Shown here: one piece after another, positions 1 to 64,000 of the stretch | How the letters are laid out: each line of letters opens with the position of its first letter | Position numbering within the stretch: the first letter of the stretch is position 1 | Assembly: GCA_964535215.1 (NCBI GenBank) | Contig: CAZHST010000001.1 | Span: 82,621-146,620, forward strand | Source: an uncultured bacterium | GTDB taxonomy: Bacteria; Methylomirabilota; Methylomirabilia; Methylomirabilales; JACQHM01 | Length of the DNA: 64,000 nucleotides | Direction: 5' to 3' | Position numbers and translations under genes: made by a program | Notes under the pieces: model-generated | Database searches by the model: none | Told to the model about the DNA's origin: nothing | What the model saw: only the letters and a program-made list of their open reading frames with translations

Positions 1-789
1 TTCACGATGGCCCTCCTCTTCGGCCTGGGGCTGACCCTCACGATCACGGCATACGGCATGGCGGTGGCGTTCCTCGGCCAGATCCTGTACCTTGACCGGG
101 CGACCCTCCTGATGTGGCTTCTGGCCGGCCTCTTAGCCTACCTCTTCGGCCTCTCTGAGCTTGGCCTCCTCCCCTGGACCCTCCCGGCCTACGCCGGGCC
201 GCTCCCCGGGACGATCCAACAGCGGGGAGATTATGCCAAGGCCTTCGGCATGGGGCTCCTCCTCGGGAACGCCGGCATCGGCTGCCCGAACCCCGCCTTC
301 TACGTCCTTCTGACCTACATCGCGGGGTCGGGGAGTGTCGTCACCGGGGCCTCCCTTGGCCTGATCCACGGCATCGGCCGGGCCACTCCCCTCTTGGCCC
401 TCTCCATCCTGGCCATCCTCGGGGTGAACGCCACCGGGTGGCTCCTCCAAAAACGGGAGCGGATCCAGGCCGCTGTGGGCTGGGGGCTCATCGGCTGGGC
501 CTCCCTGGTCATCCCCAAGGGCTACCTCTTCGGCCACGCCTTCTGGGAGGAGTCGGTCTTCCACAAGGTGTGGAACAAGCTGGTACACCTGACGTTAGGG
601 GCGAACATCGCCGAGAGCGCCCAGGTGGAACAGATGCTGGGGGACAGGCCGGTCCACGATCCATGGCTCCTGTATGGGCCGTGGGTGATCATCGGGCTCC
701 TGATCGCCCTTCCGGTGCTGTGGGATTACTACAGGCACTTGAAGGTTGGGGAGGAGGTGAAAGCCGATGCCAGACACGCGACGGCTTAG
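1..789 (+). CDS. CcdA/DsbD-type thiol-disulfide membrane protein, 5' end outside the window
   Basis: The frame is open from nt 1. Polytopic hydrophobic protein with a second-half CcdA-like motif GNAGIGCPNPAFYVLL. The first Cys motif is presumably upstream of the window. Paralogous in type to 1659..2498. Confidence 0.6.
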   Translation, partial: FTMALLFGLGLTLTITAYGMAVAFLGQILYLDRATLLMWLLAGLLAYLFGLSELGLLPWTLPAYAGPLPGTIQQRGDYAKAFGMGLLLGNAGIGCPNPAFYVLLTYIAGSGSVVTGASLGLIHGIGRATPLLALSILAILGVNATGWLLQKRERIQAAVGWGLIGWASLVIPKGYLFGHAFWEESVFHKVWNKLVHLTLGANIAESAQVEQMLGDRPVHDPWLLYGPWVIIGLLIALPVLWDYYRHLKVGEEVKADARHATA

Positions 790-811
790 CCTTCAGAGGC
801 TCTCTGAGAGA

Positions 812-994
812 ATGGCCGGCCTCATGGGGTTCATCACCGGATGGACGCTTCTCTCGCCGGGTTTGGCGTTGGCGCATGGGGATGATCACGTGACGGCTAC
901 AAGCTTCATCGGCCCGATGCTGGCCTTGGTGGTCGTCGTGACGGTCGTCGGCCTGGGGAAGGCCTTCCTCCGGGCGGTCGTCAAGAGGAGCTGA
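812..994 (+). CDS. Small exported or membrane protein (HGDDH motif, C-terminal TM helix)
   Basis: ATG at 812 in the frame of track ORF 767..994. Signal-like MAGLMGFITGWTLLSPGLALA, then HGDDH, then the hydrophobic helix MLALVVVVTVVGL. No recognised family. Confidence 0.3.
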   Translation: MAGLMGFITGWTLLSPGLALAHGDDHVTATSFIGPMLALVVVVTVVGLGKAFLRAVVKRS

Positions 995-1000
995 AGCGCG

Positions 1001-1270
1001 ATGATCATGGTGGAGCTCCTCTCGGCCCCTGGCTGAGGGAAATGTCAGACGGCCAAGGCCTTGGTCAAAGGCTTCCTCGAGAAGGCGAAAGAGGAATTCC
1101 CTGAGGTCTCCTTTCATGAGGTGGATCTCACGGAGCACCCCGAGGTGGCCGTAAAATACGGGGTCATGGCCACGCCAGCCCTGGTCATCAACGGCAGGCT
1201 GGAGTTCATAGGGGTCCCGCAAGAGAAGCAGCTTAAAGCACGGCTTGAGGCCCTGCTCGCCTCTGGATAG
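1001..1270 (+). CDS. Small thioredoxin-fold protein (redox-active disulfide protein 2 type) with predicted selenocysteine, motif U-G-K-C
   Basis: ATG 1001 is preceded by AAGAGGAG. It is in frame with track ORF 1061..1270 across a single TGA at 1034-1036. The joined protein reads MIMVELLSAPG-U-GKCQTAKALV...KYGVMATPALVINGRLEF, placing the UGA at the first Cys of the N-terminal CxxC. Confidence 0.7.
1051..1066 (+). other. Candidate bacterial SECIS hairpin (GGCCAA-GGCC-TTGGTC)
   Basis: Six-bp stem (one G-T wobble) with loop GGCC. It starts 15 nt after the UGA at 1034-1036 and shares a CCAAG...CTTGG core with the hairpin at 1484..1498. Confidence 0.35.
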
Positions 1271-1290
1271 CCGAGGAGGGGAAAACGGCG

Positions 1291-1662
1291 ATGAAGTGGC
1301 GAACGTGGCTGATTATGGAAGCGGCCAGCATCCTCGCAGGGCTGCTGGTCACCTTTGCCCTCTCCCACCAGCTCCTGATCCCTATCCGCCAAGCCCTTGT
1401 CGCCAAGCCGGTGGTGGCCGCTGAGCAGAAGACGGTGACCTTGAAGGTCGAGGGCTGGGCCTGCTCCGGCTGAGAGGCGGCGACCAAGCGGGTCTTGGAG
1501 AGGCTCGAAGGCGTGAAGGAAGTCAGGACCAGCTTTGAACGACGGGAAGTGGTGGTGACCTATGATCCGACCCGGGTGACGGTGGAAAAGCTGATCGCCA
1601 CGATCGAGCGGCTCGGGTATCAGGCACGGGTGGCCACCTCCGGCGAGAAGGGAGTGAGATGA
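1291..1662 (+). CDS. Membrane-anchored HMA (MerP/CopZ-fold) metal-binding protein with predicted selenocysteine, motif C-S-G-U
   Basis: Track ORF 1291..1473 stops at TGA 1471-1473 right after TLKVEGWACSG. Read-through in the same frame has no further stop until 1660-1662 and completes an HMA domain (EAATKRVLERLEGVKEVRTSFERREVVVTYDP...LGYQA). GAGGAGGGG RBS. The stop overlaps the ccdA start (ATGA). Confidence 0.7.
1484..1498 (+). other. Candidate bacterial SECIS hairpin (CCAAG-CGGGT-CTTGG)
   Basis: Five-bp stem with a G/U-containing loop, CGGGT, starting 11 nt after the UGA at 1471-1473. Confidence 0.35.
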
Positions 1663-2498
1663 CCAAGCCTATCGAGCGAAACCGGAGCTGGCTGAAAAGG
1701 GTTGGCCCGCTCCTTATAAGCCTCGGGGCTCTTGCCCTGATCGCTGTGGGCGGATGGTACCTCTGGAACCGATGGGTCCTGGACCTGGTGGGGAGCTTTG
1801 ACCCCTCTTCTCCCCTCCTCCTGGCCGCCTTCGGCTTCCTGGCCGGCCTCACCGCCTTCTTCGCCCCCTGCGCCTTCGCCCTCTTCCCGGGTTATATCTC
1901 CTACGCCCTCACGCTCACCGAAGCGAAGGAGGTGCAAGGCAAACGTCTCTCCTCCTCCCTCCGTTTAGGGGTCGCTGGAGCGACGGGAGCCGTCCTCTTC
2001 TTCCTCCTAATCGGGGTCGGCCTCTCGGTCCTGGGCGGCTCCCTCTCCCCCTTCCTGGTCAAGGCGAAACCGATCCTCGCCTTAGGCATCGTCCTCCTGG
2101 GCGTCCTGCTCGTCCTCGATCGCTCGCCGAACCTCCCCTTCCTCCAAGCGCTGCTCCCTGTGAGAGGCAATCCAACCAAAAGCCCTTGGAAGGGGGCCTT
2201 CCTCTACGGCTTCGGCTATGGCCTGGCCTCGACCGGCTGCACCCTCCCCGTCTACATGTCGGCCATTATCTTCCCCTTCATGAGCGGGTATCCTTTCGCT
2301 GGCTTTGTCACCTTTGTGAGTTTCGCCCTGGCGATGGGACTTCTGATGCTGGCCGTCTCCCTCCTCATCGGCTTCTCCCGGCAGACCCTGATCCACAGGC
2401 TCCAGGCCAAAACCAGGACGCTCAAGCGGATCGGCGGGATCATCCTGATCGGGGTCGGCCTCTACGCGGGCTACTACTATCTCAGGGCCGGGATGTGA
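1659..2498 (+). CDS. ccdA: Cytochrome c biogenesis/thiol-disulfide transporter CcdA family protein
   Basis: Six or more TM helices and both conserved Cys motifs: FFAPCAFALFPGY and ASTGCTLPVYMS. Confidence 0.8.
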   Translation: MTKPIERNRSWLKRVGPLLISLGALALIAVGGWYLWNRWVLDLVGSFDPSSPLLLAAFGFLAGLTAFFAPCAFALFPGYISYALTLTEAKEVQGKRLSSSLRLGVAGATGAVLFFLLIGVGLSVLGGSLSPFLVKAKPILALGIVLLGVLLVLDRSPNLPFLQALLPVRGNPTKSPWKGAFLYGFGYGLASTGCTLPVYMSAIIFPFMSGYPFAGFVTFVSFALAMGLLMLAVSLLIGFSRQTLIHRLQAKTRTLKRIGGIILIGVGLYAGYYYLRAGM

Positions 2499-2525
2499 CG
2501 TCGTAGCCATCTGCTGATTGCAAAG

Positions 2526-2864
2526 ATGAAACGGCACACTGCAATGGTGCATCTCTCATTTCTGATCCTCGGCTTGACTCTTCTCGCGCTCGGCCTGGCT
2601 GTCCGACCTTCGCCCGCGCTGGCGGATAAGCTCTTCCATGGCGAGGGCAAAGTCCTATCGGTAGGACCAAAGCAGGACATCGTGATCATCAAGCACGGCG
2701 AGATTCGGGGTCTGATGGGCTCCATGGTCATGGCGTTCAGGGTGGCATCGCCCAACCTCCTAAAGGGGATCAAACCTGGCGATATGATACAGTTCGTGTT
2801 AAAGGAGGAGGGGATAGACTTTCTCATTGTTGAAATCAAGCCCCTCGGAAAGCCCTCGTATTGA
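2526..2864 (+). CDS. CusF-like periplasmic Cu(I)/Ag(I)-binding protein
   Basis: Signal peptide. GEGKVLSV...IVIIKHGEIRGLMGSMVMAFRV aligns by eye with the CusF H...M-x-M site (IHHDPI..WPEMTMRF), followed by GDMIQFV. Confidence 0.65.
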   Translation: MKRHTAMVHLSFLILGLTLLALGLAVRPSPALADKLFHGEGKVLSVGPKQDIVIIKHGEIRGLMGSMVMAFRVASPNLLKGIKPGDMIQFVLKEEGIDFLIVEIKPLGKPSY

Positions 2865-2865
2865 G

Positions 2866-3531
2866 ATGAGAGATGGAAACACCCAGGACAGGGATGCTAT
2901 GGCGCCGGCCGAAAGGATGACACGTTCAGAGACCCTCCAGCGAAAGGACGGGCGAGAGATCATCACGGCGCTCGACCAGGCGCCCTTCACCCGGCGACAC
3001 GCGCTCTTCCTCGCCGCCCTGCTTGCCGCCCTGGTCTTCGACTACGCGAAACCGTTTACGATCTCATTCGTGATTCCGGGGATGCGCGCGATGTGGAACC
3101 TCTCCGAGGCCGGTGCCGCCTACCTGCCCGTGGCCGGGCTGTTCGGCACCATGGTAGGTTCAGTCTTCTGGGGGTTCATGGCCGACCGGATCGGACGCCG
3201 GACGACTTTGTTATGGACGGTGGGCATCTTCTCAGCCGCCAGCCTGTGCGGGCTGGCCGTGGAATACTGGAACTCGCTCCTGGCCTGCTTCGTGATGGGG
3301 ACCGGGGTGGGAGGCGAGACGCCTATCGTCTTCGCGCTGGCGGCCGAGTATATCCCTGCCAGGCTGCGGGGGCGCACGCTCCTGTTCCTGGGCATCGTCG
3401 GCTCAACCGGAGGTTACGCGCTGGCTGCGCTCATCGCGACGGCCATGGTACTGGCCGTAGCGGGCGTGGAGACGCGGGGCCGGACCCTGGAGCAGATCAA
3501 GGGAGGCCAGTCCCATGACACGTATGATTGA
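2866..3531 (+). CDS. MFS transporter, N-terminal six-helix half only (possible internal deletion)
   Basis: MFS signatures GFMADRIGRR and E..P...RGR are present. After about TM6 the sequence jumps to a typical MFS C-terminal tail, VETRGRTLEQI. About 221 aa, against the usual 400+. Confidence 0.55.
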   Translation: MRDGNTQDRDAMAPAERMTRSETLQRKDGREIITALDQAPFTRRHALFLAALLAALVFDYAKPFTISFVIPGMRAMWNLSEAGAAYLPVAGLFGTMVGSVFWGFMADRIGRRTTLLWTVGIFSAASLCGLAVEYWNSLLACFVMGTGVGGETPIVFALAAEYIPARLRGRTLLFLGIVGSTGGYALAALIATAMVLAVAGVETRGRTLEQIKGGQSHDTYD

Positions 3532-3751
3532 GTTTGCGGTTACCGGTGAGCAGAAGATCCACTGCGCGGGCTGCGAGGAGCGGATCGGGAATGCCCTCCG
3601 GCGCCTAGCCGGCATCCAGGATGTTAAGGCCAGCGCCCAAACCCAGCGGGTGGTGGTGACCATTGACCTCACCCAGGTCCGCCCAGACCAGGTGCAGGCG
3701 AAGCTGGAGCAACTGGGCTACCAGGTGAGATCCCAGGAGGGTTCCCGATGA
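3515..3751 (+). CDS. copZ: CopZ-like heavy-metal-associated (HMA) chaperone
   Basis: 78 aa. HCAGCE CxxC motif in a beta-alpha-beta-beta-alpha-beta pattern, ending LEQLGYQV. Confidence 0.8.
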
Positions 3752-6246
3752 GCACCCGCTCTCCGAACAGCCAGAGCAACGTGGCGGCGCGGACGAACGC
3801 ACCGGAGGCCTTCGTCATAGCGGATGGAACCGAGAAGCTCCAGGTCAAAATCGGCGGGATGGCCTGCTCCTTCTGCATTGCCAGCATCACGAAGGCGCTG
3901 GGGCGCATGGAGGGCGTCTACGAGGTCAACGTCAGCTTAGCCCACGAAGAGGCGCTGATCACATACGACCCGACGAAGGTCACGTCGGCCCGGCTTAAGG
4001 AAACGCTACGCGACCTCGGCTACACCGTGCGCGATGCCAAGAAGGTCCGTACCTTTGAAGAGGAAGAGGCTGAACTCCGGCGCGAGCGAGACAACCTCCT
4101 CCTGGCGGCTGGGTTCTCCGCCATGGCGATCGGCGCGATGATCCTGATGTGGCTCGATCTCCTACCCCCGCAAGCGTGGCCGTCCCTGTTCTGGCTCCTG
4201 CCGATCCTGGCGCTTTCGACAATCTTCGGGCCGGGCTGGCCCATCCTGACCATGGCCTGGGCGAGCCTCCGCCGGGGTATCCTGAACCAGCATGTCCTCC
4301 TGGAGTTCTGCGCCTTCGCCGGGCTCATCGGCGGCTTCCTGGGCTATCTCTCCCCCGACTTCCCCCTGCACGACTTCTTTGCCGTCGCGGTCTTCGTGAC
4401 CACCTACCACATCCTCTCGGGCTACGTCTCGCTCTTGGTTCGCACCCGTAGCTCGCAGGCCGTGCGCAAACTCTTGGCGCTGGTACCGCCCACCGCGCGC
4501 GTCGTGCGCGATGGCCGCGAAGAAGAAATCCCGCTTGAAGAGGTCCAGCCCGGTGACCTGGTCCGCATCCGTCCCGGTGAGTCAATCCCGGTTGATGGCG
4601 AAGTCGTCAAGGGCGCATCCAGCGTGGACGAGAGCCTGGTGACGGGCGAGTCGATCCCCGCGGAGAAGGGGTCGGGGGACACGGTGATCGGCGGCTCGGT
4701 GAACCAGATCGGCACGCTGCTTGTCCGGGTGACAAAGGTCGGCGAGGAGAGCTTCCTCCAGCAGGTGGCGCGGCAGGTTGAGGAGGCGCGGGCCTTAAAG
4801 CCCGGGATTCTGGTGCTGGTTGATCGCATCCTCCAGGTCTACGTCCCGGCCGTGCTCGGCTTCGCCGGGGCCGCTGTCCTGATCTGGACCCTTGGTGCGT
4901 GGCTGGTGACCGGGTCCCCGGACTGGGCCCGGGCCCTTTATGCCGCCCTGGCCGTGCTCGTCATGGGCTATCCCTGTGCTCTAGGGATGGCAACCCCGCT
5001 GGCGATGATCCGCGGCGGGGGGATGGCCGCCGAGCGGGGCATCCTGATGCGCTCGGCCCAGGCCTTCCAGGCCCTCAAGGATGTCCGGAAGGTCGTGCTC
5101 GACAAGACCGGGACGATCACGCGCGGGAAGCCGGCCGTGGTCGAGGTCGTCGCCCTGGCCGGGTATGAGAAGACCGAAGTGCTCCGCCTGGCTGCCGCCG
5201 CCGAGAGCGCCTCTGAGCATCCCCTGGCCCGGGCGGTCGTGGCCGAGGCCGAAGCTCAGCACCTCCCGCTCCCAGCGGCCCAAGACTTTCAGGCCGTGCC
5301 CGGCCAGGGGGTCACGGCGATGGTCGAAGGGTACCGCGTCGTGGTCGGCAGCCCGTTGTTCCTCGAGGGCAAAGGGATCGACTTGGGACCGGCGCGAAAG
5401 CAGGTCGAGACGCTGCAGGCCTCAGGTCACACGGTCATCGCCCTGGCGGTGGACGGGAAGCCGGCAGCTTTGATCGCCATCGCCGACCAGATCAAACCAG
5501 ACGCCAGGGAGGCGATCCAGCGTCTGCGGGCAGCCGGATTGGAGCCGGTGATGCTGACCGGCGACAACGCCCGGACGGCCCGGGCGGTGGCCGAGCAGGT
5601 GGGTATTCCCGAGTATCGGGCTGAGGTGTTGCCCCAGGACAAGGCGGCAGCCGTGCGGGATTTGCAGCGCCAGGGCTCCCGGGTGGCAATGGTGGGGGAT
5701 GGCATCAACGACGCCCCGGCCCTGATGCAGGCCGACGTCGGCATCGCCATCGGTGCCGGCACGGACATCGCCATCGAGTCAGCCGATGTGGTGATCATCG
5801 GCGAGCGGCTCAGTGCGGTGGTCGAGGCCTACTCCATTGGCAAGGCTTCCTATCGCAAGACGGTGCAGAACCTGGCACTGGCCTTTGCCTTCAACGGCAT
5901 CGGGGTGCCCCTCGCCACAACCGGACTCGTGCACCCGGTCTGGGCGATGATCGCCATGGTCTTAAGCGTCAGCACCGTACTGACCAACTCCTTCGCCGGG
6001 CGGCTGCTCCCGAAGCGGCGCCGTGGCCGCCTAGCCCAGCTTACGCTCCGGATCACTAACCTGCACTGCGAGCACTGCCTCGCCTCCATCAAGGAGGCCG
6101 CCAGTAAACTCGGCGGCGTTGAGGATGTGACCGGCGATCCGGCCGGGCAGGTCGTCACGATTACCTATCGCGAGGGCACCGTCGAGCCGGAGGGCATTCG
6201 TCAGGCGATCATCGAGCGTGGTTCCAGGTTGTCTAGGAGTCGTTGA
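3748..6246 (+). CDS. Heavy-metal translocating P1B-type ATPase with N- and C-terminal HMA domains and a non-canonical YPC membrane motif
   Basis: N-terminal GMACSFC; TGES; DKTGTIT; [10 protein letters not shown]. The transmembrane motif is [12 protein letters not shown], not CPC. C-terminal HMA domain LHCEHC. Confidence 0.95.
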
Positions 6247-6281
6247 TGGATGGACAAGAGATGGCATGAGGAGGGGAGCCC

Positions 6282-6788
6282 ATGACCCGTAACCTGCTTG
6301 TGACCGCGCTGGTGGCGGTGATCATCGCCGGCTTCGTGCTGGCCACGAAAGCCTTGACAGGGTCTGTCGCCCCGCCGATCAAAGGCTATCTGGAGGGACA
6401 GGCCATCCGCTTCATCCACACCGAGGCGTCGGACCTCAAGGTCGCCGAGCTGCTGACCAAAATGAAGGATTCGCCGGTTGTGCACGTGCCGTCCCTGGCC
6501 CAGGCGCCCGAGGCGATGCTCGCCAACGTTTACGTCTTCAAGAACGGCATTAAAGGTGGCGGGCCGTTGGGGTTTCAACCGGACGTCTTTGATCATCCAC
6601 CGGGGACGAATGGGTATAGCCCGTTGCGCCGGCTGATCCTGGTCACCTGGAAGGACGAGGGGTCTGCTCGCGTCCTGAAGACCGTGGCCGAGGTGAAGGA
6701 GGCCGCGGCCAAGGGGGAGATCACGCTCGAGCGGACCGGTGTGGTCATCAACATGCCGCTGCTGACCTGGCCGGGCGGACGAAGATAG
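6282..6788 (+). CDS. Conserved hypothetical membrane-anchored or exported protein
   Basis: GAGGAGGGG RBS and an N-terminal TM helix. Coding-like composition. No catalytic motif recognised. Confidence 0.55.
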   Translation: MTRNLLVTALVAVIIAGFVLATKALTGSVAPPIKGYLEGQAIRFIHTEASDLKVAELLTKMKDSPVVHVPSLAQAPEAMLANVYVFKNGIKGGGPLGFQPDVFDHPPGTNGYSPLRRLILVTWKDEGSARVLKTVAEVKEAAAKGEITLERTGVVINMPLLTWPGGRR

Positions 6789-6793
6789 CATGT

Positions 6794-6979
6794 ATGTCCA
6801 CGAAGGGCGCAGCCGCTCTGGGGCCGTCCCTTGTTGCTGAAGGGCCAAAGGCGAACCCCTTCGGTCTCGCACCCCTTGGCTTTCTGGTCCCTATCTGGGC
6901 CGCCGCCCAGAGTCTCCCGGATGTGGCGATCATGCTCAACTCTTCCCGGCTCCTTTGGCCCGCCAGGGCCAGCCGCTGA
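6794..6979 (+). pseudogene. Possible relic of the C-terminus of a second P1B-type ATPase
   Basis: The translation NPFGLAPLGFLVPIWAAAQSLPDVAIMLNSSRLLW resembles the last two TM helices of CopA-type pumps (N..GIPLAAG.L.P..AAAAMALSSVSVV.NSLRL). No upstream ATPase body is present. Confidence 0.3.
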
Positions 6980-7166
6980 CCTTAAGGCCCGCCCTATCAA
7001 GCGGGAGTTTATCGAGGGGCGGCTTTCGTATCTCGACACCGTCTCGGAGTTGAACATCGCCGTGGCCGATCGGGAAGAGGCCGCAGGCACCCCGCTCATC
7101 GAGACAGGGAAGGGGTCATCATGATCCGTTTCAAAAAGCTCTGAGGTGCAATAAAATGATGGGGAA

Positions 7167-7559
7167 ATGAGCGGATGGTCGATTCTCGCTGGATTACTTG
7201 GAATCCTTGGCACAGGGGTTGCGATGGCCTCCCTCACGCGAAGGGAGGCCAGCCCGCGCCCTGAAATCCCCTGGCTCGTGGGGATTGCTGCCCTTTTCCC
7301 GGCCTGGCTTCTCGCCTTCCTTGATCTCCTGGGGCGTTCGAGTGGACCGCGGCCTGAGAAAGTCTTAAGCCTCTCATGGATCCTGACATCGTCTGTTGCC
7401 CTCCTCGGGGTCATTGCCACGGACCAGATAGTCAAGCGCCTTCGGGAATCAGGCCGTACGCGTCACCCGGGGATTTACTGGCTCCTTGGCGTCGTGGCCC
7501 TCCTTCCCGCCTGGGGGATCGCTCTCTTCGCCTTAAGCAGGATCCCCCCGACAAAATAG
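7167..7559 (+). CDS. Hypothetical 4-TM membrane protein with an internal repeat
   Basis: Hydrophobic profile. The repeated segments are PEIPWLVGIAALFPAWLLAFL and HPGIYWLLGVVALLPAWGIALF. Confidence 0.45.
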   Translation: MSGWSILAGLLGILGTGVAMASLTRREASPRPEIPWLVGIAALFPAWLLAFLDLLGRSSGPRPEKVLSLSWILTSSVALLGVIATDQIVKRLRESGRTRHPGIYWLLGVVALLPAWGIALFALSRIPPTK

Positions 7560-7575
7560 AAGGGGCCTCCTCTTC
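7559..7575. terminator. Small hairpin between convergent genes (possible bidirectional terminator)
   Basis: GAAGGGG-CCT-CCTCTTC, a 7-bp stem including one G-T pair, between stops at 7559 (+) and 7580 (-). No clear T-tract. Confidence 0.25.
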
Positions 7576-7579
7576 TCTC

Positions 7580-7984
7580 CTACAGTCCCCAACTGAAGAC
7601 CTTCTGGATCTTGACCTCGACAATTACCGATTCCCCTTCTTCCAGCGCGGCCTGGCTCTCGTACTGAAGGTACTTCTGGTACAGGAGGCGGCGGATCGTG
7701 CGGAAGCGGGGGCCCCGGGGGATGAGGGTGGCCTCGCCCTGGACCATGACGCCTTTCAAGCCTTCCCAGGCCTCAGTATAGTCATCGAACGTGAGGGCGA
7801 TACGGGGATTGTGCTCAAGGTTTCTCACCTTTTTGGCGTCGGCGGCCGTGGCGAAGTAGAGCTTGTTGTTGTCTAAAAGGGGGCAGACCGGGACATTGTG
7901 CGGCATCCCATCCTCGTCCACCGTGGCCACACGGCAGACCCTGGCAAAGCGGATGAAATCAGCCTCAGCTTTCTTTAGACGCAT
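7580..7984 (-). CDS. Pyridoxamine 5'-phosphate oxidase-like (PPOX-class FMN/F420-binding split barrel) protein
   Basis: 134 aa. Pattern ARVCRVATVDEDGMPHNVPV...YFAT...KKVRNLEHNPRIAL is typical of the PPOX family. Confidence 0.6.
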   Translation of the reverse strand: MRLKKAEADFIRFARVCRVATVDEDGMPHNVPVCPLLDNNKLYFATAADAKKVRNLEHNPRIALTFDDYTEAWEGLKGVMVQGEATLIPRGPRFRTIRRLLYQKYLQYESQAALEEGESVIVEVKIQKVFSWGL

Positions 7985-8897
7985 GGAGGTCCCTCCCTGA
8001 CGTTTTTCCCAAGAGGTGTCGGAGCGCCCCTTCCAGCTCCGGGTGACGGAACCGATATCCCGTGGCTAAGAGCTTGGCGGGCTCCACGCGAGCACTGGCC
8101 AGGAGCAGGGCGTCGGCCATCTCGCCGAAGGCCAGCCGGGCGGCGAAGGCCGGCATGGGAAACGGGGTGGGGCGTCCGAGCACCCGCCCTAAAGTCTTGG
8201 TGAATTCCCGATTCGTGACAGGATGGGGCGCCACGGCGTTGACCGGCCCCCGGAGGGTATCGGTGAAGAGGGCATGGTGGATGGCAGAAACGGCATCGTC
8301 CAACGCGATCCAGCTCCAGTACTGGCTTCCCCTCCCCACGATTCCCCCCACCCCCAGCCGGAACGGCAGGAGCATTTTGGCAAGGGCTCCCCCTTTTGGA
8401 CTGAGGACCAGCCCGAACCGAAGGTGCACCACCCGGATCCCCCTTTGAACGGCCAAATCTGCCGCCGCCTCCCACTCGCGGCAGACCTCGGCCAGGAAGC
8501 CCGAACCGGGGGCACTTTCCTCGTGGAGGATCTCTTCCCCACGATCACCGTAGTAACCGGTGGCGGAGGCACATACCAGGACGTTAGGTGGTTCTGGGAG
8601 CCGGGCAAGGGATTCGGAGAGGAGGCGGGTCCCTTTGACCCGGCTGTCACGAATCCTGGCCTTTTTCCCGGCCGTCCATCGCCCCGCAATGTTTTCCCCG
8701 GCGAGGTGTACCACGGCGTCCAACCCTGTGAGGCCGGCCATCTCCAAGGTGCCTGCCTCAGGATCCCACCGGATTGCCGCCTCCCCGGGTTTGGGCTCTG
8801 CCCGGACGAGACGGATGACACGGTGACCCTCCCTCGTGAGGACGGGGATGAGGGCCGATCCGATAAGCCCCGATGCCCCTGTCACCAAAATGGTCAT
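7965..8897 (-). CDS. NAD-dependent epimerase family protein (SDR39U1/YfcH type, TIGR01777-like)
   Basis: N-terminal ILVTGASGLIGSAL Rossmann motif. About 310 aa with the C-terminal extension seen in this subfamily. Confidence 0.75.
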   Translation of the reverse strand: MTILVTGASGLIGSALIPVLTREGHRVIRLVRAEPKPGEAAIRWDPEAGTLEMAGLTGLDAVVHLAGENIAGRWTAGKKARIRDSRVKGTRLLSESLARLPEPPNVLVCASATGYYGDRGEEILHEESAPGSGFLAEVCREWEAAADLAVQRGIRVVHLRFGLVLSPKGGALAKMLLPFRLGVGGIVGRGSQYWSWIALDDAVSAIHHALFTDTLRGPVNAVAPHPVTNREFTKTLGRVLGRPTPFPMPAFAARLAFGEMADALLLASARVEPAKLLATGYRFRHPELEGALRHLLGKTSGRDLHASKES

Positions 8898-8930
8898 CAG
8901 TCCTCCGCTGAGCAGGGCCCAGTGGGGTTC

Positions 8931-9803
8931 CTACTTTCCGGCGATCCAGGACTCCACGATAGCAGGGTTTTTGTCCATCCAGGTCTTGGCTGCTTCCATC
9001 GGGGTCTTCTTTTCAACATTCACCAGATAGTCCATCTCGGCCACAGCCTCAAGGCCGAGGTGGATCCGTCGGAGGGTTTCCACCGTCCTGGCCGGGACCT
9101 TGCTGGGGAAGTCCTTGTGGGCTACAAGGACACCCTTGTTCATCCCGCCGAGCAACCCTTTGGGCTCCAGGAGCGGGCGGATGGGATAGGTTTTGTTCAG
9201 GTACTGCGGTGTCCAGAGGGGAATAACCACCCAGCGTCCTTCTGCGATGGCCCTGGCGGCCGCAGTCGCCATGTCCTGCCCTGTGCCCGTGAGAAGTTTG
9301 TAGCCGGCCTTTTCAAGACCGTATTCAGCCATCATCTTCCGTGAAGCGATCATGAGGCCTGAACCTGGTCCGATCCCCTGGATCGTCTTCGTCATCTTTG
9401 CGACCACCTCAGGTTTCACCAGGTCTTCCACAGACTTGACGGCCGCCTCGGGTACATAGGCCGGGACGCCCCAGAACAGATGGGCCCCTTCGTAAAGGGT
9501 TGCCAGCTCAATCGCCTGATCCTTGTACTGACGCCAGTAGGTTGCATGGGCCTCCGGTAGCCAGGCTGCGGCCAGGAGGTCCACCTCGCCTCGGCCCAGC
9601 ATGGGGAAGATCTCCTCGTGGGCGCCTTCCCTGACCTCCACGGTGTGACCAAGCTGCTCCAGAACCCTTTGGATGACGGCCCCGGTGACCGCATAAAAGC
9701 TCAGCTTGATCTGTCCCAGCACCACCTTCTGCCCTGCAAAAGCCACGGTTGCGGTGAAGATGAAAAGCATCATCAGGCATGCAAGATACTTGAATGATCG
9801 CAT
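8931..9803 (-). CDS. Glycine betaine/osmoprotectant ABC transporter substrate-binding protein (ProX/OpuAC-like)
   Basis: ATG at 9803 is preceded by AAGGGGGA. Signal peptide MRSFKYLACLMMLFIFTATVAFA. LLAAAWLPEAHATYW aromatic box-like segment. Confidence 0.7.
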   Translation of the reverse strand: MRSFKYLACLMMLFIFTATVAFAGQKVVLGQIKLSFYAVTGAVIQRVLEQLGHTVEVREGAHEEIFPMLGRGEVDLLAAAWLPEAHATYWRQYKDQAIELATLYEGAHLFWGVPAYVPEAAVKSVEDLVKPEVVAKMTKTIQGIGPGSGLMIASRKMMAEYGLEKAGYKLLTGTGQDMATAAARAIAEGRWVVIPLWTPQYLNKTYPIRPLLEPKGLLGGMNKGVLVAHKDFPSKVPARTVETLRRIHLGLEAVAEMDYLVNVEKKTPMEAAKTWMDKNPAIVESWIAGK

Positions 9804-9906
9804 GGTTTCCCCCTTTTTGTCAGGCTTCTCTTTGGAAGAAACGTAGCCCAAACAGGGCAGGAGTGTCAAGGAGTTCTGGTTGCCGGTTTTTCAGGCTGAT
9901 GCGGCG

Positions 9907-9935
9907 TTGTCTTGTTTCAGGAGGTGTGATATAAC
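9907..9935 (+). promoter_or_regulatory. Sigma-70-like promoter candidate (TTGTCT-17-TATAAC)
   Basis: Read directly from the sequence. It lies about 85 nt upstream of the EF-hand gene start at 10022. Confidence 0.35.
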
Positions 9936-10021
9936 AAAACACGTCTGTAGAGTTTCAGGAGCGACGGTTTGAGGAAGGGAACTTGGCTTGAACCAACGCG
10001 CTCGAAAGACAGGAGAAAGCG

Positions 10022-10324
10022 ATGAGGAGAAGATGGGCGGTGTGCCTTGTGATCGGCCTTGGGGTAGCGGTGGCCTTTCCTAACCTTTCCTTTGGGCAGG
10101 CGCAGCAAAGACAAGTTGATCGCTTCTTCGAAGAGGCCGATGCCAACAAGGATGGAAAGCTTTCCGAGGAAGAGCTCACGACCTACATGCAAGCCATGGC
10201 CAAAAGGCGGGCCCAGCAGATGTTTCAGAAGGCCGACACCAATAAGGATGGGTTTGTCACAAAAGAGGAGCTTCACAAGTTAAGGGCGGGAAGAAGGGGA
10301 ATGATGATGGAGCATGAGAGGTAA
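10022..10324 (+). CDS. Secreted EF-hand calcium-binding protein
   Basis: Signal peptide and two canonical EF-hand loops, DANKDGKLSEEE and DTNKDGFVTKEE. Confidence 0.75.
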   Translation: MRRRWAVCLVIGLGVAVAFPNLSFGQAQQRQVDRFFEEADANKDGKLSEEELTTYMQAMAKRRAQQMFQKADTNKDGFVTKEELHKLRAGRRGMMMEHER

Positions 10325-10621
10325 AGAGAGGGCGGGAGCTCCAAGGGAACGACCTCATAACCCCTTCACAGGTTTGACCGCTTGGCCCATGCATCACGTT
10401 AGTCTATGAGACTTTCAGTCCCTTTGGGGGATGCTGATGTCCCATCGGGTTCTTTCCTTTTTTTCAAAGGATTGACCCATTTGGGCCTCTCCGATGGGGC
10501 AGGGATGTCCCACTCCGGGCCCCTTCCCCTTTCTCTCCATCTTTTTCCTGCCGCTGCTGAAGAAGCATTTTCTCCTTTCCTGTTCAGAGGTTAGCGTAAG
10601 ATCTCCTCCTGAGGGGTTGGC

Positions 10622-10637
10622 TGGCACCCTCGTTGCA
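10622..10637 (+). promoter_or_regulatory. Sigma-54 promoter (TGGCAC-N5-TTGCA)
   Basis: cTGGCACcctcgTTGCAtat is an exact match to the -24/-12 consensus. It lies 55 nt upstream of the acuA-like start. Confidence 0.7.
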
Positions 10638-10691
10638 TATCTTTCCTTATGGAAGATTGTGAAAAGTTGCTCAAATTTTTGAGGAGGCCCT

Positions 10692-11393
10692 GTGATGACC
10701 GTTCTTCTTTCTCTCTTTCATAAGCCCAGGGTGAAAACCGTCACCCTTCCCACCGGGAAGGGGAGGGTCCATATCGTAGCCTCCTGTCCGGCTGACCTCC
10801 TCCAGACCCTCACGGTGGACCAGGGAATTGGGGCCTTCGGCCACTATGCCCCATCGGCCCCTGCCCTCCAGAAGGAGGCCCTTCTCAAGGTCGCCCATAT
10901 GGAAGGGGGAAGGGTGGTTGCCGCTTACACCGATGACAAACGGTTGGTGGGCTACATCGCCTTCCACCCGCCGGATCCCAGGACCCGTTTCGGACAACTG
11001 GCATCGGAGAGGGTAGTGGAGCTGGGCGGGATTGAGGTGGCGAGGGGGTGGCGGGGCTTGGGGATTGCCAAACGGATGCTGAAAGTCGCCTTTGCCAAGG
11101 GAGCCTTCAGGGACAAGATCGTCTTCGCTGCGGGTTACCGCTGGTGCTGGGACCTTGAGGGGACGGACCTGGAGGTGGGCCGGTACCGACGGATGATGCA
11201 GCGCCTCTTCGAGCGGTACGGTTTCCGGGCCTTCGTCACCGACGAGCCAAATATCGCGGAGGATCCCCTGAACCTGTTTGTCGTCAGGGTCGGCCGCCTG
11301 GTCCCGAAGGCCCGTTTTCGGGCTTTTCAGGCCCTGCTGGTGACCGGGACGCCTGGGGCCGGAAGGGGTGGACGCCTTGCCCGGGGAAGGTGA
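10692..11393 (+). CDS. acuA: AcuA-like GNAT protein acetyltransferase
   Basis: Aligns by eye with B. subtilis AcuA: IVGY..F..PDP..R.......ELG.IEVA...RG.GI...LL, then ...YWHWDL-type CWDLEG and F.TDEPNI. Confidence 0.65.
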   Translation: MMTVLLSLFHKPRVKTVTLPTGKGRVHIVASCPADLLQTLTVDQGIGAFGHYAPSAPALQKEALLKVAHMEGGRVVAAYTDDKRLVGYIAFHPPDPRTRFGQLASERVVELGGIEVARGWRGLGIAKRMLKVAFAKGAFRDKIVFAAGYRWCWDLEGTDLEVGRYRRMMQRLFERYGFRAFVTDEPNIAEDPLNLFVVRVGRLVPKARFRAFQALLVTGTPGAGRGGRLARGR

Positions 11394-11426
11394 TGGATCT
11401 TGCCGGGAAGAAGGGAGGTGAGGAGC

Positions 11427-11609
11427 GTGGAGCTGCTCGAGTACTTTCCTTATGGTGAGGTGGCGACCGAAGCCCCGTCCCCATGGGCGGTGGGTATCCT
11501 CCTCGCCATCCTCGTTGCCGCCGTCATCGGGATGATCTTTGCCATCTCCACGGACAAGGCAATGATCGCGGAGGCCGAGGAACAGGAGGAGCACCGGAAA
11601 GCCGCTTGA
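11427..11609 (+). CDS. Small single-TM protein (60 aa), tandem paralog 1
   Basis: GTG start after GGGAGGTGAGGAG. One TM helix, then an acidic/basic tail ending RKAA. Confidence 0.45.
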   Translation: MELLEYFPYGEVATEAPSPWAVGILLAILVAAVIGMIFAISTDKAMIAEAEEQEEHRKAA

Positions 11610-11651
11610 GGGCCCACCTTTGAACCCTGGTGGTCAAGGAGGTGAGGAAGA

Positions 11652-11834
11652 ATGGAGCCGATTGATCTCCTCCGCGAGATGCCGACAGGAACGGCCGAGG
11701 CCTATGCGGCGGGTGCGTTTCTCCTCTTCCTGGCCTTGGTAACCTTCGTGGGGCTGCTCTATGCTGCCTATACGGAGCGGGCAGAGGCCAAGAAACGGGA
11801 GGCGCAACCTGAAGCATGGCGGAAGGCCGCGTGA
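11652..11834 (+). CDS. Small single-TM protein (60 aa), tandem paralog 2
   Basis: ATG after AAGGAGGTGAGGAAG. Same length and architecture as paralog 1, and the tail also ends RKAA. Confidence 0.5.
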   Translation: MEPIDLLREMPTGTAEAYAAGAFLLFLALVTFVGLLYAAYTERAEAKKREAQPEAWRKAA

Positions 11835-11935
11835 CCTGTGGGAAGGCCGGAGGGGGGTCTTCGTCCCTTTCGGAGACCTCCCTCCGGAAAAGACCATTCC
11901 TGAAGGGCACCAGGCCTTCAGGGGAGGACGAGACG

Positions 11936-12568
11936 ATGAGGGTCGCCCGGTGGATGAAGAAGGATCCGATCACCATCAGCCCGGAGACAGGGGTCTGGGA
12001 GGCGGCGCGCCTCCTCCGGCAGTACCGGATCCGGCACCTTCCGGTGGTGAAAAGGGGAAAACTGGTCGGGATCGTGACGGACCGGGATGTGAAAAGGGTT
12101 CTGCCCTCCCCGGCCACCAGCCTTTCCGTGTACGAGGTCTCCTATCTCCTGGATCGGCTGGAGGTGAAAGAGGTCATGACCAAGGAAGTGATCACCGTCA
12201 GCCCTCTCGTCCCCATCGAGGAGGCGGCGAAGATCATGCATGACCGGAAGATCGGGTGCCTCCCCGTCCTGGAAGGGGAGGCGTTGGTGGGGATCATTAC
12301 CGAGACGGACCTCCTGGCGGCCCTGGTGGAGGTCATGGGGGTCCGGGAGCCCAGCTCCCGCCTGGAGATCGAACTTCCGGATGCTATCGAGGCCCTCGCC
12401 GAAGTGGTAGGGATCCTTCAAAAAGACCGGGTGGCCATTTCGAACCTCCTGGCCGTCCCCTCCAATGGGGAGAAGGTCCTGGTCCTCCGTGTAAAGACCA
12501 TTGATCCCTCATCCACCATCAAGACCCTCCAGCAAGCGGGCTACCGGGTCTCCCCTTCTCCGGGGTGA
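11936..12568 (+). CDS. acuB: AcuB-like CBS-pair protein with a C-terminal ACT-like domain
   Basis: ATG 11936 after GGGGAGGA. Two CBS repeats (IRHLPVV..GKLVGIVTDRDV and IGCLPVLEGEALVGIITETDL). Confidence 0.7.
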   Translation: MRVARWMKKDPITISPETGVWEAARLLRQYRIRHLPVVKRGKLVGIVTDRDVKRVLPSPATSLSVYEVSYLLDRLEVKEVMTKEVITVSPLVPIEEAAKIMHDRKIGCLPVLEGEALVGIITETDLLAALVEVMGVREPSSRLEIELPDAIEALAEVVGILQKDRVAISNLLAVPSNGEKVLVLRVKTIDPSSTIKTLQQAGYRVSPSPG

Positions 12569-12610
12569 AGAGGTCTCACCTGTTTGTCCCGGAGCAGGAA
12601 GGGCCCTCGC

Positions 12611-12639
12611 TTGTTGAGCTGAGGGTCTTTTGTTATGAT
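12611..12639 (+). promoter_or_regulatory. Sigma-70-like promoter candidate (TTGTTG-17-TATGAT)
   Basis: Read directly from the sequence. It lies 70 nt upstream of the Rieske gene, which opens the respiratory cluster. Confidence 0.4.
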
Positions 12640-12709
12640 GCTCCCAGAAAAGACCAGGGGTTAGGGGAGAGGGTGGTAAGGGTTTTCAGTCCTTCTGAGG
12701 AGGAGGGCC

Positions 12710-13270
12710 ATGGCGGCAAAGGAGCCTCTTTCGTTCAAATCGGGCGTTGACCCGCAAAGCGTTCCTCCCGGCCGGAGGCGCTTCATCATCCTTCTTTTGA
12801 GTGCGATCACGTCGGCCATTGCGGGGATCCTGGGCATCCCCTTGGCCGGGTTCTTCGCCCTCCCGGCCCTGAAACGGTCAGAGCTTCGGTGGCTGGAGGT
12901 AGGGCCGGTCTCGAGCTTTAAGGAAGGAGAGATCAGGAAGGTCATTGCAAAGCCCCTTGTCGCCCAGGTCTGGCCCCACGAGACCCCCCCGGTGGCCCTC
13001 TACGTCTTGAACCATGGCGGGGGGAGGTTCACCCTCTTCCACATCCACTGCACCCATGTCGGTTGCCCTGTTCAGTGGAACCCCCAGGCGAACCGGTTCT
13101 TCAGCCCCTGCCATGGGGGCGTCTTCGACCGGGATGGTCGGGTCCTGGCCGGCCCACCGCCCCGTCCCCTGGACCGCTACGAGTACAAGATCGAGAAGGG
13201 GGTCCTGTACGCCGGGCGGATCTACAAGGTCAACGAGAAGCTGGAGTTCGCGGGATGGCAGCATACATGA
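12710..13270 (+). CDS. Rieske [2Fe-2S] subunit of a cytochrome bc/b6f-type complex
   Basis: Twin-arginine signal (PGRRRFII). The Rieske boxes are CTHVGCPV and CPCHGGVF. Confidence 0.9.
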   Translation: MAAKEPLSFKSGVDPQSVPPGRRRFIILLLSAITSAIAGILGIPLAGFFALPALKRSELRWLEVGPVSSFKEGEIRKVIAKPLVAQVWPHETPPVALYVLNHGGGRFTLFHIHCTHVGCPVQWNPQANRFFSPCHGGVFDRDGRVLAGPPPRPLDRYEYKIEKGVLYAGRIYKVNEKLEFAGWQHT

Positions 13271-14649
13271 GCAGGGTTTTGGAGTGGCTCCAGGAACGCC
13301 TCGGCACCCGGGAGCAGCTCTTTAAGTTCCTCTACCGACGTCTCCCTGAAGGGACCACGTGGTGGCACACGTTAGGGAGCGCGACCCTCTTTCTGATCCT
13401 CGTCCAGACCCTGACCGGTTTCTTTTTAGCCTTCTACTACGTCCCCTCCCCCGAGCACGCCTACGACAGCCTGATCTACATCCAGGAGGAGCTTCCCTTC
13501 GGGGCCTTCATCCGGGGGCTCCACCACTGGGGGGCAAGCCTCACCGTAGTGGTCGTCTTCCTCCACATGCTTCGGGTCTTCTTCATGGGGGCCTACAAAT
13601 ACCCCCGGGAGCTTTCCTGGGTTGTCGGGGTCTTCCTGTTCCTCCTCATCATGCTCTTCGGCTTCACCGGTTACCTCCTCCCCTGGGACCAGAAGGCCTA
13701 CTGGGCCACGGTGGTCGGGACCCACATCGCCGAAACGGCCCCCCTGATCGGGGAATACCTCCGGCGGATCCTCCAAGGGGGGGTGGAGGTTGGGGCCAGG
13801 ACCCTGGGGCGCTTCTATGCCGCCCACGTCCTGATCCTCCCCGCCGTCCTCTACGCCCTCATCCTGGTCCATCTTTCCATGGTGATCTATCAGGGGATCG
13901 CCCCGACCCCATGGGGAAGGTTCGGCCTCATCAGGAAAGGGGATTACCAGCGGCTCTACGAGGAGTCCAAAGGGAAGGGAGAGACCTTCTTCGAGCATCT
14001 CCTCCGGGATGGGGTTGTCGCCTTCCTCCTCCTCCTCGTCCTCCTCTGGATGGCGGCTTTTTGGAAGGTCCCGATGGAAGAGGTGGCCGACCCCACCAGC
14101 ACCGACTATGTCCCGAGGCCCGAGTGGTACTTCTACTTTCTGTTCGAGCTGTTGTGGCTCTTCCCCGGGAAGTGGATCCCGGTGGCGACCTTCTATATCC
14201 CCCTGGCGGCGGTCCTCCTCCTCCTCTTCCTCCCTTTCTACGACCGGACGCCGGGGAGGAGCCCTCTGAAGCGACCCGTCGCCTCAGGGATCGCCACGGC
14301 GGCCCTTTTCGCCATCGCCTTTTTGACGTACCAAGGGGCAACGGCCCCTCCCCCTCCGAAAGCAGGGACGGCCCTCCCTGAAGAGGTGAAAGCCCTGCCC
14401 CCCGAGCTGGCCAGAGGGAGGGAGGTTTACGAGGCTCAGGGGTGTTCGGCCTGCCACGTGTTGAAGGGGACCGGGAGTGCCGCCGGGCCGGATCTGACAA
14501 GGATCGGGGCGAGAAGGGATGCGGAATGGTTGAAGCGGTTCCTGAAGGACCCGAGCGCAGTGAGGCCCGGCTCGGTCATGCCCCCCTATGGCGAGCTTCC
14601 CGAGGAGGAGCTGGATGCCTTGGCACGATACCTCGCCTCTTTGAAGTAG
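13255..14649 (+). CDS. Cytochrome b (b6 plus subunit IV fused) with a C-terminal monohaem cytochrome c domain
   Basis: ATG 13255 overlaps the Rieske stop. Motifs: HHWGASL..FLHMLRVF, YLLPWDQKAYWAT and PEWYFYFLFELL. C-terminal CSACH. Confidence 0.9.
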   Translation: MAAYMSRVLEWLQERLGTREQLFKFLYRRLPEGTTWWHTLGSATLFLILVQTLTGFFLAFYYVPSPEHAYDSLIYIQEELPFGAFIRGLHHWGASLTVVVVFLHMLRVFFMGAYKYPRELSWVVGVFLFLLIMLFGFTGYLLPWDQKAYWATVVGTHIAETAPLIGEYLRRILQGGVEVGARTLGRFYAAHVLILPAVLYALILVHLSMVIYQGIAPTPWGRFGLIRKGDYQRLYEESKGKGETFFEHLLRDGVVAFLLLLVLLWMAAFWKVPMEEVADPTSTDYVPRPEWYFYFLFELLWLFPGKWIPVATFYIPLAAVLLLLFLPFYDRTPGRSPLKRPVASGIATAALFAIAFLTYQGATAPPPPKAGTALPEEVKALPPELARGREVYEAQGCSACHVLKGTGSAAGPDLTRIGARRDAEWLKRFLKDPSAVRPGSVMPPYGELPEEELDALARYLASLK

Positions 14650-14661
14650 GAGGGCCGAACG

Positions 14662-15315
14662 GTGATGGCGATCAAGTATGGAGTGGGGATCGGGTGGCTT
14701 CTCCTCCTGTTTGTCGGCGGGTCCGTCTTCCCCTTGGGGGCGGAGGAGCAGTACGTCCTCTGGGGCAATGCCCGGAAGGGGCGTCAGGTCTTTCTCGAGA
14801 AAGGCTGTGGGAACTGTCATGCGATCAGGGGGGTGGGGCCGACCCTGGGGCCCGACCTGGGGAGGATCCCTGGTAAACACCTCACCATGACCCAGATGGC
14901 CGGAACCATGTGGAATCACGCCCCTGCCATGAGACAGATGGCGAAGGAGAAGGGGATGACGTGGAAGCCCTTCAAGGGATCGGAGATGCGGGACCTCATC
15001 GCCTTCCTCTACGCCGTCAGCCTCCTGGATGAGCCAGGGGATCCCCGGCGGGGGGAGCGGCTCTTCGTCGAGAAGGGGTGCGCCACCTGCCACAGTGTCA
15101 GGGGGGAAGGGGGCAAGATCGGCCCGGATCTGAAGAAGTGGAAGCAGTACGGCTCCCCCATCCTGTGGGCGGAGCTGATGTGGGAGCACGCCTTAAAGAT
15201 GGAGGAGAAGGTGCGGGAGTTCAGCCTCCGGTGGCCGAAGTTCGAGGGAAACGAGATGGTGGATCTGATCACCTACATCCAGAAGGAACTCGGTCCAAGG
15301 GCCCCCGCGAGGTAA
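14662..15315 (+). CDS. Dihaem class I cytochrome c
   Basis: Signal or anchor helix. Two CxxCH motifs, CGNCH and CATCH, each in a repeated domain. Confidence 0.85.
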   Translation: MMAIKYGVGIGWLLLLFVGGSVFPLGAEEQYVLWGNARKGRQVFLEKGCGNCHAIRGVGPTLGPDLGRIPGKHLTMTQMAGTMWNHAPAMRQMAKEKGMTWKPFKGSEMRDLIAFLYAVSLLDEPGDPRRGERLFVEKGCATCHSVRGEGGKIGPDLKKWKQYGSPILWAELMWEHALKMEEKVREFSLRWPKFEGNEMVDLITYIQKELGPRAPAR

Positions 15316-15368
15316 CAGGATGAGCTGATGCCAACCTATTGCTGCCGGGGATGTTCGGTGGGGGAACG

Positions 15369-16121
15369 ATGAAACGGATACCTGATCAGCTCATACGTTT
15401 GTCAGTTCCGCTGGTCGTGATTGTCCTTGCCCTTGTTGTCGCCAAGCGGTTCCTCACTCCACCGACCTTTGGTCAGTACGGGCACTACCGGGCGGCTGCT
15501 GTTGATGCTGTTACGGCCCAGGAGATTCAGTATGTGGGAGAGCAGGAATGCGCCAACTGCCATGAAGACATTGTGGCGACAAAAACGCGCTCGTATCACA
15601 GAGGCGTTTCCTGTGAGGTCTGCCATGGTCCGGCCAGGGCCCACACGGAGGCTCCCACCGAACACCGACCGCCAGCCCCAAGGGAGAGGGGCTTTTGCCC
15701 GTTGTGCCACAGCTATAACCGTTCAAGGCCTACCGGATTCCCCCAGATCATCCCCCTCACCCATAACCCGGGGAAGCCCTGTATCTCCTGTCACAATCCC
15801 CACGATCCAACGCCCCCCCACGTGCCGAAAGAGTGCGGGGCCTGTCATGGTGACATCGAGAGGACCAAGCTGGTGTCGTCCCATGTCAACCTGCCGTGCA
15901 CGAGATGTCATGAAACTCCTCGCGGGCACAGGGTAAATCCCAGGGTGGTTCGGGCCAACAAGCCGACGAGTCGGGAGTTTTGCGGCGGATGTCATGCGAA
16001 GGAAGCGACAGGTCCCAGGGAAATTCCGCGAATTGACATCGCAACCCATGGGGAGCGGTATGTCTGCTGGGAGTGTCATTACCCTCATCTCCCCGAGACC
16101 TATGCAGGAGCGGCGAGGTGA
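15369..16121 (+). CDS. Membrane-anchored octahaem cytochrome c
   Basis: N-terminal TM helix. Eight CxxCH motifs: CANCH, CEVCH, CPLCH, CISCH, CGACH, CTRCH, CGGCH, CWECH. Confidence 0.85.
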   Translation: MKRIPDQLIRLSVPLVVIVLALVVAKRFLTPPTFGQYGHYRAAAVDAVTAQEIQYVGEQECANCHEDIVATKTRSYHRGVSCEVCHGPARAHTEAPTEHRPPAPRERGFCPLCHSYNRSRPTGFPQIIPLTHNPGKPCISCHNPHDPTPPHVPKECGACHGDIERTKLVSSHVNLPCTRCHETPRGHRVNPRVVRANKPTSREFCGGCHAKEATGPREIPRIDIATHGERYVCWECHYPHLPETYAGAAR

Positions 16122-16921
16122 AAAACACGTACAGTCGAAGGGAATTCCTGAAACGGATGCGCGGGTACCTGAAAAAGATTATGCTGGTTCTGCCGTTCCT
16201 TTCCCCTCCAGGGGTTGGGAGGATGATCATCGGCGGGTCCCGGTCAAGGGAGGCCGAGGCGAGCCAGCCAGGGGACTACGACCCAAGCCAGCACTACTAC
16301 GCTATGGGCATTTACGTGGATAGGTGCATCGGGTGTGGGCTCTGTGTCCAGGCGTGTAAGGTAGAAAACCATGTGCCGCGAGAACCGTTTTTTTTCAGGA
16401 CATGGGTTGAGCGCTACCAGATCCCGGGCGATGGTGACACCCTGGTGGATAGCCCCAATGGGGGATTGGAGGGGTTCCCGGAGCCCTCGGGTCTGAAAAC
16501 AGATGTGCTCCGATCATTCTTTGTGCCGAAACTCTGCAACCACTGCGACAATCCACCCTGCGTCCAGGTGTGCCCTGTGGGGGCGACTTTTAAGACCAGG
16601 GATGGGGTCGTTCTCGTGGATGAGAAGTACTGCATCGGTTGCCGGTATTGCATCCAGGCCTGTCCCTACGGGGCCAGGTACCTCGATCCCAGGACCCGAA
16701 CCGCCGATAAGTGCACCTTTTGTTACCACCGGATCGTCAGGGGGTTAAAGCCGGCTTGCGTTGAGGTCTGTCCTACCCAGGCGCGGGTCTTCGGGGAATT
16801 GGGGGCGCTGAGCAGCCCTCTGGTGAGGTTTCGCCGGATGAACAAGGTCCGGGTGCTCAAGCCGAATCTTAACACCCAGCCGAAGGTGTACTACGCGAAT
16901 CTGGACGGGGAGGTCTCGTAG
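16118..16921 (+). CDS. Tat-exported 4x[4Fe-4S] ferredoxin subunit (NrfC/PsrB/DsrO type)
   Basis: GTG 16118 after AGGAG. Twin-arginine signal SRREFLK. Cluster motifs CIGCGLCVQAC, CNHCDNPPCVQVCP and CIGCRYCIQACP. Confidence 0.85.
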   Translation: MKNTYSRREFLKRMRGYLKKIMLVLPFLSPPGVGRMIIGGSRSREAEASQPGDYDPSQHYYAMGIYVDRCIGCGLCVQACKVENHVPREPFFFRTWVERYQIPGDGDTLVDSPNGGLEGFPEPSGLKTDVLRSFFVPKLCNHCDNPPCVQVCPVGATFKTRDGVVLVDEKYCIGCRYCIQACPYGARYLDPRTRTADKCTFCYHRIVRGLKPACVEVCPTQARVFGELGALSSPLVRFRRMNKVRVLKPNLNTQPKVYYANLDGEVS

Positions 16922-16923
16922 CC

Positions 16924-18183
16924 ATGGAACCTGTGAACGAGCGGTTATGGTCCGCGCTCCAGCAGGTGAGCGGGTATATCTATCCCAATGAGATTGAGCT
17001 CCACTGGGGCCTCCTGATCGTGATCTACCCGTATATTACCGGACTCGTGGCAGGGGCCTTTATCCTGGCCTCCCTGGAGAAGGTCTTCAACGTGAGGGAG
17101 GTGGCGCCTACCTACCGGCTGTCTCTCCTGACCGCCCTTGCGTTCCTGATCGTCGCACCCCTTCCGCTCCTGGCGCACCTCGGGCACCCTGAGCGGGCTT
17201 ATGAGATCTTCTTCACCCCTAACCTCCGATCGGCCATGGCGGCGTTTGGTTTTGTCTATGCCTGGTATCTGATGGCGGTGCTTTTGCTCGAGATCTGGTT
17301 TGAGTACAGGAAGGATCTTATCCTGTGGTCCCATGAGGAGAAGGGGTTGAAGAGGTTCGTTCATAGGCTTATCGCCCTTTTCTCCACGGACATCTCGGAG
17401 GAGGCCCTCCGGTTTGATCAGAAGGCCGCGGAGGTGATCACCATCGTCGGGATCCCGTCCGCCTTCCTGCTTCATGGATACGTGGGCTTTATCTTCGGCT
17501 CCGTTAAGGCCAATCCGTGGTGGAGCAGCGTCCTGATCCCGATCGTGTTCCTCGCCTCCGCCATCGTTTCCGGGATCGCTTTGGTTCTTCTCCTCTACAT
17601 GATCATCACGCTCCTTCGCTCGGAAGAGATCGACATGAGATGCCTCGACAGGCTGGCCGAGTTTCTCCTGTATGCCCTCATCGTTGACTTCTCCCTGGAG
17701 ATCCTGGATTTTATTCACCGGTTGTATGAATCGGAGGAGTCTATCAAGATCCTCTCCAGGATGATCTCCAGCAAACTCTTCATCAGTCTCATCGTCATGC
17801 AGGTCCTTTTGGGAACGTTACTACCGGCGGTTGCCTTGGCCGCCTTTCGATTTTCCCGTCTTCCCGAGGAGCTGAGGAGGCTGGCGTACTTCATCTCTGC
17901 CATCATGATCGAGATTGGTATCTTCAGCACCCGCTGGAACGTGGTGATAGGGGGGCAGCTCTTCTCCAAAAGTCTCAGGGGGCTGACCGTGTACAAGATT
18001 GAGCTGATGGGGTCTGAGGGGCTGTTTATGTCCATGATCCTCCTCACCCTTCCCTTCCTGATCCTTTACGGGTTGCTAAAGGTTTTGCCCCCCTGGCGGG
18101 CTTCTCGCCAAGCCGGGTCTCTTGCCTTACCGGCTGAAATGGAACTATCCTCTGGGCGGGGCGGATCCGGGCCCATGCCCTGA
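16924..18183 (+). CDS. NrfD/PsrC-family quinone-interacting integral membrane subunit
   Basis: 419 aa with about 8-10 TM helices. It directly follows the NrfC-like gene, the typical pairing. Confidence 0.8.
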   Translation: MEPVNERLWSALQQVSGYIYPNEIELHWGLLIVIYPYITGLVAGAFILASLEKVFNVREVAPTYRLSLLTALAFLIVAPLPLLAHLGHPERAYEIFFTPNLRSAMAAFGFVYAWYLMAVLLLEIWFEYRKDLILWSHEEKGLKRFVHRLIALFSTDISEEALRFDQKAAEVITIVGIPSAFLLHGYVGFIFGSVKANPWWSSVLIPIVFLASAIVSGIALVLLLYMIITLLRSEEIDMRCLDRLAEFLLYALIVDFSLEILDFIHRLYESEESIKILSRMISSKLFISLIVMQVLLGTLLPAVALAAFRFSRLPEELRRLAYFISAIMIEIGIFSTRWNVVIGGQLFSKSLRGLTVYKIELMGSEGLFMSMILLTLPFLILYGLLKVLPPWRASRQAGSLALPAEMELSSGRGGSGPMP

Positions 18184-18299
18184 GGGTGGAGGAGAAGGAG
18201 CGGGGGTTCGGTGGTCGGGTTCAAAGGGGACGAGGAGCCTGGCCCCGGGGCTCCCGCGAGGTGAGGGAACCTGTTGTCAGCGCGAAGGAGGGAGAAACG

Positions 18300-18653
18300 A
18301 TGGATCAGAGACGGAGTCTGGTGGTGGTCTTTGTGGTCGTGTTCCTGGCCTTCGGTTTGGCCCTGGGATCGGCCCTGGCCCAGCAGAAACCCAAGATGCC
18401 GGCCGATTTCTCCTTTGAGAAAGGGAAAGGAAGCCCGGGGACAGTCACCTTCAGCCACGAGAAGCACTTCGACAAGAACCTGAAATGTACCGAGTGCCAC
18501 GTCAAGGTCTTCAAGATGAAGAAGGGGACCTCGGGGAAGCTCACGATGGCGGCCATGAACGAGGGGAAGTTCTGCGGGGCCTGCCATAACGGGAGCAAGG
18601 CGTTCAGCACGAAGGACACGGCGGGTTGCACCCGGTGCCATGTGAAAGGGTAA
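18300..18653 (+). CDS. Trihaem c7/c3-type periplasmic cytochrome
   Basis: ATG 18300 after GAAGGAGGGAG. Signal peptide. Motifs CTECH, CGACH and CTRCH, plus VTFSHEKH. Confidence 0.85.
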   Translation: MDQRRSLVVVFVVVFLAFGLALGSALAQQKPKMPADFSFEKGKGSPGTVTFSHEKHFDKNLKCTECHVKVFKMKKGTSGKLTMAAMNEGKFCGACHNGSKAFSTKDTAGCTRCHVKG

Positions 18654-20086
18654 AGGCTGAAAGGGGTGTAGCTTCCTGGGGGGAGGGCCCTTTCAGCGAC
18701 CTTCTCTCTTTGGTCGTTTTCCTCCTCATGGGAATCCTTCCGGCGTTTGCTGAAGGGTCCCCCCCCTCCTCCGAGGACTGCCTCGCCTGCCACAGCGACC
18801 GGGAGCTGTCCAAAGCAGGGCCAGGGGGGCGCCTCATCTCCCTTTACGTTGATCAGGCCTCCTTCCAAGGATCAGTCCACGGCTCCCTTCCCTGCGTCCG
18901 GTGCCACACCGATGCAACGGCGATCCCCCATCCCGAGACCTTGAAAAAGGTCCGCTGTAAGCGTTGTCACGAGGTGATCCTCTCCGGGGCCCACGCTGGC
19001 CAAAGGGGGAGGGGGCCGACCTGCGCGGCCTGCCATGGTTCCCATGGGATCCGACCGGCCCTGGAAGCGGAGCCCGGGATCTGCCGAACCTGCCACGGGG
19101 CCGTTGTCAAGGTGTATGGGGAGAGCGTCCATGGCCGGGGCTTGGCCCGGGGGGAGCAGGAGGTCGCCTCGTGCCACCACTGCCACGGTCCAGCCCACGA
19201 GGTGAAGAAGGCGCGGGACCCTGGCTCCCCCGTCTATCCCTTGAACCTCCCCCGGACCTGCGGGGTCTGTCACGGCGATCCCGAGCTCGCCAAGCGGCAC
19301 GGCATCCCCGTGGCGAACGCGTACCAGCTGTACATGGACTCGATCCACGGCCGGGCCCTGGCGAAAAGCGGCCTCCTGGTTGCAGCCAACTGCTCGAGCT
19401 GCCACGGGTTTCATGAGATCAAACCAAAGGACGATCCAGCTTCTAAGGTCTACCGGACGAACATCCCGGGCACCTGCGGGGCCTGCCACGCCGGCATCCT
19501 GGATGACTACTTCGAGGGAGTTCATGGGGAGGCGGTCAGGGCCGGAAAGCTGGCGGCCCCGGTCTGCATGGACTGCCACACGGCCCACGAGATCGCCCGG
19601 GTCGAGACGGTGGCCTGGCAACTGGAGATTGTCAGGGAGTGCGGGACCTGTCATCAGGAGTCTTTGAGGACCTACCGGGACACCTTCCACGGGCAGGTGA
19701 CGGCCTTGGGCTTTACCCGCGTGGCCCGCTGCTCCGATTGCCACGGGGCCCACCGGATCCTCCCCGCCTCCAATCCCCGGTCTTCCATCGCGCCGGCAAA
19801 CCTGGTCGCCACCTGCCGGAGGTGTCACCCAAGGGCGAATGAGAACTTTGTCCGCTTCTCCCCCCATGCCGACCCGACGAACAAAGACCGGAACCCGGGC
19901 CTCTACTATGCTGCCCGCTTTATGAACATCCTCATGATCGGGGTCTTCGCCTTCTTCGGTCTCCATACCTCCCTGTGGCTCTCCCGCTCCCTTCTCGAGC
20001 GGGCAAGGCCGAGGAGGCCGCCGGAGGAGCCTGAGGAGCCGGACCAGAAGGAAGGGGAGGGAGGGGATGGAGCGAAAGAGCCTTGA
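18626..20086 (+). CDS. Multihaem cytochrome c (13 CxxCH) with a C-terminal TM helix
   Basis: Thirteen CxxCH motifs counted in the translation. C-terminal helix MNILMIGVFAFFGL. Start uncertain; ATG 18626 overlaps the previous gene by 28 nt. Confidence 0.85.
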   Translation: MHPVPCERVKAERGVASWGEGPFSDLLSLVVFLLMGILPAFAEGSPPSSEDCLACHSDRELSKAGPGGRLISLYVDQASFQGSVHGSLPCVRCHTDATAIPHPETLKKVRCKRCHEVILSGAHAGQRGRGPTCAACHGSHGIRPALEAEPGICRTCHGAVVKVYGESVHGRGLARGEQEVASCHHCHGPAHEVKKARDPGSPVYPLNLPRTCGVCHGDPELAKRHGIPVANAYQLYMDSIHGRALAKSGLLVAANCSSCHGFHEIKPKDDPASKVYRTNIPGTCGACHAGILDDYFEGVHGEAVRAGKLAAPVCMDCHTAHEIARVETVAWQLEIVRECGTCHQESLRTYRDTFHGQVTALGFTRVARCSDCHGAHRILPASNPRSSIAPANLVATCRRCHPRANENFVRFSPHADPTNKDRNPGLYYAARFMNILMIGVFAFFGLHTSLWLSRSLLERARPRRPPEEPEEPDQKEGEGGDGAKEP

Positions 20087-20906
20087 CCAGGCCCCGCGAT
20101 ACCACCTCAGGATCCACCTCTACCACCGGATCCTGCACGGCCTCCTGATGACGAGCTTTCTGGGGCTGGCCGCCACGGGGATGCCCCTTCGGTTCAACCG
20201 GGCGGCCTGGGCTGTTGGCTTCGCCCACACCATCGGAGGCTTCGGGGCGATCCTCTTCTTCCACAAGACCTTTGCCGTCCTCCTGACCCTCTGCTTCCTC
20301 CTCCATCTCGGGTATGTCTTCCACCTGGCCTTTGTCCGAGGGGAGGTCGGCGTCTTCTGGGGCCCCTCCTCCATGGTCCCCCAGCCCAAGGACTTCCTGG
20401 ACATGTTCCAGCACTTCCGGTGGTTCTTCGGGATGGGGCCGAAGCCCCGATTCGGCCGTTTCACCTACTGGGAGAAGTTCGACTACTGGGCCGTCTTCTG
20501 GGGGATGGCCATCATCGGCACCTCAGGCTATGTGATGTGGTTCTCCTCGTTCTTTGCCAGGTTCCTCCCGGGGTGGGTCTTCAACATCGCCCTTCTGATC
20601 CACGCCGACGAGGCCCTTTTGGCAGTCTGGTTCATCTTCGCCATCCACTTCTTCAACAGTCACCTCCGCCCCGGCAAGTTCCCTCTGGATCTCGTCATCT
20701 TCACCGGAAGGGTGAGCGAGGAGGAGCTTCAGGAGGAGCGTCCGGCAGAGTATGAACGCCTGGTCAAGGAGGGGGGCGTAAAGGCCGTTTGGGTCGATCC
20801 CCCGCCGCTGTGGCTGAAGAACTTCGGGAGGATCGTCGGGTTCACCGTGGTCTTTACCGGCTTCCTCCTGTTCGGCCTGACCCTCCTGGCCTTCTTGAAC
20901 GAATGA
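20067..20906 (+). CDS. FdnI/HydC-type dihaem cytochrome b membrane protein
   Basis: Four to five TM helices with conserved His residues (HRILHGLL, FHKTF, HADEAL, HFFNSH). Architecture of the Ni/Fe-hydrogenase b-type cytochrome family. Confidence 0.75.
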   Translation: MERKSLDQAPRYHLRIHLYHRILHGLLMTSFLGLAATGMPLRFNRAAWAVGFAHTIGGFGAILFFHKTFAVLLTLCFLLHLGYVFHLAFVRGEVGVFWGPSSMVPQPKDFLDMFQHFRWFFGMGPKPRFGRFTYWEKFDYWAVFWGMAIIGTSGYVMWFSSFFARFLPGWVFNIALLIHADEALLAVWFIFAIHFFNSHLRPGKFPLDLVIFTGRVSEEELQEERPAEYERLVKEGGVKAVWVDPPPLWLKNFGRIVGFTVVFTGFLLFGLTLLAFLNE

Positions 20907-21979
20907 CGATGGGTGCGAAATATTTCAGGGGATGGCTAGGGGGGGGAGCCGCCATTGTTGTCCTCCTGCTGGCGGTGGCCTCCTCGGGTGCAGAACCGCT
21001 TCCGTCGGAGGTGGAGTTTTGCCTTTCCTGCCATAGCGAGAAGACCTTGGAGCTGACCCTGAGGAGCGGGGAGAGGCGCTCCCTCTTCGTGGACGGGAAG
21101 GTCTTTGCCCGCTCCATCCACGGGGACAAGCTCTCCTGTACCGATTGCCACCGGGACATCGAGGCCTATCCCCACCCGGAGAGGGTGTTCAGGAACCTGC
21201 GCGAGTTTACCCTGGCCTACTACGAGAGCTGCAAGGGATGCCACTTCGACAACTACACGAAGACCCTGGACAGCGTGCACTACCGGGTCCTCGCCAGGGG
21301 GGACCTGAGGGCCCCTCTCTGCGTTGATTGCCATGGGGCCCACGACGTGACTGACCCTGACCTGCCCAGATCCAGGATCTCCAGGACCTGTGCGACGTGC
21401 CACGGGGAGGTGTACCAGCGGTACGCCGGGAGCGTCCACGGCAAGGCCCTCCTCCAGGAGGGGAACGTGGATGTCCCCGTCTGCACCGACTGCCACCGCT
21501 CCCACGATATCGAGGACCCCCGGACCGCCTCCTTCCGTTTGAAGACCCCCGAGCTCTGCGCCACATGCCACACCAACGGGGAGCTCATGAGGAGGTACGG
21601 CCTCTCGACCAACGTCCTCCAGACATACCTGAAGGATTTTCACGGGATGACGGCGTCCTTCTACAGGAGAGAGCAGATCACGCCGGCTGCCTTCACCGCC
21701 GTCTGCACCGATTGCCACGGCGTTCATGAGATCTTACCGGTCAAGGATCCAAGATCCGCTGTGATGAAGGCGAACCTGGTCAGGGTCTGCCGGAAGTGCC
21801 ACCCGGAGGCCACAGAGAATTTCCCGGCGGCCTGGCTCTCCCACTACGAGCCGAGCCCCGAGAAGGCCCCGCTGGTTTACTACACGAAGCTCTTCTACCA
21901 GTTCTTCATCCCCTTCGTCGTCTTGGGGTTGGTTCTCCAGATCCTCCTCCACCTCTGGCGGGTTGTCGTCAACCGGTGA
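20903..21979 (+). CDS. Multihaem cytochrome c (9 CxxCH) with a C-terminal TM helix
   Basis: ATGA overlap with the previous stop. Signal peptide and nine CxxCH motifs. Its C-terminus is homologous to that of the 13-haem protein (CR[RK]CHP..[NT]ENF). Confidence 0.85.
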   Translation: MTMGAKYFRGWLGGGAAIVVLLLAVASSGAEPLPSEVEFCLSCHSEKTLELTLRSGERRSLFVDGKVFARSIHGDKLSCTDCHRDIEAYPHPERVFRNLREFTLAYYESCKGCHFDNYTKTLDSVHYRVLARGDLRAPLCVDCHGAHDVTDPDLPRSRISRTCATCHGEVYQRYAGSVHGKALLQEGNVDVPVCTDCHRSHDIEDPRTASFRLKTPELCATCHTNGELMRRYGLSTNVLQTYLKDFHGMTASFYRREQITPAAFTAVCTDCHGVHEILPVKDPRSAVMKANLVRVCRKCHPEATENFPAAWLSHYEPSPEKAPLVYYTKLFYQFFIPFVVLGLVLQILLHLWRVVVNR

Positions 21980-21988
21980 ATTTGGGAG

Positions 21989-22741
21989 ATGAGGCGGGAA
22001 ACGTCGGGATACGTGATCCGGTTCAGCGTGAGGCAGCGGGTCGAGCACCTCCTCATCATGGTGCTCTTCCTCATCCTCGCCTTAACGGGTCTCCCCCAGA
22101 AGTTCTTCGAGGCGGGGTGGGCCCAGGGGTTGATCCTCCAGCTGGGCGGGATTGATCGGGTCCGCTGGTTCCACCGCACCGCCGGCCTCCTCTTCACCCT
22201 GGTGGCCATCGAGCATCTAGGGGTCATCCTCTCGTTGGCCGCGCTGAAGCGGATCAAGCTTAGCATGATCCCGGCCAAGAAGGACTTTCAGGATGCCATT
22301 CTTATGCTACGATATTATCTGGGGCTCTCGGAGGAGCAGGCCCAGTTCGACCGGTATGACTACCGGCAGAAGTTTGAGTACTGGGGCCTGGTCTTCGGCG
22401 GGGTGGTCATGATCCTCACCGGGTTTCTCCTCTACTTCCCGACCTTCTTCACCCGCTTCCTCCCGGGTGAGGTGATTCCGGCGGCGAAGGTGGCCCACTC
22501 GAGCGAGGGGCTCCTGGCGTTCCTGGTGGTGATCATCTGGCACGTCTACAACGCCCACCTGAACCCCGACGTCTTCCCCTTCGACGCCTCGATCTTCACC
22601 GGGAGGATCAGCGAGGAGCGGATGCGGAAGGAGCATCCCTTGGAGCACGCCCGTCTTGCCGCAAAGGGGGAAGCGGCGGCCTTCAAGGAGGAGACGGCCG
22701 AGAGCCTTTCCCGGGAAACCAACGGCGATAAACCACCTTAG
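21989..22741 (+). CDS. FdnI/HydC-type dihaem cytochrome b membrane protein (second copy)
   Basis: Paralog of 20067..20906 ([27 protein letters not shown]). It follows the 9-haem cytochrome. Confidence 0.75.
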
Positions 22742-22750
22742 CGTCATCGG

Positions 22751-24643
22751 ATGAACCCCTTCCGTTTCTTCAAGAGGAGCCTTCGGGGGCGGATCATCCT
22801 CCTGGTCGGCCTGGGGATGGTGGCCCTGGCAGGGATCCTCCGACTCTCCAGCCTGTGGGAGAGCCGGCTCCTCTTCGATCGGGCCTTAAGCGAACGTCAG
22901 CGTCTCGCCCAGGCGTTGGCTGACCATCTGGACTACATCCTCAAGTCGAACCTGATCATCCTCCAGGATGTGGCCCTGGGAGCCAGGGAAGGCCTCGGGA
23001 GGGGTGATCTGAAATCCGTGAAAGCGGCCCTCCGGGAGGCCTACCTTCGCTCCCTCTTCACCGAAGGGGTCTTCCTCCTGGACCGGAGGGGTCGGATCGT
23101 CTGGATCGAACCCCAGCGCCCTTCCCGGATGCACGAGGACTTCTCCTCCCTCCCCCCGGTCCGCCGGGCCCTGGAGGCCGGAAGGCCGGAGGTCTCGGAC
23201 CTTGTCATCAATGGGGGGAAACGGATCTATGCCGTGGTGCCGATCCGGGACTGGGGCGGGGAGCTGGTGGGGGCCGTGGGGGGGACCCTCGACCCCGGGA
23301 GCCCCCGCTTCCGCTCCCTCCTCCACCCGATCCGGCTCGGCGACACGACCTATCTGGAACTCGTGGACGGCCACGGGATCGTCCTGGCCTCGACGAAGGC
23401 AGGGCGGGCTTTCCTGGAGAGTGACCACGGCCGCTTCCTGGCCGGTTTGATCCAGGAGAGGAGATCGGTGGTCGGGACCTGCCACAGTTGCCACGAAGGG
23501 GAGGGGCTTTCGGGGCGGGAGAGGGAGGTCATCGCCTTTGCCCCGTTGACCGCTGCCCCCTGGGGGATCAGCATCCGTCAGGCCGAAAAGGAGGCCCTGG
23601 CTCCGGCCTTCACAATAGAGCGGCGCCTCTTTTTCCTTGGCTCCCTGACGATCCTTCTGGCGCTCCTCTTCGCCTGGGGAGTGGCCAGGAGTGTGACGAA
23701 GCCCTTAGGCGTCCTGACCCAAGCCGCCCAACGGATTGCCAGCGGGGACCTGGATGAGCCGATCCCGCCCCTAGGCGAGGACGAGATCGGCCGCCTGGCC
23801 CGATCCTTCGATCAGATGCGGGCGGCGCTCCAGGCCTCTCTGGAGGCGATCTCGGAAGGGAAGCGGGAGCTGGAGAGGAGGGTGCAGGAGCGGACGAGGG
23901 AGCTGGAGAGCCTCTATCAGGAGCTTCGGAGGAAAGAGGAGCTTCGGGGGGAGCTGTTAAAGAAGGTGATCGTGGCCCAGGAGGAGGAACGGAGGCGGAT
24001 CGCCCGGGAGCTCCACGACGAAACCAGTCAGGCCCTGGCCGCCCTCCTCCTGTCCGTCGAGACGGGCATCCAAAGCCCTCCCCAGGAGGTCAGGGAGAGG
24101 CTCCACCGGATAAAGGCCCTGGCCGATCGGACCCTGGACAGCATTCACCGCCTGATCTTCGATCTCCGCCCCTCCGTCCTGGACGATCTCGGCCTCGTTT
24201 CAGCCCTCCGGTGGTCCGCCGAGAGTCGCCTGGAGCCTATGGGGATTGACCTCTCCTTTGAGGTCATCGGATCGGAGCGGAGGCTTCCACCCGAGATCGA
24301 GACGGCCCTCTTCAGGATCGGCCAGGAGGCCATCACCAACATCGCGAGGCATGCCGAAGCCGAGGGGGTCAGGATCACGGTCGAGTTCGGCGAGGAGGTC
24401 GTCCGCCTCCAGGTCGAGGACGACGGGAAGGGGTTTGACCCTGAAGAGGTGACCAGGTCTGTCAAAGGGGCTCGGGGGTTGGGGCTCCTCGGGATGAGGG
24501 AGCGGACGGCCCTCTTGGAGGGGACCCTCACCATCCAGTCCGAGCCGGGAGGGGGGACGCGGGTGACTGTGGAGGTCCCCCTGCCGGGGCTTCGGACCGG
24601 GACGCCAGGCGCCCATGAAGATCAGGGTTCTCATCGCCGATGA
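22751..24643 (+). CDS. Sensor histidine kinase (HAMP, HisKA_3, HATPase) with a CxxCH motif in the periplasmic sensor domain
   Basis: Two TM helices flank a sensor domain of about 270 aa that contains VVGTCHSCHEG. HAMP domain. The H-box is RIARELHDETSQ (NarX/LiaS type). G-boxes present. Confidence 0.9.
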   Translation: MNPFRFFKRSLRGRIILLVGLGMVALAGILRLSSLWESRLLFDRALSERQRLAQALADHLDYILKSNLIILQDVALGAREGLGRGDLKSVKAALREAYLRSLFTEGVFLLDRRGRIVWIEPQRPSRMHEDFSSLPPVRRALEAGRPEVSDLVINGGKRIYAVVPIRDWGGELVGAVGGTLDPGSPRFRSLLHPIRLGDTTYLELVDGHGIVLASTKAGRAFLESDHGRFLAGLIQERRSVVGTCHSCHEGEGLSGREREVIAFAPLTAAPWGISIRQAEKEALAPAFTIERRLFFLGSLTILLALLFAWGVARSVTKPLGVLTQAAQRIASGDLDEPIPPLGEDEIGRLARSFDQMRAALQASLEAISEGKRELERRVQERTRELESLYQELRRKEELRGELLKKVIVAQEEERRRIARELHDETSQALAALLLSVETGIQSPPQEVRERLHRIKALADRTLDSIHRLIFDLRPSVLDDLGLVSALRWSAESRLEPMGIDLSFEVIGSERRLPPEIETALFRIGQEAITNIARHAEAEGVRITVEFGEEVVRLQVEDDGKGFDPEEVTRSVKGARGLGLLGMRERTALLEGTLTIQSEPGGGTRVTVEVPLPGLRTGTPGAHEDQGSHRR

Positions 24644-25262
24644 CCATGCCCTCTTCCGGGAGGGGATCAGGATCCTCCTCTCCGGCTATGACGATCTGGA
24701 GGTGGTGGGGGAGGCGGCCGACGGGAGGGAGGCCATCGAGCGGGCAAGGGAATGCCGCCCCGACATCGTCCTGATGGACATCGCCATGCCGGGGTTGGGG
24801 GGGCTGGAGGCGACCCTGGAGCTGAAGAAACTCCTTCCCGGGGTGAAGATCCTGATCCTCACCCAATACGACAACCGGGAGTACCTCTACCGCTTCTTCA
24901 AGGCCGGGGTTTCGGGTTACGTGTTGAAGCGGGCGGCGGGGACCGAACTGGTCGCCGCCATCAGGGCCGTGTATCAGGGGGGAATCTTCCTCCACCCGGA
25001 GGTCGCCCCCGCCGTTGTCGAAGGGTATCTGGGGGGGCTCAGGCCTTCCGAACAGGAGGATGCCTATGAGACCTTGACGGATCGGGAGAAGCAGGTCTTG
25101 AAGCTGGTCGCCGAGGGGAAGACCAACAAGGAGATCGCCGGCATCCTGGGGATCAGCGTGAAGACTGCCATGGGCCACCGGGCGAACCTGATGGAGAAGC
25201 TCGGCATCCATAACAGGGCCGAGCTGGTCAAGTTCGCCCTTCGGCGGGGGATCATCGAGTAA
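24615..25262 (+). CDS. NarL/FixJ-family response regulator (REC plus LuxR HTH)
   Basis: IRVLIADDH...VLMDIAMPG receiver domain. C-terminal LTDREKQVLKLVAEGKTNKEIA HTH motif. Confidence 0.9.
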   Translation: MKIRVLIADDHALFREGIRILLSGYDDLEVVGEAADGREAIERARECRPDIVLMDIAMPGLGGLEATLELKKLLPGVKILILTQYDNREYLYRFFKAGVSGYVLKRAAGTELVAAIRAVYQGGIFLHPEVAPAVVEGYLGGLRPSEQEDAYETLTDREKQVLKLVAEGKTNKEIAGILGISVKTAMGHRANLMEKLGIHNRAELVKFALRRGIIE

Positions 25263-25563
25263 CGGGTCGCCCGAGGGGTTCCCCAACGGGTCCCGTCGCG
25301 CGAAAAAACCTTTGATCTTTGAGAGAATTGGGGTAGAGTTAAAAACGGTGTTCACCCAGAGGATCCGGAGAGTGGGGTAGCGTCGCCAAGATTCGATCTG
25401 TTCACGCCTGGAAGCGCCTTTCTGGACGCTCGCTCGCCCAGGAGGGCGCTTTCTCTTTTCCTGAGGAGATCGTCTTCTTTGGAGGGGGGAGGGCCAGGAA
25501 ACAGGGAAAAGAGCGGCGGAGTTCTACGGGGGCTTGGGTGCCGGCGTCGAAGGAGGACGGGCG

Positions 25564-26253
25564 ATGGCCGAGGATGTCTTGGAGCTGATTGCGAACACTT
25601 CGGATGGTGTTTTCGCCGTTCGCAACGACCACCGGATCATCTTGTGGAATAAAGGGGCCGAAGCCCTGCTCGGGTTCCGGGCCAAGGAGGTTCTCGGGAG
25701 GTATTGCTATGACGTGCTCGGCGGCATTGATCAATCGCGCCACCCGATCTGTTACAAAGGTTGTCAAGCCCTGGTCGCAGCCGGCCGGGGGAAGCTGGTC
25801 CCCACCCGGAACCTGGCGACGCGAACGAAGATCGGGCAGGAGATCTGGTTGAACATGACCTCCATCGTGATTCCCTCCAAGCGAAATGATCTCGTGATCC
25901 TCGTCCACATCTTCCGGGACTTTACCCGCCAGAAGGAGGTGGAGCAGTTCGTTCACCGTCTCCTCTCCAGCGTGGCCAAGCCCTCCTGGTGTGAGGGGTT
26001 CGAGGCTCTGCCCAACCCGCCTCCTTCCCATGGTCTTCCCGAGGATCTGACCTCGCGGGAGGTACAGGTCCTCCAGCTTCTGGCATTAGGGACGCCGACC
26101 AAAGCCATCGCCCAGAGGCTTTGCATCAGTCCCTCGACCGTCAAGAACCATATCCAGAACATCCTCAGCAAGCTGAAGGTACACAGCCGGGTTCAAGCCG
26201 TTGCGGTAGCCTTCCGGTACAACCTTATTCAGGGGACCGATTTCGTAGCATAG
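25564..26253 (+). CDS. PAS-domain LuxR-family transcriptional regulator with a conserved Cys cluster (paralog A)
   Basis: ATG after GAAGGAGGA. PAS-like IANTSDGVFAV..RIILWN..AE.LLGF.A.EVLGR.CY.VLG; LuxR HTH LTSREVQVLQLLALGTPTKAIA. Paralog of 56511..57203. Confidence 0.8.
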   Translation: MAEDVLELIANTSDGVFAVRNDHRIILWNKGAEALLGFRAKEVLGRYCYDVLGGIDQSRHPICYKGCQALVAAGRGKLVPTRNLATRTKIGQEIWLNMTSIVIPSKRNDLVILVHIFRDFTRQKEVEQFVHRLLSSVAKPSWCEGFEALPNPPPSHGLPEDLTSREVQVLQLLALGTPTKAIAQRLCISPSTVKNHIQNILSKLKVHSRVQAVAVAFRYNLIQGTDFVA

Positions 26254-26336
26254 GCCGGGGGGCCAGGGGAAAATGCGGCCCTCCTACCTTCCCTGGGAAG
26301 AGATGACACGCGGAAAGGTCGAGAGGAGGGAAAGAG

Positions 26337-27785
26337 ATGGTGGGGAATGAGAATCCTCAAGGCGTTCGCACGGTGAAGGCGGGGGATCTCAAGCCCCCGT
26401 GGGAGATCCGGGAACTTCCCGCACCCCCTGCGCTGTCCCTGAAGGGGCTCTTCCAATGGGCCGGTCCGGCGATCATCCTGGGGGCCCTTTCCGTGGGCGG
26501 CTTTGAGGCCTACCATGCCGGGTATATGGGGGCCAAGCTCTTCGTGGGCATCTTCTGGCTCTACTGGCTCTCCTGCATCGCCCAGCTGTTCCTGAACCAG
26601 GAGATCGCCCGTTACACCATGGCGACGGGGGAGACGGTCCTCCAGGGATTCACCCGCCTGCGTCCGGCCAAATTCTGGGCCTGGTTCTCGGCCCTCTTCT
26701 GCTGGCTTCAGGTAGCCTGGCCCGCCTGGATCACGGGCGCCGCCGCCGGGGCCGCCGCGGTCTTTGGGTTCGGGACCTGGCAGGCCTGGTCCGTCGTGGC
26801 CCTGGTTGCGGTGTTTATCTGCTTCGCGGCCAGCCGCTACGTGTACAACACGTTGGAGATCATCATGTACGCCGCATTCGTTGTGGCGAACATCGGGCTG
26901 GCCTTCTTCACGGTGCTGATGAGCACCCCCCAGGCGGCGCTGGAAACGGCCAGAGGCTGGGTGAGCGTGGGCTCCTTCCCTGCCGGCATCACCCTGAGCA
27001 TGATCGGGCCTTTCCTCCTGCAGCCGGCCGGCGGGTTCTGGAACTTCTGGCACACCTACTGGGTGCGGGAAAAAGGCATGGGGATGGGCAGGTACTTTGG
27101 CCGGGTCACAGGGTTGGTGGCCAAGCCCGAGGAGATCAGCAGGACCGGGTACATCTTCGATGCGGACAATCCGGTTGAGTTGGCTAAGTTTAAACGATGG
27201 CTCACGCTCAACAATCTCACACTGGCCATCTTCTTCGTGATCCTGGGAGGGGTGTTCTTCACCTTCTTTGCTGGCCTGGCCGGGTATTCGGCGAAAACTC
27301 TCTACAATATGGATGTCCCCTCCGGCTGGAAGATCGCCATTGTGCTGTCGGAGATCTTCAAATCGGCGTACGGGCAGATCGGGTTCGCCTTCTTCGGGAT
27401 CATCCTGATCTTTGCCCTCTTCGACTCCCAGTTTTCCATCTACGACGGGATCGCCCGGATGTGGGCCGATACCTTCTTCCTGGAGCATCCGACGGTTTTC
27501 GGGAAACGCCCCTACCGGTTCTGGTACTTCGTCTTGCTGGGGGCCCTGGTCGTCTACGGGTTGATCGGCGTCTGGCTGAAGACCCCTTACATCATCTGGC
27601 TGATCGCCAACTGGCTGGGGACGGCAGCCCAGGCCTACGTGACCTTCATGGTTATTCTCCTGAACCGAAAACTGTTGCCGGAGAAGATCCGACCAAAAGG
27701 GGTCTCGTTGGCCGTGAACCTCCTCTGGGGGACGATCCTCCTTGTGTATTTCGTCGCCTGGACCATCAAGGATCGGCCGTTCTGA
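26337..27785 (+). CDS. Nramp-related transporter family protein (paralog 1 of 3)
   Basis: 482 aa, 11-12 TM helices. Shares a YWVREKGMGMG loop motif and overall collinearity with 61440..62894 and 62897..64000. Confidence 0.65.
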   Translation: MVGNENPQGVRTVKAGDLKPPWEIRELPAPPALSLKGLFQWAGPAIILGALSVGGFEAYHAGYMGAKLFVGIFWLYWLSCIAQLFLNQEIARYTMATGETVLQGFTRLRPAKFWAWFSALFCWLQVAWPAWITGAAAGAAAVFGFGTWQAWSVVALVAVFICFAASRYVYNTLEIIMYAAFVVANIGLAFFTVLMSTPQAALETARGWVSVGSFPAGITLSMIGPFLLQPAGGFWNFWHTYWVREKGMGMGRYFGRVTGLVAKPEEISRTGYIFDADNPVELAKFKRWLTLNNLTLAIFFVILGGVFFTFFAGLAGYSAKTLYNMDVPSGWKIAIVLSEIFKSAYGQIGFAFFGIILIFALFDSQFSIYDGIARMWADTFFLEHPTVFGKRPYRFWYFVLLGALVVYGLIGVWLKTPYIIWLIANWLGTAAQAYVTFMVILLNRKLLPEKIRPKGVSLAVNLLWGTILLVYFVAWTIKDRPF

Positions 27786-28514
27786 TCATCGCTTCCCAAC
27801 TTGATAGCGATGAATGGTGGCCAGGAGGTCCTTCACCCGTTGGGCGCTGGTGTTGCCGGTCCTCCCCCCATAGCAGACCGAGCCGCGGACGCCGATTAAG
27901 TCCGTCCCGATCTCGATCAGCGCCGGGATGTCCTCCTCGCTTAAGGAGCCCAAAAGAATGGTCTTCAGGTGGTAGAGGTGGGCCCGGCCGACGAACCGTT
28001 GGAGTTCTGGGGGGCTCATGTAGTTGAAGAGGTGGTGCTTGGTGTACCGTTGGACATCAACGGCCACGGCATCGATCTTGGAGCCCCGGAGTAGCTCGAG
28101 GGCATCCCAGGGGTTAATGGCCTCCAGCTCCTCGTAGTCGGCGTACACACCGACGGCCGTCAGCACCGCAGGGTAGCGTTTCTTAACCTCTTCCCCTAAA
28201 TCCTTGATGATCCTGGAAGCTTCCTCCTTCGAGGTCACCTTGTAGAGGCCGGCCGTGACATGATGGGTGGCCCCGGATTCGATGGCTCCTACCGCTGCCT
28301 GAGCGACCGTCCCCGCCATCCTCTCGTGGAAGTCGCCCAAAGCCGCTCCCACATTGATCCTCCTGGGAACGGCCTTCCGAACGTCCCGGATGATGCTGGG
28401 GAGATGAGCGCCCAGGGATCCTTCCTGCAGGTTTTTTACACTGATGAACTTCGCTCCCCCTTCAACAGCGGCCCTGGCATCCTCCTTAGACATGACGACG
28501 ATGACCGCTTCCAT
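27786..28514 (-). CDS. MfnB-like (5-formylfuran-3-yl)methyl phosphate synthase, UPF0264/DUF556 family
   Basis: ATG at 28514. EGGAKFISVKNLQEGSLGA...GTDLIGVRGSVC aligns by eye with methanogen MfnB (GGADIIDVKNP.EGSLGA ... GTDIVGVRGAAC). Confidence 0.65.
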   Translation of the reverse strand: MEAVIVVMSKEDARAAVEGGAKFISVKNLQEGSLGAHLPSIIRDVRKAVPRRINVGAALGDFHERMAGTVAQAAVGAIESGATHHVTAGLYKVTSKEEASRIIKDLGEEVKKRYPAVLTAVGVYADYEELEAINPWDALELLRGSKIDAVAVDVQRYTKHHLFNYMSPPELQRFVGRAHLYHLKTILLGSLSEEDIPALIEIGTDLIGVRGSVCYGGRTGNTSAQRVKDLLATIHRYQVGKR

Positions 28515-28597
28515 CCTTCCTTCTCTGGAACGTTCATCCCCCTCCCCCTTGCCCCCTCCCACCAGGGGGAGGAGGGGACTTTGGAGGGTGCCTCCTG

Positions 28598-28975
28598 TCA
28601 ATGGTCCACGAGAAGCTCGATGGACTCCACCCCCCGGCCACCCAGGAGACCGGAGACCGTGCCGCAGGAGGGGCACTCGGCGTAGGGCGTCGGATCGTGG
28701 CCGTCCGCCTGGCCCTCCTGGCCGGGTCCGTTGTACCCGCACATCGGGCAGTGCAAGGTGGCCGGGACAAGGACAAGGTTCAAAAGGGAGTTCTCGAGGA
28801 TCGTCCCTTTGACCAGGAGTTCGTAGGCCTGCCGGAGGGAGGCCTCCGAGTGGGCATCCAAGGCCCCCACCTTGAGGAGGACCTCCTTGACAGACCCCGC
28901 GGAGCGAATTCCCTGCTTATCGAGGTGGTCGAGGATGGCCTCGATCACCCGCTCCATCAGCGAGTATTCGTGCAT
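28598..28975 (-). CDS. hypA: Hydrogenase nickel-insertion protein HypA
   Basis: N-terminal MHEYSL (Ni-binding MHE motif). Zinc site CPMCG...CPSCG with a long spacer. Confidence 0.85.
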   Translation of the reverse strand: MHEYSLMERVIEAILDHLDKQGIRSAGSVKEVLLKVGALDAHSEASLRQAYELLVKGTILENSLLNLVLVPATLHCPMCGYNGPGQEGQADGHDPTPYAECPSCGTVSGLLGGRGVESIELLVDH

Positions 28976-29454
28976 AGGCCTTTGCCCCTCCAATCTTCTA
29001 ACACCTGCCGGGCCCTTTCGACGAACCTCGGGAGGGCTTCCTCCACCGATGGACTCAATCCCTCCCGGAACTCAAAGGGGTTCTCCACTTCCAGGGCCAG
29101 GATGCGGATCTCTTTCGGAAGGGCCATGTCCAACCGTTGGGCCATCTGGAGGGCCTCCGGGAGGCCGGCGTAGTGGGGGGAGGGGGCCAGGATCTTCTGA
29201 AAATCCTCCGGCAAAAACTCCAGCACGGTCCCGGGAGGACAGCCCCCGGTCATGACGGCATCCAGCAGAAGGGCCCGTTCGTAACCCTCCAGGAGCTCCA
29301 GAAGCGCCAGTCCGGCCTCGGAGGACTCCACGATCTCGACATCTCCCTGGAACTCTTTCTTCAAGATCCGGGCCGCGGCAAGACCGGCCCCATCGTCTCC
29401 CAGGATGTCGTTCCCCAGGGCCAGGAGGAGGATCCGCCGGCTGGAGACCCTCAT
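28957..29454 (-). CDS. [NiFe]-hydrogenase maturation endopeptidase
   Basis: ILLLALGNDILGDDGAGL motif. Located directly downstream of the large subunit. Confidence 0.85.
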   Translation of the reverse strand: MRVSSRRILLLALGNDILGDDGAGLAAARILKKEFQGDVEIVESSEAGLALLELLEGYERALLLDAVMTGGCPPGTVLEFLPEDFQKILAPSPHYAGLPEALQMAQRLDMALPKEIRILALEVENPFEFREGLSPSVEEALPRFVERARQVLEDWRGKGLCTNTR

Positions 29455-30974
29455 CTCCTGATCTCCCGGATGACCTGACCGGAGGAATCGCGGAGCCGGA
29501 CGATCAGGGGCATCTGGCCGGGCAGGGTGTGGGTGGCGCAGGCGTGGCAGGGATCGTACGCCCGGAAGGCCATCTCCACCCTGTTCAGCAGGCCCTCGGC
29601 GACCTCCCCATGATGGATCAGCCCTCTAGCGGCTTTCTCGACACTCATGGCGATCCGGGCCGAGTTGTTTTGCGTGGCCACGATGAGGTTGGCTTTTCGG
29701 ATGAGACCGTTCTCGTCGGTTTCGTAGTGGTGAAAGAGGGTCCCCCGGGGCGCCTCGACTACACCGATGCCCGTCGTGGGGGTGGTTGTTGGGATGACCC
29801 TCAGGTCCTTGCTGGTGATTTCAGGGTCGTGGAGGAGTTCCTTCATCCTCTCGGCGGCGTAGACCATCTCGACCACCCTGGCCCAGTGGTTGGCCAGGGT
29901 GTGGTGGACCGGCTTCCCGCCAAGGGTCGTGAAGAACTCCTCGTAGGCCTCCTGGGCTTGGGGCGTGGCCATCCCATCGGCGACGTTCAAGCGGGCTAAG
30001 GGGGCCACGGAGTAGATCCCGCTCCCGGGGCCCTCGGTAAACCCGTTCCATCCTACAGGCTTGAGATAGCAGAACTTCACATAACTCCACGGCTCCACAT
30101 GCTCAGCTATGTAGTCCAGGTATTGTTGCGCAGGGAACCGGGCAAATTCTTGCCCGTTGGGATCCACCACGCGGATCTTCCCATCGTAGAAGTTCACCCG
30201 GTTGTTCTCATCCACCAGGCCCATGTAGTAGGTTCGATGGGTGTAGGTGTCCGAGGTGATGAGGTTCACGTAGTCTGCATTGCTGAGGACAAGATCCTTG
30301 AAGACCTGGAGGGTGAAGAGGGCGAAGTCCAGGCCGTCCTTAGCCAGTTCTTGAAATTTGGGAAGGTCTTCGGCAGCAATCCCTTTAGCCACCCCTCCGG
30401 GGAGCCCCAGGACCGGGTGGATCACCTTCCCGCCGATGGAGGCGATCAACTCCCGGAGCCGGCGGCGCATAGAAATAACTTTCTTGCCGATATCCAACCC
30501 TACCTTCTGAATCACCCCAACAACATTTCGCATCTCCGGAGGGGCATCCGGCCCGACGATAAAATCAGGACCACCAAGGATATACACATGGAGGGCATGA
30601 TCCTCCAGCATGAAGGTGTTATAGACGAGTTCTCGAATCTTTCTGGCGGGAGAAGGCGGCTCGACCCGGTATAAATCATCCAGGGCTTTCGTAGACGCCA
30701 TATGATGGGCCGTGGGGCAAACGCCGCAGATCCGGCTGGTGATCTGAGGCATATCCTCGGCCGGGCGCCCGCGGCTGAACACCTCAAACCCGCGAAGTTC
30801 CGGCACCTGAAAGTAGGCCCGCTCCACCTCTCCTTGCTCGTCCAGGAAGATGTCAATCTTCCCGTGGCCTTCCAGCCGGGTGATGGGGTCAATGGTGATC
30901 CTTCGCCTCTCTCGATAGGCTTCATTCGCCCGTTGCTGCGCTTCATTCCACACGTGTTGAAGGGGTTCTTTCAT
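29451..30974 (-). CDS. mvhA: Cytoplasmic [NiFe]-hydrogenase large subunit, Mvh/group 3c-like
   Basis: L1 motif RICGVCPTAHH; C-terminal L2 motif DPCHACATH (Cys, not Sec). RLEGHGKI near the N-terminus. Confidence 0.9.
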   Translation of the reverse strand: MKEPLQHVWNEAQQRANEAYRERRRITIDPITRLEGHGKIDIFLDEQGEVERAYFQVPELRGFEVFSRGRPAEDMPQITSRICGVCPTAHHMASTKALDDLYRVEPPSPARKIRELVYNTFMLEDHALHVYILGGPDFIVGPDAPPEMRNVVGVIQKVGLDIGKKVISMRRRLRELIASIGGKVIHPVLGLPGGVAKGIAAEDLPKFQELAKDGLDFALFTLQVFKDLVLSNADYVNLITSDTYTHRTYYMGLVDENNRVNFYDGKIRVVDPNGQEFARFPAQQYLDYIAEHVEPWSYVKFCYLKPVGWNGFTEGPGSGIYSVAPLARLNVADGMATPQAQEAYEEFFTTLGGKPVHHTLANHWARVVEMVYAAERMKELLHDPEITSKDLRVIPTTTPTTGIGVVEAPRGTLFHHYETDENGLIRKANLIVATQNNSARIAMSVEKAARGLIHHGEVAEGLLNRVEMAFRAYDPCHACATHTLPGQMPLIVRLRDSSGQVIREIRR

Positions 30975-30995
30975 GACGCTCTCCCTCTTAAAGGA

Positions 30996-31970
30996 TCATC
31001 GCGGGGTCTTCACGTTTCCCCGGAGCAGGGCCTTGGCCAGCCCGTACCGGTAAAACGTGCCGACCGGGTCAGGGATGCCGGAGAGAATCTTCTCGATCTC
31101 TGCCCCTTCCTTGGCGTTGACAGAAGACGCGAGGGAAGAGAGGATCTTGGCGCCCTGATCCTTGACGCGGGAGGTGGGTCCAAAACAGCCGGTGCACGGC
31201 ATGTTACCTTTGATGCACAGGGCCTCACAGCCGCCTCGTGTGGCAGGCCCCATACACACAATCCCCTGGGCCAGGAAACACGTTTCCGGGTCAACCTTGG
31301 TCCAGTGGGGGCGTTTGAACTCGGTGAAGTTCAGGTCTGTAGGTTTTGTCTCCTTTCGGGGACACTCATCGCAGAGGGCGATGTCCGGTGCGAGGACGGC
31401 TCCCTTCGGGGGCAGATTCCCGGACAGAAGGGTCAGCACCGCTTGCTTCAGCAGCCTGGGCGTGGGGGGGCACCCGGGGAGATAATAATCCACATCCACC
31501 ACCTGGTCAAGGGATCGGACGACCTGCCGGAATTGGGGGAGGGTGGTGACGCGGCCGTTGTCCTCATACTTCGGTGCGGGACGGGTCCTTTGCTCGTTCA
31601 CCACCGTAGGGGCTTCCTCATAGACATCCTTCAGAATCTGTTCCCGGTCAAACTGGTTGGCCAGGCTGGGGATGCCCCCTAAGTGGGCACAGGCACCGTA
31701 GGCGATGAGGATTTGGCTTTTCCGGCGTAGCAGCCGGGCCATCTCCTCCTGCTCCGACGTCCGGATCGCCCCGTTGATCATCGTCGCCAGAATCGAACCA
31801 TCGGGCATCGCCTCCACATCCTCCTTTTTGAAATCCATGGCCACCGGCCAGAAGACAATGTCCACGGCGTCCACGACCGTGAGGATGTCTTCGGCCAGGT
31901 CCACGATGGACTCCTCGCACCCGCCGCAGGACGCACACCAGTAAAAGGCCACCTTGGGTTTCTCAGGCAT
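30996..31970 (-). CDS. mvhG: [NiFe]-hydrogenase small subunit, Mvh/group 3c-like, no Tat signal
   Basis: N-terminal FYWCASCGGCEES proximal-cluster motif. No signal peptide. Confidence 0.9.
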   Translation of the reverse strand: MPEKPKVAFYWCASCGGCEESIVDLAEDILTVVDAVDIVFWPVAMDFKKEDVEAMPDGSILATMINGAIRTSEQEEMARLLRRKSQILIAYGACAHLGGIPSLANQFDREQILKDVYEEAPTVVNEQRTRPAPKYEDNGRVTTLPQFRQVVRSLDQVVDVDYYLPGCPPTPRLLKQAVLTLLSGNLPPKGAVLAPDIALCDECPRKETKPTDLNFTEFKRPHWTKVDPETCFLAQGIVCMGPATRGGCEALCIKGNMPCTGCFGPTSRVKDQGAKILSSLASSVNAKEGAEIEKILSGIPDPVGTFYRYGLAKALLRGNVKTPR

Positions 31971-32466
31971 GGGTCACGACCTCCTCTGCCTCCGGGGTTT
32001 CCAGCTCCCGGTCCCACTCTTTGAAGCGGTCAGGCAACCTCAAAGGGCCCAGGGCCCACACCTTTTCGACCATGTCGTTGATCACCCATCTGACCTTTTC
32101 GCCCTCGGAGGCGGAGATCCACTCCAGGCGGAACCGGTCCTCTTCAACCCCCATGTCTTTCAATACCCGCTTCAGGAGGTGGAACCGCCGCAGGGTCTTG
32201 TAATTCCCTTCGATATAATGACAGTCCCCGGGATGGCATCCGCCGATCAGGACGCCGTCGGCCCCTTTGGCAAAGGCGTCCAGAACAAATTGAGGGTCAA
32301 TTCGTCCGGAGCACATCACCCGGATGATCCGGGCATGGGGGGCGTATTTCATCCGGGAGACCCCGGCCAGATCCGCGGCGGTATAGGTGCACCAGTTGCA
32401 GAAGAAGGCCACGATCCGGGGTTCCCACCCTCCCCTTGCGACATTCTTGTCCGGTTCTTTCTCCAT
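31963..32466 (-). CDS. mvhD: Methyl-viologen-reducing hydrogenase delta subunit MvhD
   Basis: Family signature FFCNWC...VMCSGR...GADGVLIGGCHPGDCHY. Confidence 0.9.
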   Translation of the reverse strand: MEKEPDKNVARGGWEPRIVAFFCNWCTYTAADLAGVSRMKYAPHARIIRVMCSGRIDPQFVLDAFAKGADGVLIGGCHPGDCHYIEGNYKTLRRFHLLKRVLKDMGVEEDRFRLEWISASEGEKVRWVINDMVEKVWALGPLRLPDRFKEWDRELETPEAEEVVTHA

Positions 32467-32499
32467 GATCCTGCCTCCTTTGGCGTGAGCCTTCAGCTT

Positions 32500-34506
32500 T
32501 TACACACCGGCCAGCACCCCTTCAATCTCGCTGAAGATCTCTTCGTCCTCAAAGAGGTTCTGCCTGATCGAGCCGGACGGGCAGGCGGCCACGCACACCC
32601 CGCAGCCCTTACAGAGGGCCTCATTGATCCAGGCCTTCTTTTTCGCCTCCCCAAAGGAGATGGCCGTGTAGGGGCAGAGGGGGATGCACGATTTGCAGCC
32701 GGAGCAGTCCTCTTCCACGATGTATGCGGTGTTGGGTTCCAGTTCCACAGAACCACTGTCAATGAGGGCAAGGGCCTCGGCGGCGGCAGCCCCCGCCTGC
32801 GCCACTGTATCGGGGATGTCCTTGGGACCCTGGCAGGCCCCGGCCAGGAAGATGCCGTCGGTGAAGGTGTTCACCGGCGCCAGCTTCGGGTGCCGCTCCA
32901 GGAAGAAGCCCTCGGTGGAGCAGGTGATGTTGAACAGACGGCGGACTTCCTGGGCATCCGTCCGTGGCTCCAATCCCACCGACAGCACCACCATGTCCAC
33001 GGGGATCTTCCGCACCCTCCCCAGCAGGGTGTCCTCCGCCTGGACGATCAGACGACCCTTGCCATCCGAGTCAGGATAGACATCCGCCACCTTGCCCCGG
33101 ATGAAATGCACCCCCTCCTCGGCCACCCGGTTGTAAAACTCCTCGAAGGCCTTGCCCGGGGCCCGGATGTCAATGTAGAAGTTGTAGACCTCGGCCCCGG
33201 TCTTCTCCTTGATGAGGTGCGCCAGCTTCAGCGAGTACATGCAGCAGACGCGGGAGCAGTACCGGTTGGTGTTCTCGTCGCGGCTGCCCACACAGTGGAT
33301 AATGGCCACCGCCCTTGGCCTCTCGCCGTTTCGCAGGACAACTTCACCACCCGTGGGTCCCGCCGCATTGATCAGGCGTTCCACCTCCAGGGCCGTGTAC
33401 ACGTTCGGGTAGGTCCCATACCCGTAGTAGGGGATGCGCCTGGCTTGAAAGACCTGGAACCCGGTGGCAATGATGATGGCGCCGACCTCTATCGTTTCGA
33501 TCCGTTCCCGCTGCTGGAAATCGATGGCGTTCCGCTCCCCGCAGACTTCCACACAGGTCTTCTTGCACTTCCCGCTCTTGAACTCGATGCAGGTCTCCGG
33601 GTCAATGACCACCACCTGCGGCACGGCCTGGGGGAAGGGGATGTACACGGGCTTCCGCTTGCCCAATCCCAGGTTGAACTCGTCGGGGAAACGGGCGTCC
33701 TTGTACACGCAGGCCTCGATGCACTCCAGACAGCCCACGCAGGCGTCTTCCAGGACATAGCGGGGCTTCCGCTTGACCGTCACCTTGAAGTTGCCGACGT
33801 ACCCTTCGACCTGAACGACTTCGGAGTAGGTCCAGAGGGTGATATTCGGGTGCGCCTTCACCGCCGTCATCTTCGGCGTCAGGATACAGGCGGCGCAGTC
33901 CAGGGTGGGGAAGGTCTTGTCGAACTTGGCCATGTGCCCCCCGATGGTCGGCTCCCGCTCCACCAGGTAGACGTGCTTCCCCGCGTTGGCGAGGGTGAGG
34001 GCCGCATGGATGCCGGCAATCCCCCCGCCCACCACCAGCACGTCCGGCTTGATGGGCACCCGTTTCCGTTCCAGCGGCTGATGCAGGGCGACACGGCGCA
34101 CGGCGGCGCGGATGAGATCCTTCGCTTTCTCCGTGGCCGCCTGCCCGTCCTCGTGCACCCACGAATCGTGCTCCCGGATGTTCACCATGTGAAAGTGGAA
34201 GGGGTTCAGCCCACCCTGCATGGTGGCATTGCGGAAGGTGGGCTCGTGCAAGAGGGGTGAACAGGCCGCCACGACGGTCCGGGTCAGGTTGTGTTCACGG
34301 ATGTCCTGCTTGATTAGCTCCTGTCCGGGGTCGGAGCACATGTACTTGTAGTCTCTGGCGACCACCACCCCGGGCAGGGTCGCGGCGTATTCTGTCAGGG
34401 CTGGTACGTCTACCGTGCCGGCGATGTTGGTGCCGCAGTGGCAGATGTAGACCCCGATGCGCACAGCGCCGTGGCCGTTGTCCTTCGGTTCCGCCATGGG
34501 AATCAC
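32500..34506 (-). CDS. hdrA: Heterodisulfide reductase subunit A (HdrA) flavoprotein
   Basis: 668 aa. FAD motif VVGGGIAGIHAAL and several CxxCxxCxxxCP ferredoxin motifs. No in-frame UGA. Confidence 0.9.
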   Translation of the reverse strand: MIPMAEPKDNGHGAVRIGVYICHCGTNIAGTVDVPALTEYAATLPGVVVARDYKYMCSDPGQELIKQDIREHNLTRTVVAACSPLLHEPTFRNATMQGGLNPFHFHMVNIREHDSWVHEDGQAATEKAKDLIRAAVRRVALHQPLERKRVPIKPDVLVVGGGIAGIHAALTLANAGKHVYLVEREPTIGGHMAKFDKTFPTLDCAACILTPKMTAVKAHPNITLWTYSEVVQVEGYVGNFKVTVKRKPRYVLEDACVGCLECIEACVYKDARFPDEFNLGLGKRKPVYIPFPQAVPQVVVIDPETCIEFKSGKCKKTCVEVCGERNAIDFQQRERIETIEVGAIIIATGFQVFQARRIPYYGYGTYPNVYTALEVERLINAAGPTGGEVVLRNGERPRAVAIIHCVGSRDENTNRYCSRVCCMYSLKLAHLIKEKTGAEVYNFYIDIRAPGKAFEEFYNRVAEEGVHFIRGKVADVYPDSDGKGRLIVQAEDTLLGRVRKIPVDMVVLSVGLEPRTDAQEVRRLFNITCSTEGFFLERHPKLAPVNTFTDGIFLAGACQGPKDIPDTVAQAGAAAAEALALIDSGSVELEPNTAYIVEEDCSGCKSCIPLCPYTAISFGEAKKKAWINEALCKGCGVCVAACPSGSIRQNLFEDEEIFSEIEGVLAGV

Positions 34507-36632
34507 TCCTCTCGTAAGGCTTCTTCGATCAGCTCCATCACGTCCCTGATGACGATCTTCCCCTCCAACCCTGTGGTTTTGACCGCGTCCTGAAACATGA
34601 CCAGGTCTTTGGGGCAGGCGACGACAAGGGTAGAAACCCCAGGGAGGCGGGCGGCTTCGCGTACCCGGCTCTCCGCCGGGCGCTCTTGGATGCCGGGGAT
34701 GTCCTCCATCCAGATCCTCCCCCCGCCTGCCCCGCAGCAGTAACTGTTGCTACGATTCCTCGGCATCTCCACCAGGTTGACCCCCAGGGCTCTCAGCACG
34801 AGGCGGGGAGGGGCGTAGACCCCGTTGCAGCGCCCCAAGTAGCAGGGGTCGTGATACGTGACGGTTAGGGTCAACCTCCTCCGAAGAGGCAGCTTCCCTG
34901 CTTGAATCAGGCGGTCGAGGAGCTCCGTGGAGTGGAGCACCCTCGCCCCCTTCCACCCGTTGCCCTCATGTAGGGGCTGGGCCTCTGGGTCAGCCCGTTC
35001 AGCATACTCATTCTTCAAAGCATGGTACGTGTGAGGATCGGTCGTCACCACCTTTTGGAACCGCGCCTTCTCCAAGGTTTGCAGGTTCTTCTCCTTGAGC
35101 GTTTCAAACAACCCCTCTTCCCCCACGCGGCGGACATCGTTCCCGGCGTTCCGTTCGCCCTCGTAGAGGATGCCGAAGTCCAGCCCGGCAGCATGGAAGA
35201 CCCTAGCGGCGGCCCGCGTCACCTCCTGCGCCCTGGGGTCGTAGGAGGCATAGTCGCCGACAAACCAGAGGTACTCGACCGGCTCTTTGCGGGCATCTTT
35301 GATCTTGAACGGAAGCCCTTGGGTCCACTTAGCCCGGGTACGCTCGGACTGGCCGAAGGAGTTGCCGTAACGGGTCAGGTTCATCAGGGCCTCTTGCAGC
35401 CGCTGGTCCACCTGCCCCTGCGAGACGAGGTACCGTCTCATCTGCACGATTAAGGGGACGTGCCGGATTCCCACCGGGCACCGATCAACACAGGAAAGAC
35501 AGGTCGTGCACGACCATAACCAGGGTTCCGGGACAACTTCGCCTGCCAGCAGAGGTGGGTTGCCAGGGGTGGCCGCTGCCGTCGCTTTCTGCCGTGGACG
35601 ATAGAAGCTTTTGTCCGCATAGGACCTCAGGACGAGGATGAGGTCGCGGGGTGATAAGGGAAATCCTGAATTGGCTGCCGGGCAAGCGGCATGGCACCGC
35701 CCGCAGCGGGTGCAGGCATCCAGCATCGCCAGTTCGCCGCGGGTCAGGTCTTCGAGCCGGGCGTACCCCCCGCTCTCGCTCTGGATCGGTTGGGGCAGCC
35801 TTCTCCCCGCCCCTTCACTCTTGAGGGCCAAACTGTACCAAGCCACCAGCATGTGCCACGCCTTGCTATAGGGGAGATAAGCCACGAGGACCAGGGCGGT
35901 GCCGGCGTGGAAAACCCAAACGTAGGCGAAGGCCCCTTGTACCAACTCAGGGGAGACTCCTGCACCAGCCAACCCCTGGCCTAAGACCCATCCCACAAAA
36001 GAGGCACGCTCAAAGGCGGGCTGAGTGGCATGAATGCGCAGCGCTTCCACCACAAAGCCCCCCACGCCAATGACCAGGAGCAGCAACAGGAAGAACCAGT
36101 CCTCACGGACAAGGGAGACAGCGGAAGGAAAGATGGGTGCATCCTCCCTGACAGCATAGCGCAACTGGGGCAAGGGAAACAGCCAGCGCCGCAGGATCAG
36201 CATCAAGAGCCCGATCAGCAGGAAAAGGCCAAAGAGGTCCGCCGCCCAGGAGAACTGAAGGTAGAACGGACCCTTCAGAAACCTCCATTGAGGGGCCAAA
36301 AGCCCCAGGACGTCGTTATCCAGCAGGACAATCAACGTCGCGAGGAAAAGCACGCCGAAGCCCCAAAACACCAAGAGATGGGCCAGCCCTGCATACCAAT
36401 CCCCGCGCAAAATGGTCCGGTTGAGGAGGATGGCCAGAGCGACGCGGCTGAACCGGTTCAGGGTCAATCTCTCCTCTGGTTCTCGGCGCCCCTGATGGTA
36501 TTGGTGCACCTTTCGATACACACCGTAGAAGAAGACCGCCAGGGTCGCCGCACTCAGCAGGTAAAAGACCACCACCAACCAAACCGGCAGGGAGTAAAAG
36601 ACTGGACGCTCAACCGCTCCTGGCCCTGGCAT
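34503..36632 (-). CDS. Membrane-bound FeS oxidoreductase: N-terminal multi-TM (cytochrome b/NarI-like) domain fused to an HdrD-like 2x[4Fe-4S] plus two CCG domains (EMO/HdrF type)
   Basis: About six N-terminal TM helices; CTRCGRCHAACP and CTTCLSCVDRCP. C-terminal CCG motif (YCCGAGGG). Adjacent to etfAB. Confidence 0.8.
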   Translation of the reverse strand: MPGPGAVERPVFYSLPVWLVVVFYLLSAATLAVFFYGVYRKVHQYHQGRREPEERLTLNRFSRVALAILLNRTILRGDWYAGLAHLLVFWGFGVLFLATLIVLLDNDVLGLLAPQWRFLKGPFYLQFSWAADLFGLFLLIGLLMLILRRWLFPLPQLRYAVREDAPIFPSAVSLVREDWFFLLLLLVIGVGGFVVEALRIHATQPAFERASFVGWVLGQGLAGAGVSPELVQGAFAYVWVFHAGTALVLVAYLPYSKAWHMLVAWYSLALKSEGAGRRLPQPIQSESGGYARLEDLTRGELAMLDACTRCGRCHAACPAANSGFPLSPRDLILVLRSYADKSFYRPRQKATAAATPGNPPLLAGEVVPEPWLWSCTTCLSCVDRCPVGIRHVPLIVQMRRYLVSQGQVDQRLQEALMNLTRYGNSFGQSERTRAKWTQGLPFKIKDARKEPVEYLWFVGDYASYDPRAQEVTRAAARVFHAAGLDFGILYEGERNAGNDVRRVGEEGLFETLKEKNLQTLEKARFQKVVTTDPHTYHALKNEYAERADPEAQPLHEGNGWKGARVLHSTELLDRLIQAGKLPLRRRLTLTVTYHDPCYLGRCNGVYAPPRLVLRALGVNLVEMPRNRSNSYCCGAGGGRIWMEDIPGIQERPAESRVREAARLPGVSTLVVACPKDLVMFQDAVKTTGLEGKIVIRDVMELIEEALREE

Positions 36633-37618
36633 CAGGTTTCTCCTCCCCCTTTCATTGCCTTCACTTTTTCAAGAAGAGGCGGCACGATATCAAACAGATC
36701 GGCGGTCACGCCAACCTGGGCAATGTTGAAAATTGGAGCGGCAGGATCGGTGTTGACGGCGATGATCAACTCAGCGTTCCTTATGCCTTCCTGATGCTCG
36801 GGAGCCCCGCTAATCCCCAGCGCAAGGTACAGCTTTGGCTTGACCTGCTTCCCCGACTTCCCGACCTGCCGTGAGAGGGGCAGCCACCCCTGGTCAATCA
36901 CCGGCCGGGAGCCGCACACGGCCCCACCCAGGGCCTTTGCCAGCTCCTCGGCCAGGGCCAGGTTCTCCTGACGCTGGATCCCGCGTCCCACCGCCACCAG
37001 GATGTCCTGCTGGGTGATGTCCACGTCACCCGCCTCCGGCTCGATGTACCGTTTGAACCGTACCCTGGAGGTCTCAGGCAAGGAGACGGTGACCTCTTCA
37101 AGAGGGGGCGTCTGCTCCTCCTCCCTTTTACCCGGAGGCCTGGCCCCGGGCAGGATGCCGAGAATTGTTGGTTCCCCCGGGGCAGCGGCCGTGACCTCTA
37201 TCTTGCCACCATACATGACGCACCGGGCCTGAAGTCTCCCCTCCACGACCCACACATCCTGGCAAAAGTTGAGAAAGGGGGCCTGCAGTTGGGCCGGGAG
37301 CAGCGTGGCCACATCCAGTGACACGTTGGTGAGCGGGACCAGGAGACTCCCCGGCCGTTTCTCTTTGATCAGGTGTGCCAGCGCCTGGGCGTAGGGTTCC
37401 GGTGCCGGCTCGGCCAGCAGGGGATGGTCCGCGTAGAGCACGGCGTCCGCTTTCCCCAGATGGTACGCTAGGTCTTTCACCTTGTGGCCGAGGAGCACCG
37501 CCTGGAGGGGGACCTCCAGTTGATCGGCTAACTCCCGACCAAGGGTTAACAGCTCATACGTCACCTCGGAGAGCTGTCCTCTCCACTGCTCTGCCAGCAC
37601 CCAGATGTTTCCCGCCAT
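36632..37618 (-). CDS. etfA: Electron transfer flavoprotein alpha subunit
   Basis: ATG at 37618. C-terminal FAD-binding signature LYLALGISGAPEHQEGI..AELIIAVNTD..API. Confidence 0.85.
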   Translation of the reverse strand: MAGNIWVLAEQWRGQLSEVTYELLTLGRELADQLEVPLQAVLLGHKVKDLAYHLGKADAVLYADHPLLAEPAPEPYAQALAHLIKEKRPGSLLVPLTNVSLDVATLLPAQLQAPFLNFCQDVWVVEGRLQARCVMYGGKIEVTAAAPGEPTILGILPGARPPGKREEEQTPPLEEVTVSLPETSRVRFKRYIEPEAGDVDITQQDILVAVGRGIQRQENLALAEELAKALGGAVCGSRPVIDQGWLPLSRQVGKSGKQVKPKLYLALGISGAPEHQEGIRNAELIIAVNTDPAAPIFNIAQVGVTADLFDIVPPLLEKVKAMKGGGET

Positions 37619-37631
37619 GCTGATCACCCTC

Positions 37632-38417
37632 CTAGAGCAGCCCACGGGCGACAAGGATTTCGCAGACCTTGCCGGCGATCTCTTCAGGGGATCCCGCCAG
37701 CATCTCCGCGCGCCCGGCCACCTCCGGCTTCGCCATCCGAAGGACCTGGACCGGGGCCAGCCCACCGTTCGCCATGGTGGGGGCGGGCACGGCTTCAATC
37801 CGTTGGGACTTCATCGCCGCCCGCACCTTCGCCACCGGCACATAACGGGGAGGCTTCTCCGCCGCCTGGATGCCCAGAATGGCCGGGAGGGAGATTTCAA
37901 ACTCGCCCCGCACCCCGCCCGGAAACTCCTTGAGCAGGATGGCCCGGCTCCCGGCCATGTCCACCTCCACCTGGGTCACCAGTCCTAGGTACGGGAGTTT
38001 CAACCAACTGGCGAGGAGAGGAGCGACCATCCCGTCCAGATCATCAATGGCTTGGCAGCCGGTCAGGATCAGGTCAGCCGGTAACAGGTTGGGGATGGTG
38101 GGAAGGAGCTGGGCGAGGAGGGAGGCAACCGTGTGGGTACTCGGCCCCACCCCATCGCCGGAGATCTTGATCGCCCGGTCTGCCCCTTTGGCCAGCGCGG
38201 TGAAGAGCACGTCGTCAATTTCGGGGGCGTCCAGCGCCACAGCGGTCACCGTCCCCCCGTAGCGCTCCTTCAACAGCAAGGCCTCCTCCAGGGCGTGCTC
38301 GTCCCGCTCGCTCAAGATCATCCGGAGGAACGACGGATCCAGCGATCGGCCATCAGGCGCGACGGCCAGCTCCTCCACCACATCGGGCACCATTTTCAAA
38401 AGAACCAGCATGTTCAT
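37632..38417 (-). CDS. etfB: Electron transfer flavoprotein beta subunit
   Basis: ATG at 38417. MNMLVLLKMVPD...LSERDEHALEEAL...LILTGCQAIDDLDG is typical of EtfB. Confidence 0.85.
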   Translation of the reverse strand: MNMLVLLKMVPDVVEELAVAPDGRSLDPSFLRMILSERDEHALEEALLLKERYGGTVTAVALDAPEIDDVLFTALAKGADRAIKISGDGVGPSTHTVASLLAQLLPTIPNLLPADLILTGCQAIDDLDGMVAPLLASWLKLPYLGLVTQVEVDMAGSRAILLKEFPGGVRGEFEISLPAILGIQAAEKPPRYVPVAKVRAAMKSQRIEAVPAPTMANGGLAPVQVLRMAKPEVAGRAEMLAGSPEEIAGKVCEILVARGLL

Positions 38418-38449
38418 GGCATCCCTCGTCCCTATCCTCCGCAATCCCT

Positions 38450-39655
38450 TTAACCCTCTATGGCCTCTGCTACCAGTTCCACCACATCCCTGACCACCAT
38501 CCGTTTGTCGTAGCCCAACACCTTCAGGGCATCTTCGAACCGGGAGACCTCGTAGGGGCAGGAGACGGCGAGGACATCGGCGCCGGTGGCCACCGCTTCC
38601 CTGACCCGTCGTTCGGAGAGCCTCTCGTGCCCCTTGGCCTTGTAGTACGTGTCCAGCCACATCCCGCCGCCCCCCCCGCCGCAGCAGATCGAGTTGAGGC
38701 GGTTGTGGGTCATCTCCACCAGTTTGACGCCGGGGATGGCTTGAAGGAGCCTCCGGGGTTCTTCGTAGAACCCGTTGTGCCGACCCAGGGCGCAGGAGTC
38801 GTGGTACGTCACCGTGGAGTTCAGCCTCCTGGTGAGCAGGGGTTTCAGCCGGTCCAGGTAGCGGGCAAAAAATGTCGTGGTGTGCTCGACCTCGTAGGCG
38901 AACCCAACGGCAGGGTATTGATGCTTGAAGGCATCGTAGGCGTGGGCGCCGGAGGTGACGATGCGGTTGAACCGGTACTTCCGGAAGATCGCCATGTTGG
39001 AGTCCATCAGGGTGTCAAACAGCCCGGTTTCCCCCAGCAGGCGGGCACACTCCCCGGCGCACCTCTCCTCGGGACCCAGGATGGCGAAGTCAAGGCCCAG
39101 GGCATGGAAGAGTTTGGCGGTGGCGCGGCTGTTGTCCTGGCCCCGGGGATGAAAGGAGGGGTAACACTCCACGAACCACAGCACGTCCGTCGGTCTGGGG
39201 TCCTCCGCCAGGATGCGGACGGGTACCTCGGCACTCTTCACCCACGCCGCCCGCTTCCGTGGCGATTCCCCCATCGGGTTGCCGTAGCGGAGGGTGTTCT
39301 CCAGGGCCTTTTGCAGCTCCCCCGGCACCTCGGGGAGACGGGCGAAGGTTTGCTCTTTTACCAGCGGCAGCAGCACCTCGGTGAGCCGAATCCCCCGGGG
39401 GCACTTCGCCATGCACGCATAACAGGTCACGCAGTTCAGCAGGCTGTCGCTTTCGAAGACCTCCTCCAGCATCCCGGCCCGGAGCATCCCGATGATTCTC
39501 CGGGGCGGATACTCCATCACCTCCCCGTAGGGGCAGGTGCCCGCACACACCCCGCACTGGATGCAGGTCAGGACCTTCCGTCCTTCGGGAAACTCGTGAA
39601 GGTTTTCCAGGGTCAGCTCACGGATCGCGTTCAGGGTGGCTGCTGCCTCTCCCAT
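38450..39655 (-). CDS. HdrD-like cytoplasmic FeS protein (2x[4Fe-4S] plus two CCG domains)
   Basis: ATG after AAGGAGAGG. CIQCGVCAGTCP and CVTCYACMAKCP; CCG motif ICCGGGGG. Confidence 0.85.
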   Translation of the reverse strand: MGEAAATLNAIRELTLENLHEFPEGRKVLTCIQCGVCAGTCPYGEVMEYPPRRIIGMLRAGMLEEVFESDSLLNCVTCYACMAKCPRGIRLTEVLLPLVKEQTFARLPEVPGELQKALENTLRYGNPMGESPRKRAAWVKSAEVPVRILAEDPRPTDVLWFVECYPSFHPRGQDNSRATAKLFHALGLDFAILGPEERCAGECARLLGETGLFDTLMDSNMAIFRKYRFNRIVTSGAHAYDAFKHQYPAVGFAYEVEHTTTFFARYLDRLKPLLTRRLNSTVTYHDSCALGRHNGFYEEPRRLLQAIPGVKLVEMTHNRLNSICCGGGGGGMWLDTYYKAKGHERLSERRVREAVATGADVLAVSCPYEVSRFEDALKVLGYDKRMVVRDVVELVAEAIEG

Positions 39656-39695
39656 GGTTTTCCTCTCCTTGCCTCGCCGGTTCGGCGGCACCATG

Positions 39696-40934
39696 TCAAG
39701 AAGCCCCAGCGTGGGGCGTGCTTCCGGTTTCAGAGCCGTCGGTCCGTGACCTTCCTATGGGTTGTTCGCCCCAAAAATCCCGATGGTGAGCCACGAGAGT
39801 TGAGCCTGGCTTCAAGGACCATTCCTGGCCTGGGAAGACCGGGAGATGTTTCACCGCCAGCGAGAAGAGGGCAAAGCCCCCAGCCACCAGGGCCATGGTC
39901 ACGGCCACCTCGGAAAAGGAGGGGAAGTAGCCGGCCTTCAAGAAACCCTCCAGACCCGTCGTGCTCACGGTCAGCCGGTTTAGGACAAAGCCGAGGACGA
40001 CAAGGGTGGCGGAGAAGTAGAGGCCTAGAGGATCCTGCCTCACCCTCGGGATGGAGAGGAGGAGAACCGGGAGGAGAACCCCCCCGAGGACCTCCAGGAG
40101 GAAGAGGGAGCGCTCCTGGCCGGGGGTCGAGAGAAGGGCCAGGACGCCCCGGTCGGATAAGTCCTGGAACCGTAAGATCGCATAGATCACGAGGACGATG
40201 ACGATCGGCTTCGCCAGGTCCGAGAGGAGGGGAAGCTCCATCCTCGTTCCGAAGGCCCGGGCGCTCAACCGCGCCTCGATGATCACCATGCTGAGCCCGG
40301 CGGCGATGGCGGAGAGGAAGAAGAAGATGGGGAGCATCCTGGAGTACCAGAAGGGGTGGAGCTTCCCGGGGACGATGAGGTACAGGGAACCCAGCGATGA
40401 CTGGTGGAGGGTCGAGAGGAGGACCCCCAGGACGACCAGGGGGATGGTGATGGAGCGGATGAGCCTCCAAGGGGTCTTGAGCTTCAGCCGCTCGAAGACG
40501 ACGGGGCTGAACTCCAGGGCCAGGACCGTTGTATAGAGCATCACGCACCAAGCCACCTCGAACATGACCGAGTGAGGGTTCCACAGGACCAGGGGATGCC
40601 AGATCCGGTCCGGCCTCCCCAGGTCGAAGAGGAGGGCGACGATGACCAGGAGATAGCCCAAAAAGGCCGTCAGGATGGTGGGCCGGAGGATTGGCTCGAA
40701 GCGTTTGAGGTGAAAGAGGTAGACGGCGGCGGCGATAACGAACCCCCCTGCCGCCAGCCCGACGCCGCAGAGGACGTCGAAGCCGATCCAGAGGCCCCAG
40801 GGGGACCGGTCGCTTAGGTGCGTGGCGGCCCCCAATCCCCGGGTGTAACGGATGAAGGTGGCGTAGAGGCCCAGGGCCAGGAGGATGGAGAGGATTCCCT
40901 TCCAGAACGTGATCTTCGGGGCTCTGATCCTCAT
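39696..40934 (-). CDS. NrfD/HybB-family integral membrane quinone-interacting subunit
   Basis: 412 aa, about 10 TM helices. N-terminus WKGILSILLALGLYATFIRY..GLGAAT.LSD..PWGLWIGFDV is typical of HybB/NrfD. Confidence 0.8.
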   Translation of the reverse strand: MRIRAPKITFWKGILSILLALGLYATFIRYTRGLGAATHLSDRSPWGLWIGFDVLCGVGLAAGGFVIAAAVYLFHLKRFEPILRPTILTAFLGYLLVIVALLFDLGRPDRIWHPLVLWNPHSVMFEVAWCVMLYTTVLALEFSPVVFERLKLKTPWRLIRSITIPLVVLGVLLSTLHQSSLGSLYLIVPGKLHPFWYSRMLPIFFFLSAIAAGLSMVIIEARLSARAFGTRMELPLLSDLAKPIVIVLVIYAILRFQDLSDRGVLALLSTPGQERSLFLLEVLGGVLLPVLLLSIPRVRQDPLGLYFSATLVVLGFVLNRLTVSTTGLEGFLKAGYFPSFSEVAVTMALVAGGFALFSLAVKHLPVFPGQEWSLKPGSTLVAHHRDFWGEQPIGRSRTDGSETGSTPHAGAS

Positions 40935-41704
40935 CAGGACCCTCCTTCATCCTGATCCGGTGGGGTTTCTCCCCCCACCTGGCGAAGCTCCTCCAGCCTG
41001 ATCCGCCGGTTGGTGATCCACCAGATGCCGAAGAGGAAGACGCCTCCCAGGAGGATCGTGTTCGGGATCTTGGAGAGGACCTCCCAGGTGAGGGTTGGGA
41101 GCGGCTCCTTCCCCAGATCCCCCCTGAACCCCAGGTGCTCAAAGGGGAGACTGGCGAGGAACAGGACCGAGGTCCCTCCTGCCTCCTCCAGGCCGTAGAT
41201 ATGAGGGGTGTACCTTTCGGGGGAGGCCTGGATCCTCCGCTTCGCCTCCCGGATCAGCTCGTCCCGCTCGCCGAAGAGGGTCGCCCCCGTGGGGCAGGCC
41301 TCGGCGCAGGCCGTCGGCCTCCCTTCCAGAACCCGGTCGGCGCACATGTCGCACTTCATCACCCGGGGGAAGAGCGTGTCCCATTCGTACCTCGGCACCT
41401 GGAAGGGGCAGGCCAGCATGCAGTACCGGCAGCCGATGCAGCGATCCTTCTCGTACACGACGGGCCCCATTGCGGTCTTCCGGAAGGCGCCGACGGGGCA
41501 GACGGAGGCGCAGGTCGGGGTCTCGCAGTGCATGCAGAGCCTCCGGACATGCACCCCGTGTTCCTCGCGGACGATGGTCAAGGTCCTGGCCGAGAGGTCC
41601 TGCTCCACTTCCCCGGGGAGGCGGTTCTTTTCTTTGCAGGCGAGGGTGCAGGCCCCGCAGCCGATGCAAAGCGTCGTATCAATCAGGAGGGCTTTTCTTC
41701 CCAT
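40934..41704 (-). CDS. 4x[4Fe-4S] ferredoxin subunit (HybA/HmcB/DsrO-like) with a C-terminal TM anchor and no Tat signal
   Basis: ATG at 41704 after GGAGGA. The first cluster motif, CIGCGACTLAC, begins at residue 12. CMHCETPTCASVCP and CIGCRYCMLACP. C-terminal helix ILLGGVFLFGIWWI. Confidence 0.85.
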   Translation of the reverse strand: MGRKALLIDTTLCIGCGACTLACKEKNRLPGEVEQDLSARTLTIVREEHGVHVRRLCMHCETPTCASVCPVGAFRKTAMGPVVYEKDRCIGCRYCMLACPFQVPRYEWDTLFPRVMKCDMCADRVLEGRPTACAEACPTGATLFGERDELIREAKRRIQASPERYTPHIYGLEEAGGTSVLFLASLPFEHLGFRGDLGKEPLPTLTWEVLSKIPNTILLGGVFLFGIWWITNRRIRLEELRQVGGETPPDQDEGGS

Positions 41705-42414
41705 CCCATCCTCCGAGGGGTCCTGACCAGGGCGAGAAACGCCTCCTGGAACCATTGCCAGGCGTCGTCGTCCATCTTCTCTAAGAGCCCCTCCATCACC
41801 AACCCCCCGTCGGCGGCGGTGGCCCCGAGGATCTCATCAGGGGCAAGGTGCCGCGCGACGAACTCGACAAACCGGCTGACTTCCCGTTCAAGCCACCGGG
41901 CGGCCTCCTCGGCAATGGCCAGGTCCTTGAGCTCCCGGGCAAGGGCCAGAGGTTTCATGACCACCACCCAGCCCTCCTGATACGGGTCTTTCTTCAAGGC
42001 CTCGGCATCCCCGATCAGGCGGGGATTCACCGCGGTGATGATCCCGCTCAAGGGGGCGGGGAAGGAGGCCCTCCGCTCCCCCTGATGGATGGCAAAAATC
42101 CTTTCCCCTTGCTCCCTCTTCTCACCCACCCTGGGGAGCTGGACGTGATCAATGCGGCCCAGGACCTTTGCGGCGAACGCGTCGGCCCCGACCTTCACCT
42201 CCCCTGAGGGGAGGAGATGAGCCCAGGTGTGACCCGGGTGGAAGAAGAGGCCCGAGGGAAGGGGAAGGGACTCGGCCCGGAGGCCGAAGGACCAGGGGGA
42301 AGGGATGGGGTTCTGGAGGTTTTCCTGAGGGGAGGGGAGGGGTCTAAAGCGTTCGGTGACAAGATCCAGGAGGACGAAGGCGATGATCAACGAGACGACG
42401 AAGATGGCGACCAT
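41683..42414 (-). CDS. Membrane-anchored GcvH-like protein, paralog 1 (no Lys at the lipoylation position)
   Basis: N-terminal TM helix, then a GcvH fold signature: FFHPGHTWAHL...VKVGADAFAAKVLG...PLSGIITAVN...DPYQEGWVVVM. By hand alignment, Glu/Arg replace the lipoyl Lys. Confidence 0.65.
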   Translation of the reverse strand: MVAIFVVSLIIAFVLLDLVTERFRPLPSPQENLQNPIPSPWSFGLRAESLPLPSGLFFHPGHTWAHLLPSGEVKVGADAFAAKVLGRIDHVQLPRVGEKREQGERIFAIHQGERRASFPAPLSGIITAVNPRLIGDAEALKKDPYQEGWVVVMKPLALARELKDLAIAEEAARWLEREVSRFVEFVARHLAPDEILGATAADGGLVMEGLLEKMDDDAWQWFQEAFLALVRTPRRMGWEEKPS

Positions 42415-42430
42415 GCTCCGCTCCTTCGAA

Positions 42431-42730
42431 TCAGATCCCCCGCTTCCCCTCCACGAGGCGGACCTTGACGTGCACAAGCCCCTTCCAGACCTTGGCGCCG
42501 AGGAGGCCGAGGAGGAAGAGGAGGGCGATCAGGGGAAAGAGGACGATGTAGAGCCCTCCGAGGAAGGGGCCCAGGAAAGGCATCAGGGCGGGAGGGATCG
42601 GCAGCCGGATGTAGAGGGATCGCTCTGTCCCCTCCAAGATCCCCCCTCCTTTCGGGACGGCCTGCGCCTCCCAGGTACCCTGCTCCAGGTAGAAGCCCTG
42701 GGGGGCCCACATCCCACCCCGATACCGCAT
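42431..42730 (-). CDS. Small membrane protein of unknown function (paralog of 47527..47838)
   Basis: ATG after GGGGAGGTG. MRYRGGMWAPQGFYLEQGTWEAQAVPKGGGIL, then a hydrophobic hairpin. About 40% identical by eye to the other copy. Confidence 0.55.
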   Translation of the reverse strand: MRYRGGMWAPQGFYLEQGTWEAQAVPKGGGILEGTERSLYIRLPIPPALMPFLGPFLGGLYIVLFPLIALLFLLGLLGAKVWKGLVHVKVRLVEGKRGI

Positions 42731-42745
42731 GGTGAACACCTCCCC

Positions 42746-43396
42746 TCAGGCGGTGTAGAAGAAGGCCCTGACGAGGGTCTCCCACTGCTCCTCGCTGAGC
42801 ATCGCGGGAGGTTTGGGGATCAGCTCCCCGCCGTCGGCTGCGGTCACCCCCAGCTCCCGGTGGAGGAACAGGGAGAGCCGGTCGGTCTCCCGCTCCAGCC
42901 ACGCTTTGGCGGCGGCGCCCGTCGGAAGCCTTGTGAACCGCCGATCGGGCACCTGGGCGGCGAAAAGCCACCCCTTCCCGTACGGGTCCCGCTCCAACGC
43001 CTCCCCATCTTCGGCTAAGGCCTCGTTCACGGCCGTGACCACCCCGTCCACCGGGGAGAGGAGCCTGGCCTGTTTTTTTCCGCAGTCAAGCCGGACGGCC
43101 GCCTCCCCCTCCAGGACCAGGGACCCCTCCGGAGGGAGACTCACCTTCCGGATGCCGTCTAAAAGCCTCCGGCCGAAGTCGTCGAGGCCGATCCGGACGG
43201 TCCCCTCTCCTTGGGGCATGACCCAGGTATGGCCCGGGTGATAGTACAGGCCGGGGTGGAGCCAGAACCCCCTCACCTCTTCAAGACCCATCCTCCAGTG
43301 CCGGACCCGCTCGTGACCCTTCTCCCCGAGCAGGAACAGGCCCCACAGCGTGAGGAGCAGGAGGCCTAAAAGGGCGAGGGTGCAGGCCAGGATCAT
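42746..43396 (-). CDS. Membrane-anchored GcvH-like protein, paralog 2 (Lys retained at the lipoylation position)
   Basis: N-terminal TM helix. YYHPGHTWVMP...VRIGLDDFGRRLLG...LDCGKKQARLLSPVDGVVTAVN...DPYGKGWLF. The first K lies 8 residues before P, as in ESVKAASDIYAP. Confidence 0.65.
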   Translation of the reverse strand: MILACTLALLGLLLLTLWGLFLLGEKGHERVRHWRMGLEEVRGFWLHPGLYYHPGHTWVMPQGEGTVRIGLDDFGRRLLDGIRKVSLPPEGSLVLEGEAAVRLDCGKKQARLLSPVDGVVTAVNEALAEDGEALERDPYGKGWLFAAQVPDRRFTRLPTGAAAKAWLERETDRLSLFLHRELGVTAADGGELIPKPPAMLSEEQWETLVRAFFYTA

Positions 43397-43614
43397 GTTC
43401 CTACCTCCTTCCGGGTCTCCCCCCTGATCGCCTCCGGCTCCCCGCCGGAGGCCGATGCCAGCCGGACGGTGATCTCCTTGAAGAAGGGGCACTCCCTGTA
43501 CCCCTCCCCCGTGCAGGGGCTTCTGGTGGTGATCTGGTGCTTGGGGACCAGCTTCCTCACCGGATAGGCCCGGCAGTAGACCATCACGATCTCTTCCAAA
43601 AAGGGGCACGGCAT
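43393..43614 (-). CDS. Small Cys-rich protein (73 aa) of unknown function
   Basis: ATG 43614 after GAGGAG. MPCPFLEEIVMVYCRAYP...SPCTGEGYRECPFF has four Cys residues in a metal-site-like arrangement. First gene after the sigma-54-like promoter. Confidence 0.5.
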   Translation of the reverse strand: MPCPFLEEIVMVYCRAYPVRKLVPKHQITTRSPCTGEGYRECPFFKEITVRLASASGGEPEAIRGETRKEVGT

Positions 43615-43659
43615 GGCTTCCCGCTCCTCTCCCATCGGTCCCACCAGGGCTTTGAATGA

Positions 43660-43674
43660 TCAATTGCCGTGCCA
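43660..43674 (-). promoter_or_regulatory. Sigma-54-like promoter (TGGCAC-N5-TTGA) for the hdr/mvh/etf operon
   Basis: The minus strand reads tTGGCACggcaaTTGAtc. The -24 element is perfect; the -12 element has GA instead of GC. It lies 46 nt upstream of ATG 43614. Confidence 0.5.
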
Positions 43675-43675
43675 A

Positions 43676-43721
43676 TCAAAAGCGAAAGGGGCCGCCTCCT
43701 CCCTTCGAAGAAGCGGCCTCT
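43676..43721 (-). terminator. Rho-independent terminator candidate after the NtrC-type regulator gene
   Basis: On the minus strand: AGAGGCCGC, a 17-nt loop, GCGGCCCCT (9 bp including one G-T pair), followed by TTCGCTTTTGATT. Confidence 0.45.
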
Positions 43722-43774
43722 GTAAGGCTCTTTTTAAAATCCCCATCCTGCCCTGGGGGCAGGAGAGGGGAGCT

Positions 43775-43789
43775 GTTGAAAAGTTCAAC
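43775..43789. promoter_or_regulatory. Palindrome GTTGAA-AAG-TTCAAC, candidate enhancer (UAS) for the sigma-54 promoter
   Basis: Perfect 6+3+6 palindrome about 100-115 nt upstream (in the minus sense) of the -24/-12 element. Confidence 0.3.
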
Positions 43790-43873
43790 GGATCGTGTTG
43801 GCGGTTTCCATGAAAACGGCCTCTTTCCTTGCCATTCCCCCTGTTGAGGATTCCAACGGCCCTGTTGCGGGGT

Positions 43874-45241
<1,368 letters not shown>

Positions 45242-45247
45242 GGCGGA

Positions 45248-45805
45248 TCACCCCTTTGCCAGAAGCTCTTTCAAGAAGCGCCGGCAGTCCCGGCAGAGAT
45301 CACCGGTCTTCCTGTCCACGTCCAGGACGGTGTTGGACCGGCTCATGACACAGTGAGCGAACGGGCAGTGGATCAGGCCGAAGGTGTGCCCCAGCTCGTG
45401 GGTGCACTCCTTCAGGAGCCTCATCCGGAACAGGGACGGGGAGGCAGGGGAGCCGTCTATCTCCAACCGGAGGCGGGCGGTGGAGACCACGGCCCCTATC
45501 CCCCCGAGCTGGGCCTCGCCGAAGACGAAGGTCAGGACCGGGATGTACAGGTCGCCGTCGGTCAAGGCGACGACCTTTCTGGCATCGGCGGGGACATCCT
45601 GGAGGAGCCAGCGGAGGATCCGGGTGGAGGAGTACTGGCCTCGGGCAGGGTCAAAGGCATCCGGCGGCCTGTCATTCACCTGCCTGATCCTGGCCGGGAT
45701 GCTGAACGTCCCCTCGATGTGGTCCTTCACCTCTTTCAGCATACCTTCCTCCATCCGGCTGTTCCCGATCCACTGGAGGTAGATGTAGAAGATGAAGCCC
45801 GTCAT
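45248..45805 (-). CDS. Archaemetzincin-like zinc metallopeptidase (M54)
   Basis: Full signature HELGHTFGLIHCPFAHCVMS...CRDC, that is HExxHxxGxxHCxxxxCxM...CxxC. Confidence 0.8.
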   Translation of the reverse strand: MTGFIFYIYLQWIGNSRMEEGMLKEVKDHIEGTFSIPARIRQVNDRPPDAFDPARGQYSSTRILRWLLQDVPADARKVVALTDGDLYIPVLTFVFGEAQLGGIGAVVSTARLRLEIDGSPASPSLFRMRLLKECTHELGHTFGLIHCPFAHCVMSRSNTVLDVDRKTGDLCRDCRRFLKELLAKG

Positions 45806-45815
45806 AAGGGCCTAC

Positions 45816-47417
45816 CTATTTTGCTTGATCGGCCCAGGGGAGCCGGACGATGACAGAAGTCCCCTTCCCGACCCAGCTTTTCACCTCAATCCTCCCCCCG
45901 TGTCGGTCCACGATGCCGTAGACGACCGAGAGGCCCAGGCCGGTCCCCTTCTCCTTGGTGGTGAAGAAGGGATCGAAGATCTTGGGAAGATGCTCCGGGG
46001 GGATGCCGACCCCCGTGTCGGCGAACTCCACCTCCACCACCCCTGCTTCGGGGAGGAAGCGGGAGGCAACGGTCAGGGTCCCTCCTCTCTCCATGGCCTC
46101 GCAGGCATTCAAGGCGATGTTCACGAAGGCCTGCCGAAGTTGCCCGAAGTCGGCCCTCGTGGGGGGGAGGGCGCCCAGACGTTTCTCCAGGGTGATCCCC
46201 TGGATGGCCATCCGGTTCGAGAGGAGGGAAAGGGCCTCGAGGAGCACGGCGTTCAGGTCCACCTCCTGGAACGAGGGCTCCCGCTGCCTGGCAAAGTCCA
46301 GGAGGTTCCTCACGATGGTGGTGCACCGCTCGGCCTCCCGCTCGATCAAGGCCAGGGACTTCAGGATTTGAGCCGGGGTCTCCTGATCGGCGGGACCGGT
46401 TTTCAACCTCCGGGTCAAAAGCTTGGCGTAGGTGAGAATCCCGGAAAGGGGGTTGTTGATCTCGTGGGCGATGGAGGCGGCGAGTTTCCCTAAGGAGGCC
46501 AGCTTCTCCGACTGGATGAGCTGGGCCTGGGTCTCCTGGAGGGCCCTTGTCCGCTCCTCGATCCGCTCCTCCAGGGTCTCCACCAGCGCGGCCAGCTCCC
46601 CCCTGGCCTTCTGGAGGGCCGAGGTCATCTCATTGAACGATGCGGCGAGAGCCCCGATCTCATCCCTCGTCCGGACAGGGATCATGTAGTCTAAATCCCC
46701 CTGGGCCACCCGCTGGGTCCCCTCGACCAGGTCTTTGACGGGCCTGATCACCCCCCGCTGGAGGAAGAGGCCGAGGATGCTCAGGATGAACAGGGTCATC
46801 CCCCCGGCGAAGAGGACCATCTTCCGGGCCATGGCGGCAACCTCAGCATCCACCTGGGCAAGGGAGAGGCCGATGTCCAGGACCCCTAAGACCCTTTTGG
46901 TCGGGGGGTGGGCATGGCAGCCCCCTTGGCTGCAGCTCGGCTCGTTGTAGATGGGGGTGATCATGCCGAGGATCCGTTCCCCCTGGGGGCTTGTGAAGAT
47001 CCTCGCCCGCTCCGGAAGCCTCAGGCGCTCCAGGGGCTTCTCCGCCGCATGGCAGGCGTAGCAGGATTCGGCCCGCTTGTCCACGACCCCCCCCACCTCC
47101 AGCCGGTCGGTGGAGAAGAGGATCGTCCCTTCTTTATTAAAGATCCGGACCCTGGCGACCCCCTCCTGCTTGCCGATGGCATCCATGATGTGGTAGGCCA
47201 TCTCCCACTGGTTCTCCAGCATGGCGTAGCGGGTACTCCGCTTCACCGTATCGCTGAACTGGGAGGCGCCCCGGATGACCTCGTTGATCAGTTGGTTTCG
47301 CTGGGTCGTGATGCTGATCCAGGCGAAGACCCCGATGGTCAGGAGGGAGGCCACGCCGACAACGGCCATAAGCTTAAGGCTTAAGCGGTTCCACTTAAGG
47401 TGAAGGAATTGGCGCAT
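45816..47417 (-). CDS. Sensor histidine kinase (HAMP, HisKA, HATPase) with two haem-c-type motifs in the periplasmic domain
   Basis: Two TM helices flank a domain containing ESCYACHAAE (CxxCH) and PSCSQGGCHAHP (Cx4CH). H-box IAHEINNPL. N/G boxes present. Confidence 0.9.
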   Translation of the reverse strand: MRQFLHLKWNRLSLKLMAVVGVASLLTIGVFAWISITTQRNQLINEVIRGASQFSDTVKRSTRYAMLENQWEMAYHIMDAIGKQEGVARVRIFNKEGTILFSTDRLEVGGVVDKRAESCYACHAAEKPLERLRLPERARIFTSPQGERILGMITPIYNEPSCSQGGCHAHPPTKRVLGVLDIGLSLAQVDAEVAAMARKMVLFAGGMTLFILSILGLFLQRGVIRPVKDLVEGTQRVAQGDLDYMIPVRTRDEIGALAASFNEMTSALQKARGELAALVETLEERIEERTRALQETQAQLIQSEKLASLGKLAASIAHEINNPLSGILTYAKLLTRRLKTGPADQETPAQILKSLALIEREAERCTTIVRNLLDFARQREPSFQEVDLNAVLLEALSLLSNRMAIQGITLEKRLGALPPTRADFGQLRQAFVNIALNACEAMERGGTLTVASRFLPEAGVVEVEFADTGVGIPPEHLPKIFDPFFTTKEKGTGLGLSVVYGIVDRHGGRIEVKSWVGKGTSVIVRLPWADQAK

Positions 47418-47469
47418 GAGCGTTCCTTGTGGTAGAGTTATCTCCAGGAAGCGTTTAAAGTCTAACGTT

Positions 47470-47514
47470 CAAAGTTCAAGGGGCAACGTTTACCGTTCTG
47501 AACCTTGAACCTTG
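47470..47514. repeat. Inverted repeat CAAAGTTCAAGG / CCTTGAACCTTG (12 bp, one mismatch) built from GTTCAA units
   Basis: The arms are 47470-47481 and 47503-47514. The 21-nt spacer contains AACG-TTTAC-CGTT. Located between the stop at 47527 and the kinase start at 47417. Confidence 0.5.
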
Positions 47515-47526
47515 TACTGTTTACCT

Positions 47527-47838
47527 TTATCCTTCCTCCTTGGGTTGAGCCTCCGGCTCGGCCAGAAGGTGGCTTAAGGCCTTGCGGGCGAAAAGGAGGA
47601 GCTTCCTCCCGGCGAAGCCGAAGACCATCGCAAAGCCAATGAAGGGGAGGAAGACCACATAGAGTGCCCCCATTAAGGGTCCAAGGAGCATCACTAGGGG
47701 GAAGGGAACCCGGACGTAGCGGAGGTCATCCCCGCCGGGGAGGACCCCGCCTCCTTTAGGGATGGTGACCAGCTCCCATCGGGAGAGGTTCCAGTAGAAG
47801 CCGACCTCGACCCAACTGCTTCCGTGATAGCGAGCCAT
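47527..47838 (-). CDS. Small membrane protein of unknown function (paralog of 42431..42730)
   Basis: ATG 47838 after GAGGAGGTGAAAG. MARYHGSSWVEVGFYWNLSRWELVTIPKGGGVL, then a hydrophobic hairpin. Confidence 0.55.
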   Translation of the reverse strand: MARYHGSSWVEVGFYWNLSRWELVTIPKGGGVLPGGDDLRYVRVPFPLVMLLGPLMGALYVVFLPFIGFAMVFGFAGRKLLLFARKALSHLLAEPEAQPKEEG

Positions 47839-47991
47839 GGCTTTCACCTCCTCTTCGAGGGTTGATCCGGTAGCCTTTCTCCACTTTGAAGATACATCGG
47901 GGGAAGGGGGGAGGCTATCGGGAAGGGATCCTGGAAGGGGGGGGAAGAACACCCTGGTTGTCAGGGAAAAAGTCCCTAGCGGAGAGATGAG

Positions 47992-49491
<1,500 letters not shown>

Positions 49492-49598
49492 CGGGTGGTG
49501 GGACACCCGTTCCCCGGCCTTTGAAGAGATGTCCCAAGGGGCCAATCCTGTATTTTTGAGAGATTAGGCCGAAATTGCCCTGTCTGGTGGGGAAGGGG

Positions 49599-49612
49599 TG
49601 CCCCATGGGGCA
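49599..49612. promoter_or_regulatory. Perfect 14-bp palindrome TGCCCCATGGGGCA, candidate enhancer or operator
   Basis: Self-complementary. It lies about 75-85 nt upstream of the sigma-54 -24 element at 49685. Confidence 0.3.
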
Positions 49613-49684
49613 GGTTCTCCACCGGCCCCCCGCCTTTTTCCTTGGAAATCCAACAGTTAGCGCCAGGCTTTGAAGCGGTGAGGA

Positions 49685-49700
49685 TGGCATCCTTCTTGCT
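49685..49700 (+). promoter_or_regulatory. Sigma-54 promoter (TGGCAT-N5-TTGCT)
   Basis: gaTGGCATccttcTTGCTcctt lies 85 nt upstream of GTG 49785. Nearly the same flanks as the site at 52446. Confidence 0.65.
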
Positions 49701-49784
49701 CCTTGCGTTGCAGGCTCTTTGTGAAGGATGTCACGGAGATTTCAGGATTCGGGATAGGGGTGGTGTCATCTGACGGGGGTTCAG

Positions 49785-51761
49785 GTGAAAAGGGCCTTTT
49801 GGCCTGGGGCGTTCCTCCTTATCTTCCAGGGGCTGCTCCCCTCTTCGGCCCTCTCCCATGGCGAGCATGGAGGGGCTGTGCCGCCTGAGGGGGGTGTCTC
49901 CTTGGTGAGCGTCTACGGCTATCAGGTGGAGCTTCTGACCAGCCCTGCCCCGGTCCGGGTTGGAACGGCGACGAGGATCGTTGCCAAGATCCAGAAGGAA
50001 GGTTCCCTCTCCCCTGTCCGGGGTGGCCGGGTCTTTATCAGGCTGGAGCCGACCAGGGAGGGGGTCTCCTCTCCACCGCCCCCCCCGGACCTTTCGGGGT
50101 ACCTCCTTGCCCCGGAGGAGACCTGGGCCGGGAACTATACCGCCAAGGTGACCCCCGGACGGAAAGGCCTCCACCTGGTCAGGGTTGTCATCCAAGAGCT
50201 TGGCGGGGAGAGGTTCGAGCCGCCGGTCGTTGTGGACTTCCGGCTGAACGTCGGTCCCCCCGGGGGGATCAGGGGGAGCTTCCTTGTCCTGACCCTGATC
50301 GCCCTGGCGACAGCAGGGGTTGGGGTCTTTGCCTTTGCTGTGAAGGCCAGGTATGGGGTGAGGGCCTCCCGCCTCGACCTTCTCACCCTCCCGTGGCTGA
50401 AAAAGCTCCTCCTCTCCAAGTTCCTCCAGCCTTCCCTCCAGATCCCCCTTCTGCTCCTGATGATCCTCCTGGTGGTCGTCGGCTTCGTGGATACCCAGGA
50501 CGGCGGGAGGAACCTGGCCACGAAGCTCATCTGGACCCTCTGGTGGCCGGGGATCATCTTCACCTTCATCCTGGTCGGCCGCCTCTGGTGCTTCATGTGC
50601 CCCTTTGGGGCCTTAAACGAGTGGCCGGCGAGGCTGACGAAGCCGACCCGGATGCTCCCGAGGGCCCTCAGGAACCTCTGGCCGGCCACGGGGATGTTTG
50701 TCCTTTTAACCTGGGCTGACGAGCAGTTGGGCGTTGTCCGGTCCCCCCAGGTGACGGCCTGGATCATCCTCTTCTTCGCGGCCCTGGCTCTTTTCATCGG
50801 CTTTCTTTACCAGCGGCGGAGCTTCTGCCGCTACCTCTGCCCGATCGGGGGGGTCATCGGGATCTACTCGATGCTGGCCCCCGTGGAGCTTCGGGCCAAG
50901 GCCCAGGCCGTGTGTAAGGGGGATCCGTCGAAGGCTTGCTACCGGGGGAGCGAGACAGGATACGGCTGCCCCATGTTCGAGTTCCCGTTAACCATGGATC
51001 GAAACACCTACTGTAACCTCTGCTTTGAGTGCGTCAAGGCCTGCCCGAAGGAGAACCTGGCCCTCCGGTTCCGGGCCTTCGGGCAGGACCTCTGGGCCAC
51101 CTCGAAAAGGTTGCTGGACGAATCCTACTTCGCCATCGCCTTGGTCGGGATCACCACCCTCGTCACGGCCCAGATGCTGACGGCCTGGCCCCCCTTCATC
51201 TCCTGGATGGCCCGGTTCCTCGGTCCGATCCGGGGCTTCTTAAAGCCCATCACCTATCTGACCCTGACCGAATCGGCGGTGTTCCTGATCGGCTCCCTGG
51301 TCCTCTTCCCCCTTCTCCTCCTCTTGGCCGCCCGTTTTGCGGACCCGACGGGGGGGAAGGATGTGAGGAGGACCTTCATCCTCTTCGGTTACATGTTCGT
51401 TCCGATCGGGCTTGCCATGCACCTCTCCCACAACCTCTCCCATCTGTTGATCGAAGGGCCGGGGATCGTTCCGGTGGTGCAGCGTTTCATCGGCACCTTC
51501 ACCCCCTTCTCGTTAGGAGAGCCGGTGTGGGAGACAACCCCTTTGCTCGAGGGATCGGTCATCTACTGGCTCCAGATGTTTCTGCTCCTCCTCTTCTTCG
51601 CCTTCTCCATCAAGGTAGGAGAACGGCTCGTCTCAAACTTCTATGGCGATGATCCAGCGGGAGGCCGGGTCCTGGTCCCGATGGTGGCTTTGGCGTTTCT
51701 CTTCACGGTCTTGAACCTTTACCTCCTCGGCCTCCCCATGGGGATGAGGCACGGGATGTAA
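49785..51761 (+). CDS. NapH/NosR/CcoG-like membrane polyferredoxin with an N-terminal periplasmic Ig-like (YtkA/FixH-like) domain
   Basis: Signal peptide plus HGEHGG. Motifs: LWCFMCPFG, CRYLCPIGG and CNLCFECVKACP. Multiple TM helices. Confidence 0.7.
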   Translation: MKRAFWPGAFLLIFQGLLPSSALSHGEHGGAVPPEGGVSLVSVYGYQVELLTSPAPVRVGTATRIVAKIQKEGSLSPVRGGRVFIRLEPTREGVSSPPPPPDLSGYLLAPEETWAGNYTAKVTPGRKGLHLVRVVIQELGGERFEPPVVVDFRLNVGPPGGIRGSFLVLTLIALATAGVGVFAFAVKARYGVRASRLDLLTLPWLKKLLLSKFLQPSLQIPLLLLMILLVVVGFVDTQDGGRNLATKLIWTLWWPGIIFTFILVGRLWCFMCPFGALNEWPARLTKPTRMLPRALRNLWPATGMFVLLTWADEQLGVVRSPQVTAWIILFFAALALFIGFLYQRRSFCRYLCPIGGVIGIYSMLAPVELRAKAQAVCKGDPSKACYRGSETGYGCPMFEFPLTMDRNTYCNLCFECVKACPKENLALRFRAFGQDLWATSKRLLDESYFAIALVGITTLVTAQMLTAWPPFISWMARFLGPIRGFLKPITYLTLTESAVFLIGSLVLFPLLLLLAARFADPTGGKDVRRTFILFGYMFVPIGLAMHLSHNLSHLLIEGPGIVPVVQRFIGTFTPFSLGEPVWETTPLLEGSVIYWLQMFLLLLFFAFSIKVGERLVSNFYGDDPAGGRVLVPMVALAFLFTVLNLYLLGLPMGMRHGM

Positions 51762-51777
51762 GGGAAAGGAGGAAACG

Positions 51778-52233
51778 ATGGGAAAGCAGAAGAAACACCC
51801 GAAGGGGAAAAAAGGGGGTGGTCGCTTTCCCCTGAAGGTCCTGATCGTCTTGGCCGTCCTGGGGGTGGCAGGGGGGTTCTTCTTCTTCCGGTCCGGGTCC
51901 GAGGGGCCGAAGGGATCCAAGGTCGCTGCCCGGGGGGCCCTCGTCCGGAAGGAAACCAGGCCGACCCTTTCCCCTTCCCTCTTCGTCGGCAAGGTAGCAT
52001 GGGCCTATGAGGTGGCCAGGGAGATCCCCGAGGTCCTGGATCAACTCTACTGCTACTGCTACTGCGATAAGCACTCCGGCCACAAGAGCCTCCTCTCCTG
52101 CTACACCGACGGCCACGCGGCCGACTGCGACATCTGCATGGATGAGGCGCTGGAGGCGTCTCGACTGTACAAGCAGGGAAAGAGTGTCCAGGAGATCCGG
52201 GCGAAGATTGACCGGCAGTTCGCCCGGTGGTGA
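51778..52233 (+). CDS. Membrane-anchored Cys-rich protein of the PCYCGC-motif type (CYCYCDKHSGH)
   Basis: N-terminal basic region plus a TM helix. LYCYCYCDKHSGHKSLLSCY...HAADCDIC. Confidence 0.6.
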   Translation: MGKQKKHPKGKKGGGRFPLKVLIVLAVLGVAGGFFFFRSGSEGPKGSKVAARGALVRKETRPTLSPSLFVGKVAWAYEVAREIPEVLDQLYCYCYCDKHSGHKSLLSCYTDGHAADCDICMDEALEASRLYKQGKSVQEIRAKIDRQFARW

Positions 52234-52445
52234 GGGGGGTCCTCGAGCCGTTGGGGCTTTCATGTCTCAGTGGGACAGGGATGCCCCGGCTCTAAAGTTC
52301 TCTCCCATAAGGGCTTGGACCCTCTCTCCCCTCGCCTGGTAGGGCACCTCTGCCCCGTTTTCCTCTCTTCATGAGCGCTTGGTGCCCACAGGCGCCTAAA
52401 CCCTTTAGAGGAGCTTGGTCTCTTAAACCGCCCGAGTCTTCCGGC

Positions 52446-52461
52446 TGGCATAGTCCTTGCT
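52446..52461 (+). promoter_or_regulatory. Sigma-54 promoter (TGGCAT-N5-TTGCT)
   Basis: gcTGGCATagtccTTGCTcctt lies 36-45 nt upstream of the GTG 52497 / ATG 52506 starts of the DtxR-like gene. Confidence 0.6.
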
Positions 52462-52496
52462 CCTTTTCTTCGAGAGGATTCGCCTGAGCCCTTCAG

Positions 52497-53180
52497 GTGC
52501 CGTCAATGAGGGACTGGAAGGAGGGACGGATTCCATCACCTTTCCTGGAATGTCTGGAGGCGATCTACCGCCTGGAGCGGGAAGGGGTATCCGTCTCACC
52601 ATCCCGCCTGGCGAAAAGGCTCGGACTCGGGGAGGCCCGGGTGATGGAGAGGCTCCTGGCCTTACAAGGGATGGGCCTGGTCGAGACCTCCCCCTCGGGC
52701 CGGGTCCTTCTCACCCCCGGGGGCGAGCAGATCGCCGTCGGGTTGGTCAGGAAGCACCGGCTTCTCGAGCGCTTCCTGGCCGATCTCCTGGGGCTCCCCT
52801 GGGAAGAGGTCCACGAAGAGGCCTGCCGCTTGACGCCGGTCCTCTCCGATCGTGTCGGGGATCGCCTGGCGTCCTTGTTAGGGCATCCCAAGACCTGCCC
52901 CCATGGCAACCCGATCCCGTCCCCCGATGGGGTCTTTCCCGCCGAAGCCTCTGTTGCCCTTCACCGTCTGACGCAGGGGAAGGTCGGGATCATCCTGAGG
53001 ATTGAAAAGGAAGAACCGGAGCTGTTGAAGTACCTTGCCACCTTGGGCCTCCTCCCCCAGACGAAGGTGGAGGTGGAGGAGGTGGCCCCCATGGGCGGCC
53101 CGGTCCTGATCCGGGTCGGGGGGTCCCGGTACGCCCTGGGGCGGGAGGTGGCATCGAAGATCCTCGTCAAGGAGATCTAG
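52497..53180 (+). CDS. DtxR/IdeR/MntR-family metal-dependent repressor with a C-terminal FeoA/SH3-like domain
   Basis: HTH, then the metal-site region VRKHRLLERFL...EEVHEEACRL.H and CPHGNPIP. C-terminal segment LTQGKVGIILRI. An alternative start is ATG 52506. Confidence 0.85.
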   Translation: MPSMRDWKEGRIPSPFLECLEAIYRLEREGVSVSPSRLAKRLGLGEARVMERLLALQGMGLVETSPSGRVLLTPGGEQIAVGLVRKHRLLERFLADLLGLPWEEVHEEACRLTPVLSDRVGDRLASLLGHPKTCPHGNPIPSPDGVFPAEASVALHRLTQGKVGIILRIEKEEPELLKYLATLGLLPQTKVEVEEVAPMGGPVLIRVGGSRYALGREVASKILVKEI

Positions 53181-55193
53181 GTGGCGATCCACTGCCATAG
53201 CGGGATCAGAAGGTGGAAAGAGCGGCTTCCTGTGACCTTCGCCCTGGCCGGAAACCCCAATGTGGGGAAATCCAGCGTCTTCAACTGGCTGACGGGGATG
53301 GGGGTGATGACGGCCAACTACCCGGGGAAGACGGTGGAGGTGAACCTGGCCACCACCCGGTTCCAGGATCAGGAGATCGGGATCATGGACCTCCCCGGGA
53401 CCTACGCCCTCGGTTCCACCTCGGAAGATCAGTGGGTGGCAAGACAGGCCCTCCTCGATGCGGAACCTGACGTGGTCCTGGTCGTCGTGGATGCGACGAA
53501 CCTCGAGCGGAACCTCTACCTGCCTCTCCAGCTCCTGGACATGGGCCTTCCCCTCGTCATTGCCTTGAATCTGATGGATGAGGCCCTGAGGAACGGGCTC
53601 AGGATCGATCATGGGAAGCTGGCGAAGCTCTTAGGCGCTCCCGTCGTCCCCACGGTGGCCATTCGGGGGCAGGGGCTCGACCGGCTGGTGGAGACAGGGC
53701 TTCAGGTGATGCGGCTCCGCTTCTCCCGGGCCTCTCCACCCCGGTACGGGAGGGATGTGGAAGAGGCCATCGGGGAGCTGGCCGATCTGCTGGTCAAGGA
53801 GGAGGTTGTCCTCCCCTGGGGGCTTCCCCCCCGGGCCGTGGCGATCCTCCTGCTGGAAGAGGACGAAGAGATCCTGGCCTGGGCCAGGGGCCTTCCCAAG
53901 GGGGAGCGGATCCTGGCCAAGGCTCGAGAGGTGGCCTCCTGGATCAGCGAGCGTCACGGGGAGCCAGCCCCCCTTTGGATTGCCAGGGAGCGCCACGGCC
54001 TGGCCGGGGCCATCGGTGCCCAGGTCGTGACCCGGGTGAGCGCCCCCTCGAGGACCCAGGATCACCTCTGGCGCCTGACGACGGCCCCCATGACCGGTTT
54101 CCCCCTTCTCGCCCTGGTCCTGGCCACCCTCTTCGCCTTCCTGTTCTATGTGGGGGATTTCCTGTCGAATCTCCTGAGTCGCCTCTGGGAGGTTTCAGCC
54201 TCCCCGCTCATCCGGTTCATCATCCACCTGGCCTTCGGCCAGGGGGTTCTTTCCAGGACCCTCCTCTGGGGATTCGACGCCGGGGTCAATGCTGCCCTTT
54301 CTGTCGGCATCCCCTACGTCCTCACCTTCTACCTCCTCCTTTCGATCCTGGAGGATACCGGGTATCTGAACTCCGTGGCCTTCCTGACGGATCCCTTCAT
54401 GCACCGGTTAGGGCTTCACGGCCGGGCGGTCATCCCGCTCGTGGCGGGGGCTGGCTGCAACGTCCCGGCCATCATGGGGACCAGGGTCCTGACGACGATG
54501 CGGGAGCGGATCCTGGCCAGCACCCTGATCTGCTTGATGCCCTGTAGTGCCAGGACGGCGGTCATCGCCGGCGCCGTCTCGAAGTATGTCGGCTGGGGGC
54601 CGGCCGTTATGATCTACCTGATCGTAGCCGGGATCGGTTTTTTGGCCGGGTGGGGATTGAGCCGGGTCCTCCCGGGCCGCTCGACGGGGCTCGTCATGGA
54701 GATGTTCCCGTTCCGGGCCCCCTCCTTCCCGAAGATGCTGAGAAGGACCTGGTCCCGCTTCAAGGACTTCCTCTTCGTCGCCACCCCTGTGGTCCTGATC
54801 GGGAGCTTCATCCTGGGGTTGATCTACGAGACAGGCCTTCTCTGGACCTTTACCGTTCCGCTTAAGCCGGTGGTCGAGGGATGGCTTGGCCTCCCCGCGG
54901 TCGCCGGCCTGACCCTGATCTTTGCCGTGCTCAGGAAGGAGCTAGCCTTGCAGCTCCTGGTGGCCCTGGCCATCGCGCAATACGGATCCGGGGTGACGGA
55001 CCTCCTCCAGTTCATGGACAAGGGTCAGATTTTCACCTACGCCCTGGTCAACACCCTCTACATCCCCTGCATCGCGACCATCGCCGTTCTGGCGAAGGAG
55101 CTGGGGTGGAGAAGGGCCCTCCTGATCTCGGCCTTCACGATCCTGTTGGCGCTTCTTACCGGTGGGATCGTCCACCGGCTTTTGAGCCTTTAG
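53181..55193 (+). CDS. feoB: Ferrous iron transporter FeoB
   Basis: G-domain motifs ALAGNPNVGKSSVFN, DLPGTY and NLMD. C-terminal polytopic membrane domain. GTG 53232 is an alternative start. Confidence 0.9.
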   Translation: MAIHCHSGIRRWKERLPVTFALAGNPNVGKSSVFNWLTGMGVMTANYPGKTVEVNLATTRFQDQEIGIMDLPGTYALGSTSEDQWVARQALLDAEPDVVLVVVDATNLERNLYLPLQLLDMGLPLVIALNLMDEALRNGLRIDHGKLAKLLGAPVVPTVAIRGQGLDRLVETGLQVMRLRFSRASPPRYGRDVEEAIGELADLLVKEEVVLPWGLPPRAVAILLLEEDEEILAWARGLPKGERILAKAREVASWISERHGEPAPLWIARERHGLAGAIGAQVVTRVSAPSRTQDHLWRLTTAPMTGFPLLALVLATLFAFLFYVGDFLSNLLSRLWEVSASPLIRFIIHLAFGQGVLSRTLLWGFDAGVNAALSVGIPYVLTFYLLLSILEDTGYLNSVAFLTDPFMHRLGLHGRAVIPLVAGAGCNVPAIMGTRVLTTMRERILASTLICLMPCSARTAVIAGAVSKYVGWGPAVMIYLIVAGIGFLAGWGLSRVLPGRSTGLVMEMFPFRAPSFPKMLRRTWSRFKDFLFVATPVVLIGSFILGLIYETGLLWTFTVPLKPVVEGWLGLPAVAGLTLIFAVLRKELALQLLVALAIAQYGSGVTDLLQFMDKGQIFTYALVNTLYIPCIATIAVLAKELGWRRALLISAFTILLALLTGGIVHRLLSL

Positions 55194-55194
55194 C

Positions 55195-55578
55195 ATGACA
55201 GGCCGGAGCGTAGAGAACCTCCTCCTGGTCGGTGTCCTCCTCGCCTTGGCTTTTGGGGTTCTCCTTCAAAGGGATACCCCACGGCTCCCTGTCGAACCGG
55301 GGGGCCATGGGCTTTTCAGGCCGGTGGCCTTGGCCCCCGAAGGGGCTTCGGTCAGACAGGGGGCCTCCCTCTTCCGGCTTCGAGGGTGTCTCGGGTGTCA
55401 TCAGGTCAAGGGAGCCGGGGGAGGGGTCGGACCTGATCTGAGCAGGGTGGGGTTGAGGTGGCGTCGGGAGGCCCTCTTTGATCGGTTGGAGGGCCATACC
55501 CTGCTCATGCCCGACTTTGGGCACCTGCCACCCGAGGAGAAGCAGGAACTGGTCGAGTACCTCATGACCCTTCGGTAA
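55195..55578 (+). CDS. Membrane-anchored monohaem class I cytochrome c
   Basis: TM helix. CLGCHQVKG...GPDL, with a distal Met candidate in LLMPDF. Confidence 0.7.
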   Translation: MTGRSVENLLLVGVLLALAFGVLLQRDTPRLPVEPGGHGLFRPVALAPEGASVRQGASLFRLRGCLGCHQVKGAGGGVGPDLSRVGLRWRREALFDRLEGHTLLMPDFGHLPPEEKQELVEYLMTLR

Positions 55579-55590
55579 GAGGCCCCAGCC

Positions 55591-56508
55591 ATGATCCAGG
55601 CCCAAAGGGGAACAGGGAGGAGATCGGGGAGGGAAGCGAACGGCCGTCAGATCAGGGCCGTCCTCTGGAAGGTCATGGGCTTAAATCTCGCTGTGGCCCT
55701 GGCCAAGCTCCTCTACGGCCTGAAGACGGGGGCCATCAGCATGGTCGCCGATGGCTACCATTCCCTCCTGGACAGCTCCTCGAACGTGATCGGCCTGGTC
55801 GGGATCTGGATCGCGTACCGCCCTCCTGATGCCTCCCACCCTTACGGCCATCGGAAGTTCGAGCCGTTGGCCGCCATGGGGATCTCCTTCCTCCTGTTCA
55901 CCGCCTGCTACCAGATCCTGAAAAGCTCCCTGGAGCGCCTCCGCTCGCCCCAGGAACCGGTCGTCACCCTGTTGAGCTTCGTCGTCATGCTCGCGACCAT
56001 GGCCGTGAACCTCTTCGTGACGACCTACGAGCGGCGGAAAGGGCGGGAGCTGGGGAGCACGATCCTCCTGGCCGATGCCCTCCACACCAAGAGTGATCTT
56101 TACACGTCCTCCCTGGTGCTCTTGGCCCTCCTGTTTTCCAGGCTCGGATACCCCTGGGCGGATGTCGGGGCAGCCATCGTCGTCACGGTCTTCATCGCCA
56201 AGGCCGCCTATGAGATCATTGACGAGAGCCTCCAGGCCTTGGCCGACGCCTCCAGGATCGCCCCCGAGCTGATCGCGCTCCTGGTCCGTCGGATGCCGGG
56301 GGTCCTGGGATGCCATCGGATCAGGACCCGAGGCGTGAAGGACCATGTCCACGTGGACTTAACCATCGAGGTCGATCCAACCCTGGCCGTCCCGGAAGCC
56401 CATCGGATCGCGGATCAGGTGGAGGCGATGCTCGTTAAGGCAGGGATCGGGATTGTGGATGTGGTCGTCCACATCGAACCCCTGGAAAAGGGTCGGGGTT
56501 CGGGATAG
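55591..56508 (+). CDS. Cation diffusion facilitator (CDF) family metal efflux transporter
   Basis: Six TM helices. ADGYHSLLDSSSN (TM2 site) and ADALHTKSDL (TM5 site). C-terminal cytoplasmic domain. Confidence 0.85.
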   Translation: MIQAQRGTGRRSGREANGRQIRAVLWKVMGLNLAVALAKLLYGLKTGAISMVADGYHSLLDSSSNVIGLVGIWIAYRPPDASHPYGHRKFEPLAAMGISFLLFTACYQILKSSLERLRSPQEPVVTLLSFVVMLATMAVNLFVTTYERRKGRELGSTILLADALHTKSDLYTSSLVLLALLFSRLGYPWADVGAAIVVTVFIAKAAYEIIDESLQALADASRIAPELIALLVRRMPGVLGCHRIRTRGVKDHVHVDLTIEVDPTLAVPEAHRIADQVEAMLVKAGIGIVDVVVHIEPLEKGRGSG

Positions 56509-56510
56509 GA

Positions 56511-57203
56511 ATGATGGGGGGAGAGGTCATGGGAGATCTCCTTGAGCTGATCGCAAACACCTCGGATGGTGTCTTCGCCGTGGACCCTCACCATCGGATC
56601 ATCCTGTGGAATGAGGCGGCTGAGAGGCTCCTCGGATTTCAGGCCCGGGAGGTCCTTGGGAGGTTCTGCTACGAGGTCCTCGGCAGCCGGGATCCCTCCG
56701 GTCATCTGGTCTGCCACAAAAGGTGTCAACCCTATCTGATGGCCGCGGAGGGTGAGCTTCCCCCCTCCCAGGATCTTATCACCTGGACGAAGGATGGCCG
56801 TGAGATCTGGTTGAATGTCACGACCGTCGTGGTCCCGACGCACCGGAGGGATCTCTCCGTCCTCGTTCACATCTTCCGGGATATCAGCCGGCAGAAGGAG
56901 ATGGAGCAGTTCGTCCAGCAACTGCTCTCCAGCGTGGCACGGCTTTCCTGGCCTCAAGGGCTGGAACCCCTCCCGGAGCCTCTCTCCTTGGGCACCCCGC
57001 GGGATCATGTCCAGGAGCTGACCGTCCGTGAGATAGAAGTGCTCCGGTTGCTCGCCTCGGGCACCTCGACCAAGGCCATCGCCGAGAAGCTCTGCATCAG
57101 CCCTTCCACGGTCAAGAACCACACCCAGAACATCCTGGCCAAGCTGAAGGTGCACAGCCGCCTCGAGGCGGTGGCTTTGGCCTTCCGGTACGGCCTTATC
57201 TAG
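56511..57203 (+). CDS. PAS-domain LuxR-family transcriptional regulator with a conserved Cys cluster (paralog B)
   Basis: Collinear with 25564..26253 (LELIANTSDGVFAV...RIILWN...HIFRDI.RQKE.EQFV...LT.REI.VL.LLA.GT.TKAIA). The start may instead be ATG 56529. Confidence 0.8.
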   Translation: MMGGEVMGDLLELIANTSDGVFAVDPHHRIILWNEAAERLLGFQAREVLGRFCYEVLGSRDPSGHLVCHKRCQPYLMAAEGELPPSQDLITWTKDGREIWLNVTTVVVPTHRRDLSVLVHIFRDISRQKEMEQFVQQLLSSVARLSWPQGLEPLPEPLSLGTPRDHVQELTVREIEVLRLLASGTSTKAIAEKLCISPSTVKNHTQNILAKLKVHSRLEAVALAFRYGLI

Positions 57204-57426
57204 AGGGGACTTCTAGTCCTGTTGGACTACAAAAATGGTCCAAATGCTCTATAGACGGTGACGCCTCAAGGATATATATTAGAAAATCGCCGTATGGGAC
57301 TTGTTATTGCATGTCTCGGGCCTAAAGGGTCATCTTAAATCTTAGGGGGAAGGAGGTGGGAGTCCACCGTGGGCGAGAGAGAGGGAGGGTAAGGGGTTCT
57401 GAACTTGTTTCTAAGGAGGGAGCGTC

Positions 57427-58428
57427 ATGAAGCCGAGAGGGAAGATTGCGAGCGTAGGGATCATGGTGGTGTTCCTCGTTGGCCTCCTGGGGGTGGTCGC
57501 GTGGGGGGAGGAGACGCCCATCGGCCCGAAGTGGTGGCCCTCCCGCTGGGGCCCTGGCGATGAGGCCGGCGCCTCCAACTGGATGACCCCGGCGAAGGTC
57601 CTGGAGGCGGTGAAGCTCATCACAACGGGGAAGGTCTATCGGCTGGGCCGGGTCTATGAAGCTGGGATGCCCCTGTTCGGCCAGCGGGCCTTCTCCCTCC
57701 GGATCCCGGCAACCCCCACAGGGGGCCCCGTCGGCAAGAACAAGATCATCTGGCACGATGAGTTCCTCTGCACCGAGATCGGGCAGGTCGGCACCCAGTT
57801 TGATGGTTTAGGCCACGTCGGCGTCCAGGTGGGGGCCCCGGGGGACAAGACCGAGATGCGCTACTACAACGGCTTCACCGAGGCCGAGATCGGCACGGCG
57901 TACGGGCTGGCGAAGCTGGGGGTTGAGAAGCTGAAGCCTTTCTTCACCCGGGGCATCCTGATTGACGTGGAGGGCTACAAGGGCCGGATGCTGGACAAGG
58001 GGGAGGAGATCACCCTGGCCGATGTCCGGGGCGCCCTGCGGCGGCAGGGGCTCTCCGAGGACAGCATCAGGCCGGGGGATGCGGTCCTCTTCAACACCGG
58101 CTGGGGGAGCCTCTGGATGAAGGATAACGCCCGCTTCACCAGCGGTCAGCCGGGGATCGGGATGGAAGTGGCCAAGTGGCTCATTGAAAAGCAGGTCGCC
58201 TATGTGGGGTCCGACACGTGGGCGACAGAGGTGGTCCCGAACCCCAACCCCGACCTGGCCTTCGTCGTGCACAACGAGCTGATCACCAAGCATGGGATCC
58301 TCAACCACGAGAACCTGGACTTCACCGAGCTGATCCGGGACAGGGTCTACGAGTTCGCCTATATCTTTGTCCCGGTCCCGATCAAGGGCGCGACCGGCTC
58401 GCCGGGGAGCCCCATCGCCGTCAGGTAA
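57427..58428 (+). CDS. Secreted cyclase-family protein (arylformamidase/kynurenine formamidase-like fold)
   Basis: Signal peptide. GPGDEAGASNW...GKVYRLG...GTQFDGLGH is typical of the putative cyclase family. Confidence 0.65.
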   Translation: MKPRGKIASVGIMVVFLVGLLGVVAWGEETPIGPKWWPSRWGPGDEAGASNWMTPAKVLEAVKLITTGKVYRLGRVYEAGMPLFGQRAFSLRIPATPTGGPVGKNKIIWHDEFLCTEIGQVGTQFDGLGHVGVQVGAPGDKTEMRYYNGFTEAEIGTAYGLAKLGVEKLKPFFTRGILIDVEGYKGRMLDKGEEITLADVRGALRRQGLSEDSIRPGDAVLFNTGWGSLWMKDNARFTSGQPGIGMEVAKWLIEKQVAYVGSDTWATEVVPNPNPDLAFVVHNELITKHGILNHENLDFTELIRDRVYEFAYIFVPVPIKGATGSPGSPIAVR

Positions 58429-58455
58429 AACGATCCGGAAAGGAGGATCGGGGAA

Positions 58456-58488
58456 GGGCCGTCTGGGAACGCAGACGGCCCTTTTTTT
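58456..58488 (+). terminator. Rho-independent terminator
   Basis: GGGCCGTCTG-GGAACG-CAGACGGCCC, a perfect 10-bp stem, followed by TTTTTTT. Confidence 0.85.
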
Positions 58489-58521
58489 ATCCCGTCCCGG
58501 AAGGTGGGGGACAGGTTTTTG

Positions 58522-58551
58522 TTGACACGTTGAGGCTGGGGCAGATATATT
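58522..58551 (+). promoter_or_regulatory. Sigma-70-like promoter (TTGACA, 17-18 nt spacer, ATATAT/TATATT)
   Basis: Consensus -35 element and an AT-rich -10 element, read directly. About 95 nt upstream of ATG 58644. Confidence 0.55.
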
Positions 58552-58643
58552 TAAGGCCATCCCCGACCGGATAAGGAGGTCGGTGGAAGTGAGGTGGGTA
58601 TCCTGAGGGGACCCATGGGTTTGTGAGAGGGGAGGGAAGGACG

Positions 58644-59705
58644 ATGGAGATGAACCGACGGGAGTTCCTGACCACGGCCGCTGCCGCTGCCGCGACCGCG
58701 GCCCTTGCACCTGTTGCCGAGGCCATCGAGAGGGACTGGACGGGGCAGAGGCCCGTCCGGTACCCGGATCCGGACATCGTCGTCCTCGACAAGCGGTTTG
58801 CCAAGTACAAGCTGGGCAACACACCGATCCTGAGGCTCCACACCGGGATGCTCTGGTCGGAAGGCCCGGCCTGGAACGGGGTCGGCCGGTATCTGGTTTG
58901 GAGCGACATTCCGAACAACGTGCAGCTCCGCTGGCTGGAGGAGGACGGCCATGTGAGCGTGTTCCGGAACCCCTCCGGGAACAGCAACGGCAACACCTTT
59001 GATTGGGAGGGCCGGCAGATCTCCTGCGAGCACGGCAACCGGCGGGTGGTCCGGTACGAGTATGACGGAAGCATCACCGTCCTGGCCGACCAGTGGCAGG
59101 GCAAGCCGCTGAACGCGCCGAACGATGTGGTGGTCCATCCGGATGGTGGCATCTGGTTCACCGATCCGGGCTATGGGAGCCTCATGAATTACGAGGGCAA
59201 GAAGGGTCCCCTCTATCTCAAAGAGGCCGTCTACCGGATTGACCCGAAGACCGGGAAGATGGACATCGTGACCGACGAGATCTACAAACCGAACGGCCTC
59301 TGCTTCTCGCCCGACTACAAGAAGCTCTACATCGCCGACACCGGGGCCTCCCATTATCCCGAGGCCCCCAAAAATATCAAGGTCTGGGATGTCGTGGACG
59401 GGACCAAGCTCAGGAATGGCCGGGAGTTCGCCTCGATGTACCTGGAGGGGAAAGGGGCTGGCTTTGCCGACGGGATCCGCGCCGATGTTGACGGCAACAT
59501 CTGGGCTGGCATGGGCTGGGTTGGCGAAGGCTACGACGGCGTCCACATCTTCGCCCCCGACGGCACCCGGATCGGCATGATCCTGATGCCGGAGATCATC
59601 TCCAACCTGTGCTTCGGCGGGACGAAGCGGAACCGGCTGTTCATGACCGGCAGCCAGTCCCTCTACGCCGTCTACGTGGAGACCCAGGGGGCGCACATCA
59701 CGTAA
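58644..59705 (+). CDS. Tat-exported SMP-30/gluconolactonase/LRE-like beta-propeller protein
   Basis: MEMNRREFLTTAAAAAATAALAP Tat signal. EGPAWN, NG.TFD..GR, PNDVVVHPDGGIWFTDP and PNGLCFSPD are typical repeats. Confidence 0.8.
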   Translation: MEMNRREFLTTAAAAAATAALAPVAEAIERDWTGQRPVRYPDPDIVVLDKRFAKYKLGNTPILRLHTGMLWSEGPAWNGVGRYLVWSDIPNNVQLRWLEEDGHVSVFRNPSGNSNGNTFDWEGRQISCEHGNRRVVRYEYDGSITVLADQWQGKPLNAPNDVVVHPDGGIWFTDPGYGSLMNYEGKKGPLYLKEAVYRIDPKTGKMDIVTDEIYKPNGLCFSPDYKKLYIADTGASHYPEAPKNIKVWDVVDGTKLRNGREFASMYLEGKGAGFADGIRADVDGNIWAGMGWVGEGYDGVHIFAPDGTRIGMILMPEIISNLCFGGTKRNRLFMTGSQSLYAVYVETQGAHIT

Positions 59706-59727
59706 CCCGGCCTCCGTTTCCCACCCC

Positions 59728-60048
59728 GTGACGCCTCCCCCGCAGGCGAAGCCGGACGAGTTCTCGCCCGACTCCTACTGGTGGCTGTTCCGGGACCTCC
59801 TGGATCGGATCAAGGGGGACGAGATCGGAACCGCCTTCAACCGGCGGCAGCCTCTGGTCCGGGCGGCCTTCGACCGGCTGGAGGAGAAGTGGGCGGCGGA
59901 GGCCTGGAAGGTGGAGCGCCAGGCCGTGGACCTGAAGCAGGCAGGGCGTAGTGCGGAGGCGACCCGCGTCTTAAATGCCTTTACAAAGAAGTGCCTGGAG
60001 GAGGCCCTGGAGACGATCGAGACCTTACGGCGAGCGTTGACCGTCTAG
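59728..60048 (+). CDS. Hypothetical helical protein
   Basis: GTG-initiated ORF with no obvious RBS. Amphipathic, helix-like composition. No motif recognised. Confidence 0.3.
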   Translation: MTPPPQAKPDEFSPDSYWWLFRDLLDRIKGDEIGTAFNRRQPLVRAAFDRLEEKWAAEAWKVERQAVDLKQAGRSAEATRVLNAFTKKCLEEALETIETLRRALTV

Positions 60049-60072
60049 GCTGAGACCGACAGGCCTCCTCAT

Positions 60073-60170
60073 GGACGGGCGACCCAGCGAGGCGTCCATT
60101 CCGGCCACCTCGGGGAGGGGCCGACCGGAGGACCAAAGTTCCTCATGGGCGTTCATCGGGTCGCCCGTCC
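60073..60170. repeat. Perfect 13-bp inverted repeat GGACGGGCGACCC / GGGTCGCCCGTCC with a 72-nt spacer
   Basis: The arms are 60073-60085 and 60158-60170, between convergent genes. CCTCATGG is repeated next to both arms. Confidence 0.6.
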
Positions 60171-60200
60171 TGTTCCCGGGCCCCCTGTTTTCGCAAGCTC

Positions 60201-60719
60201 TCAAGCCTGATTTTGGGGTTCATAGCCCATGGTGAGGATCACCTCGGCGGCCAGCTCGGCCGCTTTCCTCGCCACCTCCGGGCATTTCTCATACCCCCCT
60301 GCCTTCACGAAGGCCTTCCGCTCCTCCGGGTCCCAGAAGTTGAAGCTCCGGCCAAAGAGGGCTTTGTGGATCTCCCGGCATTGGGTGGTGCCGAAGGCCT
60401 CCTGGAAGCGCCGGCAGAGGTCCATGCTTAAGTCCATGGCCTTCGCGTAACCGGGGGAGGTGGTCCCGTCCTCAAGTCCCTCCCGCCCGAAGGCCAGGCT
60501 GATCGCCATGATGCCGCCGATCAGGGCCCCACAGGTCTCCCCCATCCGGGCGATTCCGCCGGCCAAGGCGGTCGCGGCCTTGTAGCTCTCCCGGTTTCCC
60601 AGCTTCAGGTGATCCTGGAGGGCCCTCAAGACGCACTGGGAGCACCCGTGGTAGGTTCTCTCGTACTCGTAGGCCGTCTCCCCTATCCTTGCGATCAGAT
60701 TGGCGTGAGATATGCTCAT
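60201..60719 (-). CDS. C_GCAxxG_C_C family redox-active protein
   Basis: HGCSQCVLRAL...GETCGALIGG...CREI...CPEV matches the family Cys pattern. Confidence 0.75.
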   Translation of the reverse strand: MSISHANLIARIGETAYEYERTYHGCSQCVLRALQDHLKLGNRESYKAATALAGGIARMGETCGALIGGIMAISLAFGREGLEDGTTSPGYAKAMDLSMDLCRRFQEAFGTTQCREIHKALFGRSFNFWDPEERKAFVKAGGYEKCPEVARKAAELAAEVILTMGYEPQNQA

Positions 60720-60744
60720 TGGCTCCCTCCTTTTAGATAAACGG

Positions 60745-60792
60745 TTCCAATCCTTTCCGCCCTATAATAGCCCCTTCGGGGGAGGATTGGAA
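60745..60792. repeat. Inverted repeat TTCCAATCCT / AGGATTGGAA enclosing TATAAT and a CCCC-TTCG-GGGG hairpin
   Basis: The 10-bp perfect arms are 60745-60754 and 60783-60792. TATAAT lies at 60763-60768. A second hairpin, AATAGG-N8-CCTATT, lies at 60803-60822. Confidence 0.5.
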
Positions 60793-60884
60793 TAGCTTAA
60801 AAAATAGGTCGTTTAGCCTATTGTCCTGAAAGCGGAGGCGGCCTATGATAAGGCAACAGTATGAACCGCTCTGGGAGGGCTGCT

Positions 60885-61436
60885 ATGAAACGCCGGCGAT
60901 ATCCTTTCACCCTTACCTTTATCCTGGGTTTCCTCCCTTTCACCCCTCTGGCCTCTTACGCCTACTTGGAGGAGGTCCTGGGCAAGAAGGGGAGGGTCGG
61001 GGAGGAGCTCATTCTCGAGGTAGGGGCCCTGCCCGTCCCACCCCCCGCCCGCCGACAGGTGGTTGATGCCGGTAAGGGGGCTGTCTGCCTCCAGTGTCAT
61101 CGCCTGCCGTACCCCACCGCCTTTTCTTCAATTCAAACGACCCCGCCGGGGGGGTTACGGCTCTTGACCTCCCACCCGGCCCTGTTAAACTCTATCGCCG
61201 GGGGGTGGAGCCCCGATGGGAGTCGTCTCCTCTTCTGGTCCTGGCGGACGGGGAACCCGGAGCTTTTCGTGGTGAAGGCTGATGGAACCGGTCTGGTACA
61301 ACTGACCGATAACCTGGCCTGGGATGTCCATGCGGCCTGGAGCCCCGATGGGAGGCGGATTGCCTTCGACTCCGACCGGATGGGAAACTTTGACATCTGG
61401 GTCCTGGACCTACCCCGATCATCAGAGGAGGATTGA
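60885..61436 (+). CDS. Secreted TolB-like (PD40/WD40-like) beta-propeller fragment protein with a CxxCH motif
   Basis: ATG 60885 after GGGAGGG. Signal peptide. CLQCH. PD40-like repeats WSPDGSRLLF...ELFVV..DG and WSPDGRRIAFDSDR.G..DIWV. Confidence 0.65.
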   Translation: MKRRRYPFTLTFILGFLPFTPLASYAYLEEVLGKKGRVGEELILEVGALPVPPPARRQVVDAGKGAVCLQCHRLPYPTAFSSIQTTPPGGLRLLTSHPALLNSIAGGWSPDGSRLLFWSWRTGNPELFVVKADGTGLVQLTDNLAWDVHAAWSPDGRRIAFDSDRMGNFDIWVLDLPRSSEED

Positions 61437-61439
61437 GCC

Positions 61440-62894
61440 ATGGCAGAAGCACACCACGAGAGCGGTCTGCTACCGGCCTGGCGGGAGGAAGACCTGCCGG
61501 CCCCCCCTGTGTTCAATCTCCGAAACGCCCTGGCCGTCATCGGTCCCGGGACGATTGCCCTCTCGATGTCCATCGGGAGCGGGGAGTGGCTCCTGGGGCC
61601 GGCGACCATCGTCAAGTACGGGTTCCCCCTTCTGTGGATTGCGACCGTCTCCATCCTCCTCCAGGTCATCCTGAACCTGGAGTTCATCCGCTATACCCTC
61701 TACACGGGGGAGCCCATCGTCACCGGGTTCATGCGGACGTGGCCGGGGCCGGGGTTCTGGGCGGTCGTGTACATCATCCTCGCCCTTCTGCATGTCGGAT
61801 GGCCGGGATGGGCGGCCACCTCGGCCTCGACGATCTTTAGCGCTTTCTACGGGCACATCCCCGGGCCGGCCGACCGGGGGACGATGCTCCTCTTCGGCTA
61901 CCTCACTTTCGCCCTGACGATCCTCATCGTCCTCTTCGGCGGCAAGATTGAGCGGATGCTGGAGTGGGTCAACTGGGTGATGGTCGGCTGGATCGTGCTC
62001 TTCCTCCTGATCGTGGATTTCTTTTTCGTCCCGGCCAGGGTCTGGTGGGAGGGCTTCCTCGGCCTCTTCCAGTTTGGCTCCCTCCCCGCCGGGGCCGACT
62101 GGTTCCTCCTGGGGGCCTTCGCCGCCTATGCGGGGGCGGGGGGGATCGGGAACTGCTGGATCACCAACTGGTTCCGGGACAAGGGCTTTGCCATGGGGAA
62201 GGTGGTCGGCTTCATCCCCAGCGCCGTCGGCGGGCGGATGGTGAAGGTCTCCCCCGTCGGGGCCATCTTCCGGCCGACTACGGAGAACCTGGGCAAATGG
62301 CGGGAGTGGTGGAAGTATACGGACCTGGATCAGTGGGGGGTCTGGATGATCGGCTGCTTCCTGGGGATGTACTTAAACGTCATCCTGGCCGCCGCCATCA
62401 TTCCGAAGGGGACGGCCATCACCGGGCTGGCGGCGGGGGCCTATCAGGCCGAGTACCTGGCGAAGACGGTGGGGCGGGCCTTCTGGTTCCTCACCCTCTT
62501 GAACGGCTTCTGGATCCTCTGGGGGACCCAACTGGCCGTCATTGATGGCTTCGTCCGGCTGGCCACCGACATCCTCTGGACCTCCAGCGAAACCCTCCGG
62601 CGGTGGGCGAAGGAGGATATCCGGAAGGTCTATTACGGCGTCCTGATCCTCTTCGCCCTCTGGGGCTGCATCGCCTTGAACTTGGCCCAGCCCTTGATCC
62701 TCATCATGATCGGGGCCAACATGGCCGCCTTCATCTTCGTCGTGGCCGGGATCCACGTCCTGGTCGTCAACCGGAAGTTCCTTCCCAAGGAGGTGAGGTC
62801 AGCCCCCTGGCGGCAGGGGGCCGTTGGCCTTGCCGTCCTCTTCTTCGGCTTCTTCGTGGTCATGAACGCGGGGAGGCAGCTCGGGCTCTGGTAG
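61440..62894 (+). CDS. Nramp-related transporter family protein (paralog 2 of 3)
   Basis: 484 aa. N-terminal GPGTIALSMSIGSGEW and the loop motif NWFRDKGFAMG. Collinear with 26337..27785. Confidence 0.65.
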   Translation: MAEAHHESGLLPAWREEDLPAPPVFNLRNALAVIGPGTIALSMSIGSGEWLLGPATIVKYGFPLLWIATVSILLQVILNLEFIRYTLYTGEPIVTGFMRTWPGPGFWAVVYIILALLHVGWPGWAATSASTIFSAFYGHIPGPADRGTMLLFGYLTFALTILIVLFGGKIERMLEWVNWVMVGWIVLFLLIVDFFFVPARVWWEGFLGLFQFGSLPAGADWFLLGAFAAYAGAGGIGNCWITNWFRDKGFAMGKVVGFIPSAVGGRMVKVSPVGAIFRPTTENLGKWREWWKYTDLDQWGVWMIGCFLGMYLNVILAAAIIPKGTAITGLAAGAYQAEYLAKTVGRAFWFLTLLNGFWILWGTQLAVIDGFVRLATDILWTSSETLRRWAKEDIRKVYYGVLILFALWGCIALNLAQPLILIMIGANMAAFIFVVAGIHVLVVNRKFLPKEVRSAPWRQGAVGLAVLFFGFFVVMNAGRQLGLW

Positions 62895-62896
62895 AT

Positions 62897-64000
62897 TCAG
62901 AGGAGGCCGAGCAGGGCCCAGAGGCGGCGGGGGACATCGCCGATCAGGAGATAGGTGATCCCCAAGGCAATGTAGACGATGGTAACGATGACGAATACGA
63001 CCAGGGTCCCCGTCTTGGGCCTTGTCCATGCCGGCAGCGCCTTCGGCACCTTGTAGTAGTTCAGGTAGATCAGGAAGGGGCAGTAGATGGCCATGACGAT
63101 GAAGTTCAGGACGCCCCCGATCAGCAGAAGGGTGCCCGGCTGGGCGAGAGGAATGGTGACGACGCTTAAAATCGTGAGGATCGTCACAAAGATGTAGTAC
63201 CAGGTTCTGAAAGTCCAGCGTCTGGTCCAGTCGAACATGGCGTAGAAGAAGTCGGAGTGCATCCGGGAGATGGCGTCCACCAGCCCCAGCCAGGAGTCGG
63301 CCAGGAAGGCGGCGGCGACCAGAAGGAAGATCGCCCGCCCGATGGGCCCCCAGGAGACCTCGAAGAACCGGGACTGGACGACGGCGATCTCCCAGCCCTT
63401 GGGGATCAGGCCCTTCGGGTGGAGGAGGGCGAAGGCCAGGAGCATGGTGAGCATCAGGGTGAAGGTGTTCCCTCCCACCGCAACGATGTTATCGTAGTGG
63501 AGGTACCGCATCCACTGCCTGTAGCGTCGTTCGTTCTCGGGTGTATCCTCGAAGGCGAAGCCGGCGGAGGGGATCGTCTCGGGCTTGCCTGTAATGGGGC
63601 TGGTCACCCTCCCGGCGTAGCGGGCGAGCCCCAGGCCCTTGTCCCGAACCCAGTAGCTGTACATCAGGTTATAGTACCCCCCCATCCCGGCGAAGGCGAT
63701 GCCGGTGAGTAAGGCCTCCATGTCTTTAGGATCCATGTTGGCCGGCCAGCGGACGCTGAAGGGGTTGAAATAATAGGAGAAGAAGGTCCCGACCTGAGAC
63801 AGGACTTCTCGTTGAAAGACGGCGAAGAGGAGCCCCCCTATCGTGATCACCACGATGGCCGTCATGAAACCTTCAACCATCTTGTAGACCACCCGGCCAA
63901 ACACAATGGCCGCTAGGAAAACGGCCATCGTCACATAGGCCCAGAACAGGGTTTTCCCCCTCGCGTCCCAGCCGATGGGGAAACCCGTCAGCTCCCCCAG
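62897..64000 (-). CDS. Nramp-related transporter family protein (paralog 3 of 3), 5' end outside the window
   Basis: The frame stays open to nt 64000. Loop motif YWVRDKGLGLA. Convergent with paralog 2, with stops 2 nt apart. Confidence 0.6.
   Translation of the reverse strand: MGELTGFPIGWDARGKTLFWAYVTMAVFLAAIVFGRVVYKMVEGFMTAIVVITIGGLLFAVFQREVLSQVGTFFSYYFNPFSVRWPANMDPKDMEALLTGIAFAGMGGYYNLMYSYWVRDKGLGLARYAGRVTSPITGKPETIPSAGFAFEDTPENERRYRQWMRYLHYDNIVAVGGNTFTLMLTMLLAFALLHPKGLIPKGWEIAVVQSRFFEVSWGPIGRAIFLLVAAAFLADSWLGLVDAISRMHSDFFYAMFDWTRRWTFRTWYYIFVTILTILSVVTIPLAQPGTLLLIGGVLNFIVMAIYCPFLIYLNYYKVPKALPAWTRPKTGTLVVFVIVTIVYIALGITYLLIGDVPRRLWALLGLL

Follow-up and report, generated by a model that had tools for sequence, protein, structure and literature searches.

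A modular single-strand gene string combining Rieske/cytochrome b, NrfD-type and multihaem cytochrome c units in an uncultured member of the Methylomirabilota

The closest described counterparts of the genes analysed here come from several respiratory systems. Cbc4 of Geobacter consists of a membrane-anchored multihaem cytochrome c, a protein with four [4Fe-4S] clusters and an integral membrane subunit (bioRxiv 10.1101/2025.04.14.648717). Modules of the NrfCD type work with reductases of nitrite, sulfite and polysulfide (PMC8076601), and the combination of NrfCD with multihaem cytochromes c has been proposed, from sequence, to work as a quinol:cytochrome reductase in Melioribacter roseus and MBNT15, in papers that do not connect it with Rieske/cytochrome b or with pairs of multihaem c and cytochrome b (PMC3534657, PMC9386147). 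In Caldithrix, a Rieske/cytochrome b encoded in a Nap/eHao cluster is the proposed reductant of multihaem cytochromes (PMC5317091), and for Qrc an electrogenic loop with both sites in the periplasm has been described (PMC6303296).

In the 64,000-nucleotide (64-kb) stretch of DNA that we analysed (the window), eleven open reading frames, g01 to g11, follow one another on the forward (+) strand at 12710-22741, exactly as a sequence-only reading had placed them; all features named below lie on this strand. The host is described here as an uncultured anaerobe. A recount returned the 36 CxxCH motifs of that reading with identical numbers per protein (1+2+8+3+13+9), compared with about 0.01 motifs that would by our own rough estimate be expected by chance in some 3,300 residues, while CxxxCH or CxxxxCH variants were absent from the eleven proteins. 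The domain assignments agree with matches in profile and structure databases, with motifs and with transmembrane (TM) topology. The end of the cluster had to be moved: the tight string does not stop at 22741 but runs on, after 9 nt, through a kinase gene and a regulator gene to 25262. With the best-supported gene starts, the spacings from g01 to g11 are -16, 15, 53, -4, 2, 116, -19, -20, -4 and 9 nt, so that the proposed upper limit of about 45 nt holds for most junctions but not for g03-g04 and g06-g07. Nor is the Rieske/cytochrome b complex fused to the NrfCD module, as had been stated; the modules are self-contained and adjacent. The string is built from five units, each also found alone elsewhere, namely g01-g03, g04-g06, the trihaem c7 g07 and the pairs g08-g09 and g10-g11, the latter of which carries the kinase and the regulator. 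Inside the modules, genes overlap or are separated by 15 nt at most, and the gaps of 53 and 116 nt coincide exactly with borders between modules and could therefore hold internal promoters. The 116-nt gap contains a 1-nt indel in a 94%-identical relative (L083) and is thus truly non-coding. Internal terminators, which the earlier reading had named as a feature that would split the cluster, did not emerge from a scan of the intergenic gaps of the string; terminator-like sites numbered 11 versus 13.3 expected from shuffling, i.e., there was no excess, and no Rfam element was matched. Upstream of g01 and 3' of a CBS gene, RNA folding predicts a hairpin followed by a T-run (12601..12639) that was not called by the terminator scan, is kept in L083 and overlaps a possible sigma-70-like promoter (TTGTTG, 17 nt, TATGAT). 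Three kinds of quinone-interacting module do share one tight same-strand string, whereas their joint expression as a single transcript, implied by the term operon, is only suggested by this arrangement.

The first unit starts with a Rieske [2Fe-2S] protein (g01, 12710..13270; PF00355, 33.8 bits) with a single TM helix and a twin-arginine motif (RRRF) at its N-terminus. Its box II reads SPCHGG and not CPCH, i.e., Ser takes the place of the expected cluster-ligand Cys; the motif is identical in L083 and common to the four closest family representatives. This is an unexplained oddity, and as the canonical Cys ligand is lacking, ordinary Q-cycle chemistry is not assured for this module. According to profile matches, g02 (13255..14649) is a single polypeptide of 464 aa in which cytochrome b6 and subunit IV are followed at the C-terminus by a monohaem class I cytochrome c; it has seven TM helices, the b-haem His pairs and PEWY at residue 289, and it matches PDB cytochrome b6 1vf5_A with an E value of 4e-50. 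The secreted dihaem class I cytochrome c encoded by g03 (14665..15315; two CxxCH, Met-rich) travels with g01-g02 in three further loci (L094, L098 and L164), one of which, L094, holds only cupredoxin, Rieske, cytochrome b-c and dihaem c, the other modules being absent. The nearest relatives of this Rieske/cytochrome b unit have a linked cupredoxin. The predicted product is a b6-type Rieske/cytochrome b complex whose own class I haem c would pass electrons to the secreted dihaem cytochrome.

The second unit is a trio. The octahaem cytochrome c g04 (15369..16121; eight CxxCH), which is held by an N-terminal TM anchor, is a four-haem unit duplicated in tandem, since the motif spacing 21/28/28 occurs twice and the halves are 34% identical. 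It overlaps at GTGA with g05 (16118..16921; PF13247, 101 bits), a Tat-exported NrfC/PsrB-like ferredoxin (Tat motif SRREFLK; 16 Cys for four [4Fe-4S] clusters; PsrB 2vpw_B, E 3e-48). The NrfD-family integral membrane subunit g06 (16924..18183; PF03916, 132 bits) presumably carries a menaquinol site; it has at least 8000 relatives, with identities of 65-85% across phyla, and the nearest Foldseek match of its AF2 model (pLDDT 74) is ActC of alternative complex III (ACIII; TM-score 0.63-0.64, E 9e-8). Together, the three proteins would form a minimal ACIII-like complex, in which the NrfD-type subunit would handle quinol and the four-cluster ferredoxin would relay electrons to the membrane-anchored octahaem cytochrome for delivery. 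As NrfCD-type modules are known partners of such enzymes, the whole string might instead provide the quinol dehydrogenases of one specific soluble periplasmic reductase whose gene lies elsewhere, for example a reductase of nitrite, N-oxides or sulfur compounds; a role of this kind has been proposed for the Rieske/cytochrome b in the nap/eHao locus of Caldithrix, and some related loci have molybdopterin oxidoreductases beside extra NrfC-NrfD pairs (family c11). We consider this very improbable, because a catalytic subunit is encoded neither in the 64-kb window nor in L083, because the multihaem cytochromes are compact and haem-dense and leave no space for a catalytic site, and because none of the cluster proteins reaches the NCBIfam equivalog cut-offs for NrfC, NrfD, TtrB or DsrO/DsrP. 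The 64-kb window likewise encodes no terminal reductase, porin-cytochrome or other outer-membrane conduit or extracellular cytochrome, and outside the cluster it contains a single further multihaem open reading frame (47992-49491).

A secreted trihaem cytochrome c7 (g07, 18300..18653; TIGR04257, 76 bits) follows, its start preceded by an AGGAGG ribosome-binding site; it matches the c7 domains of GSU1996 (3ov0, E 1e-50) and would serve, like the dihaem cytochrome, as a periplasmic shuttle. The 13-haem cytochrome c g08 (18635..20086) carries a signal peptide and, at its C-terminus, a TM helix with a His (FFGLHTSLW), and a similar helix (QILLHLW) ends its paralogue, the 9-haem g10 (20903..21979; 32-34% identical). 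Each is paired with an FdnI-like cytochrome b. For g11 (21989..22741; PF01292, 54 bits), four TM helices with the His pattern 1,1,0,2 mark a dihaem protein that matches FdnI (1kqf_C, E 3e-9) and scores 68.6 bits, under the cut-off, on TIGR01583; g09 (20067..20906), which just misses the PF01292 cut-off (28.1 versus 30.1 bits), shares 38% identity with g11 (E 9e-55) and has His residues in its TM helices. A His-bearing C-terminal TM helix is present in seven of nine multihaem cytochromes whose genes stand before that of an FdnI-like b and in none of the twelve that come after Rieske/cytochrome b, a pattern that matches the description of CbcA/CbcB (bioRxiv 10.1101/2021.04.15.440034). The two pairs would thus form paralogous CbcBA-like complexes of a dihaem b and a 13-haem or 9-haem periplasmic cytochrome, whose C-terminal helix would sit in the membrane and probably donate a b-haem ligand. 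Spare His residues in cytochromes of the g08/g10 type suffice for bis-His ligation, the low-potential type, and such proteins occur here together with Met-rich class I cytochromes c in one string. Electrons could accordingly also run the other way, in a periplasm-to-periplasm redox loop or in electron uptake, with energy conserved without a cytoplasmic substrate: the low-potential bis-His haems of g08/g10 would feed the FdnI-like b, menaquinone would be reduced on the cytoplasmic side, menaquinol would be re-oxidised periplasmically by Rieske/cytochrome b or NrfCD, and His/Met class I cytochromes would lead to a high-potential acceptor. FdnI, which is the nearest relative of g11 with a solved structure, is a menaquinone reductase in formate dehydrogenase-N, the cupredoxin linked to the nearest Rieske/cytochrome b relatives is a typical high-potential carrier, and Qrc provides a precedent. 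Nevertheless, we judge this direction improbable, given that the homologous Geobacter CbcBA and CbcL work as quinol oxidases and that the neighbourhood encodes no enzyme for either the donor or the acceptor side. Downstream, g12 (22751..24643) encodes a sensor histidine kinase according to its domain matches (dCache-HAMP-HisKA_3-HATPase), with a CxxCH in the periplasmic domain that is conserved in four orthologues, and overlaps by 29 nt with g13 (24615..25262) for a NarL/LuxR-type response regulator. Next to their multihaem c/cytochrome b pairs, L021 and L107 also have the kinase, while L169 retains only the regulator. Kinase and regulator probably adjust expression according to redox conditions in the periplasm.

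The comparison of synteny that the sequence-only reading had recommended speaks for the integrity of the string. L083 keeps the whole order of 11+2 genes, with dN/dS values of 0.08-0.25 for each gene, i.e., purifying selection, and L021 is colinear from g04 to g13 at 48-82% identity. The octahaem-NrfC-NrfD trio keeps its composition throughout 80 species-level genomes from more than 15 phyla, including Melioribacteraceae MAGs (L015, L016), with NrfD 65-74% identical, and in nearly every complete locus the octahaem c adjoins NrfC-NrfD. Within 10 kb of the trio, 26 of the 80 genomes (33%) have Rieske/cytochrome b, 20 (25%) an FdnI-like b, nine (11%) both, and half (50%) a multihaem c of the g08/g10 type. 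Co-location is therefore recurrent, with an enrichment of about 30-fold that rests on our own estimate of about 1% for chance. Gene order and orientation differ between phyla; in L023, L030, L037 and L081, the trio, multihaem c/b, Rieske/cytochrome b and a multihaem c lie on one strand in altered order. Since the modules also exist alone in other genomes, they could be functionally independent, and the cluster would then be a gene island of adjacent respiratory enzymes with their own promoters and different pathways. This fits the solitary occurrences (L094; 19 of the 37 trio loci flanked by at least 8 kb on each side, which lack any other module; L084, whose NrfD is 85% identical yet has no adjacent Rieske/cytochrome b; L107 and L169, with multihaem c/cytochrome b plus kinase and/or regulator and no trio), the gaps at the module borders, the variable order and orientation, and the remaining window, which is likewise rich in energy-metabolism genes. 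It appears unlikely nonetheless in view of the single strand, the lack of terminator-like sites between the modules, the exact order kept at 94% nucleotide identity and the co-location across more than 15 phyla. We rather favour, as the probable though by no means certain reading, that the modular string builds a branched hub between the (mena)quinone pool and periplasmic cytochromes, with four separate inner-membrane complexes that would connect the pool to periplasmic haem proteins, presumably by quinol oxidation. The complexes might associate physically and supply extracellular or high-potential partners, and by analogy with ImcH, CbcL and CbcBA in Geobacter the modules may be used at differing redox potentials.

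How do these modules compare with known systems? In described architecture, g04-g06 resemble Cbc4 (CbcSTU) of Geobacter sulfurreducens, and g08-g09 and g10-g11 share with Cbc5 (CbcBA) the gene order, the His in the C-terminal TM helix of the multihaem c and the dihaem b with four TM helices. On NCBIfam ExtP, the b cytochrome of the Geobacter Cbc6 region (GSU2930-2935), the b6 part of g02 obtains 234 bits against a cut-off of 290. In contrast to the single string found here, the Geobacter clusters are dispersed, haem numbers are lower (four versus eight in the doubled four-haem unit of g04; seven versus 13 in g08 and nine in g10) and regulation involves sigma-54/BccR instead of a NarL-type two-component system. 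The NrfD proteins of four-haem/NrfC/NrfD units found in L042 and L050 are just 24-25% identical to g06, so that the trio represents an NrfD lineage distinct from theirs. With ACIII (ActABCDEF), the trio shares an N-terminally anchored multihaem c, a periplasmic four-cluster FeS module (g05 matches ActB in its FeS part, E 2e-16) and an NrfD-type quinol subunit, but the string lacks the molybdopterin-like ActB1 domain, ActD, ActE and ActF, has eight haems instead of five, and g06 is only 16-18% identical to ActC. NrfBCD, NhcABCD and QrcABCD likewise combine a multihaem c with NrfC-like and NrfD-like proteins; scores stay far under the equivalog cut-offs (NrfC 155 versus 378, NrfD 50 versus 348, QrcC 98 versus 400), and the octahaem-NrfCD family is not listed in the 2021 NrfD-family review (PMC8076601). 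In the Ohc complex, the place of NrfD is taken by a haem-b membrane subunit. Complexes of the b6 type with c-type extensions, such as Firmicutes-type bc, agree with g01-g02 in the b6-like helix-D His spacing, PEWY subunit IV, the trailing c-type domain and the Rieske gene directly upstream, and those of Kuenenia (anammox) and Caldithrix also in the association with multihaem cytochromes; they differ in that g02 is a single polypeptide without a Cys at the haem-ci position (N-terminus read by eye) and that the Rieske box II is SPCH. The modules of Melioribacter roseus and MBNT15 are similar in that they, too, are proposed quinol:periplasmic cytochrome reductases without a catalytic subunit. Since each of the modules corresponds to a known system (Geobacter Cbc4, CbcBA/CbcL and Cbc6, ACIII, b6-type bc), the arrangement is new and the kind is not: the parts are all familiar, and their combination, previously unstudied, recurs in many phyla.

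The thirteen genes between 12710 and 25262 on the + strand (g01-g13) represent, in our view, one lineage's own combination of modules from a respiratory toolkit that is widespread and used in varying arrangements; the parts are known, and their recurrent neighbourhood is undescribed in the literature searched. The first eleven (12710-22741) are all present, and their assignments in the sequence-only reading were upheld by Pfam, NCBIfam and PDB sequence searches. They encode a Rieske protein (g01), a 464-aa protein in which cytochrome b6 and subunit IV are fused to a class I cytochrome c (g02), a dihaem class I cytochrome c (g03), an octahaem cytochrome c with an N-terminal anchor (g04), a ferredoxin with a Tat signal, SRREFLK, and 16 Cys residues, to which PsrB comes closest (g05, E 3e-48), a membrane protein of the NrfD family (g06), a trihaem cytochrome c7 (g07), and a 13-haem (g08) and a 9-haem cytochrome c (g10), both ending in a TM helix and each followed by an FdnI-like cytochrome b (g09, g11). 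A recount in the translations gave the same 36 CxxCH motifs (1+2+8+3+13+9), and CxxxCH or CxxxxCH variants were absent from the translations of the eleven ORFs. The string runs beyond 22741: 9 nt after g11 follows the gene for a dCache-HAMP-HisKA_3 histidine kinase (g12, 22751-24643, + strand), which overlaps by 29 nt with that for a LuxR-type response regulator (g13, ending at 25262).

The sequence is metagenomic, and an identical contig is present in SRR11582147. Among the relatives' genome and metagenome loci compared with the window (L numbers), L083, a 50-kb contig from a separate sample (IMG 3300003892) with 94% DNA identity, has the same gene order, i.e., a CBS-domain gene, g01-g13, a PAS-LuxR gene and a gene for a membrane protein. 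The dN/dS ratio between the two sequences lies between 0.08 and 0.25 in all fourteen genes compared, and therefore every gene has been kept by selection. Gene starts were chosen by means of ribosome-binding sites, independent gene calls on identical contigs and comparison with L083, which resulted in spacings of -16, 15, 53, -4, 2, 116, -19, -20, -4 and 9 nt from g01 to g11. The earlier statement that genes overlap or lie about 45 nt or less apart thus fails at two junctions (53 and 116 nt). Comparison with L083 shows the 116-nt gap to be genuinely non-coding, as a 1-nt indel at this place in L083 would break a longer ORF. It contains a hairpin without a T-run that is not more stable than shuffled sequence (z-score -0.9). 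In a consensus scan, promoter-like and terminator-like sites were not in excess and were absent from every intergenic gap; all terminator-like sites on the + strand fall inside genes. Together with the shared strand and the overlaps, the absence of terminator-like sites from the gaps would be indirect evidence for a single operon. An Rfam scan of 11000-26500 yielded no match. Upstream, a GC-rich hairpin with a T-run (12601-12639) is located 3' of the CBS-domain gene and overlaps the motif TTGTTG-17-TATGAT, which is kept in L083. The motif is a plausible but unproven candidate for the cluster promoter, and hairpin and motif together could possibly constitute a terminator/promoter pair marking the start of the transcription unit.

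In the first three genes, g02 has the features of a cytochrome b: it has seven TM helices, His residues in TM2 and TM4 with b6-type spacing and PEWY at residue 289, and it scores 174 bits with PF00033 and E 4e-50 with cytochrome b6 from the PDB. Its gene overlaps by 16 nt with that for g01, whose RRRF motif precedes a TM helix (residues 25-43), consistent with a Tat-anchored Rieske protein encoded next to its cytochrome b. Met is abundant in g03 and in the c domain of g02, both of which are class I cytochromes. With regard to the Geobacter GSU2930-35 cluster, the b6 part of g02 scores 234 bits with the ExtP model, below its cut-off of 290; further counterparts of g01-g03 are b6-type bc complexes and the multihaem-linked Rieske/cytochrome b complexes of Caldithrix (PMC5317091) and of anammox bacteria. 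The Rieske protein itself is unusual. Box I is normal (CTHVGC) and box II reads S-P-C-H-G-G (residues ~113-140). The Cys three residues before the box II His is a cluster ligand in solved Rieske proteins (bovine structure numbering); g01 has Ser at this position and departs from the canonical ligand pattern of CxH plus CxxH with the disulfide Cys. The Ser codon is identical in L083. CxCH occurs in 138 and SxCH in eight of the best 150 matches from 1.8 billion representatives searched exhaustively, and the four closest representatives all have SxCH. Ser-type Rieske genes sit in genuine Rieske/cytochrome b operons. The Rieske genes adjoining g04-g06 relatives in other phyla encode normal C(A/P)CH proteins. 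The SPCH variant is not described in the literature searched. Possibilities are that Ser provides an oxygen ligand or that the neighbouring Cys takes over at the cost of the disulfide. Because of the Ser in box II, confidence in a textbook Q cycle for this module is lowered.

The genes g04-g06, the trio, are extremely well conserved. In g04 (15369-16121), a four-haem unit is duplicated in tandem, with CxxCH spacings of 21/28/28 occurring twice and halves that are 34% identical. With PF03916, g06 scores 132 bits (cut-off 25.8) and it has ~9-10 helices, in line with the NrfD/PsrC family; it stays below the equivalog cut-offs for NrfD (50 vs 348) and DsrP (52 vs 350). PDB sequence searches with g06, either as single sequence or as a profile of 38 sequences, gave no match and a fold search alone succeeded: an AlphaFold model based on 38 homologues (pLDDT 74, pTM 0.77) has ActC from alternative complex III as its nearest match (TM 0.63-0.64, E 9e-8), and PsrC is much further away. 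True membership in the Nrf, Ttr, Dsr, Qrc or Hmc families was rejected, as all NCBIfam equivalog cut-offs are missed widely. A full alternative complex III was likewise dismissed, since the molybdopterin-like ActB1 as well as ActD, ActE and ActF are lacking: g05 (267 aa) corresponds to the FeS module alone, no other Act-like genes occur in the string, and the ActC-like fold of g06 is the sole shared feature. The Ohc complex of Desulfovibrio, which also combines an octahaem cytochrome c with an FeS protein, was rejected on account of its membrane subunit, a haem b-binding protein unlike NrfD. A catalytic octahaem cytochrome of the MccA or Otr type does not fit g04, which is just 250 aa long and haem-dense. 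By architecture, the trio resembles Geobacter Cbc4 (CbcSTU), in which an anchored tetrahaem NapC/NirT-like cytochrome c is combined with a 4x[4Fe-4S] protein and an integral membrane subunit; however, the eight haems of g04 are arranged as two four-haem repeats, and its match to NrfH is weak (E 0.03). Besides Cbc4 (bioRxiv 10.1101/2025.04.14.648717), 'NrfCD plus multihaem c' modules of Melioribacter and MBNT15 (PMC3534657, PMC9386147) are counterparts. By analogy, the trio would work like a minimal alternative complex III or Cbc4.

Three CxxCH motifs within ~70 residues, scores of 76 (cut-off 40) with TIGR04257 and 65.6 with PF14522, and matches to the c7 domains of GSU1996 (E 1e-50 to 2e-14) identify g07 as a c7 cytochrome with PpcA and GSU1996-type proteins as counterparts. 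Downstream, g08 and g10 are paralogues (32-34% identity), as are g09 and g11 (38%, E 9e-55), and therefore the two c/b pairs arose by duplication of a two-gene unit. With four TM helices, one His each in TM1 and TM2 and two in TM4, g11 displays the FdnI pattern; it matches E. coli FdnI (E 3e-9), exceeds the PF01292 cut-off of 30.1 with a score of 54 and misses the FdnI equivalog TIGR01583 (68.6 vs 115.85), and g09 is slightly under the PF01292 cut-off (28.1). All multihaem proteins contain enough additional His residues for bis-His ligation. The C-terminal TM helices of g08 (FFGLHTSLW) and g10 (QILLHLW) bear a His, a feature found in seven of nine multihaem cytochromes c that precede an FdnI-like cytochrome b, g08 and g10 included, and in none of twelve homologous 9- to 11-haem cytochromes that follow Rieske/cytochrome b genes. 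In Geobacter, the C-terminal helix of CbcA is thought to supply the fourth b-haem ligand of CbcB (bioRxiv 10.1101/2021.04.15.440034). The pairs agree with CbcBA in gene order and in having a cytochrome c with a C-terminal TM His followed by a dihaem cytochrome b of the HydC/FdnI type with four TM helices, a likeness judged by architecture alone; they differ in haem number (13 and 9 vs 7) and in the type of regulator. CbcL from the same study is a further counterpart. In five loci (L023, L030, L035, L037, L053), 11- or 13-haem ORFs of the g08 family (645-890 aa) end in cytochrome-b-like TM helices and appear to be natural fusions of multihaem cytochrome c and cytochrome b, like CbcL.

The kinase g12 contains CHSCH at residue 244 in its periplasmic dCache domain. 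CH(S/G)CH is kept in three other orthologues (L021, L026, L020), and because this motif is conserved in orthologues encoded beside cytochrome pairs, it suggests that g12 may be a haem-c sensor. An outer-membrane conduit was sought downstream and a PAS-LuxR regulator and a polytopic membrane protein were found instead.

Using NrfD as anchor, we collected 80 species-level loci out of at least 574 relatives and mapped the window proteins onto them; the protein database holds at least 8000 NrfD relatives. Every complete locus among the 80 has the octahaem cytochrome together with NrfC and NrfD, with NrfD identities of 65-74% (65-85% among all retrieved relatives). The retrieved trio relatives span more than 15 phyla, with record titles naming Acidobacteriota, Gemmatimonadota, Ignavibacteria, Bacteroidota, Calditrichota, Zixibacteria, Eisenbacteria, KSB1 and Latescibacterota as well as Krumholzibacteriia, Methylomirabilota, Dadabacteria, Binataceae, Myxococcales, Deferribacteres, Marinimicrobia and others. 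At distances of up to 10 kb from the trio, Rieske/cytochrome b genes are present in 26 of the 80 loci, where chance would give ~1% by our own estimate (1-3 such operons per ~4 Mb genome), multihaem cytochromes of the g08/g10 family in 40, FdnI-like cytochromes b in 20, and Rieske/cytochrome b together with FdnI-like b in nine. Co-location with the trio hence recurs across relatives, and gene order varies. L023, L030, L037 and L081 (Bacteroidota) unite the trio, one or more multihaem c/b pairs, Rieske/cytochrome b and an extra multihaem cytochrome on one strand in an order unlike that of the window. L021, from a groundwater 'Deltaproteobacteria' MAG, is colinear (c7, then g04-g06, g08-g11, kinase and regulator; 48-82% identity) on a contig that stops before any Rieske gene would show. 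MAGs labelled 'Deltaproteobacteria bacterium' from groundwater are the closest labelled ones by homology; tRNA and marker genes are absent from the 64-kb window. L084, with an 85% identical NrfD, has a different upstream region without Rieske/cytochrome b. L023 stems from a MAG labelled Ignavibacterium album (DYHV01000043.1) and has Rieske/cytochrome b beside the trio and multihaem c/b pairs; according to the genome paper on its type strain, I. album is without a Rieske/cytochrome b complex.

Metagenomes were also searched with g02 as a reverse anchor. The closest long relative (L094, 78% identical) belongs to a stand-alone set of genes for a cupredoxin, Rieske protein, cytochrome b-c and dihaem cytochrome c (9021-12052) beside a copper P-type ATPase. 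A cupredoxin gene also adjoins the Rieske/cytochrome b-c relative in L085 (2944-3975); in the window, an HMA-domain P-type ATPase is encoded 6.5 kb upstream (3748-6246) and no cupredoxin was seen. Some more distant g02 relatives (L107, L139, L146, L148, L169) carry multihaem c/b pairs, in L148 with an octahaem gene also nearby, in L107 with multihaem c, cytochrome b, kinase and regulator in one block, and in L169 with the pair and a regulator only, without kinase. Taken together, the gene content of these loci indicates that the string is assembled from five units (g01-g03, g04-g06, g07, g08-g09 and g10-g13). Every unit is found alone elsewhere and the 53-nt and 116-nt gaps coincide with unit borders, just as would be expected for independent complexes that are merely adjacent; set against the common strand, the tight spacing, the conservation and the recurrent co-location, this explanation strikes us as rather unlikely. 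In the literature searched, neither the neighbourhood nor its recurrence is described and only single modules are noted: a preprint on extracellular electron transfer in peat deals with porin-cytochrome clusters, the KSB1 paper with ACIII-like clusters, and a multi-omics paper on Melioribacter leaves NrfCD genes unmentioned.

For every unit, a counterpart that carries electrons between periplasmic cytochromes and the quinone pool has been described. The branched network proposed by the sequence-only reading is partly supported, with the reservation that its units also occur on their own. A branched hub leading from menaquinol to the periplasm is probably the correct reading of the string and the best supported one; in it, electrons would enter or leave at four points, two soluble proteins would act as shuttles, and a redox-type sensor belonging to the string would exert control. 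The parallel modules may be suited to different ranges of redox potential, in analogy to ImcH, CbcL and CbcBA. A reductase, an oxidase or an outer-membrane conduit is not encoded in the 64-kb window, and we regard it as very unlikely that the genes are a set of quinol dehydrogenases serving one soluble reductase encoded elsewhere. The mix of haem proteins of low-potential and high-potential type, together with the cupredoxin link of the closest Rieske/cytochrome b relatives, would be explained by a redox loop from periplasm to periplasm or an electron-uptake route, in which the FdnI-like cytochromes would reduce menaquinone and Rieske/cytochrome b or NrfCD would re-oxidize menaquinol towards high-potential class I cytochromes; we judge this distinctly unlikely. 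A very doubtful reading is a self-contained, energy-conserving quinone loop with entry and exit both periplasmic, electrons passing in via the multihaem c/FdnI-like b pairs and out via Rieske/cytochrome b or NrfCD, possibly within a single supercomplex with 36 c-type and 6 b-type haems as its wiring and containing a Rieske protein with a natural Ser-for-Cys ligand. Were it true, gene transfer would have spread a toolkit used by anaerobes of many phyla, and life on electron transfer between external partners would be widespread and unrecognized.

Other respiratory genes are found further along the window. On the - strand, 29451-36632 encodes the large subunit of a NiFe-hydrogenase, an HdrA-like flavoprotein and a large CCG/FeS protein, which together resemble an Mvh/Hdr-type module and point to an anaerobic lifestyle. 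A second respiratory cluster on the same strand (36632-43675) comprises genes for ETF alpha/beta, an HdrD-like CCG protein, an HmcB/HybA-like ferredoxin, two GcvH-like proteins and an HmcC/HybB-like NrfD (345 bits, below cut-off). The single multihaem ORF outside the cluster (47992-49491, +) specifies a 499-aa ImcH-like membrane cytochrome that has six CxxCH motifs and is of the NapC/NirT type in its N-terminal part. A family to which it is 70% identical directly adjoins the trio in 11 other genomes. The ORF is followed by a gene for a 658-aa Fer4_5 protein (49785-51761).

The single parts will hardly surprise a specialist; the compact assembly, the conservation of the trio with its associations and the small Rieske clade in which Ser replaces the cluster-ligand Cys are notable. 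Among respiratory modules that have no known role, the trio is one of the best conserved, and modules of the Rieske/cytochrome b and multihaem c/cytochrome b kinds have gathered beside it repeatedly. These associations, the trio and the Ser-type Rieske protein are concrete targets for biochemistry, and the genes could serve as a set of genomic markers when uncultured lineages are examined for periplasmic or extracellular electron transfer. To our knowledge, links between the quinone pool and periplasmic or external partners are understood in detail for Geobacter and Shewanella only. Three of the inner-membrane quinol:cytochrome types of Geobacter, namely Cbc4-like, CbcBA-like and Cbc6-like, have counterparts within 10 kb here, the cluster ends in its own haem-motif sensor system, and a counterpart of a fourth type, ImcH-like, is located 26 kb away.

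Follow-up and report, generated by a model that had tools for sequence, protein, structure and literature searches.

Two paralogous cytochrome c/cytochrome b gene pairs of the CbcL kind beside a sensor kinase and regulator in an uncultured Methylomirabilota bacterium

CbcL (GSU0274) of Geobacter sulfurreducens belongs to the CbcL/MtoC/MtrH family (Zacharoff et al. 2016; Zhong and Shi 2018, PMC6295460), whose members carry a periplasmic multihaem c domain with 3-23 CX2CH motifs (PMC6295460). CbcL has six transmembrane (TM) helices, with a histidine in each of TM1, TM2 and TM3 and two histidines in TM5 (10.1101/2021.04.15.440034), and its documented partner is PpcA (PMC9129911, PMC13591261). The family also includes MtoC, a proposed quinone reducer in Fe(II) oxidisers (PMC6295460). 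ImcH is a protein of ~495-519 aa with three N-terminal TM helices, a CX3CH motif beside the third and then six CX2CH motifs (PMC6295460). CbcBA of G. sulfurreducens (GSU0593-0594; Joshi, Chan and Bond 2021) is encoded by two genes, c then b, and is controlled by a sigma-54 regulator, BccR. In formate dehydrogenase-N of E. coli (PDB 1kqf), FdnI is a four-helix dihaem cytochrome b, and the periplasmic electron-transfer subunit, FdnH, contributes one extra C-terminal TM helix.

Organization of the two cytochrome c/b gene pairs

The window analysed here is a stretch of 64,000 nt of DNA from an uncultured bacterium of the Methylomirabilota. Between positions 18626 and 22741, it contains two consecutive gene pairs, A and B, each encoding a multihaem cytochrome c with a C-terminal membrane anchor followed by a cytochrome b of the FdnI fold. 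An earlier note, made from the sequence alone, had described two successive pairs of one architecture with 13 and 9 CxxCH motifs. Motif counts confirmed this description: the ORF at 18626-20086 contains 13 motifs and that at 20789-21979 contains nine, both numbers lying within the range of the CbcL family. The b ORFs, at 20067-20906 and 21989-22741, contain none and encode proteins of 279 and 250 aa, respectively, in agreement with the ~250-280 aa given earlier.

The 13-haem periplasmic cytochrome, A_c (18626..20086, + strand), has an N-terminal signal peptide, 31 histidines and a predicted TM anchor at aa ~428-453 (nt ~19907-19984), followed by a short cytoplasmic tail. The anchor helix bears a conserved His447 (nt 19964-19966) within the motif FFGLHTSLWLSRS, which also occurs in the c-to-b linker helix of fused CbcL-type proteins. 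Thirteen haems are specific to A_c of the Methylomirabilota/Rokubacteria type, other cassette homologs having 11. The nine-haem periplasmic cytochrome, B_c (20903..21979, + strand), most likely starts at the ATG at 20903, overlapping the stop of the A_b gene; the resulting 358-aa protein is the one called in public assemblies. Like A_c, B_c carries a signal peptide, and its C-terminal TM anchor (nt ~21902-21958) likewise bears a conserved histidine (nt 21950-21952). The B_c anchor motif, LVLQILLH(L/I/V)WR, was kept in 8/8 homologs read, all eight of which have nine haems. A_c and B_c are paralogous (32-34% identity, E 5e-46), and their shared C-terminal ends, recognized as homologous in the earlier note, comprise CRRCHPRANENF and CRKCHPEATENF, each followed by one hydrophobic helix. 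In both proteins, the number of histidines is sufficient for bis-His ligation of every haem.

The first cytochrome b, A_b (20067..20906, + strand), starts 20 nt before the end of the A_c gene in a different reading frame, and a purine-rich ribosome-binding site lies upstream of its ATG. Five TM helices are predicted, including an extra C-terminal helix at aa 259-277. The family-invariant histidines are His24 and His194 (cytoplasmic-side haem), His66 and His179 (periplasmic-side haem), and His199. The second, B_b (21989..22741, + strand), is predicted to have four TM helices, and its invariant histidines are His20/His185 and His62/His170, plus His76 and His190. Together with the respective c anchors, pair A totals six TM helices (1+5) and pair B five (1+4). 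A_b and B_b share 38% identity (E 9e-55). The Pfam model PF01292 matched both proteins, B_b at E 2.3e-14 and A_b at 28 bits, below the cut-off. B_b aligned with FdnI (1kqf_C; E 3.3e-9) with the four haem-ligand histidines in register, position by position, and the four corresponding histidines of A_b are invariant in its family. When AlphaFold models were compared with the PDB, FdnI was the sole significant match, with TM-scores of 0.79 for A_b (AF2 model, pLDDT 75.7) and 0.58 for the low-confidence model of B_b (pLDDT 61).

Just upstream of pair A, the window encodes a c7-type (PpcA-like) trihaem periplasmic cytochrome (18300..18653, + strand) with three CxxCH motifs (PF14522, E 3.7e-18; TIGR04257 c7 trihaem domain, 76 bits, above the cut-off). 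Its ORF opens at 18186, and the ATG at 18300, judged by the signal peptide and ribosome-binding site that go with it, is the likely start. A c7 gene directly precedes pair A in five Rokubacteria/Methylomirabilota loci and lies 0.6-1.9 kb upstream of pair A in loci L003, L005 and L091. As with PpcA and CbcL, the c7 cytochrome is a likely partner for pair A.

Relationship of the pairs to CbcL, CbcBA and formate dehydrogenase-N

The earlier note had likened the locus to a split CbcL. This proved correct as to kind, homology to CbcL being detected in both pairs, but the pairs had been assigned the wrong way round. The CbcL reference used for these comparisons consisted of Desulfuromonadales homologs, machine-read GSU0274 fragments and unlabelled fused representatives, rather than authentic GSU0274, MtoC, MtrH and CbcB sequences; against it, A_b was 41% identical, end to end, to the b-domain of a Desulfuromonadales CbcL, P0295 (E 7e-63), and B_b was 33% identical to the same domain (E 1e-29). 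P0295 and its relatives match the GSU0274 fragments, which come from the supplement of PMC9129911. P0123, a fusion of 623 aa, has a b domain 56% identical to A_b. Similarly, A_c aligned with the C-terminal c-domain and anchor of a Desulfuromonadales CbcL fragment (32% identity, E 1e-26), and the c domains of both window pairs are homologous to those of fused family members. Of the 2195 relatives of A_b, most are fusions, 540-1126 aa long, in which the b domain forms the C-terminal part, and most of the 150 best A_b representatives are fused as well.

In a neighbour-joining tree, a distance method applied here without named MtoC or MtrH sequences, A_b fell within a clade of Desulfuromonadales CbcL-type and fused proteins (75% bootstrap), whereas B_b and its homologs formed a sister clade (80%) outside the CbcL-type clade; support of 75-80% is thus what the deep nodes carry. 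In profile comparisons (hhalign), the B family matched A/CbcL at E 4e-40 and FdnI at E 6e-13. The prospect raised in the earlier note, that the b proteins group with the gamma subunits of formate dehydrogenases or hydrogenases, was not borne out: both are closer to CbcL-type cytochromes b, their identity to FdnI being ~20%.

Several features are common to pair A and to CbcL and its family: a periplasmic multihaem c domain at the N-terminus; a single TM helix as linker, whose conserved histidine lies in the motif FFGxH(T/S)xLW (FFGxHTxLW in pair A); an FdnI/HydC-like dihaem b core with histidines in the next two helices and two in the fifth; a sixth C-terminal helix; and the motif GPKPxFxRxTYWEKFD(Y/F). 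The six-helix histidine pattern is made up of His447 of the anchor and His24, His66, His179 and His194 of A_b. Unlike CbcL, pair A is divided into two genes in the TM1-TM2 cytoplasmic loop, and A_c has 13 haems as opposed to nine. Judged by sequence, pair A probably lies inside the CbcL/MtoC/MtrH family as a split CbcL-type module, and not, as had been proposed, as an expanded paralog: the identity, the six helices and the histidine pattern point to this placement, and the position in the tree agrees with it at 75% support. Since the c and b proteins of both pairs are encoded by separate genes and the split of pair A is conserved, we classified the locus as a variant of the family rather than an ordinary member. 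The nine-haem pair, B, had been taken for the unfused CbcL. Its lower identity to the CbcL b-domain, its total of five TM helices with no sixth helix, its own anchor motif and its separate clade instead identify it, at the level of sequence, as a distinct, highly conserved sister family. Pair B nevertheless retains the histidines of the six-helix pattern. The top 120 matches to B_b were 66-95% identical and all unfused, and no fused form of pair B was seen among the homologs.

Both pairs resemble CbcBA in their gene order and in having a multihaem cytochrome c with a C-terminal TM anchor that bears a histidine, and B_b has four TM helices, as does CbcB. In addition, PDB entry 28pb, which is probably CbcA of G. 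sulfurreducens, matched both c proteins in their N-terminal haem regions (E 3.6e-9 and 4.8e-6). By contrast, CbcA has seven haems versus 13 in A_c and nine in B_c, and cytochromes b of the CbcB type are PhsC-like with three ligand histidines. A CbcB-like protein encoded beside a 28pb homolog in the CbcBA-type cluster L095 matched the PhsC model (E 1.5e-31), which neither A_b nor B_b did; this protein had no detectable similarity to B_b (E 0.4) and a marginal one to A_b (E 8e-4). The identification of A_b or B_b as CbcB was therefore rejected. With respect to formate dehydrogenase-N, A_c and B_c resemble FdnH in contributing a single C-terminal helix. However, the partner of FdnI is an FeS protein with a molybdoenzyme, whereas that of each window cytochrome b is a multihaem cytochrome c, and electron flow through CbcL is presumed to run in the opposite direction.

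Sensor kinase, regulator and proposed function

Pair B is followed by genes for a sensor histidine kinase (22751..24643, + strand) and its partner, a NarL/LuxR-type response regulator with a receiver domain and a GerE helix-turn-helix (24615..25262, + strand; NCBIfam and Pfam matches). According to domain matches, the kinase is arranged as TM1, periplasmic dCache_1, TM2, HAMP, HisKA_3 and HATPase. A CHSCH motif lies in the periplasm at aa 244-248 (nt 23480-23494), within dCache_1; the TM helices and the CxxCH are conserved in 8/8 cassette homologs. The kinase is probably a haem-c redox sensor, because this periplasmic motif is invariant. Sequence searches found no relative of solved structure for its sensor domain. 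The Geobacter chemoreceptors GSU0582 and GSU0935 have haem-c-containing periplasmic sensor domains, with a single CxxCH within a PAS/Cache-like fold, as in the kinase of the window. The kinase differs from these chemoreceptors in its HisKA_3 output, its NarL-type partner and its fixed place beside a respiratory module. The presence of this two-component system also sets the locus apart from cbcBA, with its sigma-54 regulator, and from cbcL, which is reported to be constitutive in Geobacter (10.1101/2021.04.15.440034).

The cassette of pair A, pair B, kinase and NarL-type regulator was present in 8/9 informative contigs. The kinase followed pair B in every context read far enough, and the position of the regulator was conserved in all cassettes. 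The term "tandem duplicated", used earlier for the pairs, does not hold in the sense of a recent event, the four-gene arrangement with its own two-component system being conserved across at least eight independent contigs.

On balance, we favour the view that pairs A and B specify paralogous quinol:cytochrome c oxidoreductases of the CbcL kind, each built from two subunits, whose expression is probably set by the downstream kinase and regulator. The architecture, homology, ligand-histidine conservation and synteny on which this view builds were observed directly. Their most likely role is that of menaquinol:periplasmic-cytochrome oxidoreductases; we infer the direction and the physiological partners. 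The Sec-exported cytochrome c of each pair, with 13 or nine haems, would sit in the periplasm, held to the membrane by its C-terminal helix, which would pack against the FdnI-fold dihaem cytochrome b to form a complex, as the FdnH anchor helix does against FdnI in formate dehydrogenase-N. The two stacked b haems, followed by the chain of c haems, would conduct electrons between the menaquinone pool and the periplasm, where soluble carriers such as the product of the c7 gene just upstream would receive them. Pair A would be an enzyme of the CbcL/MtoC/MtrH family divided over two genes at the TM1-TM2 cytoplasmic loop, and pair B an older sister module without the sixth helix. Through the c-haem motif in its periplasmic Cache domain, the kinase, together with the regulator, would probably sense the periplasmic redox state or a haem ligand and adjust the expression level of the modules.

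A further proposal, which we regard as speculative and rather unlikely, is that pair B, the kinase and the regulator, which occur together with no pair A in a Nitrospinota MAG, make up a self-contained redox-sensing respiratory unit. Here, a covalently bound haem in the periplasmic part of the kinase would read the reduction level of periplasmic cytochromes, possibly straight from B_c, and switch expression between two CbcL-type quinol oxidases that may work at different potentials. If true, this would constitute a genetically hard-wired answer to potential-dependent pathway choice; the basis for the choice between ImcH and CbcL in Geobacter is still unexplained. The link between the sister module and a probable haem-c sensor kinase renders the choice among quinol oxidases by redox potential directly testable.

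Of the alternatives, the one that survives best, albeit as an improbable reading, is that the same complexes work mainly in reverse and reduce menaquinone, the mode suggested for MtoC. Their electrons would then come from periplasmic cytochromes, which would in turn draw on a donor, Fe(II) for example, in the periplasm or outside the cell. Members of the CbcL/MtoC/MtrH family are present in metal reducers and metal oxidisers alike, and direction is not separable by sequence (PMC6295460). The FdnI fold acts as a quinone reductase in formate dehydrogenase-N (1kqf), and the gene string that includes the pairs contains further quinone modules, among them a cytochrome b/c bc-type gene, consistent with such flow. 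Against it, CbcL, the sole genetically characterised member, is a quinol oxidase (10.1101/2021.04.15.440034); as in Geobacter, PpcA-like c7 and ImcH-like genes are found with the locus; and an Fe(II)-oxidation conduit (MtoAB, Cyc2) was not seen in the window. A scan of window genes turned up no outer-membrane conduit gene of any kind, which counts against the favoured view as well.

It is considerably less probable that pairs A and B act in one assembly, either as a heteromeric supercomplex or as a redox loop, with quinol oxidised by one and quinone reduced by the other at opposite faces of the membrane. In 8/9 informative contexts, pair A comes before pair B and the genes overlap or nearly abut, which would suit such an assembly. 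However, each pair has a complete set of parts, one Nitrospinota MAG contains pair B, the kinase and the regulator but no pair A, and none of the 74 split loci, out of 80 genome loci read, has pair B beside pair A.

Quite unlikely is the reading that the b genes encode gamma subunits of a formate dehydrogenase, a hydrogenase or a thiosulfate-reductase/CbcBA-type enzyme, with the c genes as unrelated neighbours. Public annotations do label B_b homologs "formate dehydrogenase gamma subunit", TIGR01583 is the best NCBIfam match, FdnI is the sole solved structural relative, and 28pb matches both c proteins. Nevertheless, the TIGR01583 scores of 68.6 (B_b) and 23.7 bits (A_b) are below the cut-off of 115.85, identity to FdnI is low, and the PhsC-like protein of L095 is as remote from B_b and A_b as described above. 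HyaC models gave weak matches to B_b (E 1.7e-4 and 3.5e-3) and none to A_b, and a search with the b-domain HMM did not recruit HyaC. No formate dehydrogenase (FdnGH-type) or membrane-bound, cytochrome-b-linked hydrogenase (HyaAB-type) subunit gene was found adjoining the pairs, where the neighbours are cytochromes c, the kinase and the regulator; the partner that supplies the anchor helix is the cytochrome c itself. We thus rejected the gamma-subunit assignment. The sole NiFe hydrogenase genes seen are on the opposite strand, beside FlpD- and HdrA-type genes, ~7 kb downstream.

Occurrence of split pairs and the wider neighbourhood

Among the 80 best species-representative genome loci read, 74 have a split pair A, mostly in Acidobacteriota, and in 71 of these 74 an anchored cytochrome c is encoded directly upstream of A_b. 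Eleven split A_b sequences, including that of the window, form one clade in the tree (99% bootstrap), with three other unfused sequences outside it. Although the 20-nt overlap in different frames means that a single-base change could fuse A_c and A_b, the recurrence of the split in independent genomes, the single clade, the ribosome-binding site before the A_b ATG and the recurrence of the exact window proteins in other assemblies led us to dismiss the idea that pair A is a fused cbcL interrupted by an assembly or sequencing frameshift, or its decaying pseudogene.

Genomes are screened for extracellular electron transfer with CbcL-type enzymes as markers. The main survey accepted only single polypeptides that combine haem-c motifs with TM helices, and it counted two CbcL versus 19 ImcH homologs in Acidobacteria and none versus one in Rokubacteria (PMC6295460). 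The split form is the common form in those groups, so marker-based estimates of the organisms able to transfer electrons between quinone pool and periplasm are probably too low in these abundant soil and groundwater phyla: split pairs, common in soil bacteria, are undetectable to surveys for fused CbcL. Expression and dissection should also be simpler for the natural two-subunit CbcL of this locus than for the fused form.

As the earlier note had it, an ImcH-like protein is encoded at 47992-49491. This 499-aa protein fits the published definition (PMC6295460), with TM helices at ~19-37, 52-70 and 98-116, a CGELCH motif at 131 and six CxxCH motifs, and its N-terminal region is of the NapC/NirT type (E 3.9e-11); the match to ImcH is one of description, not of the GSU3259 sequence. 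An ImcH-like gene lies within 3.5 kb of the split A pair in 38 of the 74 loci.

Two paralogous cytochrome c–cytochrome b pairs

The segment 18626–22741 holds four tightly packed genes on the + strand. The first, A_c (18626–20086), is a 486-aa ORF with 13 CxxCH motifs and is followed by A_b (20067–20906), encoding a 279-aa cytochrome b; together they form pair A. Pair B consists of B_c (ORF 20789–21979, most likely starting at ATG 20903; 358 aa, nine CxxCH motifs) and B_b (21989–22741), encoding a 250-aa cytochrome b. Neither b protein contains a CxxCH motif. A_b begins 20 nt within the 3′ end of A_c, in a different frame and preceded by a purine-rich ribosome-binding site, B_c starts at the ATGA that closes A_b, and B_b starts 10 nt beyond the end of B_c. 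A scan of 11000–27000 for promoters and terminators yielded nothing exceeding shuffled expectation.

As the earlier note proposed, these are two consecutive pairs of a multihaem cytochrome c with a C-terminal anchor and a cytochrome b, paralogous in both subunits. A_c and B_c share 32–34% identity (E 5e-46) and align on one scaffold, with B_c lacking a block of ∼110 residues that carries four haems. The 13-haem A_c has an insert of ∼50 residues with two extra haems, common to Rokubacteria/Methylomirabilota proteins; other homologs of the gene cassette described below and Acidobacteriota proteins have 11 haems. The C-terminal ends are alike (CRRCHPRANENF in A_c and CRKCHPEATENF in B_c), each followed by one hydrophobic helix. 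A_c contains 31 histidines for 13 haems and B_c 20 for nine, so that the histidines outside the motifs suffice to give every haem bis-His ligation. Such ligation would fit an electron-transfer rather than a catalytic role of the c subunits.

A_b and B_b share 38% identity (E 9e-55), and both match Pfam PF01292. B_b matched E. coli FdnI (1kqf_C) with an E-value of 3.3e-9, and its His20, His62, His170 and His185 align with the four FdnI haem ligands. The four ligand positions are invariant within each family, those of A_b being His24, His66, His179 and His194. In AlphaFold models of A_b (pLDDT 75.7) and B_b (pLDDT 61.2), the sole significant PDB match was FdnI, with TM-scores of 0.79 and 0.58, respectively. 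A fifth, C-terminal helix (aa 259–277) is present in A_b and absent from B_b. A_b shares a 90% cluster with a protein of a 'candidate division NC10 bacterium'. The best 120 public matches of B_b (66–95% identity) are all 202–307 aa long and therefore none is fused.

The two pairs are part of a conserved cassette. A_c, A_b, B_c, B_b, a dCache-HAMP-HisKA_3 sensor kinase and a receiver-GerE (NarL-type) regulator occurred in this order in eight of nine informative contexts, namely the window and the homologous loci L003, L005, L006, L091, L093, L094 and L096. The ninth, L092 from a Nitrospinota MAG, has B_c, B_b, the kinase and the regulator without pair A. The retained order indicates that the A–B tandem is old and maintained, and these contexts, including L092, assign the two-component system to pair B. 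The description of the pairs as tandem duplicated thus holds for the paralogy of their subunits but not for a recent event, which we rejected because the paralogs are only 32–38% identical and the cassette is conserved.

The kinase (22751–24643) has two transmembrane (TM) helices, one on either side of a periplasmic dCache domain. This domain contains a C-H-x-C-H sequence (CHSCH, aa 244–248, nt 23480–23494) that is invariant in all eight cassette homologs. Sequences of this form attach c-type haem, and the kinase is therefore probably a sensor that responds through haem c to redox state or to a ligand. A PDB sequence search with the sensor domain returned no meaningful match and no solved relative. 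Directly after the cassette's response regulator lie a PAS-GerE (LuxR-type) one-component regulator (25534–26253) and a multi-pass membrane protein of ∼480 aa (26337–27785). Each has a second copy in the window: the regulators (the other at 56511–57203) are 64% identical, and the membrane proteins (the other at 61440–62894) are 26% identical (E 3e-27) and have no Pfam match.

Relationship to CbcL and CbcBA

CbcL of Geobacter has 619 aa, a nine-haem periplasmic domain at residues 30–279 and six TM helices (PMC9129911), with candidate ligand histidines placed one each in TM1–3 and two in TM5 (10.1101/2021.04.15.440034). Pair A matches this layout of helices and histidines exactly when the anchor of A_c is taken as TM1. 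A search of 1.84 billion representative proteins returned 2195 relatives of A_b. Most of the best 150 are 540–1126 aa long and match in their C-terminal part; a fused 623-aa relative, P0123, is 56% identical to A_b over residues 352–617. The fused relatives carry 6–22 CxxCH motifs N-terminally, then a helix of the form LLIGTFAFFG(V/L)H(T/S)xLW, the same motif as that of the C-terminal anchor of A_c, ILMIGVFAFFGLHTSLWLSRS.

CbcL of G. sulfurreducens (GSU0274) was represented by proxies, partial Geobacteraceae/Desulfuromonadales proteins found with machine-read fragments of a badly read alignment in the PMC9129911 supplement, among them GPKPTFERW(T)YWEKFDF(L)AVFWGMAF. The search with the readable fragments returned these partial proteins and not the 619-aa protein itself. 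Judged by sequence, the proteins reached in this way are CbcL orthologs. One of them, the Desulfuromonadales protein P0295, is 41% identical to A_b end to end (278 residues, E 7e-63) and 33% identical to B_b (236 residues, E 1e-29). For A_c, the C-terminal 154 residues, which take in the anchor, align with a CbcL fragment from Desulfuromonadales at 32% identity (E 1e-26).

We then placed 70 b domains in a neighbour-joining tree (248 columns, numpy distances, 200 bootstraps) rooted on FdnI. A_b grouped with every fused protein and with the CbcL proteins of Desulfuromonadales (75% bootstrap), and within this group eleven split A_b sequences, including that of the window, formed a single clade (99%); three further unfused sequences lay outside the eleven. 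B_b branched with its own relatives (80%), apart from the CbcL-type clade. Fused second modules found in Acidobacteriota and in an Elusimicrobia MAG made up a third clade (99.5%). All b domains are ∼20% identical to FdnI, and in profile comparisons the B family matched the A/CbcL family with an E-value of 4e-40 versus 6e-13 for FdnI. On the tree, the identities and the profile comparison, both b proteins are therefore homologous to CbcL-type proteins and do not group with FdnI. The idea of a split CbcL is thereby partly supported: it holds as to kinship, but the assignment of the pairs is reversed. The nine-haem pair had been read as the unfused CbcL and the 13-haem pair as its expanded paralog, whereas in this distance-based tree A_b falls inside the CbcL-type clade and B_b outside. 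In the body of literature that we searched, there was no account of a split CbcL, nor of CbcL in NC10, Rokubacteria or Acidobacteria.

A two-gene enzyme of Geobacter, CbcBA, was also considered. It comprises a seven-haem CbcA with a His-bearing C-terminal anchor and CbcB, which has four TM helices and a thiosulfate-reductase-like annotation (10.1101/2021.04.15.440034). PDB 28pb ('Cytochrome c', 278 aa) matched both c subunits in their N-terminal haem region, with E-values of 3.6e-9 for A_c and 4.8e-6 for B_c. This entry is probably G. sulfurreducens CbcA, since the review PMC13591261 cites a CbcA structure (Antunes 2026), printed as 'PDB 2BPB', and a homolog of 28pb has a CbcBA-like context. 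A protein search with the aligned 140 residues of 28pb returned no identical protein, the best match being 63% identical. In locus L095 (6001–7707), this 63%-identical homolog, which appears frameshifted in that assembly, adjoins a 217-aa cytochrome b matching the PhsC model (E 1.5e-31); next to these is a divergent gene set for a kinase, a sigma-54 regulator and an M54 peptidase. By gene content, L095 is a CbcBA-like cluster. Its cytochrome b is dissimilar to B_b (E 0.4) and marginally similar to A_b (E 8e-4), and we rejected CbcBA as the identity of the window's pairs, which share with it the design of the c subunit but not the b subunit.

Distribution of the split pair

A pattern scan of species-representative genomes gave at least 600 matches, of which the best 80 loci (L008–L087) were examined. 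Split A genes were found in 74 of these, and an anchored cytochrome c lay directly upstream in 71 (59 with 11 haems, five with 13). Hosts were mostly Acidobacteriota, with Rokubacteria/Methylomirabilota, Binatia-type MAGs, Verrucomicrobia and Burkholderiales relatives making up the others. True B_b, and hence the A–B cassette, occurred in none of the best 80; near 25, mostly from Acidobacteriaceae, there was a second, fused module (11 or 13 haems plus b) of a separate clade. An ImcH-like gene was within 3.5 kb of the split CbcL-type pair in 38 of the 80, so that, in other phyla, both types of quinol oxidase known from Geobacter are often physically adjacent. A published family survey required haem-c motifs and TM helices within one polypeptide and counted two CbcL-type homologs versus 19 of ImcH in Acidobacteria (PMC6295460). 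The split form probably accounts for this gap.

Proposed electron transfer and genomic surroundings

We regard the locus as a variant of the CbcL/MtoC/MtrH kind in which the gene is split, joined by a sister module that has a haem-c two-component system to itself; the function of the locus is assigned from homology and context. By analogy with FdnH/FdnI, the C-terminal helix of each cytochrome c would tie the c subunit to the dihaem b bundle. Electrons would cross the membrane via a cytoplasmic-side haem (His24/His194 in A_b, His20/His185 in B_b), then a periplasmic-side haem (His66/His179 and His62/His170, respectively), and the chain of c haems would deliver them to soluble carriers. Should the quinone site face the cytoplasm, as it does in FdnI, oxidising quinol would draw on the membrane potential, which would suit low-potential acceptors. 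The presence of two modules in tandem, governed by a probably redox-sensing kinase, suggests that they serve two working ranges, similar to ImcH, CbcL and CbcBA in Geobacter. Alternatively, the complexes may run in reverse, as proposed for MtoC.

Both pairs, together with the kinase and regulator, lie in an unbroken string of + strand genes (13063–25262). Directly upstream and almost gapless, 13063–18183 on the + strand adds two more modules that interact with quinone. Its products are a cytochrome b/b6 with a fused monohaem c (ExtP-like at 234 bits, which is below cut-off), a dihaem c, an eight-haem c, an NrfC/TtrB-like FeS protein and an NrfD-like membrane protein. Between the NrfD-like gene and pair A is a + strand gene for a c7 trihaem cytochrome; the documented partners of CbcL are PpcA-type c7 cytochromes (PMC9129911; PMC13591261). 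In the window genes that were scanned, neither an outer-membrane conduit gene nor a Rieske gene was identified; Rieske/cytochrome b genes occur near the cassette homologs in L003, L006, L091, L093 and L096.

The ImcH-like protein noted earlier at 47992–49491 fits the published definition (499 aa, three TM helices, CX3CH at residue 131 and six CX2CH). Divergently oriented to its gene, the − strand at 43874–47417 encodes a HAMP-HisKA kinase, an M54 peptidase and a sigma-54 response regulator; this three-gene set is also found beside the CbcBA-like cluster of L095. Downstream, 49785–52233 encodes a 658-aa NapH/NosR-like polyferredoxin membrane protein (Fer4_5) and a small PCYCGC-motif protein; in L096 a PCYCGC protein is encoded just upstream of pair A. 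The − strand at 28957–41755 carries NiFe hydrogenase large and small subunits, an FlpD-like protein, a HycI protease, an HdrA-like flavoprotein, two CCG-domain (HdrD/DsrK-like) proteins, ETF alpha and a second NrfC/NrfD pair, a set of cytoplasmic-type electron-transfer enzymes resembling the Hdr/Mvh and DsrMK-like complexes of anaerobes.

Follow-up and report, generated by a model that had tools for sequence, protein, structure and literature searches.

The run of 17 genes at positions 27786-43614 consists of two separately conserved modules set end to end, module A (43614-39696) and module B (39655-28957). The best explanation, to which we assign a probability of roughly 0.55, is a lineage-specific, probably sigma-54-driven operon of these two modules with the electron wiring proposed below. 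The association of HdrA-MvhADG with EtfAB and an EMO-type protein is real and conserved, and is undescribed as far as the literature could be searched. To this extent the original prediction of an undescribed system stands. It does not hold for the whole run taken as one system: in public loci modules A and B recur apart.

All features described here are on the minus strand of the window, the whole stretch of 64 kb that was analysed. As predicted, the 17 genes have the same direction. Neighbouring genes are spaced by -22 to +83 nt, the widest gap being that between the genes of HypA and the MfnB-like protein. GC3 is uniformly high in the chosen reading frames, and no terminator-like sites were found within the intergenic gaps of the run. 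Judging by its layout, the run is a tight unit that is probably co-transcribed in this organism. The gene names proposed originally agree with the Pfam domains: two GCV_H, Fer4_11, NrfD, ETF, ETF_alpha, HdrA-type flavoprotein, FlpD (MvhD), Oxidored_q6 (MvhG), NiFeSe_Hases (MvhA), HycI, HypA, 4HFCP_synth (MfnB-like) and, in each of two proteins, Fer4 with two CCG domains. Pfam has no match for two of the proteins, the Cys-rich one of 73 aa and the TM protein of 99 aa; both genes were also called by an independent gene caller on identical metagenome contigs. Neither hdrB nor hdrC was found anywhere in the window, in agreement with the original prediction, and no other CCG-domain, HdrB-like or HdrC-like ORFs were observed there. 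The hdrBC genes may be encoded elsewhere in the genome, beyond the window.

Module B is widespread and would be an electron-transfer system with cytoplasmic and membrane parts. It encodes an HdrD-like protein, EtfB, EtfA, an EMO/EtfD-like protein, HdrA, MvhD, MvhG, MvhA and HycI, and almost all of the roughly 80 metagenomic loci retain this gene order. Metagenomes from peat, sediment and soil often contain such clusters. Strict colinearity, counted in loci with sufficient room, extends to EtfB in 62/63, EtfA in 52/53, EMO in 43/44, HdrA in 34/37, MvhD in 29/35 and MvhG in 27/33 cases. The module begins with the HdrD-like gene, which is followed by that of EtfB in all but one of the 63 loci; in three loci it is instead directly upstream of the HdrA gene. 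The genes upstream of module B vary between loci, and module A genes (FeS, NrfD, GcvH) were found there in none of the 37 testable metagenomic loci. Thus the modules are conserved separately, and the FeS/NrfD/HdrD trio of the original prediction was mis-parsed. The two HdrD-like proteins are unlikely to be tied to different quinone modules, as had been suggested, since the HdrD-like gene travels with etfBA-emo and not with FeS/NrfD.

The soluble HdrD-like protein (38450..39655) has an HdrC-type domain with two [4Fe-4S] clusters and two CCG halves with reduced cysteine sets (Pfam). Its top PDB match is EtfD (9OJN, E 7e-47), followed by HdrC (5ODC_C, 1e-15). It has more than 4300 homologues, the best 120 of which share 75-87% identity, and it is a paralogue of the cytoplasmic part of the EMO protein (E 6e-79). 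According to the sequence and the alignment, neither CxxC pair of the HdrB-type sites is present. Seven of the ten cysteines of the HdrB-type site are retained, so some catalytic role may be possible. The membrane FeS protein of the EMO/EtfD type (34503..36632) has an N-terminal membrane domain, two [4Fe-4S] clusters and CCG domains (Pfam); its top PDB match, spanning both the membrane and the soluble parts, is Mycobacterium smegmatis EtfD (9OJN, E 1e-63). The first CCG half contains no cysteines, so no more than one non-cubane cluster is predicted. By sequence, the two CCG proteins are paralogues of the EtfD/EMO type, each with fewer cysteines than a full set. EtfB (37632..38417; PF01012) is most similar in PDB to the beta subunit of W3A1 ETF (1O94_C). 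It was checked for the signature of bifurcating Etfs, and the beta-FAD motif is not retained. EtfA (36632..37618) contains the ETF and ETF_alpha domains.

HdrA (32500..34497), the subunit of flavin-based bifurcation, is full-length and of the methanogen type. It matches 5ODC_A over residues 5-650 of 654 (E 4e-225), its top NCBIfam matches are HdrA2 and HdrA, and its sequence is about as near as those of bacterial homologues come to the bifurcating enzyme of solved structure. It is followed by MvhD (31963..32466; PF02662, E 2e-54), the MvhG-type small subunit (30996..31970; PF01058, top NCBIfam match VhuG) and the MvhA-type large subunit (29451..30974; PF00374, top match VhuA) of a [NiFe] hydrogenase. 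The large subunit carries the motifs RICGVCPTAHH and DPCHACATH. The maturation endopeptidase of the HycI/HybD type (28957..29454; PF01750) scores above the TIGR00072 cut-off.

Most likely, to judge from these homologies, module B splits the electrons of H2 between ferredoxin and menaquinone, or operates in reverse. MvhAG would oxidise H2, and HdrA would receive the electrons from MvhD at its bifurcating FAD. The low-potential branch would reduce ferredoxin. Given that HdrBC and the heterodisulfide are missing, we propose that the high-potential branch passes from HdrA to the HdrD-like protein, a soluble HdrC/B fusion equivalent to sHdrB3, then to EtfAB, the EMO/EtfD-like membrane protein and menaquinone. 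This is consistent with the presence of genes for the Mvh subunits and the maturation protease, and with the three loci where the HdrD-like gene directly precedes hdrA. Indeed, in EMO and EtfD it is the non-cubane clusters through which ETF reduces (methyl)menaquinone (bioRxiv 10.64898/2026.08.18.745454; PMC13083937; PMC8805022). In type II sHdr systems, an HdrC/B fusion with one non-cubane cluster, etfAB and emo are the proposed electron exit to menaquinone (PMC11094781). On the other hand, in some relatives (L150 and possibly L068, L102, L114, L124) hdrC-hdrB adjoin hdrA, within the cluster or next to it, and thus a classical disulfide branch may still be used. If the proposed wiring is true, an electron-transfer flavoprotein connects a hydrogen-splitting enzyme with the quinone pool of the membrane.

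Each part of module B has known counterparts. The MvhADG-HdrABC complex of hydrogenotrophic methanogens (H2:CoM-S-S-CoB, ferredoxin oxidoreductase; PDB 5ODC) has the same bifurcating FAD subunit, with full-length HdrA, MvhD, MvhG, MvhA and the maturation protease side by side. However, here the cluster and the window contain neither HdrB nor HdrC, there is no heterodisulfide-forming metabolism, and the place of HdrBC is taken by an HdrC/B-fusion protein with reduced cysteine ligands, EtfAB and an EMO-type membrane protein. In gene order, the nearest known match is shdrB3-etfAB-emo of the type II sHdr locus shdrC1B1AH-B3-etfAB-emo of sulfur oxidisers (PMC11094781), where, as here, the unit of HdrC/B fusion, etfAB and emo directly adjoins an HdrA-family gene; the likeness of the HdrD-like protein to sHdrB3 is by description, not by direct sequence alignment. 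Unlike that system, module B has a long methanogen-type HdrA in place of the short sHdrA and an attached [NiFe] hydrogenase, and it lacks sHdrB1, C1 and H, the lipoate-binding LbpA with its ligase, and the TusA/DsrE sulfur transferases. The 709-aa membrane protein aligns with EtfD of M. smegmatis (9OJN) and follows etfBA directly, as in EtfAB-EMO/EtfD systems such as that with the Syntrophus aciditrophicus EMO, but a second, soluble EtfD-like paralogue precedes etfB, and no acyl-CoA dehydrogenase or other ETF-reducing enzyme was found near the cluster. EtfABCX/FixABCX (PMC10734219), which passes electrons from NADH to ferredoxin and quinone, is similar in that an ETF takes part and the electrons of a mid-potential donor are divided between ferredoxin and menaquinone. 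In module B, however, the donor would be H2, the bifurcating flavin would reside in HdrA and not in EtfB, and the quinone reductase would be of the EMO type and not EtfX/FixCX.

Module A starts with the Cys-rich 73-aa protein (43393..43614), which has four conserved cysteines (C3, C14, C34, C42) and no NCBIfam match. It is conserved in loci of NC10 and Acidobacteriota with the pattern CP[FH]..E..[FY]CRAYPVKKMVP. Next are GcvH-like 2 (42746..43396; N-terminal TM helix and H-protein domain, PF01597), a 99-aa protein with a C-terminal hydrophobic segment and no family match (42431..42730), which is a member of the module in this lineage, and GcvH-like 1 (41683..42414; PF01597). The latter has an N-terminal TM helix, an H-protein fold and a conserved C-terminal extension, ..TAADGGL..W..F..FL; its AF2 model (pLDDT 84) has a TM-score of 0.92 against the Thermus H-protein 1ONL, and its family has 1229 representatives (E<=1e-30). 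In the alignment the lipoyl lysine of GcvH-like 1 is replaced by Glu. GcvH-like 2 has Lys at this position in the context CGKK, and its subclade has K or R, the column not being conserved overall. Thus, by sequence, a lipoyl lysine is not conserved among the GcvH-like proteins. The module ends with an FeS protein of the HmcB/HybA type (40934..41704; Fer4_11 and other 4Fe-4S dicluster domains, C-terminal TM helix) and an HmcC/HybB-like integral membrane protein of the NrfD family (39696..40934; PF03916, 10 predicted TM helices).

Module A would be an FeS/NrfD pair that interacts with quinone, accompanied by H-protein-like subunits that are anchored in the membrane and not lipoylated. Among FeS-NrfD pairs of the HmcBC/HybAB/DsrOP type, its best named matches are HmcB/HybA and HmcC/HybB, and the C-terminal anchor and the 10 TM helices are common features. 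However, the scores are below the curated cut-offs (HmcB 247 bits against 420, HmcC 345 against 550), there is no cytochrome c or catalytic partner, and the FeS protein has no signal peptide, its C-terminal anchor having a positive tail. An Acidobacteriota subtype of this protein has a Tat signal. The H-protein-like subunits, the Cys-rich mini-protein and a dedicated set of regulators are additional to such pairs.

These regulators (43874-47417) extend beyond the run. A sensor histidine kinase (45816..47417; HAMP-HisKA-HATPase, Pfam) has one CxxCH haem-c motif (AESCYACHAAE) in its sensor region, retained in 36/36 homologues adjoining module A. Between it and the regulator gene is that of an archaemetzincin-family (M54) zinc peptidase (45248..45805; PF07998; NF033823, 168 bits, cut-off 145), with HExxHxxGxxH in 35/35 homologues. 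The NtrC-type sigma-54-dependent response regulator (43874..45241; Response_reg, Sigma54_activat, HTH_8) is a neighbour of module A in 35 of the 59 genome loci. Its gene is followed by a terminator-like hairpin (43690..43718; 12 bp stem, T-rich tail) and then by a candidate sigma-54 promoter TGGCACGGCAATTGAT (43659..43674), which matches 11/12 consensus positions; the first ATG of the run follows 44 nt downstream. Motifs matching at least 10/12 positions occur upstream of module A in 36/58 loci, compared with 45/630 random windows. Upstream of module B elsewhere they are at the background level (5/76). The promoter would express module A, presumably under the control of the haem-c kinase, the NtrC-type activator and the archaemetzincin. 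In this lineage module B is now 40 nt behind module A and would share this control, although an internal promoter may exist upstream of the HdrD-like gene.

Homologues of module A were found in 59 genomes from at least 10 phyla, of which 48 have FeS and NrfD and 29 the full trio of kinase, peptidase and sigma-54 regulator, its usual neighbours. A homologue of module B is nearby in two of the 59 only, neither as a B block directly downstream. Thus the single unit of the original prediction is tight in this organism and is not one conserved system. A relative, L153, with 87-95% nucleotide identity to this locus, retains the regulators, the Cys-rich gene, GcvH2, the small TM gene and module B, and lacks GcvH1-FeS-NrfD and the MfnB-like gene. 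The A-B junction itself is present in at least two related populations.

Several other explanations may be considered. For module B, the same wiring could operate by confurcation: ETF reduced by acyl-CoA or other flavoprotein dehydrogenases, together with reduced ferredoxin, would yield H2 at HdrA, with EMO as an alternative exit to the quinone pool. EtfAB-EMO is known in syntrophic fatty-acid oxidisers, whose metabolism is limited by the step that releases ETF electrons as H2 or formate (PMC8805022; bioRxiv 10.64898/2026.08.18.745454), and the peat, sediment and soil habitats agree with this. However, no beta-oxidation genes were found in the window, and many cytochromes and a bc-type complex suggest a respiratory lifestyle in which H2 uptake is useful. 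Sequence alone does not give the direction, and we consider confurcation unlikely. It is quite improbable that module B is a true disulfide reductase, with the HdrD-like protein replacing HdrBC catalytically, EtfAB-EMO being a separate, merely co-regulated route, and a protein or cofactor disulfide, for example in a DsrC-like protein or lipoylated GcvH-like 2, as the substrate. The usual partner of HdrA is a CCG-domain disulfide reductase (5ODC family), lipoate-binding GcvH-like proteins serve sHdr systems (PMC11094781), and GcvH-like 2 does carry a Lys where lipoate would be bound, with CGK retained by a subclade. But this column is not conserved (Glu in GcvH1, Arg in some relatives of GcvH2), hundreds of loci with module B have no GcvH-like gene, the HdrD-like protein lacks both CxxC pairs, and lipoate ligase, lipoyl synthase, DsrC and sulfur transferase were not found in the window.

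Still less probable is one supercomplex or functional system of all 17 products, with HdrA using both HdrD-like proteins as disulfide reductases, a thiol/disulfide carrier and two quinone modules. The tight co-linearity, the short A-B junction and its retention in related populations agree with it, as do the similarity of FeS and NrfD to HmcB and HmcC (Hmc too has an HdrD-like subunit) and one database protein that combines GcvH-like domains, an FAD oxidase and a CCG domain in a single chain. However, the modules are conserved apart (0/37 and 2/59), L153 keeps module B without FeS-NrfD-GcvH1, the HdrD-like gene travels with etfBA-emo, and cysteine ligands are lost from the CCG halves, entirely so in the first half of EMO. 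The carrier is not required, since both CCG proteins are closest to EtfD/EMO and a conserved lipoyl lysine is lacking in the GcvH-like ones. Finally, module A could be a signalling accessory and not an energy-converting complex, with its membrane GcvH-like proteins, as adaptor or output domains, signalling to the kinase, regulator and peptidase what state the FeS/NrfD-quinone module, or a periplasmic ligand, is in. Indeed, GcvH1-type domains elsewhere form the C-terminal cytoplasmic part of proteins that have a single TM helix and, in the periplasm, a PBP-like domain; they are also found fused to a receiver domain, and the tie to all three regulatory genes is conserved. On the other hand, the regulators may merely control the operon. 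To our knowledge, FeS/NrfD pairs are otherwise solely electron-transfer modules, and we know of no precedent for H-protein folds in signalling. This possibility is rather doubtful.

The two genes at the 3' end of the run differ from the rest. The MfnB-like protein (27786..28514; 4-HFC-P synthase family, PF04476), included in the original prediction, was found neither in any of the 84 loci with module B nor in the close relative L153. Its gene follows the 83-nt gap, and it is outside the conserved cluster. HypA (28598..28975; PF01155), a nickel chaperone, is a variable accessory gene of module B: following HycI, it is present in L153, with weak candidates in L080 and L085.

Seventeen open reading frames lie on the minus strand between 27786 and 43614, with high GC3 in the chosen frames and intergenic distances of -22 to +83 nt, the largest separating the hypA and mfnB-like genes. 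The original prediction of a 17-gene run stands by these ORFs, by GC3, by Pfam and by an independent gene caller, and its protein names are borne out by Pfam. The recognised proteins include two GCV_H proteins with N-terminal transmembrane (TM) helices (GcvH-like 1 and 2), an iron-sulfur (FeS) protein with Fer4_11, and NrfD. Two CCG proteins are encoded, one soluble (401 aa, HdrD-like) with Fer4 and two CCG domains, the other (709 aa, EMO-like) with a membrane domain, Fer4 and two CCG domains. The remaining matches are EtfB, EtfA, an HdrA-type flavoprotein, MvhD, MvhG, MvhA, a HycI-type protease and HypA, and the last gene of the run is a homologue of 4-HFC-P synthase (MfnB). No family match was obtained for the Cys-rich (73 aa) and TM (99 aa) proteins; both genes were predicted by the independent caller on identical metagenome contigs. 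Samples SRR11582147 and SRR11582170 contain the locus. As had been claimed for hdrBC, the whole 64 kb contain no HdrB with two complete CCG motifs (ten cysteines), no separate HdrC and no other CCG, HdrB or HdrC ORF. Scans for sigma-70 promoters and terminators within the run yielded nothing above chance.

Relatives were sought for GcvH-like 1, the most unusual protein, and for the HdrD-like protein, and all 20 window proteins were mapped onto the fetched loci. Judged by gene order in these loci, the run is two modules and not the single system originally proposed: module A (43614-39696), from the Cys-rich protein to NrfD, and module B (39655-28957), from the HdrD-like protein to HycI. Relatives of GcvH-like 1 were found in 59 genome loci, all from MAGs or SAGs, representing at least ten phyla, including Methylomirabilota, Acidobacteriota, Bacteroidota, Ignavibacteria, Thermodesulfobacteriota, Proteobacteria and Fidelibacterota. 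This distribution is a lower bound, because genomes were scanned with one peptide pattern only, FFH[PR]GHTW. The FeS-NrfD pair lies beside GcvH-like 1 in 48 of the 59 loci, two or more GcvH-like genes are present in 40, and the full regulator trio (HAMP kinase, M54 peptidase and sigma-54 response regulator) in 29, many of the loci without the full trio ending at contig ends. Any Hdr, Etf or Mvh homologue near module A was observed in only two of these 59 loci, and an HdrD-like gene adjoining FeS/NrfD in none.

The HdrD-like protein has more than 4300 homologues, the best 120 of which are 75-87% identical; the metagenome scan for module B covered relatives at least 75% identical. The order HdrD-like, EtfB, EtfA, EMO-like, HdrA, MvhD, MvhG, MvhA, HycI is kept in about 80 metagenomic loci and four others. 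Among loci with enough sequence, strict colinearity holds for EtfB in 62/63, EtfA in 52/53, EMO in 43/44, HdrA in 34/37, MvhD in 29/35 and MvhG in 27/33; in three loci the HdrD-like gene is placed between EMO and HdrA. No GcvH, FeS or NrfD gene was found upstream of module B in any of the 37 loci having at least 3 kb of upstream sequence. The mfnB-like gene is present in none of the other loci. Because of this synteny, the HdrD-like gene is assigned to the Etf/Hdr/Mvh block, and the previously proposed FeS/NrfD/HdrD trio was a mis-parse.

The relative locus L153 (JGI 3300003892, Ga0063012_10000172) is colinear with window positions 28604-50000 at 87-95% nucleotide identity. It lacks the region 42438-39622 (GcvH-like 1, FeS, NrfD), with 165 nt in its place, as well as the mfnB-like gene (27786-28514). 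It retains the kinase, peptidase, regulator, Cys-rich protein, GcvH-like 2, the small TM protein and all of module B. In another relative, L151 (GcvH-like 1 86% identical), the NrfD-HdrD junction is kept. From the deletion in L153 and the junction in L151, the juxtaposition of A and B evidently characterises this lineage, and module B is independent of FeS/NrfD. The difference between L153 and the window looks like presence/absence polymorphism, affecting part of module A in a single lineage. The module A proteins of the window are closest to those of NC10/Methylomirabilota and Acidobacteriota MAGs. A 1355-aa "EMO-HdrA fusion" in L153, considered as Rosetta-stone evidence, proved to be an artefact of a scaffold gap (NN) and a change of frame.

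An Hmc-like unit formed by the FeS, NrfD and HdrD-like proteins was also considered. Among named proteins, the module A FeS protein is best matched by HmcB/HybA and NrfD by HmcC/HybB, with scores under the curated cut-offs. However, Hmc/Dsr-type transmembrane complexes combine FeS, NrfD and an HdrD-like cytoplasmic subunit with a cytochrome c, whereas the unit in the window has no cytochrome c gene, and an Hmc-like trio is ruled out by the synteny and by the L153 deletion.

The gene directly upstream of the run encodes an NtrC-type enhancer-binding regulator and is followed by a terminator-like hairpin (43718-43690, minus strand). After the hairpin, 44 nt before the first ATG of the run, there is a sigma-54-like element, TGGCACGGCAATTGAT, which matches 11 of the 12 positions of the sigma-54 (GG-N10-GC) pattern, with TTGA instead of TTGC at -12. 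Motifs of this type (at least 10/12) occur upstream of module A in 36/58 loci, compared with 45/630 random windows; in loci with module B only, their frequency in front of the HdrD-like gene (5/76) is that of the background. In the 40-nt gap between NrfD and the HdrD-like gene neither a terminator nor room for a promoter is evident, and we infer that in this lineage module B is read from the sigma-54 promoter of module A.

The regulator genes of module A (43874-47417) are themselves conserved: the kinase sensor has the CxxCH haem-c motif in 36/36 homologues, and the peptidase has HExxHxxGxxH in 35/35. In L040, a module A locus of a Cytophagia MAG, the kinase and the sigma-54 regulator are separated by ORFs similar to a [NiFe] hydrogenase large subunit and to HycI (16517-18831); this is a second, independent tie of the module A regulators to a hydrogenase.

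GcvH-like 1 is an H-protein fold (AF2 model pLDDT 84; TM-score 0.92 and rmsd 1.7 A to 1ONL) preceded by the N-terminal TM helix and followed by a conserved C-terminal extension. Its family has 1229 representatives at E<=1e-30. GcvH-like 1 carries Glu at the lipoyl position (ESVKA context), a column filled in the family mostly by G, N, E, D or S; in GcvH-like 2 the residue is Lys (context CGKK), replaced by Arg in some relatives. Some family members are fusions whose GcvH-type domain comes after a signal peptide, a PBP-like periplasmic domain and a single TM helix, and is thus placed in the cytoplasm; two such proteins of about 570 aa are P0304 and P0269. A 378-aa receiver-GCV_H fusion is encoded in L004/L005 (L004 18745-19881) beside a second FeS-NrfD pair and a kinase. 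The PBP-type and receiver fusions suggest that GcvH-like domains may act as adaptor or output domains. A 1391-aa protein, P0200, combines three non-lipoyl GcvH-like domains with an FAD-linked oxidase, Fer4 and two CCG domains.

The FeS protein has no signal peptide in the window and in most loci, and a Tat signal in the Acidobacteriota subtype (MAG loci L053-L065; order cys, FeS, NrfD, GcvH, GcvH; Tat signal SRRTFIKF). An inverted NrfD topology could account for the FeS protein without a signal. It was not supported, as the K/R bias of NrfD is the same in the signal-less and Tat-type subtypes. The Cys-rich protein has four invariant cysteines. Our best guess is that module A would be a redox-regulated quinone-linked module, with the H-protein-like subunits as docking or signalling parts.

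In module B, HdrA (665 aa) is of the methanogen type, with an FAD domain and N-terminal and inserted ferredoxin domains, and matches the crystallised bifurcating HdrA (5ODC_A) end to end (E 4e-225, residues 5-650 of 654). MvhA, MvhG and MvhD, encoded with it, have the Pfam domains NiFeSe_Hases, Oxidored_q6 and FlpD; their best NCBIfam matches are VhuA, VhuG and VhuD, with scores below the equivalog cut-offs. MvhA has the nickel-site motifs RICGVCPTAHH and DPCHACATH. Thus the window shares full-length HdrA and MvhA/G/D with MvhADG-HdrABC but lacks the HdrB and HdrC of that complex. The window showed no genes for methanogenesis.

The two CCG proteins are each other's closest paralogues in the window (E 6e-79), and the best solved relative of both is EtfD of Mycobacterium smegmatis (9OJN; E 1e-63 for the 709-aa and 7e-47 for the 401-aa protein). 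The N-terminal domain of the HdrD-like protein also matches HdrC (E 1e-15). Its two CCG halves have three and four cysteines; compared with the ten-cysteine site of HdrB they read C..CAGEC and C..CCG..C, and both CxxC pairs are missing. The EMO-like protein has no cysteines in the first CCG half, and four canonical cysteines with one extra in the second. The etfB-etfA pair is followed by this membrane FeS protein, homologous to EtfD in both membrane and soluble domains (order kept in 43/44 loci); as to haem b ligands, its histidines align with the EtfD helices, and its membrane domain scores 20.5 bits against Pfam Nitrate_red_gam, below the 22.9-bit cut-off. In the EMO of S. aciditrophicus and mycobacterial EtfD, non-cubane clusters, shielded from substrates, carry ETF electrons to (methyl)menaquinone (bioRxiv 10.64898/2026.08.18.745454; PMC13083937; PMC8805022). 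No acyl-CoA dehydrogenase or other beta-oxidation genes were found within the 64-kb window. The best PDB match of EtfB is the beta subunit of the W3A1 ETF (1O94_C). A bifurcating-type EtfB, a point raised in the original prediction, is not supported at the motif level: the beta-FAD site reads GCQAIDDLDGMVA where bifurcating Etfs have GRQAIDGDTAQVG, and therefore any bifurcation would sit in HdrA.

The most likely mechanism for module B, of which we infer the steps beyond homology, is as follows. H2 would be oxidised by MvhAG and the electrons passed through MvhD to the flavin of HdrA, which would send one electron uphill to ferredoxin. The other would go downhill into the HdrD-like protein, by way of its HdrC-like domain and its remaining non-cubane cluster, on to ETF, and finally via EMO to menaquinone. 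Judged by its established potential of about -74 mV, menaquinone is no worse a high-potential partner than the heterodisulfide. The proposed scheme would be an H2-driven counterpart of the EtfABCX/FixABCX system (PMC10734219).

Other readings concern the direction and the acceptor. The genes are equally compatible with the reverse reaction, in which ETF and ferredoxin produce H2. A disulfide branch may exist in module B generally, or come from genes in the unseen remainder of the genome, because a minority of relatives carry hdrC-hdrB beside hdrA. By gene calls these are L150, where hdrC-hdrB follow a three-gene two-component set inserted behind EMO, and L068. Weak matches point to possible HdrC/B-like ORFs near module B in L102, L114 and L124, and some of these five variants have a second hdrA. 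A lipoylated GcvH as the missing dithiol carrier, by analogy with LbpA of the sHdr system, was rejected: the lipoyl-lysine column is not conserved and there are no lipoylation genes nearby, the window containing neither lipoate ligase or synthase nor TusA/DsrE.

The closest published gene order to module B is that of the type II sHdr cluster, shdrC1B1AH-B3-etfAB-emo (PMC11094781). There, sHdrB3 is described as an HdrC/HdrB fusion able to hold one non-cubane cluster only, and EtfAB-EMO is proposed to deliver electrons to menaquinone, both proposals being credited to Kümpel et al. 2024 (PMC11094781). In both cases an HdrC/B fusion is followed by etfAB-emo beside an HdrA-family gene. However, HdrA in the window is of the long methanogen type, the 64 kb contain no short-form sHdrA, sHdrB1, sHdrC1 or sHdrH, and the lipoyl lysine of LbpA is not conserved in the GcvH-like proteins.

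Neither module was found described in the searchable literature, which excludes most subscription journals, so that the absence is unproven. Every protein family is known; within that literature, what is new is the combination of HdrA-MvhADG with an sHdrB3-like adaptor, EtfAB and EMO, and the GcvH-like/FeS/NrfD module with its regulator trio is likewise undescribed. The most far-reaching joint interpretation, to which we assign a probability of about 0.35, is that module B would be an uncharacterised widespread system in which a group 3c [NiFe] hydrogenase and HdrA bifurcate H2 electrons to ferredoxin and ETF/menaquinone through a soluble EtfD-like adaptor, without heterodisulfide, and that module A would be a new sigma-54-controlled class of membrane redox/signalling systems built on non-lipoylated, membrane-anchored H-protein folds and an archaemetzincin.

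Genes for group 3c hydrogenases and HdrA are common in soil, peat and sediment bacteria that make no CoM-CoB heterodisulfide. If the reading is true, module B tells the role of Mvh-HdrA in such non-methanogenic bacteria. The question it addresses is the high-potential acceptor, and the nine-gene cluster, with HdrA-Mvh beside an EtfD-like adaptor, ETF and an ETF:menaquinone oxidoreductase, offers a testable answer: quinone, reached via ETF, as the exergonic branch. This would bring a new donor/acceptor pairing to flavin-based electron bifurcation and bears on H2 consumption and production in anoxic soils. Module A is of interest alone: its family is large, comprising at least 1229 sequence clusters, and its regulator set is unusual and strictly conserved.

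Several neighbouring genes lie on the plus strand. A convergent 482-aa ORF without a Pfam match (26337-27785) ends one base before the mfnB-like stop; it is conserved in L153, there directly after HypA. Two PAS-LuxR (GerE) regulators of the same domain architecture (25534-26253 and 56511-57203) flank the unit on either side. The region 12710-15315 encodes a bc-type complex (Rieske protein, cytochrome b-cytochrome c domain fusion, dihaem cytochrome c), and 16073-22741 a second NrfC/NrfD pair, several multihaem cytochromes c and two cytochrome b561-like proteins; together these genes suggest an organism that respires and possibly reduces metals. Divergent from the kinase gene, genes for a NapC/NirT-type multihaem cytochrome, a 658-aa Fer4_5 membrane protein and a PCYCGC-motif protein (47992-52233) also flank the locus in L153.
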